64,000 nucleotides of DNA from Phoronis australis (taxonomy: Eukaryota; Animalia; Phoronida): positions 382,547 through 446,546 of the forward strand of contig NMRA01000244.1 of the NCBI GenBank assembly GCA_002633005.1, given 5' to 3'. The notes beneath the pieces are model-generated. The model had not been told where the DNA came from. It searched no databases and was given only the letters and a program-made list of their open reading frames with translations. Of the stretch, positions 1 through 64,000 are shown in pieces; the stretch's first letter is position 1; every line of letters begins with the position of its first letter. Both the position numbers and the translations under genes were made by a program.

Positions 1-798
1 AACAAGCTAGATGTGCATTGTGTCTAAAGAAATTTGCACAAGCAGTAGGCCTAAACCAGAGCGCGTTTCATTCAGCACTTGCCGGTCTTGTGCTAAAAAC
101 GTTCGACATTTGTTTCGGTAAGGCCGATATTAGTCGCCGTGTAGCTGGATGCATACGTAACTGTCTGACAGTTATTTTTCGGTGTAAGGGTGTGTAAGCA
201 TTCACTGTCAGTTGTCATTTTATCAGATATTCGGCTTAAAAACACCAATTATGGTTAATCAAACAATCCATGTAAAAAATAACGCAAACATGTTTTATAG
301 TATCAGAAATTGTTGGAAATTAGGGCCAATATTCATTTCTTGCCCATGCTATGCTACCCGTTTCATGAATGGATAGTTCCCGACTAATGTCTTTGATGAC
401 AGGTTCATGTATGTAGCGCGCGCTATCTGGCCACGTGCGTTCAACACCGAGTTATTTTTATTCATGAGACAGTCGATATGTCTACTGAAAGGTCAGACCA
501 TAGTGGGACAAGGTCGTTGCGAAAGTAGCAACGCTGTTGCATTCTTTTTGAAGCGCTGTGTTACTTTGAAGTGTATAGTCACGGCTAAATACAAACGTAG
601 CAGTGCCGCGGGTGGTCTAGAAGACCCGTGCAAAACTTTTTTGATAAATTAAAGATGTTACTGTAGCCGAGTTTTAGGACTGAAGGTACATCATTGTTCG
701 CATGTACACGTTCATGGACTGGGCGCTTATTTCAGCAAAGTCTGAAAACACGTGGGGGGGCGCTTATAGGGGCATGGGTGGTTATTACGGCTAATTCG

Positions 799-905
799 GT
801 ATATATAAATTTAATTATATATAAATCTAATTATATATAAATTTAATTATATATAAATTTAATTATATATAAACTTAATTATATATAAATTTAATCATAT
901 ATAAG
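799..905. repeat. 18-bp AT-rich minisatellite
   Basis: TATATAAATTTAATTATA, about 6 copies. Confidence 0.9.
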
Positions 906-998
906 TTTTCACCTTCCTGCCATTTTGTGCTCTAACTTGAAGAACTTGTGTTCTGTGTTCGTGTGTTGATGAACCTCAGTCAGCATTGTTCGTCGCTC

Positions 999-1023
999 TC
1001 ATTTTTGTCTTGACACGTTGAAA
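999..1023 (-). CDS. Possible terminal exon (SFNVSRQK*)
   Basis: Phase-2 cag acceptor fits the previous exon; pyrimidine tract is weak. Confidence 0.3.
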
Positions 1024-1183
1024 CTGAGGTTACTATTAATTTTTATTTTACACTTAATGGATACAGAAAAGAAAACATTGTACCATTTCCATAAAAAACA
1101 ATATCCAAAACAGCTCCCCCAAACAGATAAACATGTGGGAAAAGACCCCTCAATGTACAAAACAGCACCACAATTTTCCATCA

Positions 1184-1430
1184 TGACAGTAGTTAAGTGT
1201 GGTTGTGACAGTAGTTAAGTGTGGTTGTGACAGTAGTTAAGTGTGGGTGTGGCAGAAGAAGAGAGTGGTTATGACAGTTGTTAAGTGTGGTTTTGCACCA
1301 CCACTACCACAATCACTCTACCACACTCACCATCAACACCATCACTACCATCACAAGTAGCACCACCACTATTACCACTATTACCAATACCATCCCCTAT
1401 ACCGCCACCACCACCACAACCACCACCACA
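1184..1430. repeat. 22-bp repeat followed by an (ACC)n-like low-complexity tract
   Basis: GACAGTAGTTAAGTGTGGTTGT in about 3-4 copies; CAC/ACC-rich tract at 1296-1430. Confidence 0.85.
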
Positions 1431-1441
1431 TTTCTCCCTAC

Positions 1442-1569
1442 CTGGGTTTGTGTCGTTTCTTTTTCTTCATACTGTCCAAACCATCCTGTAGCTCTACTTC
1501 AACATGTCCAGGACCTCCATCCTCATGCTGTCTGGTCTTCTTCACCTTTTTGCCACTAGGGGGCTTTGT
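1442..1569 (-). CDS. Probable additional 3' exon (TKPPSGKKVKK...MKKKKRHKP)
   Basis: Phase-0 acceptor gacag, phase-2 donor AG|gtaggg, open frame. Confidence 0.45.
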
Positions 1570-2521
1570 CTGTCATACATTGTGGGACAATCAATGTGCT
1601 GACCATAAACCACACCAGAACAAACTGTACAAACAGTGCCTTGTTCTTTTCTGTGTCTAAGTCAACTACTATGCACAAAATTCTCATACAAGGGGTATGG
1701 AATTTTGTTGTCAATATTTTCTATATCCCAGAGGTAGCTTTGAAGGGGAGCGGGAAATAGTGAAGACAGGCAGATTAAGAATGAAATAATGAGGGACCAA
1801 CCACAGCTTCCAAAGGACAAACACTAACCTTAAAGATATGCCGTCATCATTTGTATGAGGAGTAAGTAAACCATTGTTGATAAAATCACAGCTCCGCTAC
1901 AGAACTGTAACTTGTACATTTAAAATCAATTTGAAATGCACTATTACACAAGAGCAGGTAACAAACTTAATGATAATGCATGATGATAATTTAATGATAA
2001 GGCATGACGATACACTTAATGATAATGCATGACGATACACTTAATGTTGGTGCCAAATGACATCCATCAATGTGTGTGTCACATCACTAAATAGAAACTG
2101 TTCACAATCATGTAGAGTTGCATATGCAGCTTTACCGCACATCTGAAGATTGCACCTCATGTAACCAACTTTTTCCAGTTGCATTACTTTTCTTCAATCT
2201 TTATAACAACAAATCAACGATTAAACACTGGCTTTAAACCTCCCTTCCATCCATAAAATAACTTTTGATTAAAGGCATTTACTGTTTTAAATCTAATAGA
2301 GGTTGCAATGCCGTGCAGTTACCGTCGAATAAAAACATAAAATAGTAAAACTAAAATGACGAGCGTCAGTACTAAAATACATTAAAATATCCTCACGTAT
2401 CGAGCGATGCGCTCATTCTCAAGGGTGTTTTACTATTTTATGTTTTAAATCTGTTACTGACTTGTTCTGATGGCCATAGGCAGGTTTATAGTCCCTTTAA
2501 GACACACAACGTTCCACTAAC

Positions 2522-2736
2522 CTGCATCCTGTTCATTATGACAGTGTTGTTAACAGCTTTCTTCATACGCCCATGTTCCCAAGGTCCTTGAGTGCCATCA
2601 ATGAACATAAAGTCTTCCTCAGAGCTCTCATTTGACTGCATGCTGACTTCTGCCGTATTCACATGGCTGTCTTGCTCTGTGTCAGCCACTACAGTGCTGC
2701 CACCTTGTATTGGATTGCTTTTTTCCGTACTATCAT
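2522..2736 (-). CDS. Duplicate (probably allelic) copy of exon 3715-3929
   Basis: Same translation and splice sites, inside the N-joined duplication. Confidence 0.4.
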
Positions 2737-3714
2737 CTATAGAAAAGAAATATNCTTCAACATGTCCAGGACCTCCATCCTCATGTTGTCTGGTCTTCTT
2801 CACCTTTTTGCCACTAGGGGGCTTTGTCTGTCATACATTGTGGGACAATCAATGTGCTGACCATAAACCACACCAGAACAAACTGTACAAACTGTGCCTT
2901 GTTCTTTTTTGTGTCTAAGTCAACTACTATGCACAACATTCTCATACAGGGGGTATGCATTTGTTGTGAATATTTTCTATATCCCAGAGGTAGGTTTGAA
3001 GGGGAGCGGGAAATAGTGAAGACAGGCAGATTAAGAATAAAATAATCAGGGACCAACCACAGTTTCCAAAGGACAAACACTAACCTTAATATTGTTCATA
3101 AAATCACAGCTCCGCTACTGTAACTTGTACATTTAAAATCAATTTGAAATGCTCTATTACACAAGAGCAGCTAACTCACTTAATGAAAATGCATGATGAC
3201 ACACTTAATGATAACGCATGATGACACTTAATGTTGGTGACAAATGACATCCATCAATGTGTATGTCACATCACTAAATAGAAACTGTTCATGTAGAGTT
3301 GCATATGGAGCACATCTGAAGATTATGGTCATTTAAAACAATTGCACCTCATGTAACCAACTTTTTCCAGTTGCATTACTTTTCTTCAATCTTTATAACA
3401 ACAAATCAACGATTAAACACTGGCTTTAAACCTCCCTTCCATCCATAAAATAACTTTTGATTTGACTGCATTTACTGTTTTAAATCTAATAGAGGTTGCA
3501 ATGCCGTGCAGTTACTGTCGAACAAAAACATAAAATAGTAAAACTAAAATGACGAGCGTTGGTACTAAAATATATTAAAATATCCTCACGTATCGAGCGA
3601 TGCGCTCATTCTCAAGGGTGTTTTACTATTTTATGTTTTAAATCTGTTACCGACTTGTTCTGATGGCCATGGGCAGGTTTATAGTCCCTTTAAGATACAC
3701 AACGTTCCACTAAC

Positions 3715-3929
3715 CTGCATCCTGTTCATTATGACAGTGTTGTTAACAGCTTTCTTCATACGCCCATGTTCCCAAGGTCCTTGAGTGCCATCAATGAACA
3801 TAAAGTCTTCCTCAGAGCTCTCATTTGACTGCATGCTGACTTCTGCCGTATTCACATGGCTGTCTTGCTCTGTGTCAGCCACTACAGTGCTGCCACCTTG
3901 TATTGGATTGCTTTTTTCCGTACTATCAT
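3715..3929 (-). CDS. Probable additional 3' exon of gene A (DDSTEKSNP...NRMQ); second copy at 2522-2736
   Basis: ttttctatag acceptor (phase 1) and CAG|gttagt donor; matches the phase-1 donor AAG|gttggt at 7390. Confidence 0.5.
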
Positions 3930-4000
3930 CTATAGAAAAGAAATATGCAGCAATAAGGCCAAACACAGAGCTTGGAGTGTAATAGCTACAGAAGTAATCA

Positions 4001-4075
4001 ATTATTGGTAATAATACATGGTATTATTGGTAATAATACATGGTATTATTGGTAATAATACATGGTATTATCAAT
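4001..4075. repeat. 22-bp quasi-palindromic repeat, about 3 copies
   Basis: ATTATTGGTAATAATACATGGT. Confidence 0.85.
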
Positions 4076-4895
4076 AACACCACAGTAAAGCTCTCCAATT
4101 ACTTTGCACAGAAATATTTTCTAAAATGGTTATTCCGTCCTGAAATATAACATCGCCATATTCAGTCAACGGTGTTTAGTAATACCCCCAATGCAACATA
4201 AGTGTGAAGCACTGTCTTGTCTTGCTAGTAGCTGCAACAGTCAAAATTGAGAAAAAGTGTTGGTACCACACTTTTTAAAAGTAAAACTAAAATCAAATCA
4301 AGTTTTGAAAAATTGTTTTCAACATTTGCCCTCTGACATATTGTGCTGAGCCACGAACACAATGACAATAGTACACGCGACCACACGATTATTATTTGGG
4401 TGCATGAGCACTACACAATTTTGCCTCATCTTCAACACTAGCAAGTGGTTCATCTAGAGAGAACACTGACACATTACGATAATTTAGTATTAATAGAATT
4501 TTTGCTATTTGTAAGTTTCACTTTTCAAAACAATACAAGACTACATAGACGTTCTAGAAAATAACAAACCAACACTATTAGACAACAAACCGTCATACCA
4601 CACCATACACCTCTGCACCTGTCTAGCCGTGGGTCAGCAGATGACCAGCAGAAAGTTTTTCATCTAGACTGAAGTGCCTTGGTCATGGAATATTGACGAA
4701 CTAACACATGTAACACACGATTGAATATAAAATATTCACACCTTACACATAAATAGAACACATTGTTCAGTTTATTTGGCATGAGATAATAAAGTGAGGC
4801 GAGTTGTAAAGTCACGGAGGACACTGTCCCAATAAACCATTAACTATTGAATTACTTGGAAAAAGGTTTGATGGCATAACAATGGATGGTTACAC

Positions 4896-6850
4896 GACTA
4901 GTACAGGTGTGACTATAGGGCCAGGTATAGGCTACATGATCAGTACAGGTGTAACTATAGGGTCAGGTATAGGCTACATGATCAGTACAGGTGTGACTAT
5001 AGGGCCAGGTATAGGCTACATAATCAGTACAGGTGTGACTATAGGGCCAGGTATAGGCTACATGACCAGTACAGGTGTGACTATAGGAACAGGTATAGGC
5101 TACTTGACCAGCACAGGTAGAACTATGAGACCAGGGCCCGGTCTCCAATCTTTTTACTCGAAATGGAACTCGAAATTAGGTGCGGCATTTTCTACTCTAC
5201 TTTTGGATGAACTCAAGATAAGTGTCTATTATTCTATGCTCGAGTGCACAATAACTTAATATAGATAATTTATTGCCTTTAGTTCACAGTTTGTAAACCC
5301 AATATTAAAGCAATAAGTTCAAGTTTGAACTCGAAATTTCGAGTTTTTACTCGAGTTTGTAGCATGAACATAAGCGTCTTCAAGGGCAAACTTGAACTAG
5401 AAACTCCTATGCATAAATTATAATGTATTCGAGCACAGTCTGGGATTATGTGACTAGGTATAAGCTACATGACCAGTACTGGTGTGACTATAGGACCAGG
5501 TACAGGCTACATGACCAGTGCAGATGTGACTATAGGACAAGGTATAGGCTTATGACCAGTAAAGGAGTGACTATGGGACCAGGTATAAGCTACATGATCA
5601 GTACAGGTGCGACTATAATACCAGGTATTGGCTACATGACCAGTACAAATGTGACTATAGGACCAGGTATAAGCTACATGACCAGTGCACGGTGTGACTA
5701 CAGGACCAGGTATAGGCTACATGACCAGTACAGGTGTAACTATAAAACCAGATGTAGGCTACACCAGCAGAACTGAACCCTTTAATCTTCAACATACCAA
5801 TCAGAACTAAATGTTGGGTGTATATAGCAAAAAGGGATGTAGTTAATAAACCAAATGTCTAACAAGTGTCCGTGGCAAGATTACACAAGTCTCCACCAGA
5901 TGTCACCATGACTACACTGTAGACCATGTGACCTCATTTTTCCATTTCAAGTATTGCTAGCACAAATTAGTACAAGAGCAACGCAGAGCGTTGAAATGCG
6001 CCCACAATTGCACCGCATACGGTATCCTTCTAGGGTTGTTTATTGGTACCACAAAGTAGCCAGTAGAGGGCATATATGTAGTATGTTGTACTTTGCAAAA
6101 TGGAAAGGCATGGTCCTTGTCTCCTCAATAGGCTAGGGGCAAAATGTGAGTAATCTTCATAATACAAGCACATCCTATACACCAGTTGCTTAAAGCACCA
6201 CAGAAACATAGAANTGATCAGTACAGGTGTGACTACAGGGCTAGGTATAGGCTACGTGATCAGTACAGGTGTGACTATAGGAACAGGTATAGGCTACATG
6301 ATCAGTACGGGTTTGACTATAGGGCCAGGTGTGACTATAGGGCCAGATATAGGCTACATGACCAGTACAGGTGTGACTATAGGACCAGGCATAGGCTACT
6401 TGACCAGCACAGGTAGAACTATGAGACCAAGTATAGGCTACATGATCAGTACAGGTGGGACTCCAGGACCAGGTATAAGCTACTTGACCAGTACAGGTGG
6501 AACTATGGGACAAGGTATAGGCTACATGTCTGACCAGTATAGGTAGTACTATGGGACCAAGGAAGTGCTACATGACCAGTACAGCTCCGGCTAAGTGACC
6601 AGTATAGGTGGGACTATGGGACCAGTTATAAGCTACATGATCAGAACAGGTGGGACTATGAGACTAGGTATAGGCTACATGACTTGTATAGGTGGGACTA
6701 TGGGACCAGATATAAGCTACATGACCAGTGCAGGTGTGACTGAAGGACCAGGTATAGGCTACATGACCAGTACAGATGTGACTACAGGACCAGGTATAGG
6801 CTACATGACCAGTGCAGGTATAACTTTAGAACCAGATGTAGGCTACACCA
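4896..6850. repeat. 42-bp minisatellite blocks (about 4896-5134, 5440-5770, 6215-6850)
   Basis: Unit CCAGGTATAGGCTACATGACCAGTACAGGTGTGACTATAGGG. Confidence 0.93.
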
Positions 6851-7331
6851 GCAGAACTGAACCCTTTACCCTTTAATCTTCAACATACTAATCAGAACTA
6901 AATGTTGGATGTAGTTAATAAGTCAAATGTCTAACAAGTGTCAGTGGCAAGATTACACAAGTCTCCACCAGATATCACCCTGACTACACTGTAGACCATG
7001 TGACCTCATTTTTCCATTACTGGACGCATTCTAAGTATTGCTAGGACAAATTAGTAAAATGTCCAGTTAGCACACCATTTGCACAAATTTGAATAATTAG
7101 TTTAAGGAATCTTTACACGCAATAGACAAACTCAATAAGCAGTGCAAACATGTTTGGATTTTCACAATGCCTTTTGAGGTAATGGAGAGTAAAATTAATA
7201 TAGAAAATCTCGTCACATAAGAAACTTGACAACACATACCATAATATTGTGCAAAAACACAGTTAATTCACGCTGCCAACCATTGAAAGCTGTTGGTGAG
7301 CTGCGCCAACATACTGCAGGCCCAAGTACAG

Positions 7332-8443
7332 TTATGAGCAGTGATACAAACGTGTACTGTAAGCAATCTGAAGATAACACATCCACCAACCTTGTACAGA
7401 ACCTCCGAGACAGTCTTCTTCAGAAATCATCTGTACAGACTTTGTTTGATTCGTCTTGAATGCCATAGCGGCAGCCAACTTTGTCTTGGTTGGGCCTGGC
7501 ACCCTTGGTGCCAATACCCTCTCCTCCTGTGCTGTTTGCTGTCCAAGAATGGTATACTGTCCATAACCTACTTGCTTTGGGCCTTGGCTGTATCCCAGTG
7601 ACGACATTCGTTGACCAGCTTTCTTTAGCACTGGTACAGTCGTGAATCCAAACGATCTGTTCTGTCCAACAGGCCTTGGAACAGTACTTTCAACTTGTTT
7701 CAAAGAAGTCATCTGGTTAGATATACCAACAGCTATTTGACTCCCCCTGAACAAGGACCTCACAAAGCCGTGACGACCAGGAGGGACAACTTCTGCTGGT
7801 GCAATATTGGGAGCCCCTTGAGGCGTGAAATTACCATTTCTTGTACTGCTGTGGACAACTTGCACATTGCCGTCTGTCCCAGCAACAACAGAGCTACTTA
7901 CATTTGTTACAGGTTGTGGTGAGACGGTACTGGGAGTTCTCTGTAACATAGCAATCATTTCATCGTATTTGTTTTTCCGTCGACCCAAAGCCTGGACTTC
8001 TTGAATAGAGCGTAACTTTTTCCAGTTAATAGTCACTGGTCCACCACCCATTCGTCTACCAACCCGTTTCTTGGACTTTCTCATGGCTTTTGTCATAGAT
8101 ATATACTGGCGAATCATCTTGGCAGCTTGTCTGAAGCCCAACTTGGCTTTACTTTGAGGCACTGCCAACTCAACTTGAGGGTCCTCTTGTCTTACTCTAA
8201 TTTGGCGAATCATCTCCCAGTTGAGCACCCTCTGGTGGTCACTTATGAATGACCCAATAGACATAGCAGACTGCAGTCTCAAGTACATCAAGACTTGAGT
8301 AGCGACTTTCTTGAAAGAAAACTTCCTGACTTTCTTAGGCTGAACAACGACCTTTTTGGCCTTAGGAGGGAGGGTAATGCCCATGTTAGCTGCTTGCATT
8401 TCATTGAAATTTATTTTGGTCAATCCACCTTTTCCAGGTAATC
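7332..8443 (-). CDS. Gene A basic C-terminal exon (stop at 7332, or spliced out at the 7391 donor)
   Basis: Lies within the 391-aa ORF; tttcag acceptor in phase 1; basic amphipathic segments. Confidence 0.82.
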
Positions 8444-11400
8444 CTGAAATTAACAAAACACAAATAAAGTAATTAAAAGTTACCATCACGAACATTTGGG
8501 TTTGCATGACAACAAAAGCCTGTTGATTTCACATTTATTACTTTGAAGTAATAAAGACAAGATTACTTACTGTCACCTTGCATTCACTTTCTGTCATTTA
8601 AAGCTTTACTCAAATTGACCACCATCTCCCACCAAAAGTTAGAAGAATTTTATTTTCAAACTTACAACTTGACCACCATCCATCACCACACTTAGCAGAA
8701 TTTCAAACATACAACTTGACCATCTCTCATCATGGTTAGCAGTATTTCAAACAGACAACTTGACCAACACCCCTCACCACAGTTAGCAGTATTTCAAACA
8801 GACAACTTGACCAACACCCCTCACCACAGTTAGCAGTATTTCAAACATACAACTTGACCACCATCCGTCACCACATTTGGCAGTATTTCAAACACAAAAT
8901 TTGACCACCATCTCTGACAAGACGCAGTATTTCAAACACACAACTTGACCACCACCCCTCACCATGGCAACCAGTATTCCAAACATACAAAGTAACTCAC
9001 CCTTATTCTCCATTGTCTCCAGCCTTCCTCTATATCTGTCTTCCATGTCACCATGGTTCTCTTTTGAAACTCTACCAAAAGTATGATTGGTTGGTCTATT
9101 GTGATGCACAAAGCCATGTTTTACAGGCAGCGCCTCCTGTCTGTCATCACTCCACTCATCTTCTTGCTGTATTCCACTAAATGACCTTTGAACCTGAGTT
9201 CCCACTGCATCACCATTTGTGGATTGAGTTGAACCATGAATTGCCTCGTGATAGGCCATATTTTGATGTGCTGGTATATATCTAGGTGACTTGAACTCCA
9301 GTGAACTGTGACTTCCTACAGGGGCCCTGGTTGGTGACTGGTCAATTCCATTTCCTACTTGACCTAGTGAAGTAACCAACTGCCTCGACCCAAGAGAGGT
9401 CTGACTGCCCATAGGGGCTCTAGTTGGTGAGTGGTCATAATTATTATCCCCACAACCAACATCGTGACTGTATGAAGCGACCAGCTGTCTTGATCCGAGT
9501 GAAGTCTGGCTTCCCATCCGTGATCTGGGTGACTTCCAAAATGAAGACTGTTCATTGTGGTTATGTGTAGGAGCAAATTTGCCTGATCCTTGCTGCATAA
9601 GAGGTTGACTTAGCTTGAGGTTAAATCTCATCTCACCAGATGGCGCAAACATAGCACTGTTCATGTCATGTTGTGCAGAAGTATTTAGGTTAAAGTTGTG
9701 AGAAGTGCTGCGTCTAATAGCTTGTCTTCTGAAACCTCTGGGCTCTGATTGTTCAGATTTATTCATAGCGTTCATAAAAGCATTTGACGACAAGTTGCTA
9801 GATACTGTTGGATGTGTACCGGCCATGATAGTAATACATCAAAGTCTTTGAAAGGAATTTTTGCCTTTCTAATAATAGTAAATAAGATCGGGCTGGTTCG
9901 CTAGAAAAAGAAAGAAGAAACCATGAAAACATGCACAGGGAAGGTAAACAGAGAGAACTATAATACCAGGGCGATAAATTTGAAGTAATATCACACAAAG
10001 TTCTAAGAAGAAATTTGATCACAAAAATAAACAAGTAATTACTGTTCATGTACTGTAAGGAACAGATCTAGAAAAGATGAACAAAGTAGTTCCAAACACT
10101 TGAGCAGGTACTAGAAAAACTTAACGTAGAGATATGTGTGCAGTTAATAACTTGTAAAAAGGTTGCAACTATAAGTTTGATGAGTTTGTCAGTGTAAAAC
10201 AAATCAAAGTAAACTGCAAAATGCACACACCACACACTGCAATCAACGTTTTACCTTTCAGTGCAGGTAGCGCCTGTTTGCTGTACAGTCGCTGTTCATA
10301 CTGTGAAGACAGGGCGTGCTGCTGTTGCAGAAACTGGTGCTGATGCTGTTGAAAATGCTGGTGCTGCGATGGGATGTAGTGTGTAGCCCTCTGGTGTAGG
10401 GGTTGTTGACTTGTAGAGAGATGCTGCTGCATAGGGTACTGTTGGTTTTGGTGGATGAGGTCAGCAGGATATGCTGGGAGAAGCAGTGACAAGGTGGAGG
10501 TTAAGAGCAAGGGATTTGATTGGATGTTCGGATAACATACAGGATTGTATGATAGTAAAACAGTGAAATCAGAGTTACATATTGGTAAGAAAGTAGTAAC
10601 AAAAATGTTATAAACCCCAGCTCTGTAACAAAATGACAGCCCAACTAAGAGTAATTAAATTTAGTTTATCGATAATTATGGCATTTTGAAGACCAAAACA
10701 ACAATCCATAAAAAAACAGAAAAATTCACATCACTTACCAACGCTACTACACATTCAAGTTCTAAAGGCGTGGGATTTAGTAAAGTGGACCCATAATTCT
10801 TAACTTGAGGATAGTTATCAGTTAATTATGTTAAGTCATTTTACCATTCATAACATGTGTACAACCCGGACATGCACCCAAACTTACCTTGTGGGTGGGA
10901 TTGTTGATATTGTCTCACATCCTCACACTCTTTGAATGGTGCGAAGGGTGTGTGGTCCGTATGTAAGGGGGCTAGGGTCTCCGTGGTGATACTTGGATCT
11001 TTGTATATGTGCTCCACAGGGAATGGATCTATGTCATTAGCTAGAGAAACAAAGGTATTAATTATAAAATAATAAGTGCTGCCGGAATACAATAAAAATT
11101 GTCCAGTCTGGGACAGTGAAAATGAATAATTTTCGTTAAGGTCGGAATTTGCACCAAATTTTGGAAATGTTAAGTTATCAGCAGTCCCATTTTAAGAATT
11201 ATGATCACCGCCAAATGATCATTTACGTCGACGTTACACACTGTGAGGACATGCAGGAACATTTTTGACAATTTTATGAAAAGACAAATCTATCTTAGCC
11301 TCTGAAATGAAATGCAGTGTCTGGTTTCTTTTAGAAAGAGAACAAATAAGCCATAATCCCCTGTGTCCCAATCTTTAAAAAAAAACCCATTTTCACTTGA

Positions 11401-14400
11401 ATTTGGCTGTCCAAAATTTCAGACATTGTCTCATAGACAAGCTGAATTTATTTTTAATGTAAATAATAGGCTCCACCATCAGTTTTTTTTTTCGTCCACA
11501 AGAAACAAAAGTTCCCTACAATGAGTTTATAAGCAAGATTCATGCTGCAGTTTCTTAATTACAATCACTCAATCAATGATAACAGTGTGTAATTATAACA
11601 ATGTAATTACAGTGTAATTATGAAATAAAAAAAGATTTTGACAATAAAAGGCATGATCTTGAGCCACTGGTAAAACTCAAAACGTAGAAAATCTTCATAA
11701 AATTTTAACCAAAAACAGGTTAATTCAACTGTAAAGGACATTATGAACGATAAAACAGATCAGAATGCTTCTGTTTTGAAAAACAGAAAGTCACCATTAT
11801 GTTTTTATAGATACCTTGGGCAAGAAATTGGAAGAATTCATACCAACTGAAAATTTAATACAGTTTGCACAGACTTAGGTGAAATTATACTAAATAATAG
11901 AGAAAGCAGCAGAATTTGCTTTAATGCTCTCTTGAGACAAATCACACGAATAATGTATAGTTCACCTGTCCCCAGGTGTTTAATTATTAACTGTTATTCT
12001 GTTGATATTGGTTACGCAGGTATACCCAAGTCATGACACGAACATTCCCGTTCATTACTTCTTTACTGTAGTACAAAGAGTCTGTCAAAGAAATTTACTA
12101 TTACATCTAAAGTATAGGCTGAAAGGAGATTTTTGAAGAACACCTTTGAAAAGTTACCGAAAGTGAAAAGTTTAAATTTATCTGAATAAAACACACTTGT
12201 CAAACACTAGTAAGCATTCAATTTTTAAAAAAATATACAATATTCAAACTTAACAGTACCATTGAAGCCAAAATTTAACAGACAAAAGTAGCATTCACTT
12301 GCTACTAGTGGTTTCAATCAATGAATAAGAACACCAAACCAAGATGGCATCCATGTACGATGGACTAAAACTTGTAAGACGTATTACAGATGGGTCGCAA
12401 GAACAAAACATTGCTATGGCTGAAATAATTATACAACACTTAAAATGTACTGAAGTGCTTGTAAGAGCCCTGTGATAACTCCCATTGCATATACAATGTA
12501 TGTTCAACGAATACCAAAACACAACTACTAGTCTTTTACTTAAAGTGCTAAAAAACACAAAACTAAACCGTAAGGGTAATTTCCAATGGGAGAAATGTAC
12601 TCTGGTTGTAAATAAGTTTTTTACAAAATTGTACAATATTCTTCAATTTTGTTAATAAGCTAAACGGAAAAGTTTCAATCAAATAATGTAAACTTAAGAC
12701 ATATTTTTGAGTCCCATCTCATTCTATGTATTAGCTTCACAGTTTCAACGAAAACTTGTAAATTTTATCAGACCTTTCCTCATTTAACTTTGAATTCTTA
12801 CACTAAGACTGAAATGATTCCTACACAGCTTATTTCGCAGGTTGTCTACGCAGCATGACATATGTGGTCAGTTTACATACAACTTCAAGACCACCCTGTC
12901 AATCCAGTGTACACAGAATCAGCAAGTCTTGACCATCAAGTTAATTTCACCACCAGATAAAAGAAAAATCTACAGCTAACAGCAAATTGAAAATAATGAA
13001 GGTATGAATTCAAGTGAACTGTTTATAATTAAAGTTGACGGTCTTTGCATCATTCACAAAGTGTATAAACACGAGTAACCTACCTAGGACTGTGTCCAAA
13101 AGCCCTCTGAATAAACTTCCTTGCGGTAACCAATGGTAACCACCAAACATAGTTTCACTTATTAATATATGATGACAATAATTTCCTTTACCGAATCCTG
13201 TCATGCAAGATTTCCATGAATATTTAAGAGACCCCAGTCCCTGAGTAACGCCAGAATTTCACAGTTGAAAGTAATCATTCCCAGAACACCACACTTACCA
13301 TGATTTTGCTCAAGGCCGTATTACCAATGAATTCATATGCACCTCAATATTGCAGAGTTCGTTAAAAATGATACGACATTCACTGTTGGATAACTCATCT
13401 CAGAGGCACTACAGTCGAGTTATACTAAGAACAGGCTTTTAACAAAAAACACAGAAGAGCAAGAAAACAAATTAGTGCAAAAGTTTTCAAAATAAAGACA
13501 TACTGTTAAAGCTTAGAGCAACGTCAACATGCAAAGTGTAGAGAGGTGAGAGCCTGTTAGTACCTTGTGTGTGACCAGGTGGGTGGTCATGTGATGCCAG
13601 TGGTTTTACATCATGGCCTCCAACTGAACCCTTTAACTGGCTATCTTTCCACTTAGAAGTGTTTGGTAGATTTGTGTCTTGGTCACCAGTCTTTATTGAA
13701 GTACACAATCCGGACCTCATCAATGATCCCGTGTTTACGCCATCGTCACCAGCAATGTGAGCCCCAATGGCATGACTTTCATTATTGCAGTCACCAACAA
13801 TGCTTTTAGAAGGGAGATTGGATTGCACATCAGATGGTGGGTCAACAATGGCCCCTGAAACTCCTGATGGTGAATCCACAACCACGACCGACACCCCTGA
13901 TGGATGGTGCCCGTTCTGCGAGGTCACCTCTGAAGACATATTTACTCCACTGTCTGTCACAGTCCTCCCACTAGGGTCGCTTTGGTGAGACAGAACACAC
14001 GTGTTAGGTTTGCCATCAACAATGCCTGGTTCAACAACTGATGACGATTGTCCAATTGCCTCCTCCCCCATTTTGTCACATCCGTCTGCTTCACCTGCCC
14101 CATGTGACCTCACGTCATAAGCACTCTCCACATAGCCAGACCGACATGAGTATGAAGAACTGCTAGAATGTATATCCTCCTCACCAGATTCAACACGTTC
14201 AGACAATAATGAATCCCCCTTCAGCTGGCTTGTCCTAGTATCACAACCACTTGCTACAACACATTCACCCTCAGAAGTTAGCTGCTTCTCATCAATGTTC
14301 TTTGACTTCCCATAATCACAGACTTTTTTAACCCTCCTTCCACCCATCAGGGGATCAGTGGTTTCCTCAAAATGCCTGTCTTTGGTTACAACCTTCTCCA

Positions 14401-17400
14401 CCCCACCCGTTGATTTACTTTTTCCACACTTTAAGTCGACATTGCCATCATTTGCCACTGCTCTTTGAGCTGCACGTGAATTGGAATTTGTCTGTGAATT
14501 TCTTGCCAAACTGTTGTGGGAGGCGACAAGTCTTGGTGATGGTCTAAGTGGTGTACATCCCGTGAGGCTGCTGTTCGCAGCGGTGGTGGTTTCAGGGTTG
14601 ATTGAGGGGTACATAGCATGTGGCTCATTATCACCTGGGTGAGACAAATGGTGACAACGTCGAGTGTCATACAAGCAGGCTGTGATGAACCATATCAAGC
14701 ATCACACAACAGTTAAGACAATTTATTACAATGTCTATACAATAATGTATAAGTTGTAAGTCATGGTACACATAGGACAGTGCAATAACATAAATCCCAA
14801 GGACAACACATTCTCTGCTTGGCACACAAAGAAAACCTCATTCAGTAAATGAAATCAAGATTGCTGCAGTTTCAATTAAAAAGTGATCGTCTGTCACCTC
14901 TCAAAAAGATGGCAATGAATATATTTTGAGACGAAATCTTGAGAAATTTAAATTAACAAATGAATATAAAGTCAAATGTCTGGGGGCGTTTTGGCAAACT
15001 GAAGTGCTTGACCCCATTCCTTATCAATAGTTTTAAAAGTTGTGAAAATGACTACAACATGACACTGCCCCCTCCCTCACTGCCCCCTCCCTCACTGCCC
15101 CTCTCCCTAAGTGAAATAGAAGCACACGTCAAGCAGACAACACTGTCATTACCTTGGTCCACACCTGGCATCATCCCTGATCCTTCACTGACTTCAATGT
15201 ATTCACAGTAGAGGTCCTCCTGACCCAACCGTGCTTCCACAGGGGGCAGCACTATATCTGCTGTTTCCAAGGGTAACACTACCTCAAGTTCATTAGACAT
15301 CTTTGGTTTACCACCTCCTGTAACCATAGTTTAATTGCTATATTGATATCTTGAAAGGGTTTGAACATGATGAAACAGAACAGCGTACACTCATAAATTA
15401 CCACACTTTGATAGCTGTTGGTCACCATTAAAGTAACCTTTGACATGGACCACTTGCAATCATGAAAATAGTTTCAAATGGCCCCATAGTCAAATTGCAG
15501 TACTGGGTTTCCAAAGAGCTCATTGCTCGTTATTCCTTGATAGAAGGTTCTACAAGTCGACTTGTCATGGCATGTCATTGTATATACTGAGTATTGTCTC
15601 AAAGTATTACGAACGTCAACCCAGAAATCGCTTTTCATGTGAGACAGGAACACCTGGAGACCAATTTTATTGGTGATAAGTGGTCTAACTTAAATCAAGA
15701 GTTCACTTCTTGAAGAGAACATGGGATTGGAGGCACTAGAAGTCACATTTTGTTTATTTCCAATAATGCATAGTCACCCAAAGTTCTACAACTACCAACA
15801 GTAGCTCATCAGAACTCCACCTAGTGAGAGAACAATACACTAACAAAATCTCAATACCATACTTCCTTCAAACTCATATCTTGAAGCCTGGAAACTCTTA
15901 AAATCTTGATCAAGCTGCTTGAAAGCCTACCTACCATTTCCTGGTAATGCCATGACAACAAACTTGTATGGGATGTGTAGCTGACAGCCTTCAATAACCA
16001 CTTTACACCTGTTGGTGTCCTCATCTGGTAACACCTACAGAAACATCAAGAACATAATTATCAACAAGCGTGTTAGTAACGAGTGTTGAACACCAGTAAC
16101 CAGAGTTCATATCAGGTGTTCATCATTAGTAATCAAGATTAGAAACAGGTGTTTGTCAATAGTAATCAGTGTTAGTAACAGCAGCTGCTGTCCATCATTA
16201 CTATTCATAGTGACAGGTGTTTGTAATTAGTAATCAGTGTTAGCTAATTATTACTAATCGGTGTTTATCATTACTAATCATAGTAACAGGTGTTTGCAAT
16301 TAGTAATCAGTGTTAGTAACAGGTGCTAATCATTACTAATCAGTGTTAGTAACAGCTGTCCATCATTACTTATCATAGTAACAGGTGTTTGTAATTAGTA
16401 ATCAGTGTTAGTAATAACAGGTGCTAATCATTACTAATCGGTGTTAGTAACAGCTGTTCATCATTATCAATCATAGTAACAGGTGCTTGTAATTAGTAGT
16501 CAGTAGCAGGTGCTAATGATTACTAATCAGTGTTAGTAACAGACTAAACAACACATTCAATGATTACCTTGCTGCCACACTGTTGACCATTTAGGTACAA
16601 GACGTATCCAGAGATTGGCTGGACTTGAGTGGACACTGACGTCCAGACTATGGAGAGAGCATCTGGTTCATCTGTTGTCTCCAGGGAGATGACAGGCCCT
16701 CCAGTCTCCGTGGTAGCTGGACACTTCATAAGCTGTAGCACAGCAACATTGGGTTGACTATGAAGCAGCATTGACTGAACTGTGCATGACTGAGGTCCCA
16801 GGAAACTTGATTTAAAACTTCAACCATCACGAGGGAAATTGAACTTAAAATTAACCAGGGCAAATTTTATTAACTAGATTCAGCTTATCTGCAAAAATGA
16901 ACAGTCTAAATAGTGCAAAGTCTATGTAAAGCATGTAGAAAACACTATGACCTAAGCGCGCTTAAGTTTTAATTGATAAAAAATTAAAAATATAACGAAT
17001 ATTCCATATTCAAAGGCTTGACAAATAAAACTATCAGAAGATTGAACATTTGGCTAAAGTAAGTGTACTCACGCTACATTATCTCACTAATTCAGGATGC
17101 AATACAGGAGATGAAAAATTCTATTTTCTATTTTTCCCCATAAAACATAATACAAGTTTTGAACTGCATCTGCCATAACACAATATCAGTGAAATTGTGG
17201 ACAACCTCAACAAAGTTATGCAAAATTGCCGAAGAATTATATTGTACATGATGATTCTTACCAGGTTATTTGACTTGTGTGGAAGAAACATTGGATCGAA
17301 GGAGAAGACTTGGAGCTGAGTGTCATAGGAGGCGCCACCAGCAAGGCCAGCTACAAACACACTATTGTGATGTGCAGGAAACATGGCGCAGTATGATACA

Positions 17401-20400
17401 TTGTTGAATGTGATCTGGAGAGACAGAGAATGAACCGAGTAGTCTTGGAATATAGCAAGATAAACTGGATCGATGCTGCCAAGTGTTTGTGCAAATCTTT
17501 AGGAGTTGAGTGCAAAATGGCCAATTCTTAAAAATTACAAATAAATAAAATCTCACAAATCCGTTTCCTAATCTCCTTTCTATACACACAGTACCCTCCG
17601 TTCTGTAAGGTGACTACACAAGCAGAGGATGCTTTCATGTTTAACATAGAAACAAGTGCGTCATCATTCTGATTCATTATACAATCACTAAGTATTAAAC
17701 TTCCCACTTATATAACCTCATCCTAATATACCAAGGTGCTATGTCTGACTCCAGAATATTTACCCACAATGCAGCACACCAGTAGGAACTTGTCCCACTG
17801 TTTATTTTGATATTCGTCACTCCAATTATAATAGTCTAGTTTTACTGCAACACAGCGAGTTGCACAGCTGACACAAAAAAGACAAGCCCGGCAATGCATG
17901 ATCTATCATGATTCTGTACTAGCCAGGTTCTGCTCAGGCTAAAACTTTAAAGAAATTTGGTCAATCAAAATATGCGTTTTTCAATTTAAGCGGATGAAGA
18001 GAGTTGAATTCGTGTGAAGAGGGTTGATGAATTGCCTTCCCAGGTGGTTTGGTCCACAGGGCAATGAACAAGTCTTCTCACATATCGACAGTTTCTACTT
18101 TTCAAAAAGAACATCTGATCCACAGCGACAAATGCCAACTGACTTGACAGTAAACTTCTATTACCTGATAACCCTTTATGAGATCTAATGCATTTTCTGG
18201 CGGGAACTCCCAAAATATTTCCATACAACCAGACCCAGTAAAGAATCCTCTAATTGTAGGTACACAAGAGAACCACCGGAGTTGTAAGGCCTGGAACGGA
18301 GAAATGAGAAACTAAAAGTAATGAAGAAACAGTTGAAGATGTAGAGTATTAATTTTAAATTATTTCATGATTTACCACTGACAGATTCAGTTTTACCCAT
18401 CATGCAGTGCATTAGTGTGATTAGATAATTCATTCATAATTTGGTAAAAAATAAACTTAATATATCAAGAAATAACACCAAATGGATGCATTTTGGAAAA
18501 ATGGCTTTACAGTGTAATTAGTATTGATCTGTCATTATACAATTCCTCTGGTAGAAACAATGATCCCAGTACACCTGATGTTGCAGGGGGGTCACCCTTA
18601 ACAATGATCACTATGCCTGATATTGGGTACCCTTTAACAATGATCAGTATACCTTATAATACCTGGGGGTGACTCTTAACAGTGACCACTTTACCTGATC
18701 TTGCTTGGGTAACTCAACTTGTTGCTCGCCTTCTTCAGAATGTACCGACTGAGTGTCATTGGACAGAACCCAGAAACGACTGAAAAAAGTCAAACAAACA
18801 AATTGAATGAAGATGGTTCCACATTAAGTCCGACATCTTTTTACAGGCCTGTATTGCACAGTGCATCAGTGTCAGATTACAAATAAATGTGTGCACCCTG
18901 ACAAGTCACGCAAGACGACTGTCACATCTCCACATTTGTCAGAAGCTTCTTGTATGTCATGTTCCAAATAGCATCCACATAAAACTAGTGGTAAGTGCGT
19001 GAAGTGCAACCAGAACAACAACCTTACTCAGGCGTGGTGTCTATAACTAACTGTATTCACACAGAGACACTTAATAACCCTCTGTCACAGTCTGCTCTAC
19101 TTACGTGGATGTGAACACATCACAATTCTAAGCCATGTCATATCTACAGATTCAGTACCCACACCCCCCAGTCTGTCCCCTCGGTCACAGTCCGCTCTAC
19201 TTACTTAGAGGTGAACACATCGCTGTTCTCAGACATCTCGCTCACAGCCATTGCTCGTATAAAGCACAGACCAGACTTGTTCAACACAATCCCTTTATCA
19301 TCAGTATACACCTGGAATGATACAAATAGCACCAAGTAACAACAACGATTTATGCAAAATACTATAATTATTAATGTAATAATTTACAATGAGGGTAGCC
19401 CCATCAGTTCACAGTGCTTTCCATGGGGGCCCTCAGTAAAAACATACAGACAGTAAGACAAACTAACAGCATTACTAATTAAAATGAAAGACAAATATAT
19501 TTAAATAATCAGCAAAGAATAAGAAATTAACATGGAAAGACCGAAGAAACAAAATAAAAAAAAATATTATATTAAAACAGAAGATAATAAGAGTAAGACA
19601 AGATGATTAACTAAAATATAAAAATAAATATTTAATGAAACAGACAATAAATTAAATGTTTAATAAAAGTAAGACATATCAAATATACACACACACATAT
19701 ACACATGCACGCTTATACAACACATACATAAGTACATTACATGCACACCAGCTCCCAGAATAATCTGGGCAGCCCTGGATAACCTGCAGTGGATGGTTTA
19801 CATATCCTTGTCTGATGTAACGCCCCACACCGGGAGGCAATAATCCAGGTGAGGTTGAATGATAGCATTGAAAAGGGGTTTCAGTATTGCTCTGTTAACA
19901 AATTTACTGATGCGTTTCAATACACCAATTTTCTTAGACATCTTTTTCGAGATATAATCAACGTGGTGAGAGAATTTAAGATTTTGATCATATATTAGTC
20001 CCACATATATAATGGAAGTCACGTTCTCAATTAGACTTCCATCCATATTCAATGAAAGGGTTTGGTTTCTAAGTCTTTGGGACGTGCCAAACAGAAGAGT
20101 TTAGTTATGAACACATTTAAGGATAATTTATTGGATACAAGCCAATCTGAAATAACAGCTGAGATAGGTCTGGATTTCAGAGGAGGTTCTGCCTGCGGAT
20201 AGTATCTTAGAATTTTGGATTACTGAGGGGAGATCAATGACAAAGATGCAAAATAGCAAGGGCCCCAGAATTGACCCCTGTGGGACACCTGTTTTAACAG
20301 ATTTGAGATCATAGATATCTTTGCCGACACGGAAATATGCGTTCTGCTACCAATGCTGAAACCATTTGGTTTCGACATCGGCGACCCCATGGACTTTAAG

Positions 20401-23400
20401 CTCCTTTAACAAGATAGTATGATCGACTGTGTCAAATACCTTCTTCAGATCAATAAATACAGCACTAGTCAATAATCCTTGATCCATATTTGTATAAATA
20501 TGGTCAGTGACATCAATGTTAGTAGTAAACTCTACAAAAATTCTTTTGCAAAAGTCAAGTACACATCACACAATATAACTTTATTCTCCAATAATTGCAT
20601 GTTCCAGCAGATTTAATAAGTGTGTATTCCGTCATCTGAATAATAACATTTATTGTATGACCGTAAGATGTCTTGCAGTTTTGATATTTATGGATCTGTG
20701 GGGGATCTGAGTGCCACTTTAAAGGTGTGTTGAAGTGTTGAGTCGTCACTTTTACGTTCAAAGCAATCATATCTACATAGGTTTACCTTAAATTTGTAAA
20801 GAGGTTATCGACTGTCATGCTGAAGTATAAATAATAATAACGTTTTATGTTTATTGTATATTGCTCATATCTTTGTAAATGGTCTTCCATTGGTGAATAT
20901 AATTAATGAGATGCATGACTGTGCAAGGTTACTTTACCTGGTCCAGTAATGTACAGGAATTGAATTAATATCTTCAGTATTTTCGGATTTTCTCTTTGCA
21001 GTTTGCCTACTGATGCAAATGCAAGATTAGAGCGATCCCACATTTTTCTACGTGACGAAATCTACCATGATGGTGTACAAGTTTTCTCGTTATCGACTGG
21101 CACAACACAGAATAATAACGCGGACCAGTTCACATACCTTAACTGAAGTCCCGTGTAACTCTGGCAGAGTTCCATCCACTGTATAATATATTTTAGAGTC
21201 GCCACCATCACAGTCCAAGCGGACTACACAGTTCTTGTCCACAGTTCCACCTTTCTCCTCAGAGCAGATGAATGGTGTGGGCGTTTTAGGAGCTGTGAAC
21301 AGAAAATATATCAAGCATATTAGACGACAAGAGCACACAAGGACCGTGTACCTCTCATCTTCATTTCTCAACTAATCCCTGAACAAAACGGGACAAGTGG
21401 AGTCTGAATGACAAAGGGCAAAGAGAGATCATGATATTGTAATGTGTTCACTGTTCTGTGACTGACTTTTTTGTCTGGGGATTACGTACAAGAGCAGGCT
21501 ATTAGTGATAACAGTCTGAATATAGCAGTATGTACACACTGAGCTCTTAATACTCTAAGACTTACAGTTATGTAGGAACTTATTGACACGTCTACCAAAG
21601 GATTTAAATATCTACAAAACTGTTATGTTCACGGTTGTTAAAGTATAATATTTTATGAAAGTGGAAAGAGTGTAGAATTTGATTTACGACTTTTAATAAT
21701 TCAACAAAAAGAAACATTTAAAGTACATTGATAGCAAAAGAACAGTATCACTAATCGTGATCAAATTTTATGTGATATGTTCAAGGTGAGATCTAAAAAC
21801 CACTGCTTCAGATTTCTAAAATATCATTTTGTTGTTTTATGCAACTATAACTTTTCTCCAAAAAATCACATTGCACCTAAGGCAAAAGTAAAATATTTTG
21901 GAAACAATTCCTAATACAGGGCTTGGAATGACCCATGACAAAAAAGAGGAAATTTTTACGGCCCTAAATACACATTTTAATGTTAACCATACCTCAACAG
22001 ATCGAAAGTTACTGTGTCGTGTTAGCAAAATGCACTCATCTTAAGCAGTACCTGACATCTATTTCAGCAACAACAATGGAGGCAATTAGATGCAACAAAA
22101 GTTATTTTTTTAAACTAAAATAATAAAGATAATGATGAAAATTTGCAGTCTGAGTGGCAGGAGATTATTCTTGATTTGCTGCAGGTAGACCTATAAAATT
22201 ATTTTCAATTCTTATAATTACGATACAAAATTACAAAAAAAATGAAAATAGATCTAATTAATATCTAGAAAGCCTGAAATACATTATTACACATTTAATT
22301 CCAACAAAAAATTTAATTCCAACGCAAATGGAAAAAGTTAAGACGAAAACCTGTGGCTCACACCCCAAATCTTAGCATGGAAAAATAAAAGCCAAAAACA
22401 ACATAATTTAAACTATAGAATGCATCAATCACAATCCTAAGTTGGCCAAGCTTTTCAGTTTCAAAGACTAATTACAGGAGTTAATTGTTCATAAGCGACG
22501 CTGGTGTAGAAGAAACTAGTATGTGACATAAGAAATAAATACCAGAACACTGAAAATCACAATATGTGATGTCTATGATGATGAAAATAGTCTGGCAGAA
22601 TTTGTAAACAATGGCTTAGAGCAATCAGATCATTCAGAAACTGTCACGTGATCACTTCTCTCGAACTGCAAAACTGGAGTCACAAAATAGAACACGAAAA
22701 ATGTCAAAATAAGTTGAAGTACACAAAAGGCAATTTAAAACGCATTGCAGTAATGAAAATAGCATTTTGCATCCCGTTTCAGCGGCACATAGAAAATCGC
22801 ACTCAGGCAGTCAGGCCTCGCTTAGCAGCCAACGGCAACGGGCGTGCATGTGGTATCAAACAAAAAAATTTCATACATCACTCACGTCCCACAATTCCAA
22901 TCCAACGAACAACCAGTTACGGTTGAATTTCTTTTCAGGAAGCGTTATTTCTAGTGTTTCATCGTTTTCAGTCGGTCCTCCGACTCCAACTTAGTCCAAG
23001 GCGACTCGCCCACGCACTGCGTAATTGTTCCTCTCTTAAAGTTCATAGAGCACAAAAATTGACTTATGTTGTTTGAGAAGACATTGACAGTTTCTTTTAT
23101 CCACTTTTTCCACGAAATAGTCTCTACTCCACGGTCCCCGAATTTTTGACTGCAGAATAGCACTATTTGTCGCCGCAATTTTATACCAAATGCAGACGCC
23201 ATTGATGAACCACGTTACCCCAGGCACAGGCACTTGAATTTATCTGTTACTCGATTGCCTCTGACGTCACTCACTACTAAGAAAGCATGTTTCTTATATA
23301 TGGTTACGAGTCATCGGGAAATTCGAGTGCCTGTGATCCGCAATACAATTTTCCTTCCTCCGAAACATAAAGAGCAATTTCCGCTTTTCGAGTCGTCGGT

Positions 23401-26400
23401 AATGCTGCAGTGAGAAACCACTTTGTCTTGATAATTTTATGGCAAATCCGATTTTTCCGCGGAAGCATAATGAAAATACGCGGAGGGAAGAAAAAAGCGG
23501 AAATCGGCGTTTCCGTGGAAAATTCCAAGCCTTGCTAATAGGCTTTTGAAGAAGGGTACATAAAGCACAATATTTGAAAATTTCATAGGAATCCGATCGG
23601 ACATTTCTGTGATGTGATGCTCTGAAATAAGCCAAATTTGGACATTACAAAAAACTAATACAACTCAATTATGAAGTGCTTTATGAATCAAAGGTGAAAA
23701 TAAACAAAATGATAATCTATTAAACAAACAATAAGCCCAACATTAAACATAAATTCTGAAAGTATCCTTTTGCAATTTTAACACAGCCATAAGCAAGTTG
23801 AGACAGCTACCACATGTACAAGGCTGTGCGTGTGAATATTACTCACGATCTGACAGTACAATCACGACTCCAGCATACCCTGGCGCCCCCTGGGAGGCTA
23901 CACCAAAAACGCCCACCTCGTCAAAAGTGTAGAGGAAGCTGTTCTGAGGCACAGGTTTTCCACTGTTGAAAGAGAGGCTACCTTCAACCACGCTGAGGGG
24001 TGCCTTGATTGGTGGAAAAAAATCACGTCATTCAATAAACCAATGATTATTGAGAATGCAATATAGTAATTAAGTGAACAAGGAACAGCATAACAATTAA
24101 TATTAACATTTGTTTTGACGGCAAATCTAAATACTAAACAACCAGCATATACAGTAAAAACATGTTAAAATACTGTAATAATCATGAAGCAACGGAAACT
24201 TGAATAGTGAAAAGAAAAGACGCACCTCATGGTCAGGGGGGTTGACATGAATGATGTTATGTGCCTCTTGGCAGTCCTTCCAAGTCCACAGAATAGTCTG
24301 GTTCTACAATATACATAGGACAGTTACTTCACTTTTATGGAGGTTCACAGCAATCCCAGTAAAGGATATATGAGAATATTGACAAAACGGCTATTAACAA
24401 AGACAAACATTGCATAATGCCGTCATAATTTGTTAGGACTCTTCATGATTTTAATGGCATTCTGACAACAGATGGCGTGAACTGTACATAAATTGGATCA
24501 GCTCCTCAGGATCAGGTCATCAACATGAATGAGAAAATAGTTGCCTTAATACGTTCAGCTACATTTCATGACACTCTCTAACCAGCACGCCATCTGGTGG
24601 TCATGTTATGGTCAATACAAGGTGTTTCCAGATAGATCAATCAACTGACAAGTATTTTGGGCACGGTGATGGAATTTTCATCATATTGTAATGAACTCAG
24701 CCCGTCAAGTGCATTAATTGTAATGTCCACAACACACACAAGATGGCACCACAGACATCAATATTCAGATTCAAATACTAAATGCAGTTGCTGGGTCTAC
24801 TGGACCTCTCATCAGAACATAACCTGCAGTCACAGCTTACTTGACCTACAATAATCACTCACTTAGTGAACCCGACATTTTCCTATTACCGGGATTTCCC
24901 GTAGAAAACCCCATGGGCATGTATTTAGAAAATGAAAATTTTCAGGCATTTTAATAACACCAAATAAATGCCCAGGCGTTTATTCGAAAATGGGGAGCAT
25001 GTAAACTGAAAGTAGTGGTTCTGGATATGCCAACGAGAGCGTGAAGCGCGATGTAAGTGAAACAGACCTTTTTGGTGGAATGGTAGTCCTTAAAAAGACT
25101 GCTGTGAATGTGATCATTCCTGTTAACAGCGTTAGTTGCATAACAGCCTATCAATGTTTGCAATATCTGTACAACAAGACAAGAAAATTAATGTGCATGA
25201 CTTTTCCAGACCTCCCTGTGGGCTTTTGAGAGGAAATCTTCCGAATAAGTGCCCCACTATCTGGACACTTGACACCAGAAGTTGTAACACCACATAAACG
25301 CCCATGGCATAATTTTCTAAATAAACAACCATGGGCGTTTTATCGGATGGGCTTATCTACGGAAAATCCCGGTATAGGCCTTCTCAGAGTAGAAGCCAGT
25401 TTTAAGTCCATTTGTAACAGTGTCACTGAACTTAAGATAGCATTACCTCACACCTTCATATTAGAAAGAAATTTAAAAATGGGTGCAACTACGTAGATTT
25501 TCATGCTCAACGTTTCGCTTTAATCGCTAAAACATTATCAAGACAATAAACAAAATGTAAACTCAACATTGTCAAACACTAAACTAACTGAACAAAACAC
25601 GAGCATACCCAAACACAGCAAACTAACATGATAAATATAAGCCTTCTCGCAGTAGGGACTAACTGAGTTCAGCTTCAACAATCAGTCGTATTCATACTAC
25701 ATCAACTCACCAGACGCAAGATTTCATCAATGTTTAGTCACCACCAGGACAATACCAGTCACTTCAAAACGTCAATGAAATCTTGCGTCTGACTGATCCA
25801 CAACTTGTGACCAAAAGTCAAATGAATGTCATCAAAATGATCCAAGCTACGTCAAATTAGACTGAACAACACATTGCCAACGAACTTGTCTTCCTAATAA
25901 GACAGAAGAGATTCGTATCACACTTGACTAATCAACAACACCAACTCAACAACACCAACTCACCAACACCAACTCACCAACACCAACTCACCATTCTAAT
26001 GTGAACTTTCTCAGGATGGAAGCCAGTTGAGTCAACTCGTATGACGAGACTGTCATTGAGTTCATCCACTATTACACTACTCAGTTTGTTCTCTGGTATC
26101 TTCTTTGTCTTCACGTCCTTCTTCAATTGTTTACTGAAGGATTTGCTGGTAAAATGGTATACTCCTTTTTCTACCACCGCCCGATTCATGCATCGCCTAA
26201 CAATGATACAACACAATGACAATTTGATGGATACTCGAAATGAAATGGACTCTAAAGGCCAAGTGTCATGCGTTTGTTTTCTTAACTGTCAGCATAGACT
26301 TTCAATTATAGTACATGGACCGCCAACTCTGTATATTTTCAATGGACGAAATCTATGATCTTACGCGCAAGCCGTGATGTCATTATTCATCGGAGACACT

Positions 26401-29400
26401 TAGCAAAATTAGCAAGTTTTATTTCCAGCAAGTACGTCGTCTGCTAATCATGGTTGGCTGTAGTGTGGTCGGGTGCCAAAAGTATTCACAATATCAACAG
26501 TTCTCTTGTTGGAAGACTTTGAAAAGTGTTTCAATGTCAAAATTTGTTTTTGCTGTACTGGACAGTAATTTCTTGTCACAATACACTAACCGGAAACTGA
26601 AATTGGTAACTTAGGAGAGTGGCACCTCCTCTAGGATTCTAGGCAAGAAAATGTCAGAGTTGCGAATCTGTTGTCTATAATCTATGCTTCCAGAAAGAAA
26701 AGCAGTTCCCTCTCACTGTGCCAAGGCTTCGTTGATGTTTTATGCAGACAAACCCAGGGCATATACTCGGGGGAAAATATCAGTTTAGTGACCAGAAGTA
26801 AAATCTGAATAAACACAGGGGTGTATATCTGGACTTGATGAATATGTACAAGGGTGTAGCAATACTGTAACCGACATGCAAATTGAAGCCAAGACAAGCA
26901 AAGCACAACATAGTCGGTGTACAAGTAGGAGTTGCGTGTTGAAAATTTAGTCTCGGTTTCCATCCCTTTTGAAACTGGGGAAAGTTTTCGGATTCAACCG
27001 CGCATTTACTTTCCCAGATACACACCCGGGGTGTATCTAGAAAAATTACCTTATGAATACAATCATATGCTCATTGAGCCTACCCAAAGATGGCGCTGAT
27101 ACCATCACCACCACAACCTGGAACTGAGTTAAAACCATCAATACTGTCTACCATCTACCACTCGTCACAATAGTCACAGTCAATTACTATAATCACATAA
27201 GTATACCCAGGCAAGAGCATCAGATACTGTCATTAACAGCCACAACACAATGATTGTAGCTCCAACAGAACATGACCTGACCCCAGATGACCTGACCCCA
27301 GATAACCACAGGATCATCCCTCGGCTCTTTACAGTTGACTCCCCCAATGAGCAGGAGACTAGTGAACGTGTCCTGACTGATTCAAAATGTCATGAGCCTT
27401 GAAGTGCCTCTTAGTAACAGAGAAACATGCTCATTGTATCTCAGGTATATTGTTAGGCATACTGACTCATACCTGTAGCTTCATACCATCCAGTACAATG
27501 CTGATACTTTTAGACAAAATTCAGCAAATAGACAAGGTTATTGAGCTATCTGGCAGAGTTTTCACCAGCCATACCTGGGAGGGACTGTTGGTTGGATACT
27601 GTTGGTGTCAATAAGCTGGTCAACAGAGTCAATCAACTTGACATCATGTTGGCGCAGTCCTTTGAATGTCCAGACGACCACATCATTAAGAGCACACACC
27701 AGGGGGTCGGGGTCTACGTGGGACGTAACCATCACTTCACATACCTGACAGAAATGTATATGACAGATGAGACTCAAGAACAAAATGTCAAAACGCCACC
27801 CCAAGCAAAACCACACCAGGATCATCGAACTTAGTCCAAACACTAACTAAGCAGTTAGACTGACTTGCTCCAGAGCTCATGGTTGAAGGTTACAAATTCA
27901 AATGAGTTATTTTAATAAGACTTTTATTTATTCACAAAATTGGTTAACCACACCACAGATGTTAAATAAATACTTACAGAAGGCTGAGAAGTCACCACAA
28001 CAGCTCCGAAGATCTTGGATAAACTTTGGCTGAAGGATAAATAAGGGAGAGCATGACTACAGCCAGGAGGTCACACAACAAATAATGATGAAGTAAACAA
28101 ATTTTACGAAATAAGGGTTTAATGAGGTCACAGTGTGAAAGGATCAGGTCCCGGTGTGAAAGGATATACGTATTATAATCATGTCCAAACTGAAAGTAGT
28201 ACTTTAATTCCTTTTTCTGAGAGGCACGAGAACACATCACGTGAGTGAACTAGCTTTGAAATGGTTATAATACACAAGAGAAGATTCTCTGTACAGCACA
28301 CCACCAATCTTGTCATTTTTGGTTTGTCATTGCAACTACTTGACAGTGTGCTATTACTAAAGAACATTTACTCGCATTACAAAATTATTTTGATGTAAAA
28401 CATCGCTAGCACAGCAGCAGTGAAGAACTTTAGAGTGAACGTCCTACTTGTGCAAAGCACTGTGGGTAAATAGTACAGAATCATGAAAGGCATTGTGGTA
28501 TTTGCTGTACCTGATATAGTAATAGACACCGCATGCTGTGAACTGGTGAACAAAGGCCGAAGGAGAGTCTCTTGGAGCACCGCTGCAGAACCCTGACTCA
28601 ATGAACTGGCCTTGGTGGGACACCTGGCCAAAGGGAAACCAAATTCGTTAAACCAAGCACAAGAACAATCATGAGGAGATACAATAACATAACCTTAGCA
28701 ATTAAACTAAACTGACTTAGATGTTATGTTGCTGGTTACTCTGTCCCTATATCCAGCTAAGCCTGCCGTCAAAGATCACTCTGATACCCATACAACCTCC
28801 TTGTCAACCACAGTTAAACATCTGTCTGCACAACACTGTGTTGCCCTGCTCATACCTCTGTTGCCCCACCCACCTGACCCCGTCAATCAGAGGTCACTGT
28901 TCCCTTGCACAAGGTGGAGCCGTAAATTACACACTTGCCACATCCACTCCACAAGTTGCCACACTCAGAGGTCAATACCACACTGCACTTAAGCTGTGCT
29001 GTTAATCAACCAGTTGCCCCGCCCATTTGACAGTCAATCAGAGATCACAACCCAGCTGCACCATGTTGCCCCACCCACTTGACACAGTCAGTCAGAGGTC
29101 ACTACCCACCTGCACTATATTATGCTGTTTATCACCCTGCTGCCACACCCACCACACTCTGTCAGACGGGTGAACTGTCAAAATCTTGGGTTCAAACCCA
29201 CTGTCGGTCACATGAATGGTGTAGTTCTGAAATCATAATACGGACAAATTACAATTGCAGTGTCTCATAAGAAGCAGATATTAAATGCAAAAACTGTAGC
29301 AATGCTTTTGTTATTTTCAATATTCTGTCAATGGCCCAGTCCAAAATTGAATACATTTAGGTAACAGTACTGACATCAAAGAAATGCTTAACAATGGCTC

Positions 29401-32400
29401 ATGTATAGCAAACACAAGAAGTAAGACTACTTCAGTCAACTAGAAAGACCACCTCACCCTTGAACCTGGCTGCACAATGATAGTGGATGTACTCATGGTG
29501 CTCGGGCTGTCGGTCACTCCGAAGTGATACACTCCAATCCCATTCAGCTGGACAGTGCCTATTCCCAACAAGCTACTATTCTGTTGAGCCTCAGAGTCCA
29601 AGTACCTGCACATGTCTGTAAATATAACACAGGTGAGTGACAGAGTCCAGGATCCTGCACGTGTCTGTTAATATAATACAGGTGAGTGACAGAGTCCAGG
29701 TACCTGCACGTGTCTGTAAATATAACACAGGTGAGTGACAGAGTCCAGGTACCTGCACGTGTCTGTAATATAATACAGGTGAGTGACAGAGTCCAGGTAC
29801 CTGCACATGTCTGTAAATATAACACAGGTGAGTGACAGAGTCCAGGATCCTGCACGTGTCTGTAAATATAATACAGGTGAGTGACAGAGTCCAGGTACCT
29901 GCACGTGTCTGTAAATATAATACAGATGAGTGAGAGCTTACTACGTGCACAGGTCTGTAAATATAATACAGGTGGGTGCTGGCAACATGACACACAGTCA
30001 GTTGGATTAGCATCAGCAATCATAGCAAACAGTGGCCTTAGACCAGCCACACAGTCACTTAAGCCTGATATATCTCTCTACCTTGGAATAATAGAGACAC
30101 AATTCATGACTATTCTAAACCACCCTTCAAGTGAGTGCTTTTCCAACTATATTCACAAGTATCACTGTAATATTTGCTCCTGACAACATTTTCATTTCCC
30201 AGACAAAAGTTCAAACACAGCATGTATTGACACTCATGGAGCCTCTTTTTCAACTGCCCAACACGTTTAGTCCAAGTGACAATCATCACAAGAGTCTGGT
30301 CTGTACACAGCCTTGTTACACTTTCCAACATCAAAGAAAATTCCACCTTACATTTACCCAATATAGCCTTATACACTTTGAGTGCCACACAGGTCTCATA
30401 ATGTCCATTCCAACAGTTTTATTAGCTAGACAACATATATCTAGTAGCCTCTTTTCAGACTCGTCTAGTCACACGACATTCATTACAAGCTGGTCTATAC
30501 ACAACCACGCTACAATATGCTTTATAGTTACATCCAATCAGCAGTAGAGATTGACATGCACAATGCTATGAAACTCTGTCACTAATGACATGTCATAGTT
30601 CTAAACTGACATATTACGACAAAAATAAGCAGTTTAATATTTTTAGTAAAACTGGTTGCCTAAATGGTTTTTCAATGTGAGAATACCTTGAGACATTAAT
30701 ACTATACAGATCTAAATATAGTCACCTTTACAGTCCAAGTCTTTCTTGGTATTGGCTGCTGGACTAAGACAGCGTTCACTCTCCACGATGGAGAAGTTAT
30801 GAATCATCTCACTCATATCCCATGTCCACCAGATACGGTCACCAGAGTCAGCGAATGTCAAGTCTGACAATGGAAGAACAAATGCAAGTTAGAACTGACT
30901 AAATGCACAGTGTAAAGTGGTGTACAAATTACTCAGGGTACACTGAAATGTTATCAATTTAATGTGCATAACTTTAACAGCAAACTTCAATAAATGACAA
31001 GCACAAGTCTTGAGACCCTGATTTTCCATTTTCATAAAGTTAACAAAGAAGCACATTTTAGCAAAGTCAACATAAAATTTCATTTTCTTTCTGTTATGAA
31101 AATTAGGAGATTGCGTATTACTGGGGCAACAATAAAGTTAAACAAAAATGACTTTTACCACAAAATTATGACAGTTCCACTTTATGGGTAAATTACTACA
31201 CATGATGTTTGTTTTCAAAACCAGAAAAGGAACAGCATCATAAACCTATCCACAATGCTGTCGATGAACTATTTACCAGGAGTGAACCCATCAGAGGATA
31301 GCTCAATATATCTCTCCTTCTGCCGTGGTCGTACAATGACAGTACCTACGTACTCAGCCGCCTCCTGTACGTTCTGATCAGAGTAGAAGAAGACACCAGG
31401 TTTGTCGAAAGTGTGACACAACAGGCCACCTTTGCTGAAATGATATTTAAACAAGGCAATTGTTAGTTAATTCAATGACCAGCCAATGGGACCATCGAAA
31501 CTGAGCATCAATTGAACGATTCCATGTCAAAACAAACCTCCGATATTCACACACAAACAAGCATAAATTCTTGATCAAGTCATTTATTCACTACCTCAGA
31601 AGAAATCAGCATTCTATTGTCACCTTCTCAAAAATACAATGCAAAAATCCGTGGTCCCAAATTCCTAGGAATTACACATAAGGTATTTGGAAACAAAAAT
31701 GGACAAGTAAATTGTTAAACGAGTGACACAATTGAAGACACACCAGCTTACTGAAAGATGAGCAATAAATTATTGACATGGCAATTTCCGGTATCAAGAA
31801 CCCGCAAATTTATGTATCTCACATGGTATCCAGCCACCTGATGTTAAAGCATTTTGGGCTCTTGTTAAACATTTCAATTGGAAAAACATAAAAAAGTTTT
31901 GCACAAAATCGCTCTTGTTATTAAGTCCATTCCACTCCATCATTTATAAACACACGCACAATTATTTGTCCCAACACTTACTAATCTAATAACACGTTTG
32001 TTAGAAGACCATACAAAAGGTTGACAAAGAATTTTACCGCAGGATTAGGATGTCCTTAATGTATTATTTTCCCCTCATCCTATTTAAGGGCTTGGTTGTA
32101 AAAAAATCCTGCTAGGCTTACCTATGCTGAAACCTTGCTTTTTACAATATATGCAAAAACAGAGCAGTTGAATTTTTACCTATTTTACTCACAGCCTGTC
32201 AGCAATGACCAACTAATATTATCCGTTTATCTGGCATGCCAACAGCGGTTTAGAAATGAGGTTCCTTAAGACTTATGGCAAAATATTAGAATGTTGCATT
32301 TTGAGCAATTGTAACTCAAACCAATGACGACCAATTAAAATTGAGCAGACTTGATGAGGTATATGACTGCACTAACCTGGGAGACGGCCATCTGAAACCA

Positions 32401-35400
32401 TCAAATGTGGCCTGCAAGAAAAAGAATTATTTTTCTTAGGTTATGTGTGGCGGAACCATTTAAGTCAAATTCATTTTCAAATTACTGCTTTGTTCATGGA
32501 ACAAATACAGATGATCTAAATCACTCAAATGTCGAAATACCTTGGGTCACAAATCATAGTAAAAAGTCCTCATTTTGGGGCACATCGAGATAGACAACAA
32601 AATTGACCGTTCAGGAAATTTCACTTTGTTTTAAGCATGGTCAGCACAGTATAGCTGTGACCTCTTGAAGACATTCATTATACATGGTCAGCACTGTACA
32701 GCTGTGACCTCTTGAAGACATTCACTATACATGGTAAGCACTGTACAACTGTGGCTTCTTGAAGACATTCATTATACATGGTCAGCACTGTACAGCTGTG
32801 ACCTCTTTAAGACATTCATTATACATGGTCAACACTGTACAGCTGTGACCTCTTGACGACATTCATTATACATTGACTAATTTCTCTAATTGGTGATTGC
32901 TCAGGAGGGCAGTACTGGGAATATGAAAGAACTCAATTCCTGACTAGCGTTATTGGCATTGCACAAAACAAACAGTTTACCATCCCTTAAATAATTCATT
33001 CCCCACGAGGAAATATAACCTTAACCTTCTCCAGTTGCACAGCACGTTCCCACATCCCACCTTAACTAACAACAAATGGTCACCTTGAACTATTGTCACA
33101 TGCAAGAATAGAGTACGTGAGGTCACATCAAAAAGCTACATAGTGCTACATATTGATTCCAGCAGTTGCTGCTCTAAACCGGCGCCAACGGCTATCAACA
33201 GTGCCAGCGAACATTACCTTATAACTTTGTTGATTTGATGAAATTAGTATTTAACAATGTCACCTGATATATAAAAGCCTTGATGTCTCAGACACCAACA
33301 GAAAAGCTCTAACTTAAATGAGAAAAAGGAAGATTTCCCTCCTCGAAGAAATCTCTAAGTAAGGGGTCAAATGAGAGCCAAACGCGAGCGTCGTAATATA
33401 GGAGGGTTTCGGGGAAAGCTCACCGGAAATTTCTTTGCAATACGATGCTGAGATGCATTTCAAGCCTTTCTGAGAGATTTCTAGTCATAGTTTATAAACA
33501 ATTGTTATAAACAACTCAAGGCTGGAGCTTATGTCAAGTGGACGGGACATCAAAAGGATTTTGTAAATTCTCTCTAAAGTGGAAGATCTTCTGTTGACTG
33601 TAAAACAGTTGGAGCTTCTGGCAACAGCTCACACTACTCGTGTCGATCTAATTCATTCAGTTGAATCACATTAGTGCGAAATCTTGCATTATAAAAATGT
33701 GGGTAAGAAGCACGCAATGGCAAAGTTAACATGTTAAAAAATATGGACTTGCAGGAAACAATCATTTGAATCTTAGAGAGAAAATTGTCGCTAATCTTTA
33801 ATCAAATCATAACTATCACCGAGTTCGAGCAATCGCCATTATCATGCTTTCAGAGGTACTGAGTCTGGAGCTTCCATTATGGAAACAGACTTTTATGAGC
33901 CAAGTGAACTCAGACTTTTATCACTTGTGAAACTTAGATTTCTTGATCGATTTTTTACCGAGTGACATCACAATTTACAGGAAAATATTACCATAACAAT
34001 ACACAAGATTTTGCAATCTGCAGAGTTAACATTAAATAGAGTGAAAAGGTACCAGTATGTCTATGCACAAATCTATGAGCTTACCTTATATGGCTCGTCA
34101 GGAGGGTGGTCTATCTCTGGTGCATCTATCTGGTATATACCATGCGGTTTCCTGCACTGAAATATGAACACAATGTTATGATCAAGCACAGGTGCATCTA
34201 TCTGGTATGCACCATTTTGTTAACTGTATTGTAATATGAACCTAATGCTATGATCAACCACATGTGCATCTATCTGGTATGCACCATTTTGTTAACTGTA
34301 TTGTAATATGAACCTAATGTTATGATCAACCACATGTGCATCTATTTGGTATGCACCATTTTGTTAACTGTATTGTAATATGAACCTAATGTTATGATCA
34401 ACCACACGTGCATCTATCTGATATACACCAAGTTGTTTACTGTATCACAATGTGAACACAATGTTATGATCAACCACATGTGCATCTATCTGGTATACAC
34501 CAAGTTGTTTACTGTATTGTAATATGAACCTAATATTATGATTAACCACATGTGTGTCTATCTGGTATACACCAAGTTGTTTACTGTATTGTAATATGAA
34601 CCTAATGTTATGATCAACCACATGTGTGTCTATCTGGTATACACCATGTTAACTGTATTGTAATATGAACCTAATGTTATGATCAACCACATGTGCATCT
34701 ATCTGGTATGCACCATTTTGTTTACTGTATTGTAATATGAATCTAATGTTATGATCAACCACACGTGCATCTATCTGATATACACCAAGTTGTTTACTGT
34801 ATTGTAATATGAACCTAATGTTATGATCAACCACATGTGTGTCTATCTGGTATACACCAAGTTGTTTACTGTATTGTAATATGAGCCTAATGTTATGATT
34901 AACCACATGTGTGTCTATCTGGTATACACCAAGTTGTTTACTGTATTGTAATATGAACCTAATGTTATGATTAACCACATGTGCATCTATCTCGTATACA
35001 CCAAGTTGTTTACTGTATTTGTAATATGAACATATCATCAGTTTCTGGTTGTTACTTGAAGGGACTGCAGTGGTAGACAACACCAACTTACCTTCAATCT
35101 GTCCCAGTACCACCACACTCGGTCTCCCGCCTCCACCAAGAGGATCATGGGATTGAACGAGCGGTCCAACACTTCCACTCGATGCTCCCTGTAAACAAAC
35201 ATTCATCCAGGCACGTGAAGTCCTCTGTGAAACCAGTGTTTTGGTTCATGTTAGTGTTTGTTGGTTAATATGGTGAGCGGGCATTCTTGATTACACTAGA
35301 CTACACCATACATAATATGGAGTTGACTGATTACTTCACTGGTAAAACTGACTACTGCTGACTTCAATCAATTCAGTTTGAAGTTATGATCTTGGCTTGA

Positions 35401-38400
35401 CTTACATAGTTTAACCTACTTAGCTCTGTATCAGACTTTAAGGCAAAATAAGCATCACCAATTAAAAGGTAAAAACAGAAACACATCAGTACCAAATCGA
35501 TGTGAAAACCGAATAACACTGATCGTTAAACCAAAATACAGCTATTTAAGGTTTTAGAAAAAAGTCAACTGTAAAAATTGTAAAACTAGAATTTAAAAAT
35601 TATTGACACAATTTGGTTTCATGCCATTACAGTTATATTAAGCCCTGTTCAGCTGTCTAAAAACAGTGAATTTGGTCTTTTACCCTCATAAAGCAGTATC
35701 ATAATATTCCTTTCTGTCATAGGATTCTAATACCAGCAAGAACATCAAAACCATCAGCGAATCTAGAAAACGCTAGTTTATATGGACTGACCAACCTAAA
35801 AATTGCAAATTTGAAAATGGCACCTGGCCAGCCCTAAAATTTCAAAACTGAAAATGGTGCAACCACCACTGACTCAAGGAAACGCTCCACTTTTTGGGGG
35901 CCTGTCAAACCTAAAATAGTAAATGTGAAAATGGTGCCGGGCCAACTCTAAAAACAGCAAACTTAGAATGAGTGCATGTATGCATTATCCGCGACATGAG
36001 TTGGTGACAGACATGGAATCCTATCACGGTAGGGTATAATGACCTTGTAACAGACATGGAATCCTATCACGGTAGGGTATAATGACCTTGTAACAGACAT
36101 GGAATCCTATCACAGTAGAGTATAATAAGAGTAAAAGGCCCAATTCCATTTTTGTCTTTTAGCAAGCTACATTGGGTGTAATGCAGCAACTTAAGTATTA
36201 AACCATAGCGCCACTGGTGTGTGTTTGTGGAACTAGTACACAGGAACACATTAAGTACTAACTTCTGTACAGTCTTGACATGAACAATACATAGATAGGA
36301 CTCTCCAATGGTATAACCTTCAGTCTGGAAGTAATACAATCCAGGGTAGCGCAGTTCTTGACTGTAGGAGCCATATTGAGTGGCGACGAGACCCGATCTA
36401 CAAATGGACAGTATACGATTAAAACTTTGTATAATCATGGCAATTTATGCAGCTGATAAAAATCAAAACAGTAAAAGACTGATACTTCAGAGTAACTGAC
36501 ATAGGAACACATTCCTTTCAAGTTTAAACAAGCTATTGCAACTGCCATAAAACCAGGAGACAATACTGGAGGGTAGACATTTTGCAATTTACGAAACGCG
36601 CCAAAAATGACAACTGCACAGACAACATACTACAGGGCTTAGAATTACCAATGACGAAAAAGAGGAAAAATTTCCAGGTGACGTATAGTTCCAGAAATAA
36701 ATACGCTTGCATGATAGAAATATTTTTTGTGTTGTAAATCTTAGCTGAAATAAAATTTTTGCATAAATAAAGTCAAAATAATGATAAAAAAGAGACAAAA
36801 AAGGGAGCTGAAAAACAAATAAGAAGAAAGTGAAACTAAAAAAGAGGAAAATTAATCCTCTTAAAAGAGAAAAATTCCAAGCCCTGAGAGTACAATGCTT
36901 ACACTGCTTTTTCATCTTTAACAAAGCCGCTGTGCTTAGAACAGTACTTCACTTCCCAGACTGAGTGCGGAATTTCACACTTCCAGTTGAACTTGACCAC
37001 TGACCCTTCATCCACACTGACCCTGCAGGGGTCAAAGCCAATGTCTGTGACCTCAATGACAGTCTCAGCACGTGGTTTCACAGTCACGGTAAGTGGAGTG
37101 CAGCGTAGACCAGCACTAGATGGCAGGACAGTAGAATCACAGATCATTGCTAGTCACTATAGAACAAGATAATTATTAGGCATTGTGTTTATTGATTCCA
37201 GACTCTTTGTACAGCAGCCACGTCAGACTAACGTATCAAAAAAGCACTTAATATAAATAAAATTACGGCAAAGTTTCTTCAAAATTAGAACACAATATGG
37301 CTAAACAGTAAAATTTCACTTTATCAGATTTTTCAACAAAAGTAAACAAAAAGGTAATTTTGCTTGATAATTTGAAAACATTATATGTTACGGCTGTCCT
37401 CCACAAACACAATTAAATTTTGACTATTTTTGGCCATACAGAGAGCATTTGAAATTTAAAATGTTAAATTTTTAGGCCATTGCTTTTGTTCAAATCTGAA
37501 GAAGCTTCACCGCATAGTCTATTATCAAAGATATGTCTGTACATGGCTTAAATTAATTTATTTGACCCACTTATACAGCTGTTGTAAGTTTCTAAAGAAT
37601 TCCCAACTTTATACACGACTCATATGTTTAGGTACATGTCAATGCCGACTACCTGACAAACTTGTACTCTCCTTCGAGTGTGAAGAGCTGAGAGAGCGCC
37701 CCCTTGAGGCAGGCTGGTCCACTGTTGTAGCCTCCCAATACAGGGCGGAATGACTCGCCATCATGAACAACCTAGAACAGTATGACATTAAGTACCAGCT
37801 ACAGTTACATGTTAATTATTCTCAGACACAAGCGCAATTTCTCTTTTCAAAAGTTTAAAGCACCAACATAACCCATGTTCTAAAATAAAGAACATCAACT
37901 TCAGCACATGGAATAACTAATAACGAAAAAAGAGGAAAAATTTCCAGGTGATGTATCGTTCCAAAAATAAATAAGCTTGTGTGATAGAAATATTTTTGTG
38001 TTGTATAATTTGAGTGAAATCAACTTTTTTGCATTAAGTCAAAATAATAATAAAATAAGGTGACGAAAAAACAAGAAACTTTCGGCAAATCAAAAGTAAA
38101 GAGGAAAATTCCAAACCCTGGACATGCAGCCCAAGTCGCAGTATCGAGTTGCTTTCTTTTGCTAGAATTGATTGGTTACACTAGTGGAATACTGGCGGGC
38201 CACAATCATGGCCGTACTGGCGTTGGCAACTACACTAATCCAACAAAAAGACAAGCCGGGCTTAACTGGCATGATCTAAACACAGCATTAAACCTGTCCC
38301 TCTTTTTTGATTTAGGCAGCTTACGGTAATGAAATTGGTTCCAAAACTTTCCTTAGTCAAAACGAGTGATTTACTGGGCTTTGACCAAACTAGCAGTTAT

Positions 38401-41400
38401 GAAATTGGTCCCTGAAAACTGGCAGTTTGTTTTCCTTCACTGCAGAATAATTCAGCCTCAGTGCAACAGGAAGATGTACTCCTGTTCGCAATCAAAAAAG
38501 AGGGACAGGTTTAATACAGCCTTAAGATCATGCTTGTTAAGCTGTTTGTCTTTTGTTGGGCCCTGTTAGTTGCTGAGTAAGGAACAATTGTGATCAATTT
38601 TATGACATTACGTGGCCTAAATGGAAATTCTTTTGACAGAAAGTTGCACACTCAGGGTAAATGACATCCACTTTAAGCAATAACTTGAGTGGACACGAGA
38701 CTTCATCTCAAGCTTGTATAAACCATTTCTTGGTACCGGTCGGGTATAGCGGTCACTGATTTAGAGAACAAGGCAATCACTGAATAACAGGCCCGTTATT
38801 TTGTGGATCGATGAAACTGCGATTCTCTAAATCAGGGATCGCTATGTCCGACCATTGCCCATTTCTTGAAACTTCAATGACAGGGCCACAAAACCATAGA
38901 CGACAGGCCTACTATAACCTATGCTAAAACGCACTCAGTTCGGCGCTGCCGTGCCAGGCCACTGGCATTGTCAACCTAGCATTGTCACGTCGATTTCTTA
39001 ATGATTGGGCAGTGTGACTGCGCTACCTGACTGAAAGTGAAAGTTTCACTAGTGAAATACAGATCAACCTCCGCTATCAGTACAACGCAAGTTTGTCAGC
39101 TCGATGGACAATTCGATAATACACTACTGAAACCAAAAGAACGCAACTAACTATCAGAATATTTTCAAACAACCCGCCAGCCACTCAGCAAACATCATTG
39201 ACTTGATTTACTAAATCTTTGACGTGATGAGGATGGTTACAAGCGACATCTGGTGGTAATTGCTTAATCTAAAGATCGCGTATGCTTAAACCTTTGAATA
39301 CTTATTTGGGCAATCAGGTAAAAAATTTTGTTCAGTGTACAGAATTTTTGTAATTATTGGCCTCATGGTCACCCCTTTTCTCCTTTAACGTAACTAGTGT
39401 CAAAGAATATGGAGGAATGAGTGAGTGATGAATCGAGATCGCCAATAGTTGAAAAATGGCCCCCTTTGGCCCTACTCTAGTGACTGGCTTCGGCCAACCC
39501 CGCGATGGCTTAGGCGTCCCAGTGACCTTCATTACCGGCGGCCTCACGGGCAAGCCCGCGATCGGACTGGTTACCAGTGTTTGAATTTAGCCAGTCAACC
39601 CTTTAGTTTTCTGAACTTTACATTTTCAGTTAAATTTGCGGCCAAAAACATATCATTTCTCGTTACCCGACGATGTGCGTTTCAGCTTACCTGTGTTACG
39701 TTGAATCCATTACCGGTTAATTCATGCCACGAAAAACTGACAACCTAAAAGGTAAACGAGGACACATATTACTGCCTAGTACGTTCTGTTAAATCCAATT
39801 CTTGATCTACACTTATGTATTTCAAGCACCTTCTTAATCATTCTACTTTTCACCATTTCGATATTTTCATTGGTAAAATTCTTCAGTCAATGCACACCCT
39901 TTTTCGGAAAGGAGCGATTTTTTACTCCTGAGCCTATGTAATCCCCACCACTGCCAAAGATACTGCCACTGCACCGCCAAAGCGATGTACGTGTCACGAC
40001 AATGATCAAAAGCCTTGTCTTATCTACGTCATGAACACTGGGAGACGACCAACCCAGCCTAGAGGCGGATATATTTCTTCATTCGTATGCTTTTCGCAAG
40101 AAAAGATAACACTAGACAACAGTAAGAAGTCTTGGCATGTTATAACTGGAACTCATAGGTACATCATTTTAGTGTTATATAAAGCTTACCTGTCAAAATT
40201 AACCACTAGATGTATATGCGGTGTTGAAAATTTGAAAAGATGCATTGCGTACGATCTTGAATTTGTTGCATGTTTTATTTTGTCCACTAAACGCAACCGT
40301 CGAACTCAATATTGTAGGTAGCGCGTGCATCTTGCACTGAGCGTTGCAGTGAAGGAAGGACCAGTTAACGTAATATATAATCTAATAAATAAATAATAAA
40401 CTCCGTTTTTAATAGGAGTTTTCCACATGTTTTTTCGTTTCGCTCACACGAGATTCGCTCTGGCCGAGGTGATCGATACATATTGCGTATTGCAACGTGA
40501 TTTATCATTGTTATAGTAGTCTGAACGTAACAAAAGAACCTTTTGTATCCTCAGGCGCAAATATTATGAAAATTCTGACGTGTTTATAGAATTTTGTATC
40601 ACTAAGCCGAACACGGAGATGTGTTGGGATTTTTTAAACCAATTGCAGCATTGCGGAACAAATTCTCAATACACTCTCAAGGCGTCATTGTACCATATTA
40701 AGACATGTGTGCAGAAAAACACAACTCGGCTATTAGGCCAAGAGGCTGGTATATTAAAAACTATCTAGAGCTACGTTCCAGTCGTAAGAAACATTGATCT
40801 GAAGCTATCCCCACCCCCTCGACCACCTTACCTGCCCCTCGTTGATGGTAAGGTGTTGGACTGAGAATCCCATCTTTGTTATTTTCACTTCTTGTGGACC
40901 GTCTGCCAACGAACAGGACATCAAAGTAGAATGTAACCAGTGACAAGAATAAAAACACAAACAAAAAACAAGAAAATAAGTGCATCACTTTTTGATTGAT
41001 AAAAGACAAATCATTGGGCCGTTATTTGATACTAGCGTTTCGCAAGCGAAAGTTTAAGATTGTCTGAAATGGGATCGCGTAACTTATCGTCAGTATTAAT
41101 TTTAAAAGAAGATTGCAGTTACACTGACCACATTCTTACTTTAAAAAGAAAGGAATTCCTTTAAATTGCTACCTGACAAGAATCTGCTGATAAATAAAAC
41201 GAGTATCAATGCTAGTTTGAATAATGTTTCGAATAAAAACTATCATATTAGATGAAGTAAAATATTTGAGCATTTTTATCTGATGGGCAGTCGGTAATCT
41301 GCCGCTAACGATCAGATAAATTCAATGAAGACATGAACTTAACTAAAGTAATAGTAATCAACAACAAGATATTGGTTGGCTCGTACATCCTGCAAAATAT

Positions 41401-43578
41401 TTGGCAAAACAGTGAGACAAACATTATTGTATACACCCTGATGTGGCAGCTGAGGGCCGCAGCACGGCGCGCCACCTGTGTACCTGACGCTATCACAAAT
41501 CCTCTCTGCCTCACTACGTCGATCGTTTCCATGTAGTTAAGACATCGCGATCTCTCGAGTTGGGGCAGTGAAACACCGATAGACACGTTCTCGGAGTCAT
41601 TTTTAACTTGAGACTTCCTACCCTGGACCCCGGAAATATCCGGCAGCGTCACATGCTGTGCTGGATCGGCCTCGGTAGGGAGTGTCTTATTATTCACAGC
41701 CTCCGAACTCTCACTATGATTTTCCTGGCTCATTCCCTGTATCCGCGCTAACGGGAAGACACGCTTAGGTCTCTTTTTAGTCTTTGATTTCCCCATAAAT
41801 AAATTGGTCAACATTGTAATTAACACTGCTGCCTCGTTGATAGTATCAATATAGATTGACCGCTATTTACACGTATGTACGCGTAACACAATATTTCGCG
41901 CTTTCCGGAGAATTAATTACACAATGAAAACACAAAATGTGTCAATGCTATGGAGCTAGAAGAAGACTTGTCAGTTCTTCACGTTATCAATTATTTTGAC
42001 CATTCCGATTGCAAGGCATTCGTTTAAATCTTTTCACCCACGCTTAGTAGTAGAATACTTTAATCTTCAGACGAATATTATTCTGTAAGAGTGACCAACG
42101 TTACTACAGTATCCTCGCGCTCGTCACTGCGGCACGAAGGCAGCAATAAACTTTAGTGTATCTTTCTCCGCTCGCAAAATTCGTCGCACAATCTCTAGAT
42201 TTCAACCGAACTTGAACTCTGCACACAGAATGTACAATTCTGCGTGAATACTGCTCTCTGACTGTTGATGTGGTCATACATTGTCGTCTATTTTATGTCA
42301 CCAATGTTGACGTCTATATTGAAATGTCACGGTACCCCTGGAGAGGTAACATTTGCATCGCAGATCGAAGATTTGATTAGCCAGCCATTTATATAATTCG
42401 ATCACCTAAATAATAAAAGACCCATTCCACTGTGACGGCATGCAAATTGTACTGTCTTTAATGTTAAATTACGTTTGTACATATCAGCACTGTAAGTTGA
42501 CCTTAACTGAGTCTTAACTAAATAAAAAAGTTATTGTATTGTGGACTAGTGTGATCCGCACCGTACCTATTTTATTGAATAAAAAGATCGTTGAATGGAT
42601 TGCATGTAGCATTACATGCGCGCACCCAGGACGCTCGGGGGCTCGAACACCCCCCCGCATTTGGCGAAGTGGGCAAAAATCCGCTTCAGAGAAAAAAACT
42701 CCCGAAAAATGTAGAAAACGAGACAAACGTCCACTAAAAAGGCGGGAACTATCAAAATTCGGCTCATGCACTTTTAATAGCTAAGAACGTACCTTGGTAA
42801 ATCTTTGTAAAAGCTCCACATTCTCCAAGCCCCCCATATTTCAGGCTGGGTGCGCGCATGCATTGTACACATTTACCGATGGAGATTTTTGCGAGGCGAT
42901 TCGACATTTTTGTACGCGTAGTAACTAGCTTCAATAAAACTAAGTAAAAAATATCTAACTGAAAAAAAACATCACAAATATGAAATAGGCATTTTCCGTA
43001 CAGAGGTTACGAAATAGAGCAAATAATTATATGCATATGTATACCATCAAACTTCCCCGTAATTGTGCTTGTCTAGAGATTACAACATTGTTGACCAATA
43101 GACGACCTTCTCCGACCTTTTCTTACATGGGCGCGCACCATAGGGGGCTGGGGTTTGGGGGGGGGGGGCGGCTATAGCCCCCACTTATTTCAGTGCTGCG
43201 CCGCCAACGTTTTCGATTTAGATAATTAATAAAACTTTCCTGTTTATCTATTGTAGTGCTTGACACTTGTTATTTTGCCGTCGGTAGATTATTATAATCA
43301 AACCAACAGACTACCTTCACACTTAAAAAGTCTTTGACTTAGATCACTGAATACCCTTTACACTTACAAGCTGAGATCGTTGAGAACTGAGACATCCTTG
43401 ACATAGGCCGAGACCCCCGCGAGCTCTTCGAACCCGAGGAGTAGACAGAGTCCGATCCCGTGCTCAACTGTTTAAGAGGTTTGGTCAAGAGGGCTCCTCC
43501 CGCTCCACCATTAGGGAGTGACTTCGTGACCTTTTCAGGAACGAGCACTTCGTTCTGTGTCGAAGCGCCTGAACCCAT
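7332..43578 (-). CDS. Uncharacterised 2270-aa multidomain protein (gene A): MG start, 7 cupredoxin-like domains, CHB_HEX_C/Fn3-associated domain, 2 FN3 domains, disordered region, basic C-terminal region; 32 coding exons
   Basis: 32 GT-AG exons join in phase to 6813 nt: 43578-43368, 40902-40832, 39744-39691, 37771-37653, 37115-36903, 36397-36263, 35188-35092, 34156-34085, 32411-32377, 31434-31277, 30863-30726, 29615-29458, 29226-29110, 28623-28511, 28029-27978, 27744-27575, 26196-25992, 24303-24226, 24003-23847, 21292-21138, 19311-19205, 18779-18695, 18290-18165, 17414-17262, 16732-16568, 16034-15935, 15317-15153, 14679-13564, 11040-10888, 10473-10255, 9804-9001, 8443-7332. The motif V.V...GF.P..L.V..GD.V.W.W...H...G.Y.F recurs 7 times across exon joins. 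Confidence 0.85.
8612..8990. repeat. 44-47-bp minisatellite, about 8 copies, abutting the donor at 9000
   Basis: Unit ACAACTTGACCACCACCCCTCACCACAGTTAGCAGTATTTCAAAC. Confidence 0.9.
9001..9804 (-). CDS. Gene A exon, Ser-rich, with internal MGSQTSLGSRQLV repeats
   Basis: Lies within the 312-aa ORF; cag/gtgagt; phase 1-1. Confidence 0.82.
10255..10473 (-). CDS. Gene A exon, Gln/His-rich
   Basis: YPADLIHQNQQYPMQQH...; cag/gtaaaa; phase 1-1. Confidence 0.8.
10888..11040 (-). CDS. Gene A exon
   Basis: NDIDPFPVEHIYKDP...QSHPQ; tag/gtaagt; phase 1-1. Confidence 0.78.
12050..13210 (-). mobile_element. Highly degraded LINE RT relic
   Basis: LPQGSL...LGRLLVFIHFVND resembles GVPQGSVLGPLLFLIFVND; boundaries approximate. 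Confidence 0.5.
13564..14679 (-). CDS. Gene A large exon, Ser/Gly/Asp-rich disordered region
   Basis: Lies within the 403-aa ORF; phase 1 at both ends (cag / G|gtacta). Confidence 0.75.
15153..15317 (-). CDS. Gene A exon, end of FN3 domain 2
   Basis: GGKPKMSNELEVVLPLE...; cag/gtaatg. Confidence 0.85.
15935..16034 (-). CDS. Gene A exon, FN3 domain 2
   Basis: VLPDEDTNRCKVVIEGCQLHIPYKFVVMALPGN; tag/gtaggt. Confidence 0.86.
16065..16545. repeat. Degenerate tandem repeat filling an intron
   Basis: Recurrent TAATCAGTGTTAGTAACAG(G/C)TG and CATTACTAATC. Confidence 0.85.
16568..16732 (-). CDS. Gene A exon, FN3 domain 2
   Basis: ...LSIVWTSVSTQVQPISGYVLYLNGQQCGSK; cag/gtaatc. Confidence 0.88.
17262..17414 (-). 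CDS. Gene A exon, FN3 domain 1
   Basis: ITFNNV...VAGLAGGASYDTQLQVF...KSNNL; cag/gtaaga. Confidence 0.86.
18165..18290 (-). CDS. Gene A exon, FN3 domain 1
   Basis: ...CMEIFWEFPPENALDLIKGYQ; cag/gtaata. Confidence 0.85.
18695..18779 (-). CDS. Gene A linker exon
   Basis: RFWVLSNDTQSVHSEEGEQQVELPKQDQ; ttttttcag/gtaaag. Confidence 0.8.
19205..19311 (-). CDS. Gene A exon, end of CHB_HEX_C/Fn3-associated domain
   Basis: VYTDDKGIVLNKSGLCFIRAMAVSEMSENSDVFTS (IRA.A...S.V pattern); cag/gtaagt. Confidence 0.88.
19360..20520 (-). mobile_element. Degraded CR1/L2-type LINE: reverse transcriptase fragment and 3' end
   Basis: FIDLKKVFDTVDHTILL, GVPQGSILGPLLF, GLIYDQNLKFSHHVDYI...PHLDYCLPVWG; contains stops, frameshifts and deletions. 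Confidence 0.88.
21138..21292 (-). CDS. Gene A exon, CHB_HEX_C/Fn3-associated domain
   Basis: PTPFI...VRLDC...KIYYTVDGTLP motif; cag/gtatgt. Confidence 0.88.
21917..23534. mobile_element. Non-autonomous hAT-like DNA transposon, 1.6 kb, with a probable transposase relic
   Basis: TIR CAGGGCTTGGAAT / ATTCCAAGCCTTG; 6-bp direct repeat CTAATA; internal frameshifted W..DYFVE...CQCL segment. Confidence 0.65.
23847..24003 (-). CDS. Gene A exon, end of repeat 7
   Basis: APLSVVEGSLSFNSGKPVPQNSFLYTFDEVGVFGVASQGAPGYAGVVIV; aag/gtgagt. Confidence 0.86.
24226..24303 (-). CDS. Gene A exon, repeat 7
   Basis: NQTILWTWKDCQEAHNIIHVNPPDHE; tag/gtgcgt. Confidence 0.86.
24889..25372. mobile_element. TA-flanked MITE (Tc1/mariner-pogo type)
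   Basis: TIR CCGGGATTT(C/T)CCGTAGA(A/T)AA(C/G)CCCAT, with TA on both sides. Confidence 0.78.
25992..26196 (-). CDS. Gene A exon, repeats 6-7
   Basis: RCMNRAVVEKGVYHFTS...VIRVDSTGFHPEKVHIRM; tag/gtgagt. Confidence 0.86.
27575..27744 (-). CDS. Gene A exon, repeat 6
   Basis: VCEVMVTSHVDPDPLVCALNDVVVWTFKGLRQHDV...; cag/gtatgg. Confidence 0.86.
27978..28029 (-). CDS. Gene A exon, end of repeat 5
   Basis: QSLSKIFGAVVVTSQPS; cag/gtaagt. Confidence 0.83.
28511..28623 (-). CDS. Gene A exon, repeat 5
   Basis: VSHQGQFIESGFCSGAPRDSPSAFVHQFTACGVYYYI; cag/gtacag. Confidence 0.87.
29110..29226 (-). CDS. Gene A exon, repeat 5
   Basis: NYTIHVTDSGFEPKILTVHPSDRVWWVWQQGDKQHNIVQ; cag/gtgggt. Confidence 0.88.
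29458..29615 (-). CDS. Gene A exon, repeat 4
   Basis: MCRYLDSEAQ...GIGVYHFGVTD...TIIVQPGSR; tttacag/gtgagg. Confidence 0.83.
29592..29975. repeat. 49-bp minisatellite, about 8 copies, derived from an acceptor junction
   Basis: CAGAGTCC recurs at 29592, 29641, 29690, 29739, 29787, 29836, 29885. Confidence 0.95.
30726..30863 (-). CDS. Gene A exon, repeat 4
   Basis: LTFADSGDRIWWTWDMSEMIHNF...; cag/gtgact. Confidence 0.86.
31277..31434 (-). CDS. Gene A exon, repeats 3-4
   Basis: KGGLLCHTFDKPGVFFYSDQ...GTVIVRP...IELSSDGFTP; cag/gtaaat. Confidence 0.88.
32377..32411 (-). CDS. Gene A small exon, repeat 3
   Basis: ATFDGFRWPSP; strong polypyrimidine tract with cag, gttagt donor; needed to keep phase. 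Confidence 0.78.
32636..32875. repeat. 47-bp minisatellite, about 5 copies
   Basis: Unit CATGGTCAGCACTGTACAGCTGTGACCTCTTGAAGACATTCATTATA. Confidence 0.92.
34085..34156 (-). CDS. Gene A exon, repeat 3
   Basis: CRKPHGIYQIDAPEIDHPPDEPYK; ttcag/gtaagc. Confidence 0.82.
34121..35033. repeat. 72-bp minisatellite, about 12-13 copies, derived from an acceptor junction
   Basis: TGCATCTA recurs at 34121, 34193, 34265, 34337 and onward; the first unit overlaps exon 34085-34156. Confidence 0.95.
35092..35188 (-). CDS. Gene A exon, repeat 3
   Basis: EHRVEVLDRSFNPMILLVEAGDRVWWYWDRLK; cag/gtaagt. Confidence 0.88.
36006..36125. repeat. 43-bp tandem repeat, about 2.7 copies
   Basis: CAGACATGGAATCCTATCAC at 36008, 36051, 36094. 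Confidence 0.9.
36263..36397 (-). CDS. Gene A exon, repeat 2
   Basis: SGLVATQYGSYSQELRYPGLYYFQTEGY...CIVHVK; tag/gttagt. Confidence 0.85.
36633..36886. mobile_element. MITE of the same CAGGGCTTGGAAT family; related partial copy at about 37909-38120
   Basis: TIR CAGGGCTTAGAATT / AATTCCAAGCCCTG; shared internal AAGAGGAAAAATTTCCAGGTGA. Confidence 0.7.
36903..37115 (-). CDS. Gene A exon, repeats 1-2
   Basis: AGLRCTPLTVTVKP...IGFDPCRVSVDEGSVVKFNWKCEIPHSV; tag/gtaagc. Confidence 0.87.
37653..37771 (-). CDS. Gene A exon, cupredoxin-like repeat 1
   Basis: VVHDGESFRPVLGGYNSGPACLKGALSQLFTLEGEYKFV; tag/gtagt. Confidence 0.85.
38239..38561. mobile_element. MITE or foldback element with about 75-bp imperfect inverted arms
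   Basis: ATTAAACCTGTCCCTCTTTTTTGATT pairs with AATCAAAAAAGAGGGACAGGTTTAAT, with extended flanking complementarity. Confidence 0.65.
39691..39744 (-). CDS. Gene A exon, cupredoxin-like repeat 1
   Basis: VVSFSWHELTGNGFNVTQ; tag/gtaagc. Confidence 0.85.
40832..40902 (-). CDS. Gene A exon, start of cupredoxin-like repeat 1
   Basis: GPQEVKITKMGFSVQHLTINEGQ; cag acceptor, gtaagg donor. Confidence 0.85.
41484..41796 (-). CDS. Gene A probable alternative first coding exon (MGKSKTKKRPKRVFP...)
   Basis: Open frame of 104 codons in a CpG-rich region; phase-1 donor TCAG|gtacac is compatible with exon 40902. Confidence 0.5.
42615..42860. mobile_element. MITE with 15-bp TIR
   Basis: CATGCGCGCACCCAG ... 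CTGGGTGCGCGCATG; no clear TSD. Confidence 0.65.
43368..43578 (-). CDS. Gene A first coding exon (MGSGASTQ..., N-myristoylation consensus)
   Basis: ATG at 43578; MGxxxS; Ser-rich; phase-1 donor T|gtaagt. Confidence 0.75.
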
Positions 43579-43839
43579 CTCACACTGTCTTCTGCAACAT
43601 AAGTCACTGTCATGGAGCTAATCAGTTGTTTCCAGCTACACTGTTACTTTTCCGTGAGTACAATTTTAACGCAAAGACTCTCTATAAAAATGCACTTAAA
43701 AGAATACTAAACCCTGTTTCTGTTATTTCACAATTCTCGTTCCGTCACCTGCTAATGCGTCACTGGCGCACCACTTGAGTGATAAAACAAAATTCAGCTA
43801 AAAGATATATCCTCTCTTTGTCATAGGTTGGATATTTTG

Positions 43840-44075
43840 GTTCTTGGTGGGCGGTTTTCCCCTACAGTTGTCGTCTAACTTGCCTGAAGAGTATGTCACG
43901 CTCGCCAGTTTATCATACTCGGTAAGCAATTTTCAAATTTTGGTCCATACTTTCGAGGATAGTCGAGTTTTACAGAGCATTATTTTGTTTCTTAGAACTG
44001 GATGGAAGAGATGTTTTTAAGATCTGTCAATAGGCCAAAACCGGTTTTAATATCCTTCTAAGTAATTACATTTGA
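43840..44075 (+). repeat. Dispersed repeat, diverged copy of about 47080-47315
   Basis: Shared blocks TCTTGGTGGG..CCCT.CAGT and GAAC.GGATGGAA...ATCTGT.AATAGGCCAAAAC. Confidence 0.6.
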
Positions 44076-45062
44076 CGTCTAGGCTTATATAAGGATTTGC
44101 GTGATCATTTTTTTGTCACGTAAAGGCCATCAGCAAAAAGAACACTTTTCTAAATTATACTACGTGCGTGCCCTTATGAAAAGACATTTGAGTACAAAAC
44201 AGTGCTGCACTACTGTAAGATCAGTGCAGAAGTACTGACTTAAATTGAGAAAATTCACGTTTCCAGTAGCAGGTATACTTTTGCTATTGGCGCGTTTCAG
44301 TTAGATATTCAAAGCTAATTCAGTTCTACAGCTCATGTCGGTCAAGATTCATCAGCTGATCAACTGCATGCAAATTTCATGACGAGGAATGCGTTGTCTG
44401 ATTGGATGCACAACGGAGAATGAATATTGCAAGTATTTTGCGGAAGTTTCTATGTGAAACCAAAGTACGTAGTAACGAAGCCACTTCTTCCCAAAATGTC
44501 ACCCGCCCAGAGCGAAGAAATAAAACAGTGGCACGTTTTTTTTTCTTCTGAATTTGATTCTGTCAATGTGCGCAATTGGGTCCCACTAATTGTGAGTGAA
44601 CGCATTCCGTCATTCAGACATCCTGCTACATTTTGGCAAGTTTTTTGTTTCGTTACATTTACGTATTGTTGCCACAGTAACTCTGAAGCGCTGTCCCGTC
44701 AAGCAATAGCAGTGCCACCACGTGGTGTTCCTTTACAGCGCTACAGCTACACTGTAGCCTATATATCATTTGAGATTCATTGAATAAGGAATGTTTCAAG
44801 CTTAAAATATCTGTCGTTGTTCTCAATTAGCAACGGGTATCACATTTTAAATCCAACACGAGTAATTTTACAAGTCAGCGATTTGTTTCAAATAATGTAA
44901 CTTCCAGATTTACGGAGTAGAGCCGACTTTTACGTTACTATGATTTACAGGGGTCGGATCCATTTAGGTTATTTTCTACAATATAGTAGAAAATGGCAAA
45001 TATCAATAACAATCGACTAAAATGTGCTGGCGAAATAGACTATAAAATAGCAGCAACGTTAC

Positions 45063-45081
45063 CTCTGCTGTGCCTTGCCAT
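45063..45081 (-). CDS. Possible most-upstream first exon of gene A (5'UTR, or short MARHSR start)
   Basis: Donor GAG|gtaacg at 45062, about 85 bp downstream of the X-box; ATG at 45081 gives phase 1. Confidence 0.3.
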
Positions 45082-45145
45082 AAAAATGGCCGTGGTAGAA
45101 ACAGCAAACATTTAGAAACAATAAAAAATCCTCCGTTCTCACGAT

Positions 45146-45158
45146 GTTGCTAAGCAAC
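45146..45158. promoter_or_regulatory. RFX X-box at the putative promoter of gene A
   Basis: GTTGCTAAGCAAC fits GTNRCN(N0-3)RGYAAC; CpG-rich context just upstream of a donor site. Confidence 0.6.
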
Positions 45159-47299
45159 GACAGCAGATGTCAAATTTTAGGTAAACCGTGAAGATCTTAC
45201 CTTAAAAGCCGGTTCACACGGGTAACGTGTGTGCACCAAGTGTTTTCTGTTCTACGCCAAGTCAACAATATATTATTATTATGAATTATCTACTGATACA
45301 TCACAATACAACACAGCAAAGTTACGGCAGCGGTTGAGGTCGTTGAATAACGATGAGGAATGTAAGACAATATTACCTGACTTAATTATTGATAACCCAT
45401 CATGCACAACGACCTATGTTATGGACGAAGAAACCAGCTGCCGTGGGCCTGCGCACGCTCGACGCGTGAATTATTAATGCTTCGTGATATCATTCGTTGA
45501 TTTGGAGCTCTACCATTTTCCATTGTTACGATTATCACCAAGGATTCAATGACGGGCAGTTATTATGAAAATAAGGTACACGTATTAGAAATAGCAAGTC
45601 TTATTTAAATTATCGGCTGCAAACGCTCTTTATCATTTTTTATTTTGTAAACCCCGATAGGATTTTGCAAATTATTTCCAGACGTGCACATGAACCTTTA
45701 TTAGGAGTCAAGTAAAAAGCTTCAAGTTAAAGCTCATGTTTGCCTTTTTCTTGTGGTATAAAATTTTGCAAAATCTGATACTGACGAGAACAACAAAATA
45801 AGATAATAAGTTGGAGTTTGATTTAGAAGATTATACCTGTACGGACCTCGGTGATCACTAAATTCACACCTTGCTCTGCCAAGAATGCGCTGCTGTTCTA
45901 GAGGGAATCTAAATTAGATAAAAAAAACTAGATCTGCGGAGGCAGGTATCCGGGGATTCAACCCCCTCAATAATTGACTTCTGGCAAAACATTTTTTCTG
46001 TCGCTTACAACGAGACTGAATGTATAAGCCTCATCGATAAAATCGATAACGCGACACTGCAAAACCCTTCTAAAATATATATTGCCTAATTCACCTGTTT
46101 ATTATTTTCGGTAACATTACCTCTCTAACTAGACGATTGTTTTTGTTACTGATAAAAGCTGTTTAAATTTAGCGCACGGCGATTTGGAGCAGTGAATGAA
46201 TCACGAATGATGTTGGCGAAATCTCAACCAATCGACGAACAACAGACACATTTCGCCGTCATGCAGCGCTTTTCCTGTAAAGTACAGTCCTCTTCTCACA
46301 AACCGCATTATATTATTTCCTCGTGAAAATTGACCTTTTCATTCGAACTGGAAATTTTTATTGTTTGGGTCAGAAAAATAACGCCATAAGAAAAGAACGG
46401 CAGGTGAGGTTCATGAGAAAGGAACACGAGAGGAAGTTGTCCCCCAAGGAATGTGCTTGTGATTATTCATACATTTTACAATAATAAAGAAAGCAGGCAA
46501 CTGCACGACATGTTTACTATAACTAAGAAGTCAATTACAGTTGTACAACAGAATTACATTTGCATTGATGAAAAAACTTCACCGTGCATGACGGAGAAAG
46601 TAGGCTCCCAAGATAATACTGGTAGCTCTGAGGCTTTAAGAGTATACATTTATATGTTATTTATGATGTACTTTTGAAAATCACGGGACGCATTTGCCCA
46701 TAGCCGAAAACAACATAACTTGTTACTGGGAGCTAGGAACCAATATGAGATTGGTTCCTAGCTGGGAGTAAGAAGAAAGTACTTTAGTTAACTTGTGAAA
46801 ACAAAGCCGCCAAAGTCTCACAAAGCTCTGCATGGTCAAGTCTAACTGGCATCCCCACGTTGGAAACTATGACTTCAAGATAAAATCCCAACTTGCAGGT
46901 GCGAACTGTTAGGATACAAACACTTGGGGTCTACTTGATGAAACTGAAATAACCTTGTTCTGGCAATTTCAACCAATCCTCGTTCCGTCACATGCCAGTA
47001 TATTTCTGGCGTCCCATTTGAATGATCAAAGCAAAAGTCAGCTAACATTCACACTTTCTGTGTCAGATTGTGTTTTATGGCTCTTGGTCGGATGGTCTTT
47101 CCCTGCAGTGTCTTATAACTCATCTTAAAAGTAGGCAATGCTTACCTATTCAGCAAATTTAGAAAGCAGTTTGCAACTTTTGTTCCAAACTTTAATTAGA
47201 GCGTTGTGGAAGGTTACATAGCTTTATTTTATTTCAGAGAACCGGATGGAAATGTCGTTTTCAATATCTGTTAATAGGCCAAAACTGTGTTTGGCATCC

Positions 47300-47820
47300 T
47301 TTCAAGAATTAAGACTAAAATTCGGTCTTACACTAAACAAAAAAAATTGCTGAAAAAGGTTTATCCAAGTAATTATGAGCACATCAGACACGAGAAATAA
47401 TTCACAGACATATCCTCATGTTTTCTTTGCTTGTGAGGTATGCAAGGAGGAGAGGATACAGCTCTTCCAGGCACTCGAACAATACCCCAATGTTTATAAA
47501 AAATATTCTGAAATTTCGCAATTGTACAACAAAATTAATTTCTTTCTATATGGATGTCAAGAACTTAACTCAAACGAAAATAAGGTTTTATTTGAAATAG
47601 TATCAGAATTTCTTTATAACATTAAATCTCTTTGTATGAGTGGATAGAATTTTATACATCTGTATGAAAATGAATTATTTTCATTCGTTGTCATATATCA
47701 TTGTATTCTTAACATCAGTTTTTTTATTTATGTATTCGTATAGAATCATTGTATATAGACTTCTTTGTATTTTTTTTACCCAGATCTAATGCCTCTTGGC
47801 GCTTTCTGGGTTATGTATAT
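47300..47820 (+). mobile_element. LINE ORF2 C-terminal relic with AT-rich 3' tail
   Basis: HVFFACE...R..LF...FFLYG...LN..EN..LF..V..FL pattern, typical of invertebrate LINE ORF2 ends. Confidence 0.6.
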
Positions 47821-48038
47821 TCATTGTATTCTGAAGATTTCGTAATAAACATTAAAAAAAAGAAATAATTCACTGAAATTATTTCATTAACTATCAGTTG
47901 CCAAATGAATATATTCTCCTTCAGAGACTTTACACTTTTTCTCAAGTAAGACTTAAATATTTCGCAGAAACAATGAAGTGGTGCCGAAATTAAGTTAATA
48001 CTTTTCATGAAACAGATGCCTGGCCATCTTCTGTGAGA

Positions 48039-48052
48039 CCACTAGAGGGCGC
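48039..48052 (+). promoter_or_regulatory. CTCF core motif between FBXL13 and gene A
   Basis: CCACTAGAGGGCGC, consensus match. Confidence 0.55.
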
Positions 48053-48377
48053 CGTAACTAATTACTAGTAACAACAAGAGTGTAGGACACATAGCTTCAA
48101 CCAAAAGAAAACAACCAAGTAAAATACATTTTACACATATATTTTTAAGAAAACAAATACATTTAATAAAAATCAGTATATTATTTACATACATGTCAAC
48201 AGAGTCAAAAAGTCCCTTTTTACATACATCTTTTTACAGATCAAATAAGCATTCTCAGTATTTTTCCACTATCAATTAGTGTGTACATCTGAAATGAGAC
48301 AGATACTAACCCCTGCACCTAAAAATTTGACTTTTAACACAATTTCTATATGTATTGTATACGTCCAGCCTGCCTCA

Positions 48378-48390
48378 GTTGCTAGGTAAC
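48378..48390. promoter_or_regulatory. RFX X-box in the FBXL13 3' region, upstream of gene A
   Basis: GTTGCTAGGTAAC, consensus match. Confidence 0.45.
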
Positions 48391-48799
48391 ACGCTTTCAC
48401 AAGTCCACATCCTATGTACACCTACATGTACTGTGAATACTAGAGATACTTCGGAATTCCTAAATGCTGACTCAGCATTTCCTTACAGACTGATTCTTCA
48501 TAATTCACTCTTTACCTTACGGCACTTAATTTATTAGAAAATACATTTTAGTACAAGACAATTTTTGTGTCTATTTTACTTTGGTTGACATAAATGACAT
48601 GCCCCGTAAATGCCACTTTTAAGTGATAATCCAGGGCACAGTATTATGGACCAATCACGGCCATGGAGACAAAGTCACATGACTTGAGGCTGACCATAAA
48701 TGAGTGAGAATTCATTGGACAACACTTATCTATCAAACAATCACAGCCTAGGAGAGGAAGTCACATGACCAGAGACTGACCATGCATGACGTGCACAGA

Positions 48800-48884
48800 C
48801 TACGAATACCCAAACCATGGAGGAATATCATCGTCATTGTACTCAACAACCTCAATGGCTCTCATCAACTTCTGGGCTGCATGT
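48800..48884 (-). CDS. FBXL13: FBXL13 last coding exon
   Basis: HAAQKLMRAIEVVEYNDDDIPPWFGYS*; TAG at 48800-48802. Confidence 0.92.
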
Positions 48885-51800
48885 CTGCAAGGAAATAAAA
48901 ATAAGAACAAATAAACCCCACTGCGCAATCTCAAGAAAAAACAACCACGGCACAGTGCATATATTTAGGGCTGTTCCAGCAAAATCTGTGTGGGGGGGAA
49001 GGCAACTGAAATAAAAATTTATGGGTGGTTGCGTTTGATTTGAATTCAAAATGGCTGGTGGTTGTACTTCAAAAAAATAAAAATTTACAGGTCGTTGTTG
49101 TTTCATTGGGCCATAAATGTTTGATGGTGGGTAATTTTAGTAAATTTTATAAACAATCCACACAGAATCAAAAACTGAAACACAAATGCAACTTGCAAAA
49201 AGCTCCGACTTTTTCACTCCCTCCGATCTCCTCATCGGCATGCCCATATCACCATTTAACCACAGGTGCTCGAATTTCTCGATGGCTAATAACCATATAT
49301 AAGAAACATATGTTTTCTTAGTAATGAATGACGTTAGTGGTGATGGAGGAACAGATAAACTCAAGCGCCTGTGCAGTCAACCACAAGAACAAAAAAAATT
49401 ACGGGTGGTTGCATTTCAAACTTAGAAAAAATTACGGGTGGTAGGCCGAAGAAATAAATGAAAAATATGGGTGGCGGGTGCGAAAAAAAGGTGCCTTCCC
49501 CCCTCCCATACAGATTTTACTGGAACAGCCCTTACTAAAGATGGTGCTGTGCTAGGCTAATCCAGCCCACAAGGCGCAACATTGTGTTTAACGTTACATC
49601 ACCTGTTTTGAAAATTCATGCAAAGCAAACATGCTCCAAGTGCCAACCCATGGGCCTGTAATTCTCACCCACTGACACAGGTAGCCAGGTCTCAATTCAG
49701 AAGTTTTCACTATACTCTGAAACCAGGTTAACTGGCAAACATTCTACAATTAGAATACAGTTGCCTCATGAAGCAACTGATCACAAGGTCAAGGTCACCT
49801 ACTTTGTCACTCCCTTGCAGTAGAGTAATGAGAGTTTCTTCAGCTTCTTACAGCCTTTCTTCAAGTACTTCAATGACTTATCACTGGAAGACAAAAGAAA
49901 AGACAAAGATCCCTCTAAGCAAGTACAACTAATTGATAACAACACGGAAAGGTGTAATGTTAAATTAATTACAAAATAAGATCAGAAAGGATTTTAGTAA
50001 TAACAGTCTGGTGTTTTATTAAGTGAAGGGGGACAAATCATTGTGAAGGCCTGGATTGTCTCCGTCTTGCCAAAGAGAAAATGTTTGAAATAATAAACGG
50101 AATCATACATAATCCTTCAGCCTTGTATTTCTCCTTCATAGCTTAGAAGCTTATTTGAGATGTCCGTGTATATTGCTAACTAAAAATTTATATCAAAATT
50201 CAACAGGTAGCGACTACTTACGTGACTAGAATACAGCCAGATATATCCAGACATCTGAGGTAATGGCAGACACCAGACAGATACTGCACACTTAGATCTG
50301 TCAGCTGGAAGAACAACACGTCATCAGTCCAGATGTACGTCACATTTTCCACATAAAGAACTTAGTACTTCAATCTATGGATTAACCGGTTACACTAGAC
50401 ATGACACTCAAAGCAAAGATTATCCAACTCTTTAAGATCATACAAAATAGAATGCATATCATCAAGATGGAATAGTTAGCAGCCACAGTACAATGGAACG
50501 TTTACTAATGGCCTCCAAAGCCTTGTGTGAGAGCTACACATCATATTAAGTGTATTGTTACACAAGACCTATGCCATGTCTCAGCCAGTGAGAGATAGTT
50601 GCCACGCCAAACAAGACCTATGCCATGTATCAGCCATAGCTAGTATTATGTGCTACACAGGACCTATGCCATTTCTTAGCCAGTGAGAGATAGTTACCAG
50701 CCTACATCCAGCCAAGTTGAGCACATTGAGTAGGCGACAACAAAAGGCCAAGTTCTTGATAGCTGCGTCTGTCAACATCTGCAACAGAATATTCAGTGCC
50801 TTAGTGACACGGCCAAACACATGCTTCTATCAGAAATACATACTGGTTCAGGATGATATGGGTTTCATGGCTGATTGATTGTCACATATTATCAAAGTAC
50901 ATTTTGATATCCCAAGGAATCTTTTCACTCTTATCAAGGCTTCATTTAACATGACTATAAAAGACATGGATATTGAATGCAGTATTACCTGCTCAACTAA
51001 CCCTCTAAAACATGACGACACACTTCACACAAGCCTTACATGACAGTGAGATAAGTCAAGAGCCTCGATCTCTCTGCTCTGTTGAGCAAACTTCTGTAGG
51101 CCCAGGTCAGTGATGCTTGAGCACTCAGACAGGGTCACTGACCTCAGGTTGGAGTTGTTGCCAAGCGCCGATAGGCCGGCATCGCCACAGTTACAGCCGC
51201 AGATGTCTAGGTAAGCCAGACTATGGGCCTGACCCAGGAGTTCTATACCCGCTTCACTGATGTGTTCACAGAAGTTGACAGTCAGGTAGGCCAAGCTGTG
51301 ACACCTGTAATGTATCAGGGTTAGAACAGGTGAGCAGACGGGCGCAGTAAACAAGTTCAAGATGATGGCCCTGGTAAATAAAATTTATTAAACGCATTCA
51401 GACTTTCAAACTGACATGTTTGCAGAAAGTGAAAAATTGTGATAACCAAGCTACTGTTGAGCTCATGTTCTCAGTGTACCAGGTATCAATACTGCCACTT
51501 CTTTGTTCCTGGCATGACAAATCAAACGAATAATCAACAATTCTCTAAATGTAAACAACTGAGTGGGAAGCACTCACTCCACTTTTGGCTCTGCTAGTAC
51601 TTAGCACCGACGGTATATTATGAATAACATATGGCAACACAAATTCAGAAACTAAACAGATAAACTATCCACCCCACAGAGTAAGAGTGAGCGAGGGTCG
51701 CCATGCCTGACTGTATGAAAACCTCTTTCAAACACAACTCTGTGTTACGGTTTTACGTGGGTTTATTCTAGAGATCTACAAGATACATCTATTCACTAAG

Positions 51801-54800
51801 CTGTCTAACTCTCAACTGAAAACTTGTTTGTCAGAACTAGAGATCAGAATGCTCATGAGTCATAATCAGATTTCAGAGAATTGTTTTGCACAACTTACAC
51901 AATCTATGATTCTAGCTACCAGTGCCATGTAAGGTTATGTTTTGGACTCTGCAAGTTTAATGAAAACCACAAACATAACACTGACCTCTTGTGTATGTTA
52001 ACCACAGCTATATCTCCCACTCGGATACAGTTGGTGAGGTTGAGTTCCCTCAGTCGAGGTCCACATGGACTCTCCACGATGTATCGTACACCAGTGTCGC
52101 TGATTCTACAACGTACGAGAGTAGACATTATAATTGCAAGTACTTACTCATTTGGATGTTCTGGTGCAGGGATACCAAGATCTTTCACTGTTGTGGGCTC
52201 TTTCTGGATTATTTGCACAGAAATGTTATGGTTGTATTATTTTTTGGATTTTAATTTGTTAAATGGACAGAATATTCGAATTGTCAACTGAGGCATTACA
52301 GGACATATCAGAAGCTGCTGAAAATATGACCCATCCCTCTGACACTTCTATAACCTCCAGCCTTATGAGGTGCAGCAAATCAGACACACAAGTTTCAGAA
52401 AGAATCCCTAGTGGGGGGTGTTTTTTGGATGCAAAGTCACTTTGGGAAAATGGACATTTTCGGAAGAGCCCACAGGAATCTCTGAATGAATTTTGGTGCG
52501 CCAGATTCAAGCCCTGATGGGTAAAGAGATACTTCCAGACAGGAATGTGATTTGACCAATAGGTGGTGCTAACAGACAGTTACTATTCAAAGGATTTTAA
52601 GTTACCTTTACTCTGAATATAAATCTACAGTTACCTCAGAGACATCATAATTTCAATATTCACAACTATGTTATTGTTCGGTAACACTGTCACAGTGAAG
52701 TGACAGACAGTTTCAAGCGACTCTTCTCTGCATTCATTGCTCCCAGTCTGTTACAGTGTTAACTCAATGGAAGTGAATGGCAAACAAGACAGAGGAATCT
52801 GATGCTTTAGCTGAGTATAAGTCCAACAAAACCACATTCAATCAATTCAGTCAAAAACGGTGATGTCCTCCTTACATTTGATTAGACTCGAGGTACTAAA
52901 TGTGGCATAGCTCACCTGACACAGTCAGCCAGGTTGAGCACTGTCAGGTGTTTACACGCTGACAGCGCCTTGAGTGAGTGGTCAGTGATCTTCATACAAT
53001 CAGTCAGGTGCAAGTGTCGAAGGTCACTACAATGCTTGCCGATCACCTTCAGGCTGGCATCCGTCACCTTTTGGTTGGCTGGACAAACAAACAAGAAGTC
53101 TTGACTAGGAAAGTGAAATCTTGTGTTTTCATTCATTTGAATCATTTATACAAGAAGATTTAAATAAATACATTAACATGCTAACACGTTCAACCCCATA
53201 GCAACTGTCAGATAATGTTTTGAAAGATTTTGGATATTCAAAACATTAGACGTGAACTTCAAAAAATGAAAAGAAGAATAATGTTGACAATTATTGTTGT
53301 TTTTGGTAAAAACAAGAAAATGTTGGGCATAACGTTTCAAGCCTGCAGCACAGACCCTTGATCACTTTTAACCAATATTGTTTTTCCCAAATCGGTAATA
53401 TATTGCCACACCCAAGATGTCACCTGCAGACATGTCGGTGCATATCTGCGGCTACACACCTGCAAAAAATGACAGAGACAACAGATGTCCTTCCTTACCT
53501 TCTATTTTGAGTGTGCGTAGTTTCCTGGATGCTCCGAGTAGTTTGAAAGCCTCGTCAGACAGCAGGGGAGAGCCCAGGAAGGAAATGTGAGCCAACTGTT
53601 TACACCTTTCAATCACATACTGTTGACAAGGGGAGATAAGTCATAAACTGTAGCTGGACAAAGGAAAGCAATCACAAACAGCAGCTGGGCAAGAGAATAA
53701 GTCACACACTTCAGCTGGGTAGGAGAGATGAGTGATAAACTAGTTAACGTCAAAAGAAATTGCACAAAAACCTGTGCCTCATGAAGAAACAACATGCCAG
53801 TCAATAAGACCACATAAAAAGTTGGTTCCAAATCCAGTGGCTAGTAGTTGCGCAAGCATGCATGAAGCCAGTTTGTTTTCTTGTGCCTGTTTGTGTGTTG
53901 TTAAAATTTCGTTAACTACAGTTCTATACCTGTGACATGTCCAACTTTCTGTCATTGCATTTAATGTCATTTTCTCCAGTTACCAGCATCTCCGAGATCA
54001 TATTGGCTGATGGTGGCTAACTTATATACCGGTCATTCATCATGATTCTGTTTAATAACAAATTTGACTCAGAAATTTGGTCTTAAAACTCCCACTTCCC
54101 AATTATCCACTAGAGGGCACCACAGTCTAGAAATATTTTACAGAAATTATCTCATTAACCTGCAGTAAGTTGTAAAATAATTCTCACAGATGTTCCTTTC
54201 TTCTTCAAATGAGATTCTCAAATAATCACTTGGAGCATAAGACCAAATTACTGACTTTAGTCGTAAATCACTTTTCAAGAAACAGACACAAGGTGATGTA
54301 GCTGAACAGACTTACTGTTGTACATGTGTCGTCCAAGGCAGGGAACTCATTTAGGACGACGCTGGTTAGACTTGTACATCCATCCTGTGAACAGAGACTC
54401 TTGAAGCCTTCCCCAGTCAACTATAACAAAATTAATGGTAAGAAGTGGTTAGATTTGCACACCCATCAGATGAACACAGACTCTTGAATGTTGCCATGTT
54501 ATGCTCCTCATTAATTCTGCTTGGTGTGCAACAAAATGAGCCAATTACCAAACCACCACCAGCAGTTGGATTTTGAGGTAAGCCAAGCGTCAATTCTTGG
54601 CATGAAAAATGTCAACTACCTCCGCAGCTTGTAATCACTTCATATACAAACTCACCACATTTTAATAGTGGACATACCAGATTGTCCAAGAATTACCAAG
54701 TCCTTGCCCCTTTGGTAAATGCTAAACTTCCAATCCTTCCATAACATTATATTGTTGTGATGGACAGTCTGGAGATGGCATACGGGCAATACCATGTGTC

Positions 54801-57800
54801 ACGTCAGTAGACAAACCGCCAACAGCAAAGGTTAATTATCAGTTCCTGGGACCCTTTGTCAAACACAAGGCAATCAAACATAGCATGGCGTGTTACCTGG
54901 GTACAACCAGACAGGTCAAGATATATCAGTTTCTTAGCCCCCTTTCCATGAGCCAGGTACAAAATCCCTTTGTTGGTGAACTTCTTGCAGTAAGCTAGAC
55001 TCAAGTATTGTAGGTTACAGCAGTACCTGAAACACGGGAGAGAAGACTGGAAATGTAACAAGGAATATATGGTGCTTCACCTTGTACTAGGAATATATGG
55101 TGCTTCACCTTGCACTAGCTATCATTGACTTAAAGAAATTATGAGTCAAATAAAAAATATAAGGTGCAGCCCTGGAATTAAAAAAAATGCAAAACTGAGA
55201 TAAAATATACTACCATGAATATTCATTTCTATAACACGTTCATTCAAATCCATATTGTTCCAGTGAGATCTGAACCTATCACGTTTCACTGATTGTGAGT
55301 CTGATGAGCCATCAACACACTACACAGGTTTGCACTAGTTAGAGTAGACGAACACAGATCCACAGTTGGTCAATGAACCATAAAACTACACTGCCTTGAA
55401 CCCTGACTATTCCCTCACTTACTTGCCAATAATGCGTAACCCTCCATCAGTGATGTGGTTGTGAGATATGTTCAAGTACAACAGTATGGTACAACCTTCT
55501 ACTACGTGCTTAAGTGTTTCATCCTGAAATACATCAAGTTTTAAGTGAAAGAGTGTACAAATTAAATATTAATCTTGAATGGAACAACCAGACCAGCAAC
55601 ACGAGCAAGGCAAACTATGACTCCATACATCGCATGGTTATGAGACATAGGGGTCCAGACTTCTCTAGAGACTCCAGCCACCCTACACAGAACACACAAC
55701 TGCTGTGGTAGTAGGTCAGGAATCAACAAGAATCAATCGTCCTCACTCCAAAAAATTATCATATAAATTGCCAACCTGTGGAACAATACAGAGCAATAGA
55801 GGGCACTCCTATAGCTGGACTGATCAACAAAGAAACCATTTCCTCCATGTCAATAATGTTCACAAAATTAAATACCACGTCTATTTGATTAAAACAAATA
55901 AATAAAATTAAAAGTAAAACCACTGTTAAAAGAGTATTGATGCTATTGTCAGAATGGTGCTCTATACGCAATTGATAAGTGTGTAAAATATTATATGAAA
56001 TTGTATCGGTCTGTTTTGACCACTAAATGATTCAAACCAACATTAACTCAAAACAAGAAAGGCAATAGTGGACACATAACAAGTGTGAATTGTTCACTGT
56101 GCTGTGAAATGAAGAAGTCAACTAACTAAAAAATATAATTGACCAGTTTTCTACGGGCGATAGCTCTTACATTGATCTCTGCACATTCGGAGAGATTCAG
56201 ATCCTGTATATTACGACACTCGCTGATACTCTGGAATGTCTTTCTAGTGATGTAGTTACACCCGCGCAGGTTGAGATGGACTAAATATGGCCGACACTTC
56301 TGCAGCAGACGGGTTGCAATACGATCTGTAACGCTGCAAGTGAACAGAAATGAATCACAAACCTTTTAGACATAAGCCAACGTCAAATTCATAATCACAT
56401 TAAAATACGAAATTCTCCTTTAACTCAATAAAATATTTATACCCAAGACATGTTTCCAACTAAAACGTCTCAAACACAGACTTTGCCATTAACAAAGCAA
56501 AATTGCGAAAGGTTCAATTTCAGTGCACAGAAATTAAAATTCAACTCGAGCACCAGAGCACTCAATATGCAACAACAAGAGTAGAAAAGAGTGTTTGGTT
56601 TGGGTTTTAGATAACAAGGAGGCAGAACCAGTGAAGAGACACAACACCAACAGAAGGCGGAGATATTATGGATGTGCAATAGCTGCCTAGTTTGATGAAC
56701 TTGATACAACAGGTGAAGTCAGTTTCAGGATAGCTTTGACTTTCAACAATTGGTTATACAACAAATATATGAACTGACCAAACAAACCCACATTGATTTT
56801 TTGACCAGCTTATCTTAATACCCATTTAAGAGATGACTGACGAATTACTTGCAGCTGACAAAACAGATTTTCAACTCATTAAATACCTGTCCAAAGAACT
56901 GTTTTTAAATGTTTTGATTTGTATTTAAAAACTTGCCAACTACAAAGGGATGTAATGCATTAGATACTCAGCAGATATCTAAACAGGATGGTTAAAATGA
57001 TAAATCACAACTTTACAGTAATAGACATTAAAGCTTAGCTACACCAACAGAGGGGGTAGCTCAGCAAGGGGGTTGTACTAATATAATAAGGAAAGGGTAG
57101 ACAAGCTGTCTACAACTGGGATTGTACCACTAATGCAGAAGGGGTGGTCAAGCTGATTACAACAAACTTAAAGGTAGTGCTGTGATTGAAGAAGAGGCAG
57201 TGAAGCCATTGACAAGGAAGGTAGTACTACAAGTAAGGAAGGGACAAAGGAATTCCATTTAAGACAGTACTACTAGTACAGGAGGAGGGGGGTCAAGGAG
57301 GGAGGGTCAAGCAGTAACTATAGTAAGCTTTAGTATATACCCGTCAATGAGTCTGGTGTCGGTGCCATGGCAACACAATGTAAACACATCAGGTGCAGCA
57401 AACAGTGTGGAAATAAACATAAATAGTTAAAAAAAATATTTAAGGCAAATGATGTCAGTTATATGCACTGGTTCTAAAAGAAAGAGAGATGTAAAATTAA
57501 TGAAATAAAAATACAAAAATTCCCTTTTGTGCCATCACCAACAGGATAGTCAAATGAATGAGAAATACCGAAATGTTATAAAATAATAATGAGGTTTTAC
57601 GTATAATTAGTAATCCGCATGTTATTAGGAAAAATAATTACCAAACTTCATCATAAAAAAATAAGTAAGATATCCAACAGGCAACACAAATAAAAATATT
57701 GCAACTTGTTTTATGAACAATAAACACCTTAATTAGTAAATACATGTACACCAAAAACCACTGACCTGTTTTTAATCTTCGCAAAATCGAGCTGAAAAAT

Positions 57801-60800
57801 ACACATTAAAACACATAGTTAACCAATAACTCTGTGCAAAATATCTTCTTCAACTATTTGACTATATTAGAAATAGGGTAATTATAATGAAACATCAAAC
57901 TGCAATATTTACCACCAATCAAGTATACTCAACTATTTGACATCTTTCGTCATTACCTCCAGACTACACCCAAGAAACAACAAAGTTTATTTGGTGGAAA
58001 TGCATTGATTTCCCATTGTGTTCACCAAAGGACCGAAGAGCTCCTTAAGGTATTGAAAAGAAATGTGCAACGAATTAACATTTACGGCATAATGCTTTGT
58101 TGGCGATGATATAAAGTTTTCCTAGGCAGACGAGTGCTGTTTCAGAAACTTAAGGTAAATGCAAATGAATTGCTAAAAGATCTCAAGACCCCGGCTCATT
58201 AAAACTAACAAGCTTTCAGAGAGAGAATGCTGTTGTCAACAATTTCCATGACCTACAAACTGAACCTTCACTCACCTGAGTCCAGAGAGAGGGCGTTGTT
58301 GTCAACACTTTCCATGACCTACAAACACAGGCACACCGGGCAAGGTCACTGATATCAACGTAGCTGAAGATCTGGAAATAACAACATGTACTTATAGCCT
58401 CATAGTAAGATATGAAAATAACATACATGTCTTTATAGCTTCAGAGTAAGATATGGAAAAAAACAGCATGTCTTTATAGCCTCAGAGCAAGATCTGGAAA
58501 AATCAGCATGTCTATATAGCCTCAGAGCAACATCAGCAAACAAGGCGCAGAGCAGTGGAGGATCGAAGCAGAATTGCAGTTTTTAAACTGATTTAAAAAT
58601 CAGGTGAGCAATAAAAAGACTTGTGTTTTGAAAAAAGCTGATTTGAGCTGAAAGCTAAATAATTATAACAAAATTCTTAAGGTAATGCAGGACCCTAGAG
58701 AAATGTCCAAATATGGCTTAATTTGGAACAACATATCTCAGAATGATTGGATTCATAATGAAACTTTCAGACACAATGCATTATACACTGTTCTACACAA
58801 GGCTGTTAGGAATTGTTTTGAAAATGTTTCATTTTTGTAAAAGAGGCTATCAAAAATAGGAATTTTATAATTTCCATGAAAAAATATTCGAGGCATAAAA
58901 CGAAAATGTAATATTACAGTACGATATATCAGTGTGCACATCTTCATCACATTGTCATGAAAAATACTACACTAATCTACAACTAGATATAATTCAAAAA
59001 CCACAGCAGACTGGTACGTCCAACAAAATTTTACAAAACTCTCCAAAAACAGAGATCCTAATCCTCGGCAAACTGGTTTCCATTTTCTTTTGGTCATATT
59101 TCTGCTTTACATAGACTTTGTCACAGGGACAAGAAAATCAAAACCCACAATGAAATTGTCTATACGCAACCTTCTAAAGTTAGAAATACTATGTTCAGAC
59201 TGCAATGGCAGCAGTTCACTTTATGAATCAAAAGGGACTGAAGGGACATAGGGGCAACTGACTTCTAATTGTCCCCTTAGTGTACAATGGGTTCTATACT
59301 GAAGACTGCTGTAGTTTGTGTCACATTTGGCCATCATAGACTGCAGTAGATTTTCATAGATCCTCATGAAATAGGAAGGACTCAAGTTTATTAGTTTTTC
59401 GTAGATTACTGTGCAATGGACATCAGTAGGTCTGAATCTATTCTAAAAGTTTAAAGATTGTCAGGCAATACACATTCTGTTGGTCTGAGTCTATTACAGA
59501 TATGCATAGATCATTGCACAACAGGTGCCATCTGTAGGCCTCAGCCTGTAGCAGATTGCTTGTTCTTCCTACCTTGATAGCCACCTTGCGGGGCATCATG
59601 GAGATATCGTCACGTGCCTCCCCCGTCCCTCGGTGAAACTCTTCCTCCTCGTCCATGTGTTCACCTCGCTCAAGGCGCTAGACAACAGATGGCATCATTT
59701 TAGCCTCAAAACAGAAAGTATTGCATTGGGGAACAGGGGTGGTTAAAGAAGTGGTTAAGCCATTTGATGATCAATATAATAGTGAATATTGTTATAAACT
59801 AGGAACTAGAAGGGTGTCCTCTTTATTAAAGCTTTAAAATTAACTGTCAACGTTAAAGGCAATCTAATTGCATATCAGTGTGAAATATATGCACAAGAAG
59901 GTCATCAAATAACATAAAAATTACATAAATTCTAGGTACCGAAATGAATTGCCGAATTACAAACCAACCAGTAGACAGATTAAAGCTTTCTAATAGGCGA
60001 GATATTATTTGTTACACAGTCATGAATAGTTGACAGAAATAACACAATACTGCTGCATGAACTCACTACAGCTTATGCATCTACCAGGGGGAAAGCATGA
60101 GAGAAGGGGTTCTATAGTACTAACAACATGGCAAGAGTAGTCTATGGAAAGACTAGAGTGCAGGTATGGTGACCAGCTTGATGACACTCTTGCACACTAG
60201 GAAATATGCGACAGCTTGGAACTAGAGATAATTGTCAACCTTTTTCCACAGTTCTAAATTTCACAAACTTTTTTTCTAATAAATTATGTATAAAATTATT
60301 ATTGCTATTCATATTTCTTCAGTTGTATCATTTACGGCCAAATAAATCAGTTGCTTACATCAACATGCATTGATTTCAGTTCTGTTTCTAATTTGTATTG
60401 GCCATTTTCAAGCCACTAGATTTTAGGTCTCTTTTACCACAAATAGGAATTTTATATCACCAGGCAAAAAAACGAAACAATGGGAGAGTTCTACCCCAAA
60501 ACTTGAACCAAAACAATGGGAGAGTTCTACCCCAAAACATGAACCAAAACAATGGGAGAGTTCTACCCCAAAACATGAACCAAAACAATGGGAGAGTTCT
60601 ACCCCAAAACATGAACCAAAACAATGACTTTCAAGGATGGAGTGTATGGGGCTTAAATGTCATTCGATGAAATGTGAAAAGATGCCACAGAGATTGACAA
60701 TTACCTTCATCTTAATGTCAATGCAAATATCGGGATGTTTAAATCAGCGGACAAGCTTCCACTCTGAGGCCTCCAACACCAGGCGCACTTTACATATTTT

Positions 60801-63800
60801 AGATCCAGGCTCCAAACATAATATGGTTTGTGAACCCGACTACCCCATAGGTTCTCAAAGCTGCCAACAGACTCCTAGGCATCACCACTATCTATATCTA
60901 CGTCTACAGCACAATACAAATAAACTAGCAACAAGATGTGCAAGCGGCTTGCAAGTTGCTGGTAACTCTGGTTAGTAAATGCACGTCTCAGTGGTACACA
61001 AGCTGGATGATCTAACCTACAAGCTGGCAAACAACGTCTCAAAGTCAAATAACTGGTTCGTGAAGGTCATCCTATTAATCACGAGTGAAACACAGCACTT
61101 AAGTGGTGATTTAAGAACACTTGCAGGATTTCATAATAATCAACTCTCTGGGCTCAACACAAGGTGGCAATGGTGTGTATGACCAACATTCCGTCTGCTA
61201 CCTTGAGGGGTGCTAAGAGCACATCTGCCATCCAATTACAAAGCTTACAGTTTTCAAATAATAAAAATAAGATTTAGGACTCTGTTGGTAGTGACAATAA
61301 CCTGTGTTCCACAAAATAGCAGACGGACGTGTGGCAATGTGATGTGAAGGGTTACTAACAGACGCGACATCAAATTGGAAAATAATAGAATGAGAAAACT
61401 TTACCCTTAAGTTACTCTACACCATAAAAAGAAAGAAAACAAAGAATTAGAAATTGTGTGGATTAATCCAATAAACACAGATTATTGAACAGATGTGACG
61501 ATACATCTCACTTGGTCAGTTCATCACGATGTCAGAAAAATTCAAAACAACAAACCAACAACAAATAAATAAACAAATTGTTTCACATTATTTGAAAAAA
61601 AATGGTGCTGAATCACTTACAAGACACAAGACAATGAAACATTTACATGAATTTAATTAAAACGGTAATTTAAATCATGCATCCAAAAGAGTGCGTGAAC
61701 GAGGACACAGACATGTTGCCAAGGTTACTGGTGTGCATTTACAGTAAATTGATGTATGTTATGACTTATTCATTATGAGTATAATATGCAGAATTATGAG
61801 TCGTTGTTGAACTTACTCAAGATGAAAGGCAATGTTTCCCCAGCTCCTGCTGGCTTTTTCAAACATGTGTGATCTTTTTAACTCCGACTGAATCCACCAG
61901 AGGTCGCACAGGCTTGAACAAGCCAGTAGACGCTGGCAAGACATTGGCTTTCATCTCAAGTAAGTTCAGTTATAACTCATAATTTTCTGCAGATTATGCA
62001 TTTAATGTAGTATAAGAAGTGTTCTGAATGACGTGAACCTGCAATGGAAACTGCCATTAGTGTCACAAAAACATCAAAAGCACATAACTGCCTATACTAG
62101 CAACATCCCTACTTGCATTATCTAGCCAGACTATCAAACCAACAGCAAACTTAACACAGGAACATTGGGTGGTAAATATACCCAATGATAGATATTTCAG
62201 GGAGAGACTTATAATATCAGACAAAAGACTGTGAATTTTGATAACTGTATCACGAGCCATTGAAAAACTTTTTTTGAAAATGTCACTAAGTTAACACAAA
62301 ATAATACTGACAATTGTACAATAAGACAGTTCACTTTGCCGTACCTCAAAGTATTCTCGTGTTCTCTTGGCATCCATGGCAACGTCATGCCAAGCATCAA
62401 AAATAACACGACATACGGACACATAGTAGACATGCTGGATCTTGTGGAAGGCCACTAGAATGGAAGTAAATGGGATTGAAGTTGCCACGGAAATCAAAGT
62501 AGATCTTTTTTCTCATAAAATTGGTCTTGTAATATTCCTTACTGTGACAAAATTATATTTCTGTTACCAACAAGAGCATAGAAAGCACCAGCAACTCAGC
62601 GTCAAACCTAAAATTGTGAAATGAATTTGAACAAGATGCATGTATGGATTGCCTGTGACTTGAATTGCCGGCTCATTCAACAACATTTCAAGATTGGACG
62701 AGTGTAATAATGTTTTTTCTACTCCAAAGCGCTTTGGTTACGAATTCCAGATTTTTCTTTTAGCCACCTTAGCAGGGTAAAATGTAACTTGAATATGCCA
62801 TTGCAACGGTGCCTGTCGATTACACTCTGCCATGGTCGGCTAAACAGTTTTTCTACCATTGTGCGCAACAGACAATTCTCAGTCACAGTGGCACAACTAA
62901 ATAATAGGAAGAGTGCAAAAGTGACATTTTAAGTCCAATGAGGGGATCACATGTCACCACATCTCACAGCAGTACAGTGCTGTAGTAGGGCGTAGGCGCA
63001 GTCAACCACTTTTTGGCATTTAGATGTAGCGCCTACGCACGCTAAATAACGTTAAGTGCTCAAGGTGATACGGTGGTCTTTGGGTGCCTACTTACCTCTA
63101 ATTTTACCACTGACTACAGCACTGCAGCAGTAACCACAAACTACACCCAATTCTGGAGCACATAGTGTGTCCGGGCAATGTGCTTTTGGTAATTTATCTC
63201 ATTTATCTCCCCTTGCAATGAAATTAAAACCATGGCCTTTATCAGTCATTAACGGATATGTTAATTTAGCAGAATGCTACTTGTCACTGAATTAGACCTA
63301 TTGCAAGGATCTAGTCCACTGAGAACTCACTTGCTTGCCTTCCCTTGCGGAACTGAGTCCACACCAGCCAGTGTCTGATACGAAGTCTCATTAAACGATG
63401 GTTGAAGTGTATGATGGCCTTCTTCATCTGTTGCCTCATCATCTCCTTCTTTTCTTTCTTACGCAAATGATACTGCATCCAGGCACTATTGAATATGACA
63501 TGAATGTAAATAATACAGCCACCAGACACTTAATAGTGAAATACCAAGCTTGTTATGGTATCCTAGCTCTGGTTCACAGGCAAAATTCCATTGTATCAAA
63601 TTCTTTGTCTTACATGAACATTGTCTCAAACCATCAAGCCTATGAAGTCAATACAGACACAAACTAAAGTCGACAAGAGCGTAACACCTAGCGATTGTGA
63701 TTTGTACACATTTTCAATAAGAATAGGATTAACGAAGAAAAACAAATTTGTTTCATTTAACATCTAATATAAAAAAGATTATATTGAAACAAAGGAGCCT

Positions 63801-63916
63801 TTTTCGTTATGAAGCACTAATTCAAAGTGCTACTACAGCTGCACTCACTTGAAGCACATTGACTTGAGTCCATGGTTATAGAACGAGTAAGCCTTCATGT
63901 ACATCTCCCTGGTGGG
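48800..63916 (-). CDS. FBXL13: F-box and leucine-rich repeat protein 13 / dynein regulatory complex subunit 6, 5'-partial (18 exons, 685 aa in window)
   Basis: Exons 63916-63849, 63485-63331, 62454-62345, 59677-59573, 58371-58276, 57791-57766, 56333-56171, 55523-55423, 55026-54897, 54420-54316, 53619-53499, 53078-52916, 52105-51986, 51304-51040, 50778-50698, 50304-50222, 49883-49803, 48884-48800 join in phase (2058 nt). FBXL13-like motifs recognised from memory: PTREMYMKAYSFY, F-box DISMMPRKVAIKIFSYV, NLQYLSLAYCKKFTNKG...KLIYLDLSGCTQ, LTVLNLADCVR, CHYLRCLDISGC, C-terminal EYNDDDIPPWFGY. Confidence 0.93.
48968..49531. mobile_element. PIF/Harbinger-type MITE in the last FBXL13 intron
   Basis: TIR GGGCTGTTCCAG(C/T)AAAATCTGT(G/A)TGGG; TTA target duplication. 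Confidence 0.82.
49803..49883 (-). CDS. FBXL13: FBXL13 LRR exon
   Basis: DKSLKYLKKGCKKLKKLSLLYCKGVT. Confidence 0.92.
50222..50304 (-). CDS. FBXL13: FBXL13 LRR exon
   Basis: LTDLSVQYLSGVCHYLRCLDISGCILV. Confidence 0.92.
50698..50778 (-). CDS. FBXL13: FBXL13 LRR exon
   Basis: MLTDAAIKNLAFCCRLLNVLNLAGCRL. Confidence 0.92.
51040..51304 (-). CDS. FBXL13: FBXL13 LRR exon
   Basis: CHSLAYLTVNFCEHISEAG...EALDLSHCH. Confidence 0.93.
51986..52105 (-). CDS. FBXL13: FBXL13 LRR exon
   Basis: ISDTGVRYIVESPCGPRLRELNLTNCIRVGDIAVVNIHK. Confidence 0.93.
52916..53078 (-). CDS. FBXL13: FBXL13 LRR exon
   Basis: NQKVTDASLKVIGKHC...LTVLNLADCV. Confidence 0.93.
53499..53619 (-). CDS. FBXL13: FBXL13 LRR exon
   Basis: YVIERCKQLAHISFLGSPLLSDEAFKLLGASRKLRTLKIE. 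Confidence 0.9.
54107..54120 (+). promoter_or_regulatory. CTCF core motif (intronic)
   Basis: CCACTAGAGGGCAC. Confidence 0.45.
54316..54420 (-). CDS. FBXL13: FBXL13 LRR exon
   Basis: LTGEGFKSLCSQDGCTSLTSVVLNEFPALDDTCTT. Confidence 0.9.
54897..55026 (-). CDS. FBXL13: FBXL13 LRR exon
   Basis: YCCNLQYLSLAYCKKFTNKG...LIYLDLSGCTQ. Confidence 0.93.
55423..55523 (-). CDS. FBXL13: FBXL13 LRR exon
   Basis: DETLKHVVEGCTILLYLNISHNHITDGGLRII. Confidence 0.92.
56171..56333 (-). CDS. FBXL13: FBXL13 LRR exon
   Basis: VTDRIATRLLQKCRPYLVHLNLRGC...NIQDLNLSEC. Confidence 0.92.
57766..57791 (-). CDS. FBXL13: FBXL13 26-nt microexon
   Basis: LDFAKIKN; tttttcag/gtcagt; needed to keep phase. Confidence 0.85.
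58276..58371 (-). CDS. FBXL13: FBXL13 exon, F-box
   Basis: IFSYVDISDLARCACVCRSWKVLTTTPSLWTQ; cag/gtgagt. Confidence 0.92.
59573..59677 (-). CDS. FBXL13: FBXL13 exon, start of F-box
   Basis: RLERGEHMDEEE...DDISMMPRKVAIK; tag/gtagga. Confidence 0.9.
60475..60626. repeat. 36-bp minisatellite, about 4 copies
   Basis: Unit AACAATGGGAGAGTTCTACCCCAAAACATGAACCAA. Confidence 0.92.
62345..62454 (-). CDS. FBXL13: FBXL13 exon
   Basis: AFHKIQHVYYVSVCRVIFDAWHDVAMDAKRTREYFE; tag/gtacgg. Confidence 0.88.
62975..63124. mobile_element. hAT-type MITE, 150 bp
   Basis: 12-bp TIR CAGTGCTGTAGT/ACTACAGCACTG; perfect 8-bp TSD CAGCAGTA on both sides. Confidence 0.88.
63331..63485 (-). CDS. FBXL13: FBXL13 exon (W-containing helical N-terminal region)
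   Basis: AWMQYHLRKKEKKE...RHWLVWTQFRKGRQA; tag/gtgagt. Confidence 0.88.
63849..63916 (-). CDS. FBXL13: FBXL13 exon
   Basis: PTREMYMKAYSFYNHGLKSMCF; cag/gtgagt. Confidence 0.85.
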
Positions 63917-63939
63917 CTGGAGAATTAACATTGTCATTA

Positions 63940-63953
63940 GTTGCTATAGAAAC
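63940..63953. promoter_or_regulatory. RFX X-box in an FBXL13 intron
   Basis: GTTGCTATAGAAAC. Confidence 0.4.
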
Positions 63954-64000
63954 AAATTATTCAAAAGTTTCAGAAATCTAAGAGTTTGATTTTAGCATAA

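Follow-up and report, generated by a model that had tools for sequence, protein, structure and literature searches.

In animals, to our knowledge, every described cupredoxin fold belongs to a protein that is secreted, lumenal, at the surface or in an organelle. The 64,000-nucleotide stretch of Phoronis australis DNA analysed here (the window) holds a minus-strand gene that appears to place seven such domains in an intracellular protein, and this raises the question of what the protein is and where it acts. We rebuilt the gene from open frames and splice signals as 32 phase-compatible exons, all with GT-AG junctions, running from an ATG at 43578 to a stop at 7332-7334. That the 32 exons join in phase, as the first-pass annotation had it, stands, with one ambiguity at the acceptor of exon 31: the strongest-looking site (9900) leads to a stop after 10 codons and a product of 1,627 aa, while the weaker-looking site at 9804 keeps the frame and gives the spliced product of 2,255 aa used here. 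Homologue searches with single exons gave no match; residues 1-1139 of the spliced product are colinear with independent gene models at 44-48% identity in molluscs, 50-56% in Lineus, Capitella and Owenia, and 36-44% in echinoderms and the hemichordate.

Homology is a stronger check of this model than the RNA reads are, and judged by these sequence comparisons the gene is real. The reads come from four raw RNA runs under the same species label, three of them stranded, of which about 18-19% each was read, and their depth over the gene is mostly 0-3. Intron 18165/17414 is spanned exactly by 3 reads and intron 19205/18779 by 6, which makes 2 of the 15 introns of the 3′ stretch and 2 of 31 in the whole model; the joints listed for the 5′ stretch include none of its 16 introns. 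The RNA-seq check proposed at first pass thus bears out two introns. In most non-repeat bins of runs X1 and X2 the signal is on the minus strand only, and the antisense signal described next is absent from both. Run X3 has no sense signal and alone contains a spliced antisense RNA (12840..21872, plus strand) that overlaps coding exons 20 and 23-25; its GT-AG joints lead from 12999 to 16593, 18258 or 21000 and from 18317/18340 to 21002, its depth reaches 75, and the pieces of it that were checked hold no long ORF.

The seven repeats (aa 71-786) are encoded by exons 2-19 (23847..40902, minus strand). Every one of them is significant against a profile of the other six, beating all 500 shuffles with scores of 14-61 bits against shuffle maxima of 5.5-9.7, and the earlier count of seven tandem copies is thereby upheld. 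A profile built from the window exons only matches plastocyanin (E 2e-5), with amicyanin and pseudoazurin next, while single-exon PDB searches returned chance matches only. Folds were computed on orthologues, which stand in for the window's own spliced protein: the AF2 model of the Patella caerulea orthologue (1,089 aa, 48% identical) has a pLDDT of 75.6 and a pTM of 0.65, and that of an oyster fragment covering repeats 1-3 and part of 4 has a pLDDT of 77.7 and a pTM of 0.69, with about 100 low-confidence residues. In these orthologue models repeats 5 and 3 match the purple cupredoxin 5fc9 (Z 13.7, rmsd 1.7 and Z 12.6, rmsd 1.6, respectively, each with 87 aligned residues), repeat 7 matches cupredoxins at Z 10.2-10.5 (amicyanin at Z 10.2), and repeats 1 and 2 match cupredoxin domains at Z 6.2-6.4; repeats 4 and 6 have no single structural match and are homologous by profile. 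The repeats are therefore predicted to fold as cupredoxins, in agreement with the first-pass assignment, and the high pTM points to a rigid packing between adjacent repeats. Pfam matches to C1q on some homologues sit on the cupredoxin repeats and were rejected as cross-hits. Within this part of the gene, minisatellites at 29560-30050 and 34150-35040 are made up of acceptor-region sequence from exons 12 and 8, and in each only the last copy leads into the exon.

Compared with type-1 blue copper cupredoxins (plastocyanin, amicyanin and the Nitrosopumilus purple cupredoxin 5fc9), the repeats are alike in fold and sequence pattern and often keep the first His, but Cys, second His and Met are absent, and the seven copies are part of a giant protein that lacks a signal or transit peptide. 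Multicopper oxidases and their relatives (ceruloplasmin, factor V/VIII, two-domain laccases, nitrite reductase) likewise have several cupredoxin domains per chain; they are secreted or lumenal, whereas the protein described here has no secretion signal or anchor helix. Superposed over the whole chain, the predicted orthologue models fit ceruloplasmin, factor VIII and laccases poorly (TM 0.07-0.17, rmsd 18-35), and the repeats are nearer to single-domain plastocyanin types than to multicopper oxidases. Fibrocystin-L has a Cys-less plastocyanin-like domain in an extracellular IPT/G8 protein; no sequence of that type was identified among the matches listed.

If the repeats were blue copper sites, a Cys should occupy the ligand column. 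In window repeats 1-7 that position is S, T, D, V, S, S and S, and the seven columns, taken over 34 aligned rows, show a single Cys, so the repeats are not blue copper sites. No orthologue has a copper motif, and the second His and the Met of the copper loop are missing from all seven window repeats. The loss of the copper loop noted at first pass thus extends, as far as the type-1 Cys is concerned, to the whole family. The first His ligand is present in 6 of the 7 window repeats and is conserved family-wide only in repeats 2, 3, 5 and 7 (22/34, 28/32, 25/31 and 26/31 rows, respectively). Repeat 3, with Asp at the Cys position in 29/30 rows and a Cys four residues before the His in 25/33, would be the best candidate for a leftover metal site. 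These residues bear on an alternative that we consider unlikely, namely that the protein is a membrane-bound metal or redox sensor which holds a non-blue metal through the kept His and Asp/Ser/Thr and relays a thiol signal through the thioredoxin-like end of its long orthologues. Besides the conserved His and the Asp and Cys of repeat 3, it would draw on Cys-less metal-binding cupredoxins such as EfeO, found among the fold matches (Z 9.2), and on the CxxS, CxxA or CxxC motifs of the thioredoxin-like end; but one or two ligands rarely form a site, the second His and loop Met are gone, and His-Ser pairs can be purely structural. Such a sensor would be compatible with a scaffold role and does not exclude it.

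Where the protein resides is best approached from its N-terminus. Exon 1 (43368..43578, minus strand) encodes the start MGSGAS, a myristoylation consensus with small residues at positions 3-5, followed by a low-complexity spacer. Among 42 named family records, 24 begin with MGxxx[ST], those of the choanoflagellate and both sponges included; in 9 others an N-terminal extension precedes the motif, and the 9 from which it is absent include several partial sequences. These 24 records are related and hence not independent, although the choanoflagellate and the glass sponge are among them. Small or medium residues occupy positions 3-5 in 23 of the 24, with Gly4 in 20, and small residues there are kept from the choanoflagellate to bilaterians while the spacer after them is not conserved. 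We found no signal peptide or TM segment in the window protein (highest 19-residue hydropathy 1.51) and no 19-residue window above 1.98 in the 42 named records, whose N-termini are mostly hydrophilic (11-residue hydropathy ≤2.0, the highest values being in partial or divergent records). Two of the first-pass observations, the MGxxxS start and the lack of a signal peptide or TM segment, therefore hold beyond this species, and they speak for the intracellular, membrane-tethered scaffold proposed there, of which we infer the myristoylation and the tethering. An extracellular or lumenal multi-cupredoxin protein whose signal-peptide exon had been missed is highly improbable: there is an in-frame acceptor 14 bases upstream of the ATG, and the prokaryotic tandem-cupredoxin proteins that match the family mostly have hydrophobic N-termini, but the hydropathy of the 42 records and the conservation of MGxxxS stand against it. 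Intron 1 holds an open 104-codon frame (41484-41796, minus strand) that starts MGKSKT followed by basic residues and ends at a phase-1 donor fitting exon 2; it is a possible alternative first exon with a myristoyl-plus-basic start, and has no reads.

Behind the repeats, exons 20-21 (19205..21292, minus strand) encode a CHB_HEX_C/Fn3-associated domain. The Pfam matches of exon 20 (CHB_HEX_C_1, E 3e-6; Fn3_assoc, E 6e-5) confirm the domain call made at first pass, and the domain shows a distant likeness to the N-terminal domain of DZANK1: a family profile matches the DZANK1 structure 11xu at E 7.7e-5 (E 0.2 for the exon alone), the only PDB match of that profile that is neither Fn3 nor cupredoxin. 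DZANK1 and the family have this one small domain in common, and in Pfam scans the zinc ribbons and ankyrin repeats of DZANK1 are absent from the family. Intron 20 also contains a broken LINE-type reverse transcriptase remnant (19800-20565, minus strand), recognised in translation. Exons 22-27 (15153..18779, minus strand) supply the core's conserved end, together with an acidic spacer and a pair of Fn3 domains (aa 906-1106), and it is to exons 20-27 that both read-spanned introns belong. The two Fn3 domains of the earlier account are thus there, but two is not the total for the family, since long orthologues carry about 13 more. In the orthologue models the Fn3 domains match known Fn3 domains at Z 10-11, and in long orthologues they score to Pfam Ig_RIMBP2 at E 1e-9 to 1e-20.

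We consider that the product has about an even chance of being a myristoylated intracellular scaffold linking a membrane, probably that of the cilium or its base, to the cytoskeleton. If the tie to cilia is real, the N-terminus, the promoter region and the domains might each be expected to reflect it. Stephen et al. (PMC6179904) associate a myristoylation consensus with small or medium residues at 3-5 with high-affinity UNC119A binding and release by the ciliary ARL3, and give as high-affinity UNC119A cargoes the ciliary cystin, NPHP3 and GNAT1 and the non-ciliary LCK and FMNL1. Both MGSGAS in the window and 23 of the 24 MGxxx[ST] records fit this cargo motif, with which the likeness to these cargoes ends, there being no homology beyond it; as the non-ciliary LCK and FMNL1 in that paper fit it too, the motif was also counted against a ciliary reading, as were the 18 of 42 records that do not start with MGxxx[ST].

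X-box-like sites lie at 43628, at 44668..44681 (1.1 kb upstream of the ATG) and, as a palindrome, at 45146..45158 (1.6 kb upstream), which makes 3 in the upstream 3 kb against 0.11 expected; the placement is relative to the ATG and not to a mapped transcription start. The whole window is X-box-enriched, with 7 strict sites against a mean of 1.5 and a maximum of 8 in 200 shuffles, some of them in introns. A good splice donor near 45200, with the 45146 site just inside, makes a 5′ UTR exon possible there. Upstream lies a multi-exon F-box/LRR-type gene (~48800-62500, minus strand; X-box-like site at 63940), a candidate FBXL13. Proximity to an FBXL gene counts for little in animals, and the ciliary role suggested at first pass from a nearby RFX box and this neighbour would be argued better from the UNC119-cargo motif, the X-box-like sites and the DZANK1-like domain. 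DZANK1 itself is placed on the transition-zone doublet in a 2026 preprint (bioRxiv 10.64898/2026.06.11.731632).

The Fn3 domains also bear on a different placement, in which a myristoylated scaffold of the cell cortex, not particularly linked to cilia (at the plasma membrane, synapse, muscle or choanocyte collar), organises partners through RIM-binding-protein-like Fn3 domains. We regard this as somewhat doubtful. The Ig_RIMBP2 scores and the match of the family profile to a RIM-binding protein structure would fit it, myristoylation is not specific to cilia, and no vertebrate or cnidarian member stands among the matches listed; on the other hand, residues 3-5 stay small from choanoflagellate to bilaterians while the spacer varies, the X-box-like sites lie upstream, and Pfam scans found no SH3 domain. 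RIM-binding proteins do have intracellular Ig_RIMBP2-type Fn3 in common with the family, but in them SH3 domains flank three Fn3, whereas full-length orthologues have, by Pfam, no SH3 and instead about 15 Fn3, a cupredoxin head and a thioredoxin-like end.

The comparison with long orthologues also bears on where the gene ends. These consist of the core, a variable linker, a long Fn3 array and a thioredoxin-like end, and complete animal members measure 2,850-4,040 aa. Fn3 domains total 15-16 in 9 of the 11 long records tested, 11 in Intoshia and 8 in Oopsacas. A thioredoxin-like motif lies near the end of 23 of 27 long animal records (22 CxxS, 1 CxxA), with Pfam E-values of 3e-4 to 9e-3 that fall below the cut-off, and 23 of the 27 long records (P0184-P0204, P0015, P0023, P0024 and P0027 in the labels of this analysis) have a cluster of RPxS[AS] motifs within their final 200 residues. 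Neither the Fn3 array nor the thioredoxin-like end has a match anywhere in the 64-kb window, where the core is followed by exons 28-31 (9001..14634, minus strand), a long low-complexity linker with low minus-strand read depth for which no homologue was found, and by exon 32 (7332..8443, minus strand). Exon 32 is basic (net +38) and carries a short helix-plus-Trp module twice. This module recurs in three molluscs: Sinanodonta and Lottia have it in the linker of their long forms, and a short Mytilus form has it in its tail. Exon 32 is probably an alternative last exon.

Beyond it lies a further exon A (3715..3929, minus strand, phase 1 to 0) that keeps its frame open, has good splice sites and a fitting phase, and encodes a linker motif common to three annelid orthologues. 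Its three best matches among 27 long orthologues are these three annelids, with scores of 65, 60 and 49; the first two exceed all 200 shuffles and the third was reached by 1 of 200. A further exon B (1442..1569, minus strand, phase 0 to 2) is in phase with exon A and not significant alone, but the pair scores 81 against Owenia, where the shuffle maximum is 71. All tail junctions are phase 1, and therefore any of them can splice to exon A. Neither exon A nor exon B has read support. The first-pass placement of the gene's end at 7332 thus gives way, in view of the length of the orthologues and the phase-compatible exons at 3929-3715 and 1569-1442, to a gene that probably continues past the left edge of the window, the rest being predicted; the protein described here would then be the N-terminal third, with a probable alternative tail, of a family protein of 3,300-4,000 aa. 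That the gene truly ends at 7332 in this species, with exons A and B as relics and the distal Fn3/thioredoxin half either missing or encoded by another gene, seems improbable. Polyadenylation-like hexamers do follow the stop of exon 32, exon 32 has reads, annotations of short forms exist for Mytilus coruscus, Solemya and rotifers, and the distal half has no match within the window; against this stand the open, well-spliced and correctly phased exon A with annelids at the top of its matches, and the exon 32 module inside the linker of the Sinanodonta and Lottia long forms. In the same region, a segment of about 1.2 kb within 1497-3946 is duplicated, the copies being 91-96% identical and joined at an N (2754); the duplication, probably an uncollapsed haplotype, repeats part of exon B and gives exon A a near-identical counterpart at 2522-2736. 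Three blocks of short tandem repeat lie downstream of the exon 32 stop (4888-7018).

The family to which this gene belongs appears both ancient and undescribed, although its domains are known and its proteins are already in databases. The searches scored 7,989 and 7,997 candidates and gave the best 150 of 1,241, with names for the clusters of 30 proteins. The named records comprise 27 molluscs, 3 annelids, a nemertean, Macrostomum, 2 rotifers, the orthonectid Intoshia, 3 echinoderms, a hemichordate, 2 sponges and the choanoflagellate Didymoeca costata, and all family records are labelled uncharacterised, hypothetical or by domain. Orthologues among them include oyster LOC105321045, Capitella CAPTEDRAFT_219540, Macrostomum Mlig016419 and Ptychodera XP_070557721. 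That the protein matches no named gene, as first reported, is thus borne out, with no named orthologue found. No published description of the family, and no evidence on its localisation, tissue expression or presence in proteomes, was found, subscription journals and most supplements lying outside the scope, and the oyster accession is absent from 2 supplementary files of PMC12551290. The nearest rows in a tree are Owenia, Lineus and Capitella; the tree is a quick version in which long branches meet, and was used for nearest rows only. Searched against the ESM Atlas, the Patella orthologue matched no more than generic clusters of the CHB/Fn3 and copper-bind kinds, all below 0.9.

All named carrier groups have motile cilia or flagella, and no arthropod or nematode member is among the matches listed, which agrees in part with the phyletic profile against motile cilia that the first-pass annotation had called for; vertebrate and cnidarian members are equally missing from the matches listed, none of these absences being proof of loss. 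As vertebrates and cnidarians have motile cilia, the family would, going by these matches, not be a universal axoneme part, which counts against the ciliary reading. The Didymoeca costata protein (1,646 aa) combines the myristoylation start with a WW domain, the cupredoxin-like repeats and the CHB domain, and closes with a thioredoxin-like end that carries CxxC; it has no Fn3 array. Thioredoxin-like oxidoreductases have a CxxC active site, which in the family stands in this choanoflagellate protein, against CxxS or CxxA in the long animal records; the window has no such end. The next matches after the family are prokaryotic tandem-cupredoxin surface proteins (e.g. P0045 and P0125 in the labels of this analysis) with plastocyanin-like arrays as here, one of which, P0125, combines plastocyanin-like domains with CHB_HEX_C repeats. 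They differ from the family in their hydrophobic N-termini and mostly intact copper motifs, with about 20-30% identity and no colinear match. This hints that the cupredoxin-CHB module may be of bacterial source, from a prokaryotic protein combining cupredoxin and CHB repeats.

A scaffold of this kind could work as follows. Gly2 would be myristoylated, and UNC119 would bind the small-residue N-terminus at high affinity until ciliary ARL3 released the cargo at the cilium. The rigid, copper-free cupredoxin block would then serve as a protein-binding head beside the membrane, its kept His and Ser/Thr/Asp stabilising the old metal pocket, and a flexible linker would lead to an Fn3 rod spanning to a distal cytoskeletal partner; alternative last exons would give a short form without the rod. 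A more far-reaching version is possible, if tentative: a bacterial-type cupredoxin and CHB module may have become cytoplasmic before the choanoflagellate/animal split, lost its copper, gained the UNC119-type myristoyl tag and, in animals, the Fn3 rod and thioredoxin-like tip, to form, in invertebrates, a giant tether between the ciliary membrane and the axoneme or transition zone. This tether might also sense metal or redox state by way of the leftover His/Asp, and would have been lost from vertebrates and ecdysozoans. Seven cupredoxins in a row that lack copper and are apparently cytoplasmic, conserved between a choanoflagellate, molluscs and echinoderms, would put the fold to a new use. Were it ciliary, the family would be a large unrecognised part of invertebrate cilia, missed by catalogues centred on vertebrates and Chlamydomonas, and its putative function would lie in a family apparently absent from the main model animals and retained even in the reduced parasite Intoshia.
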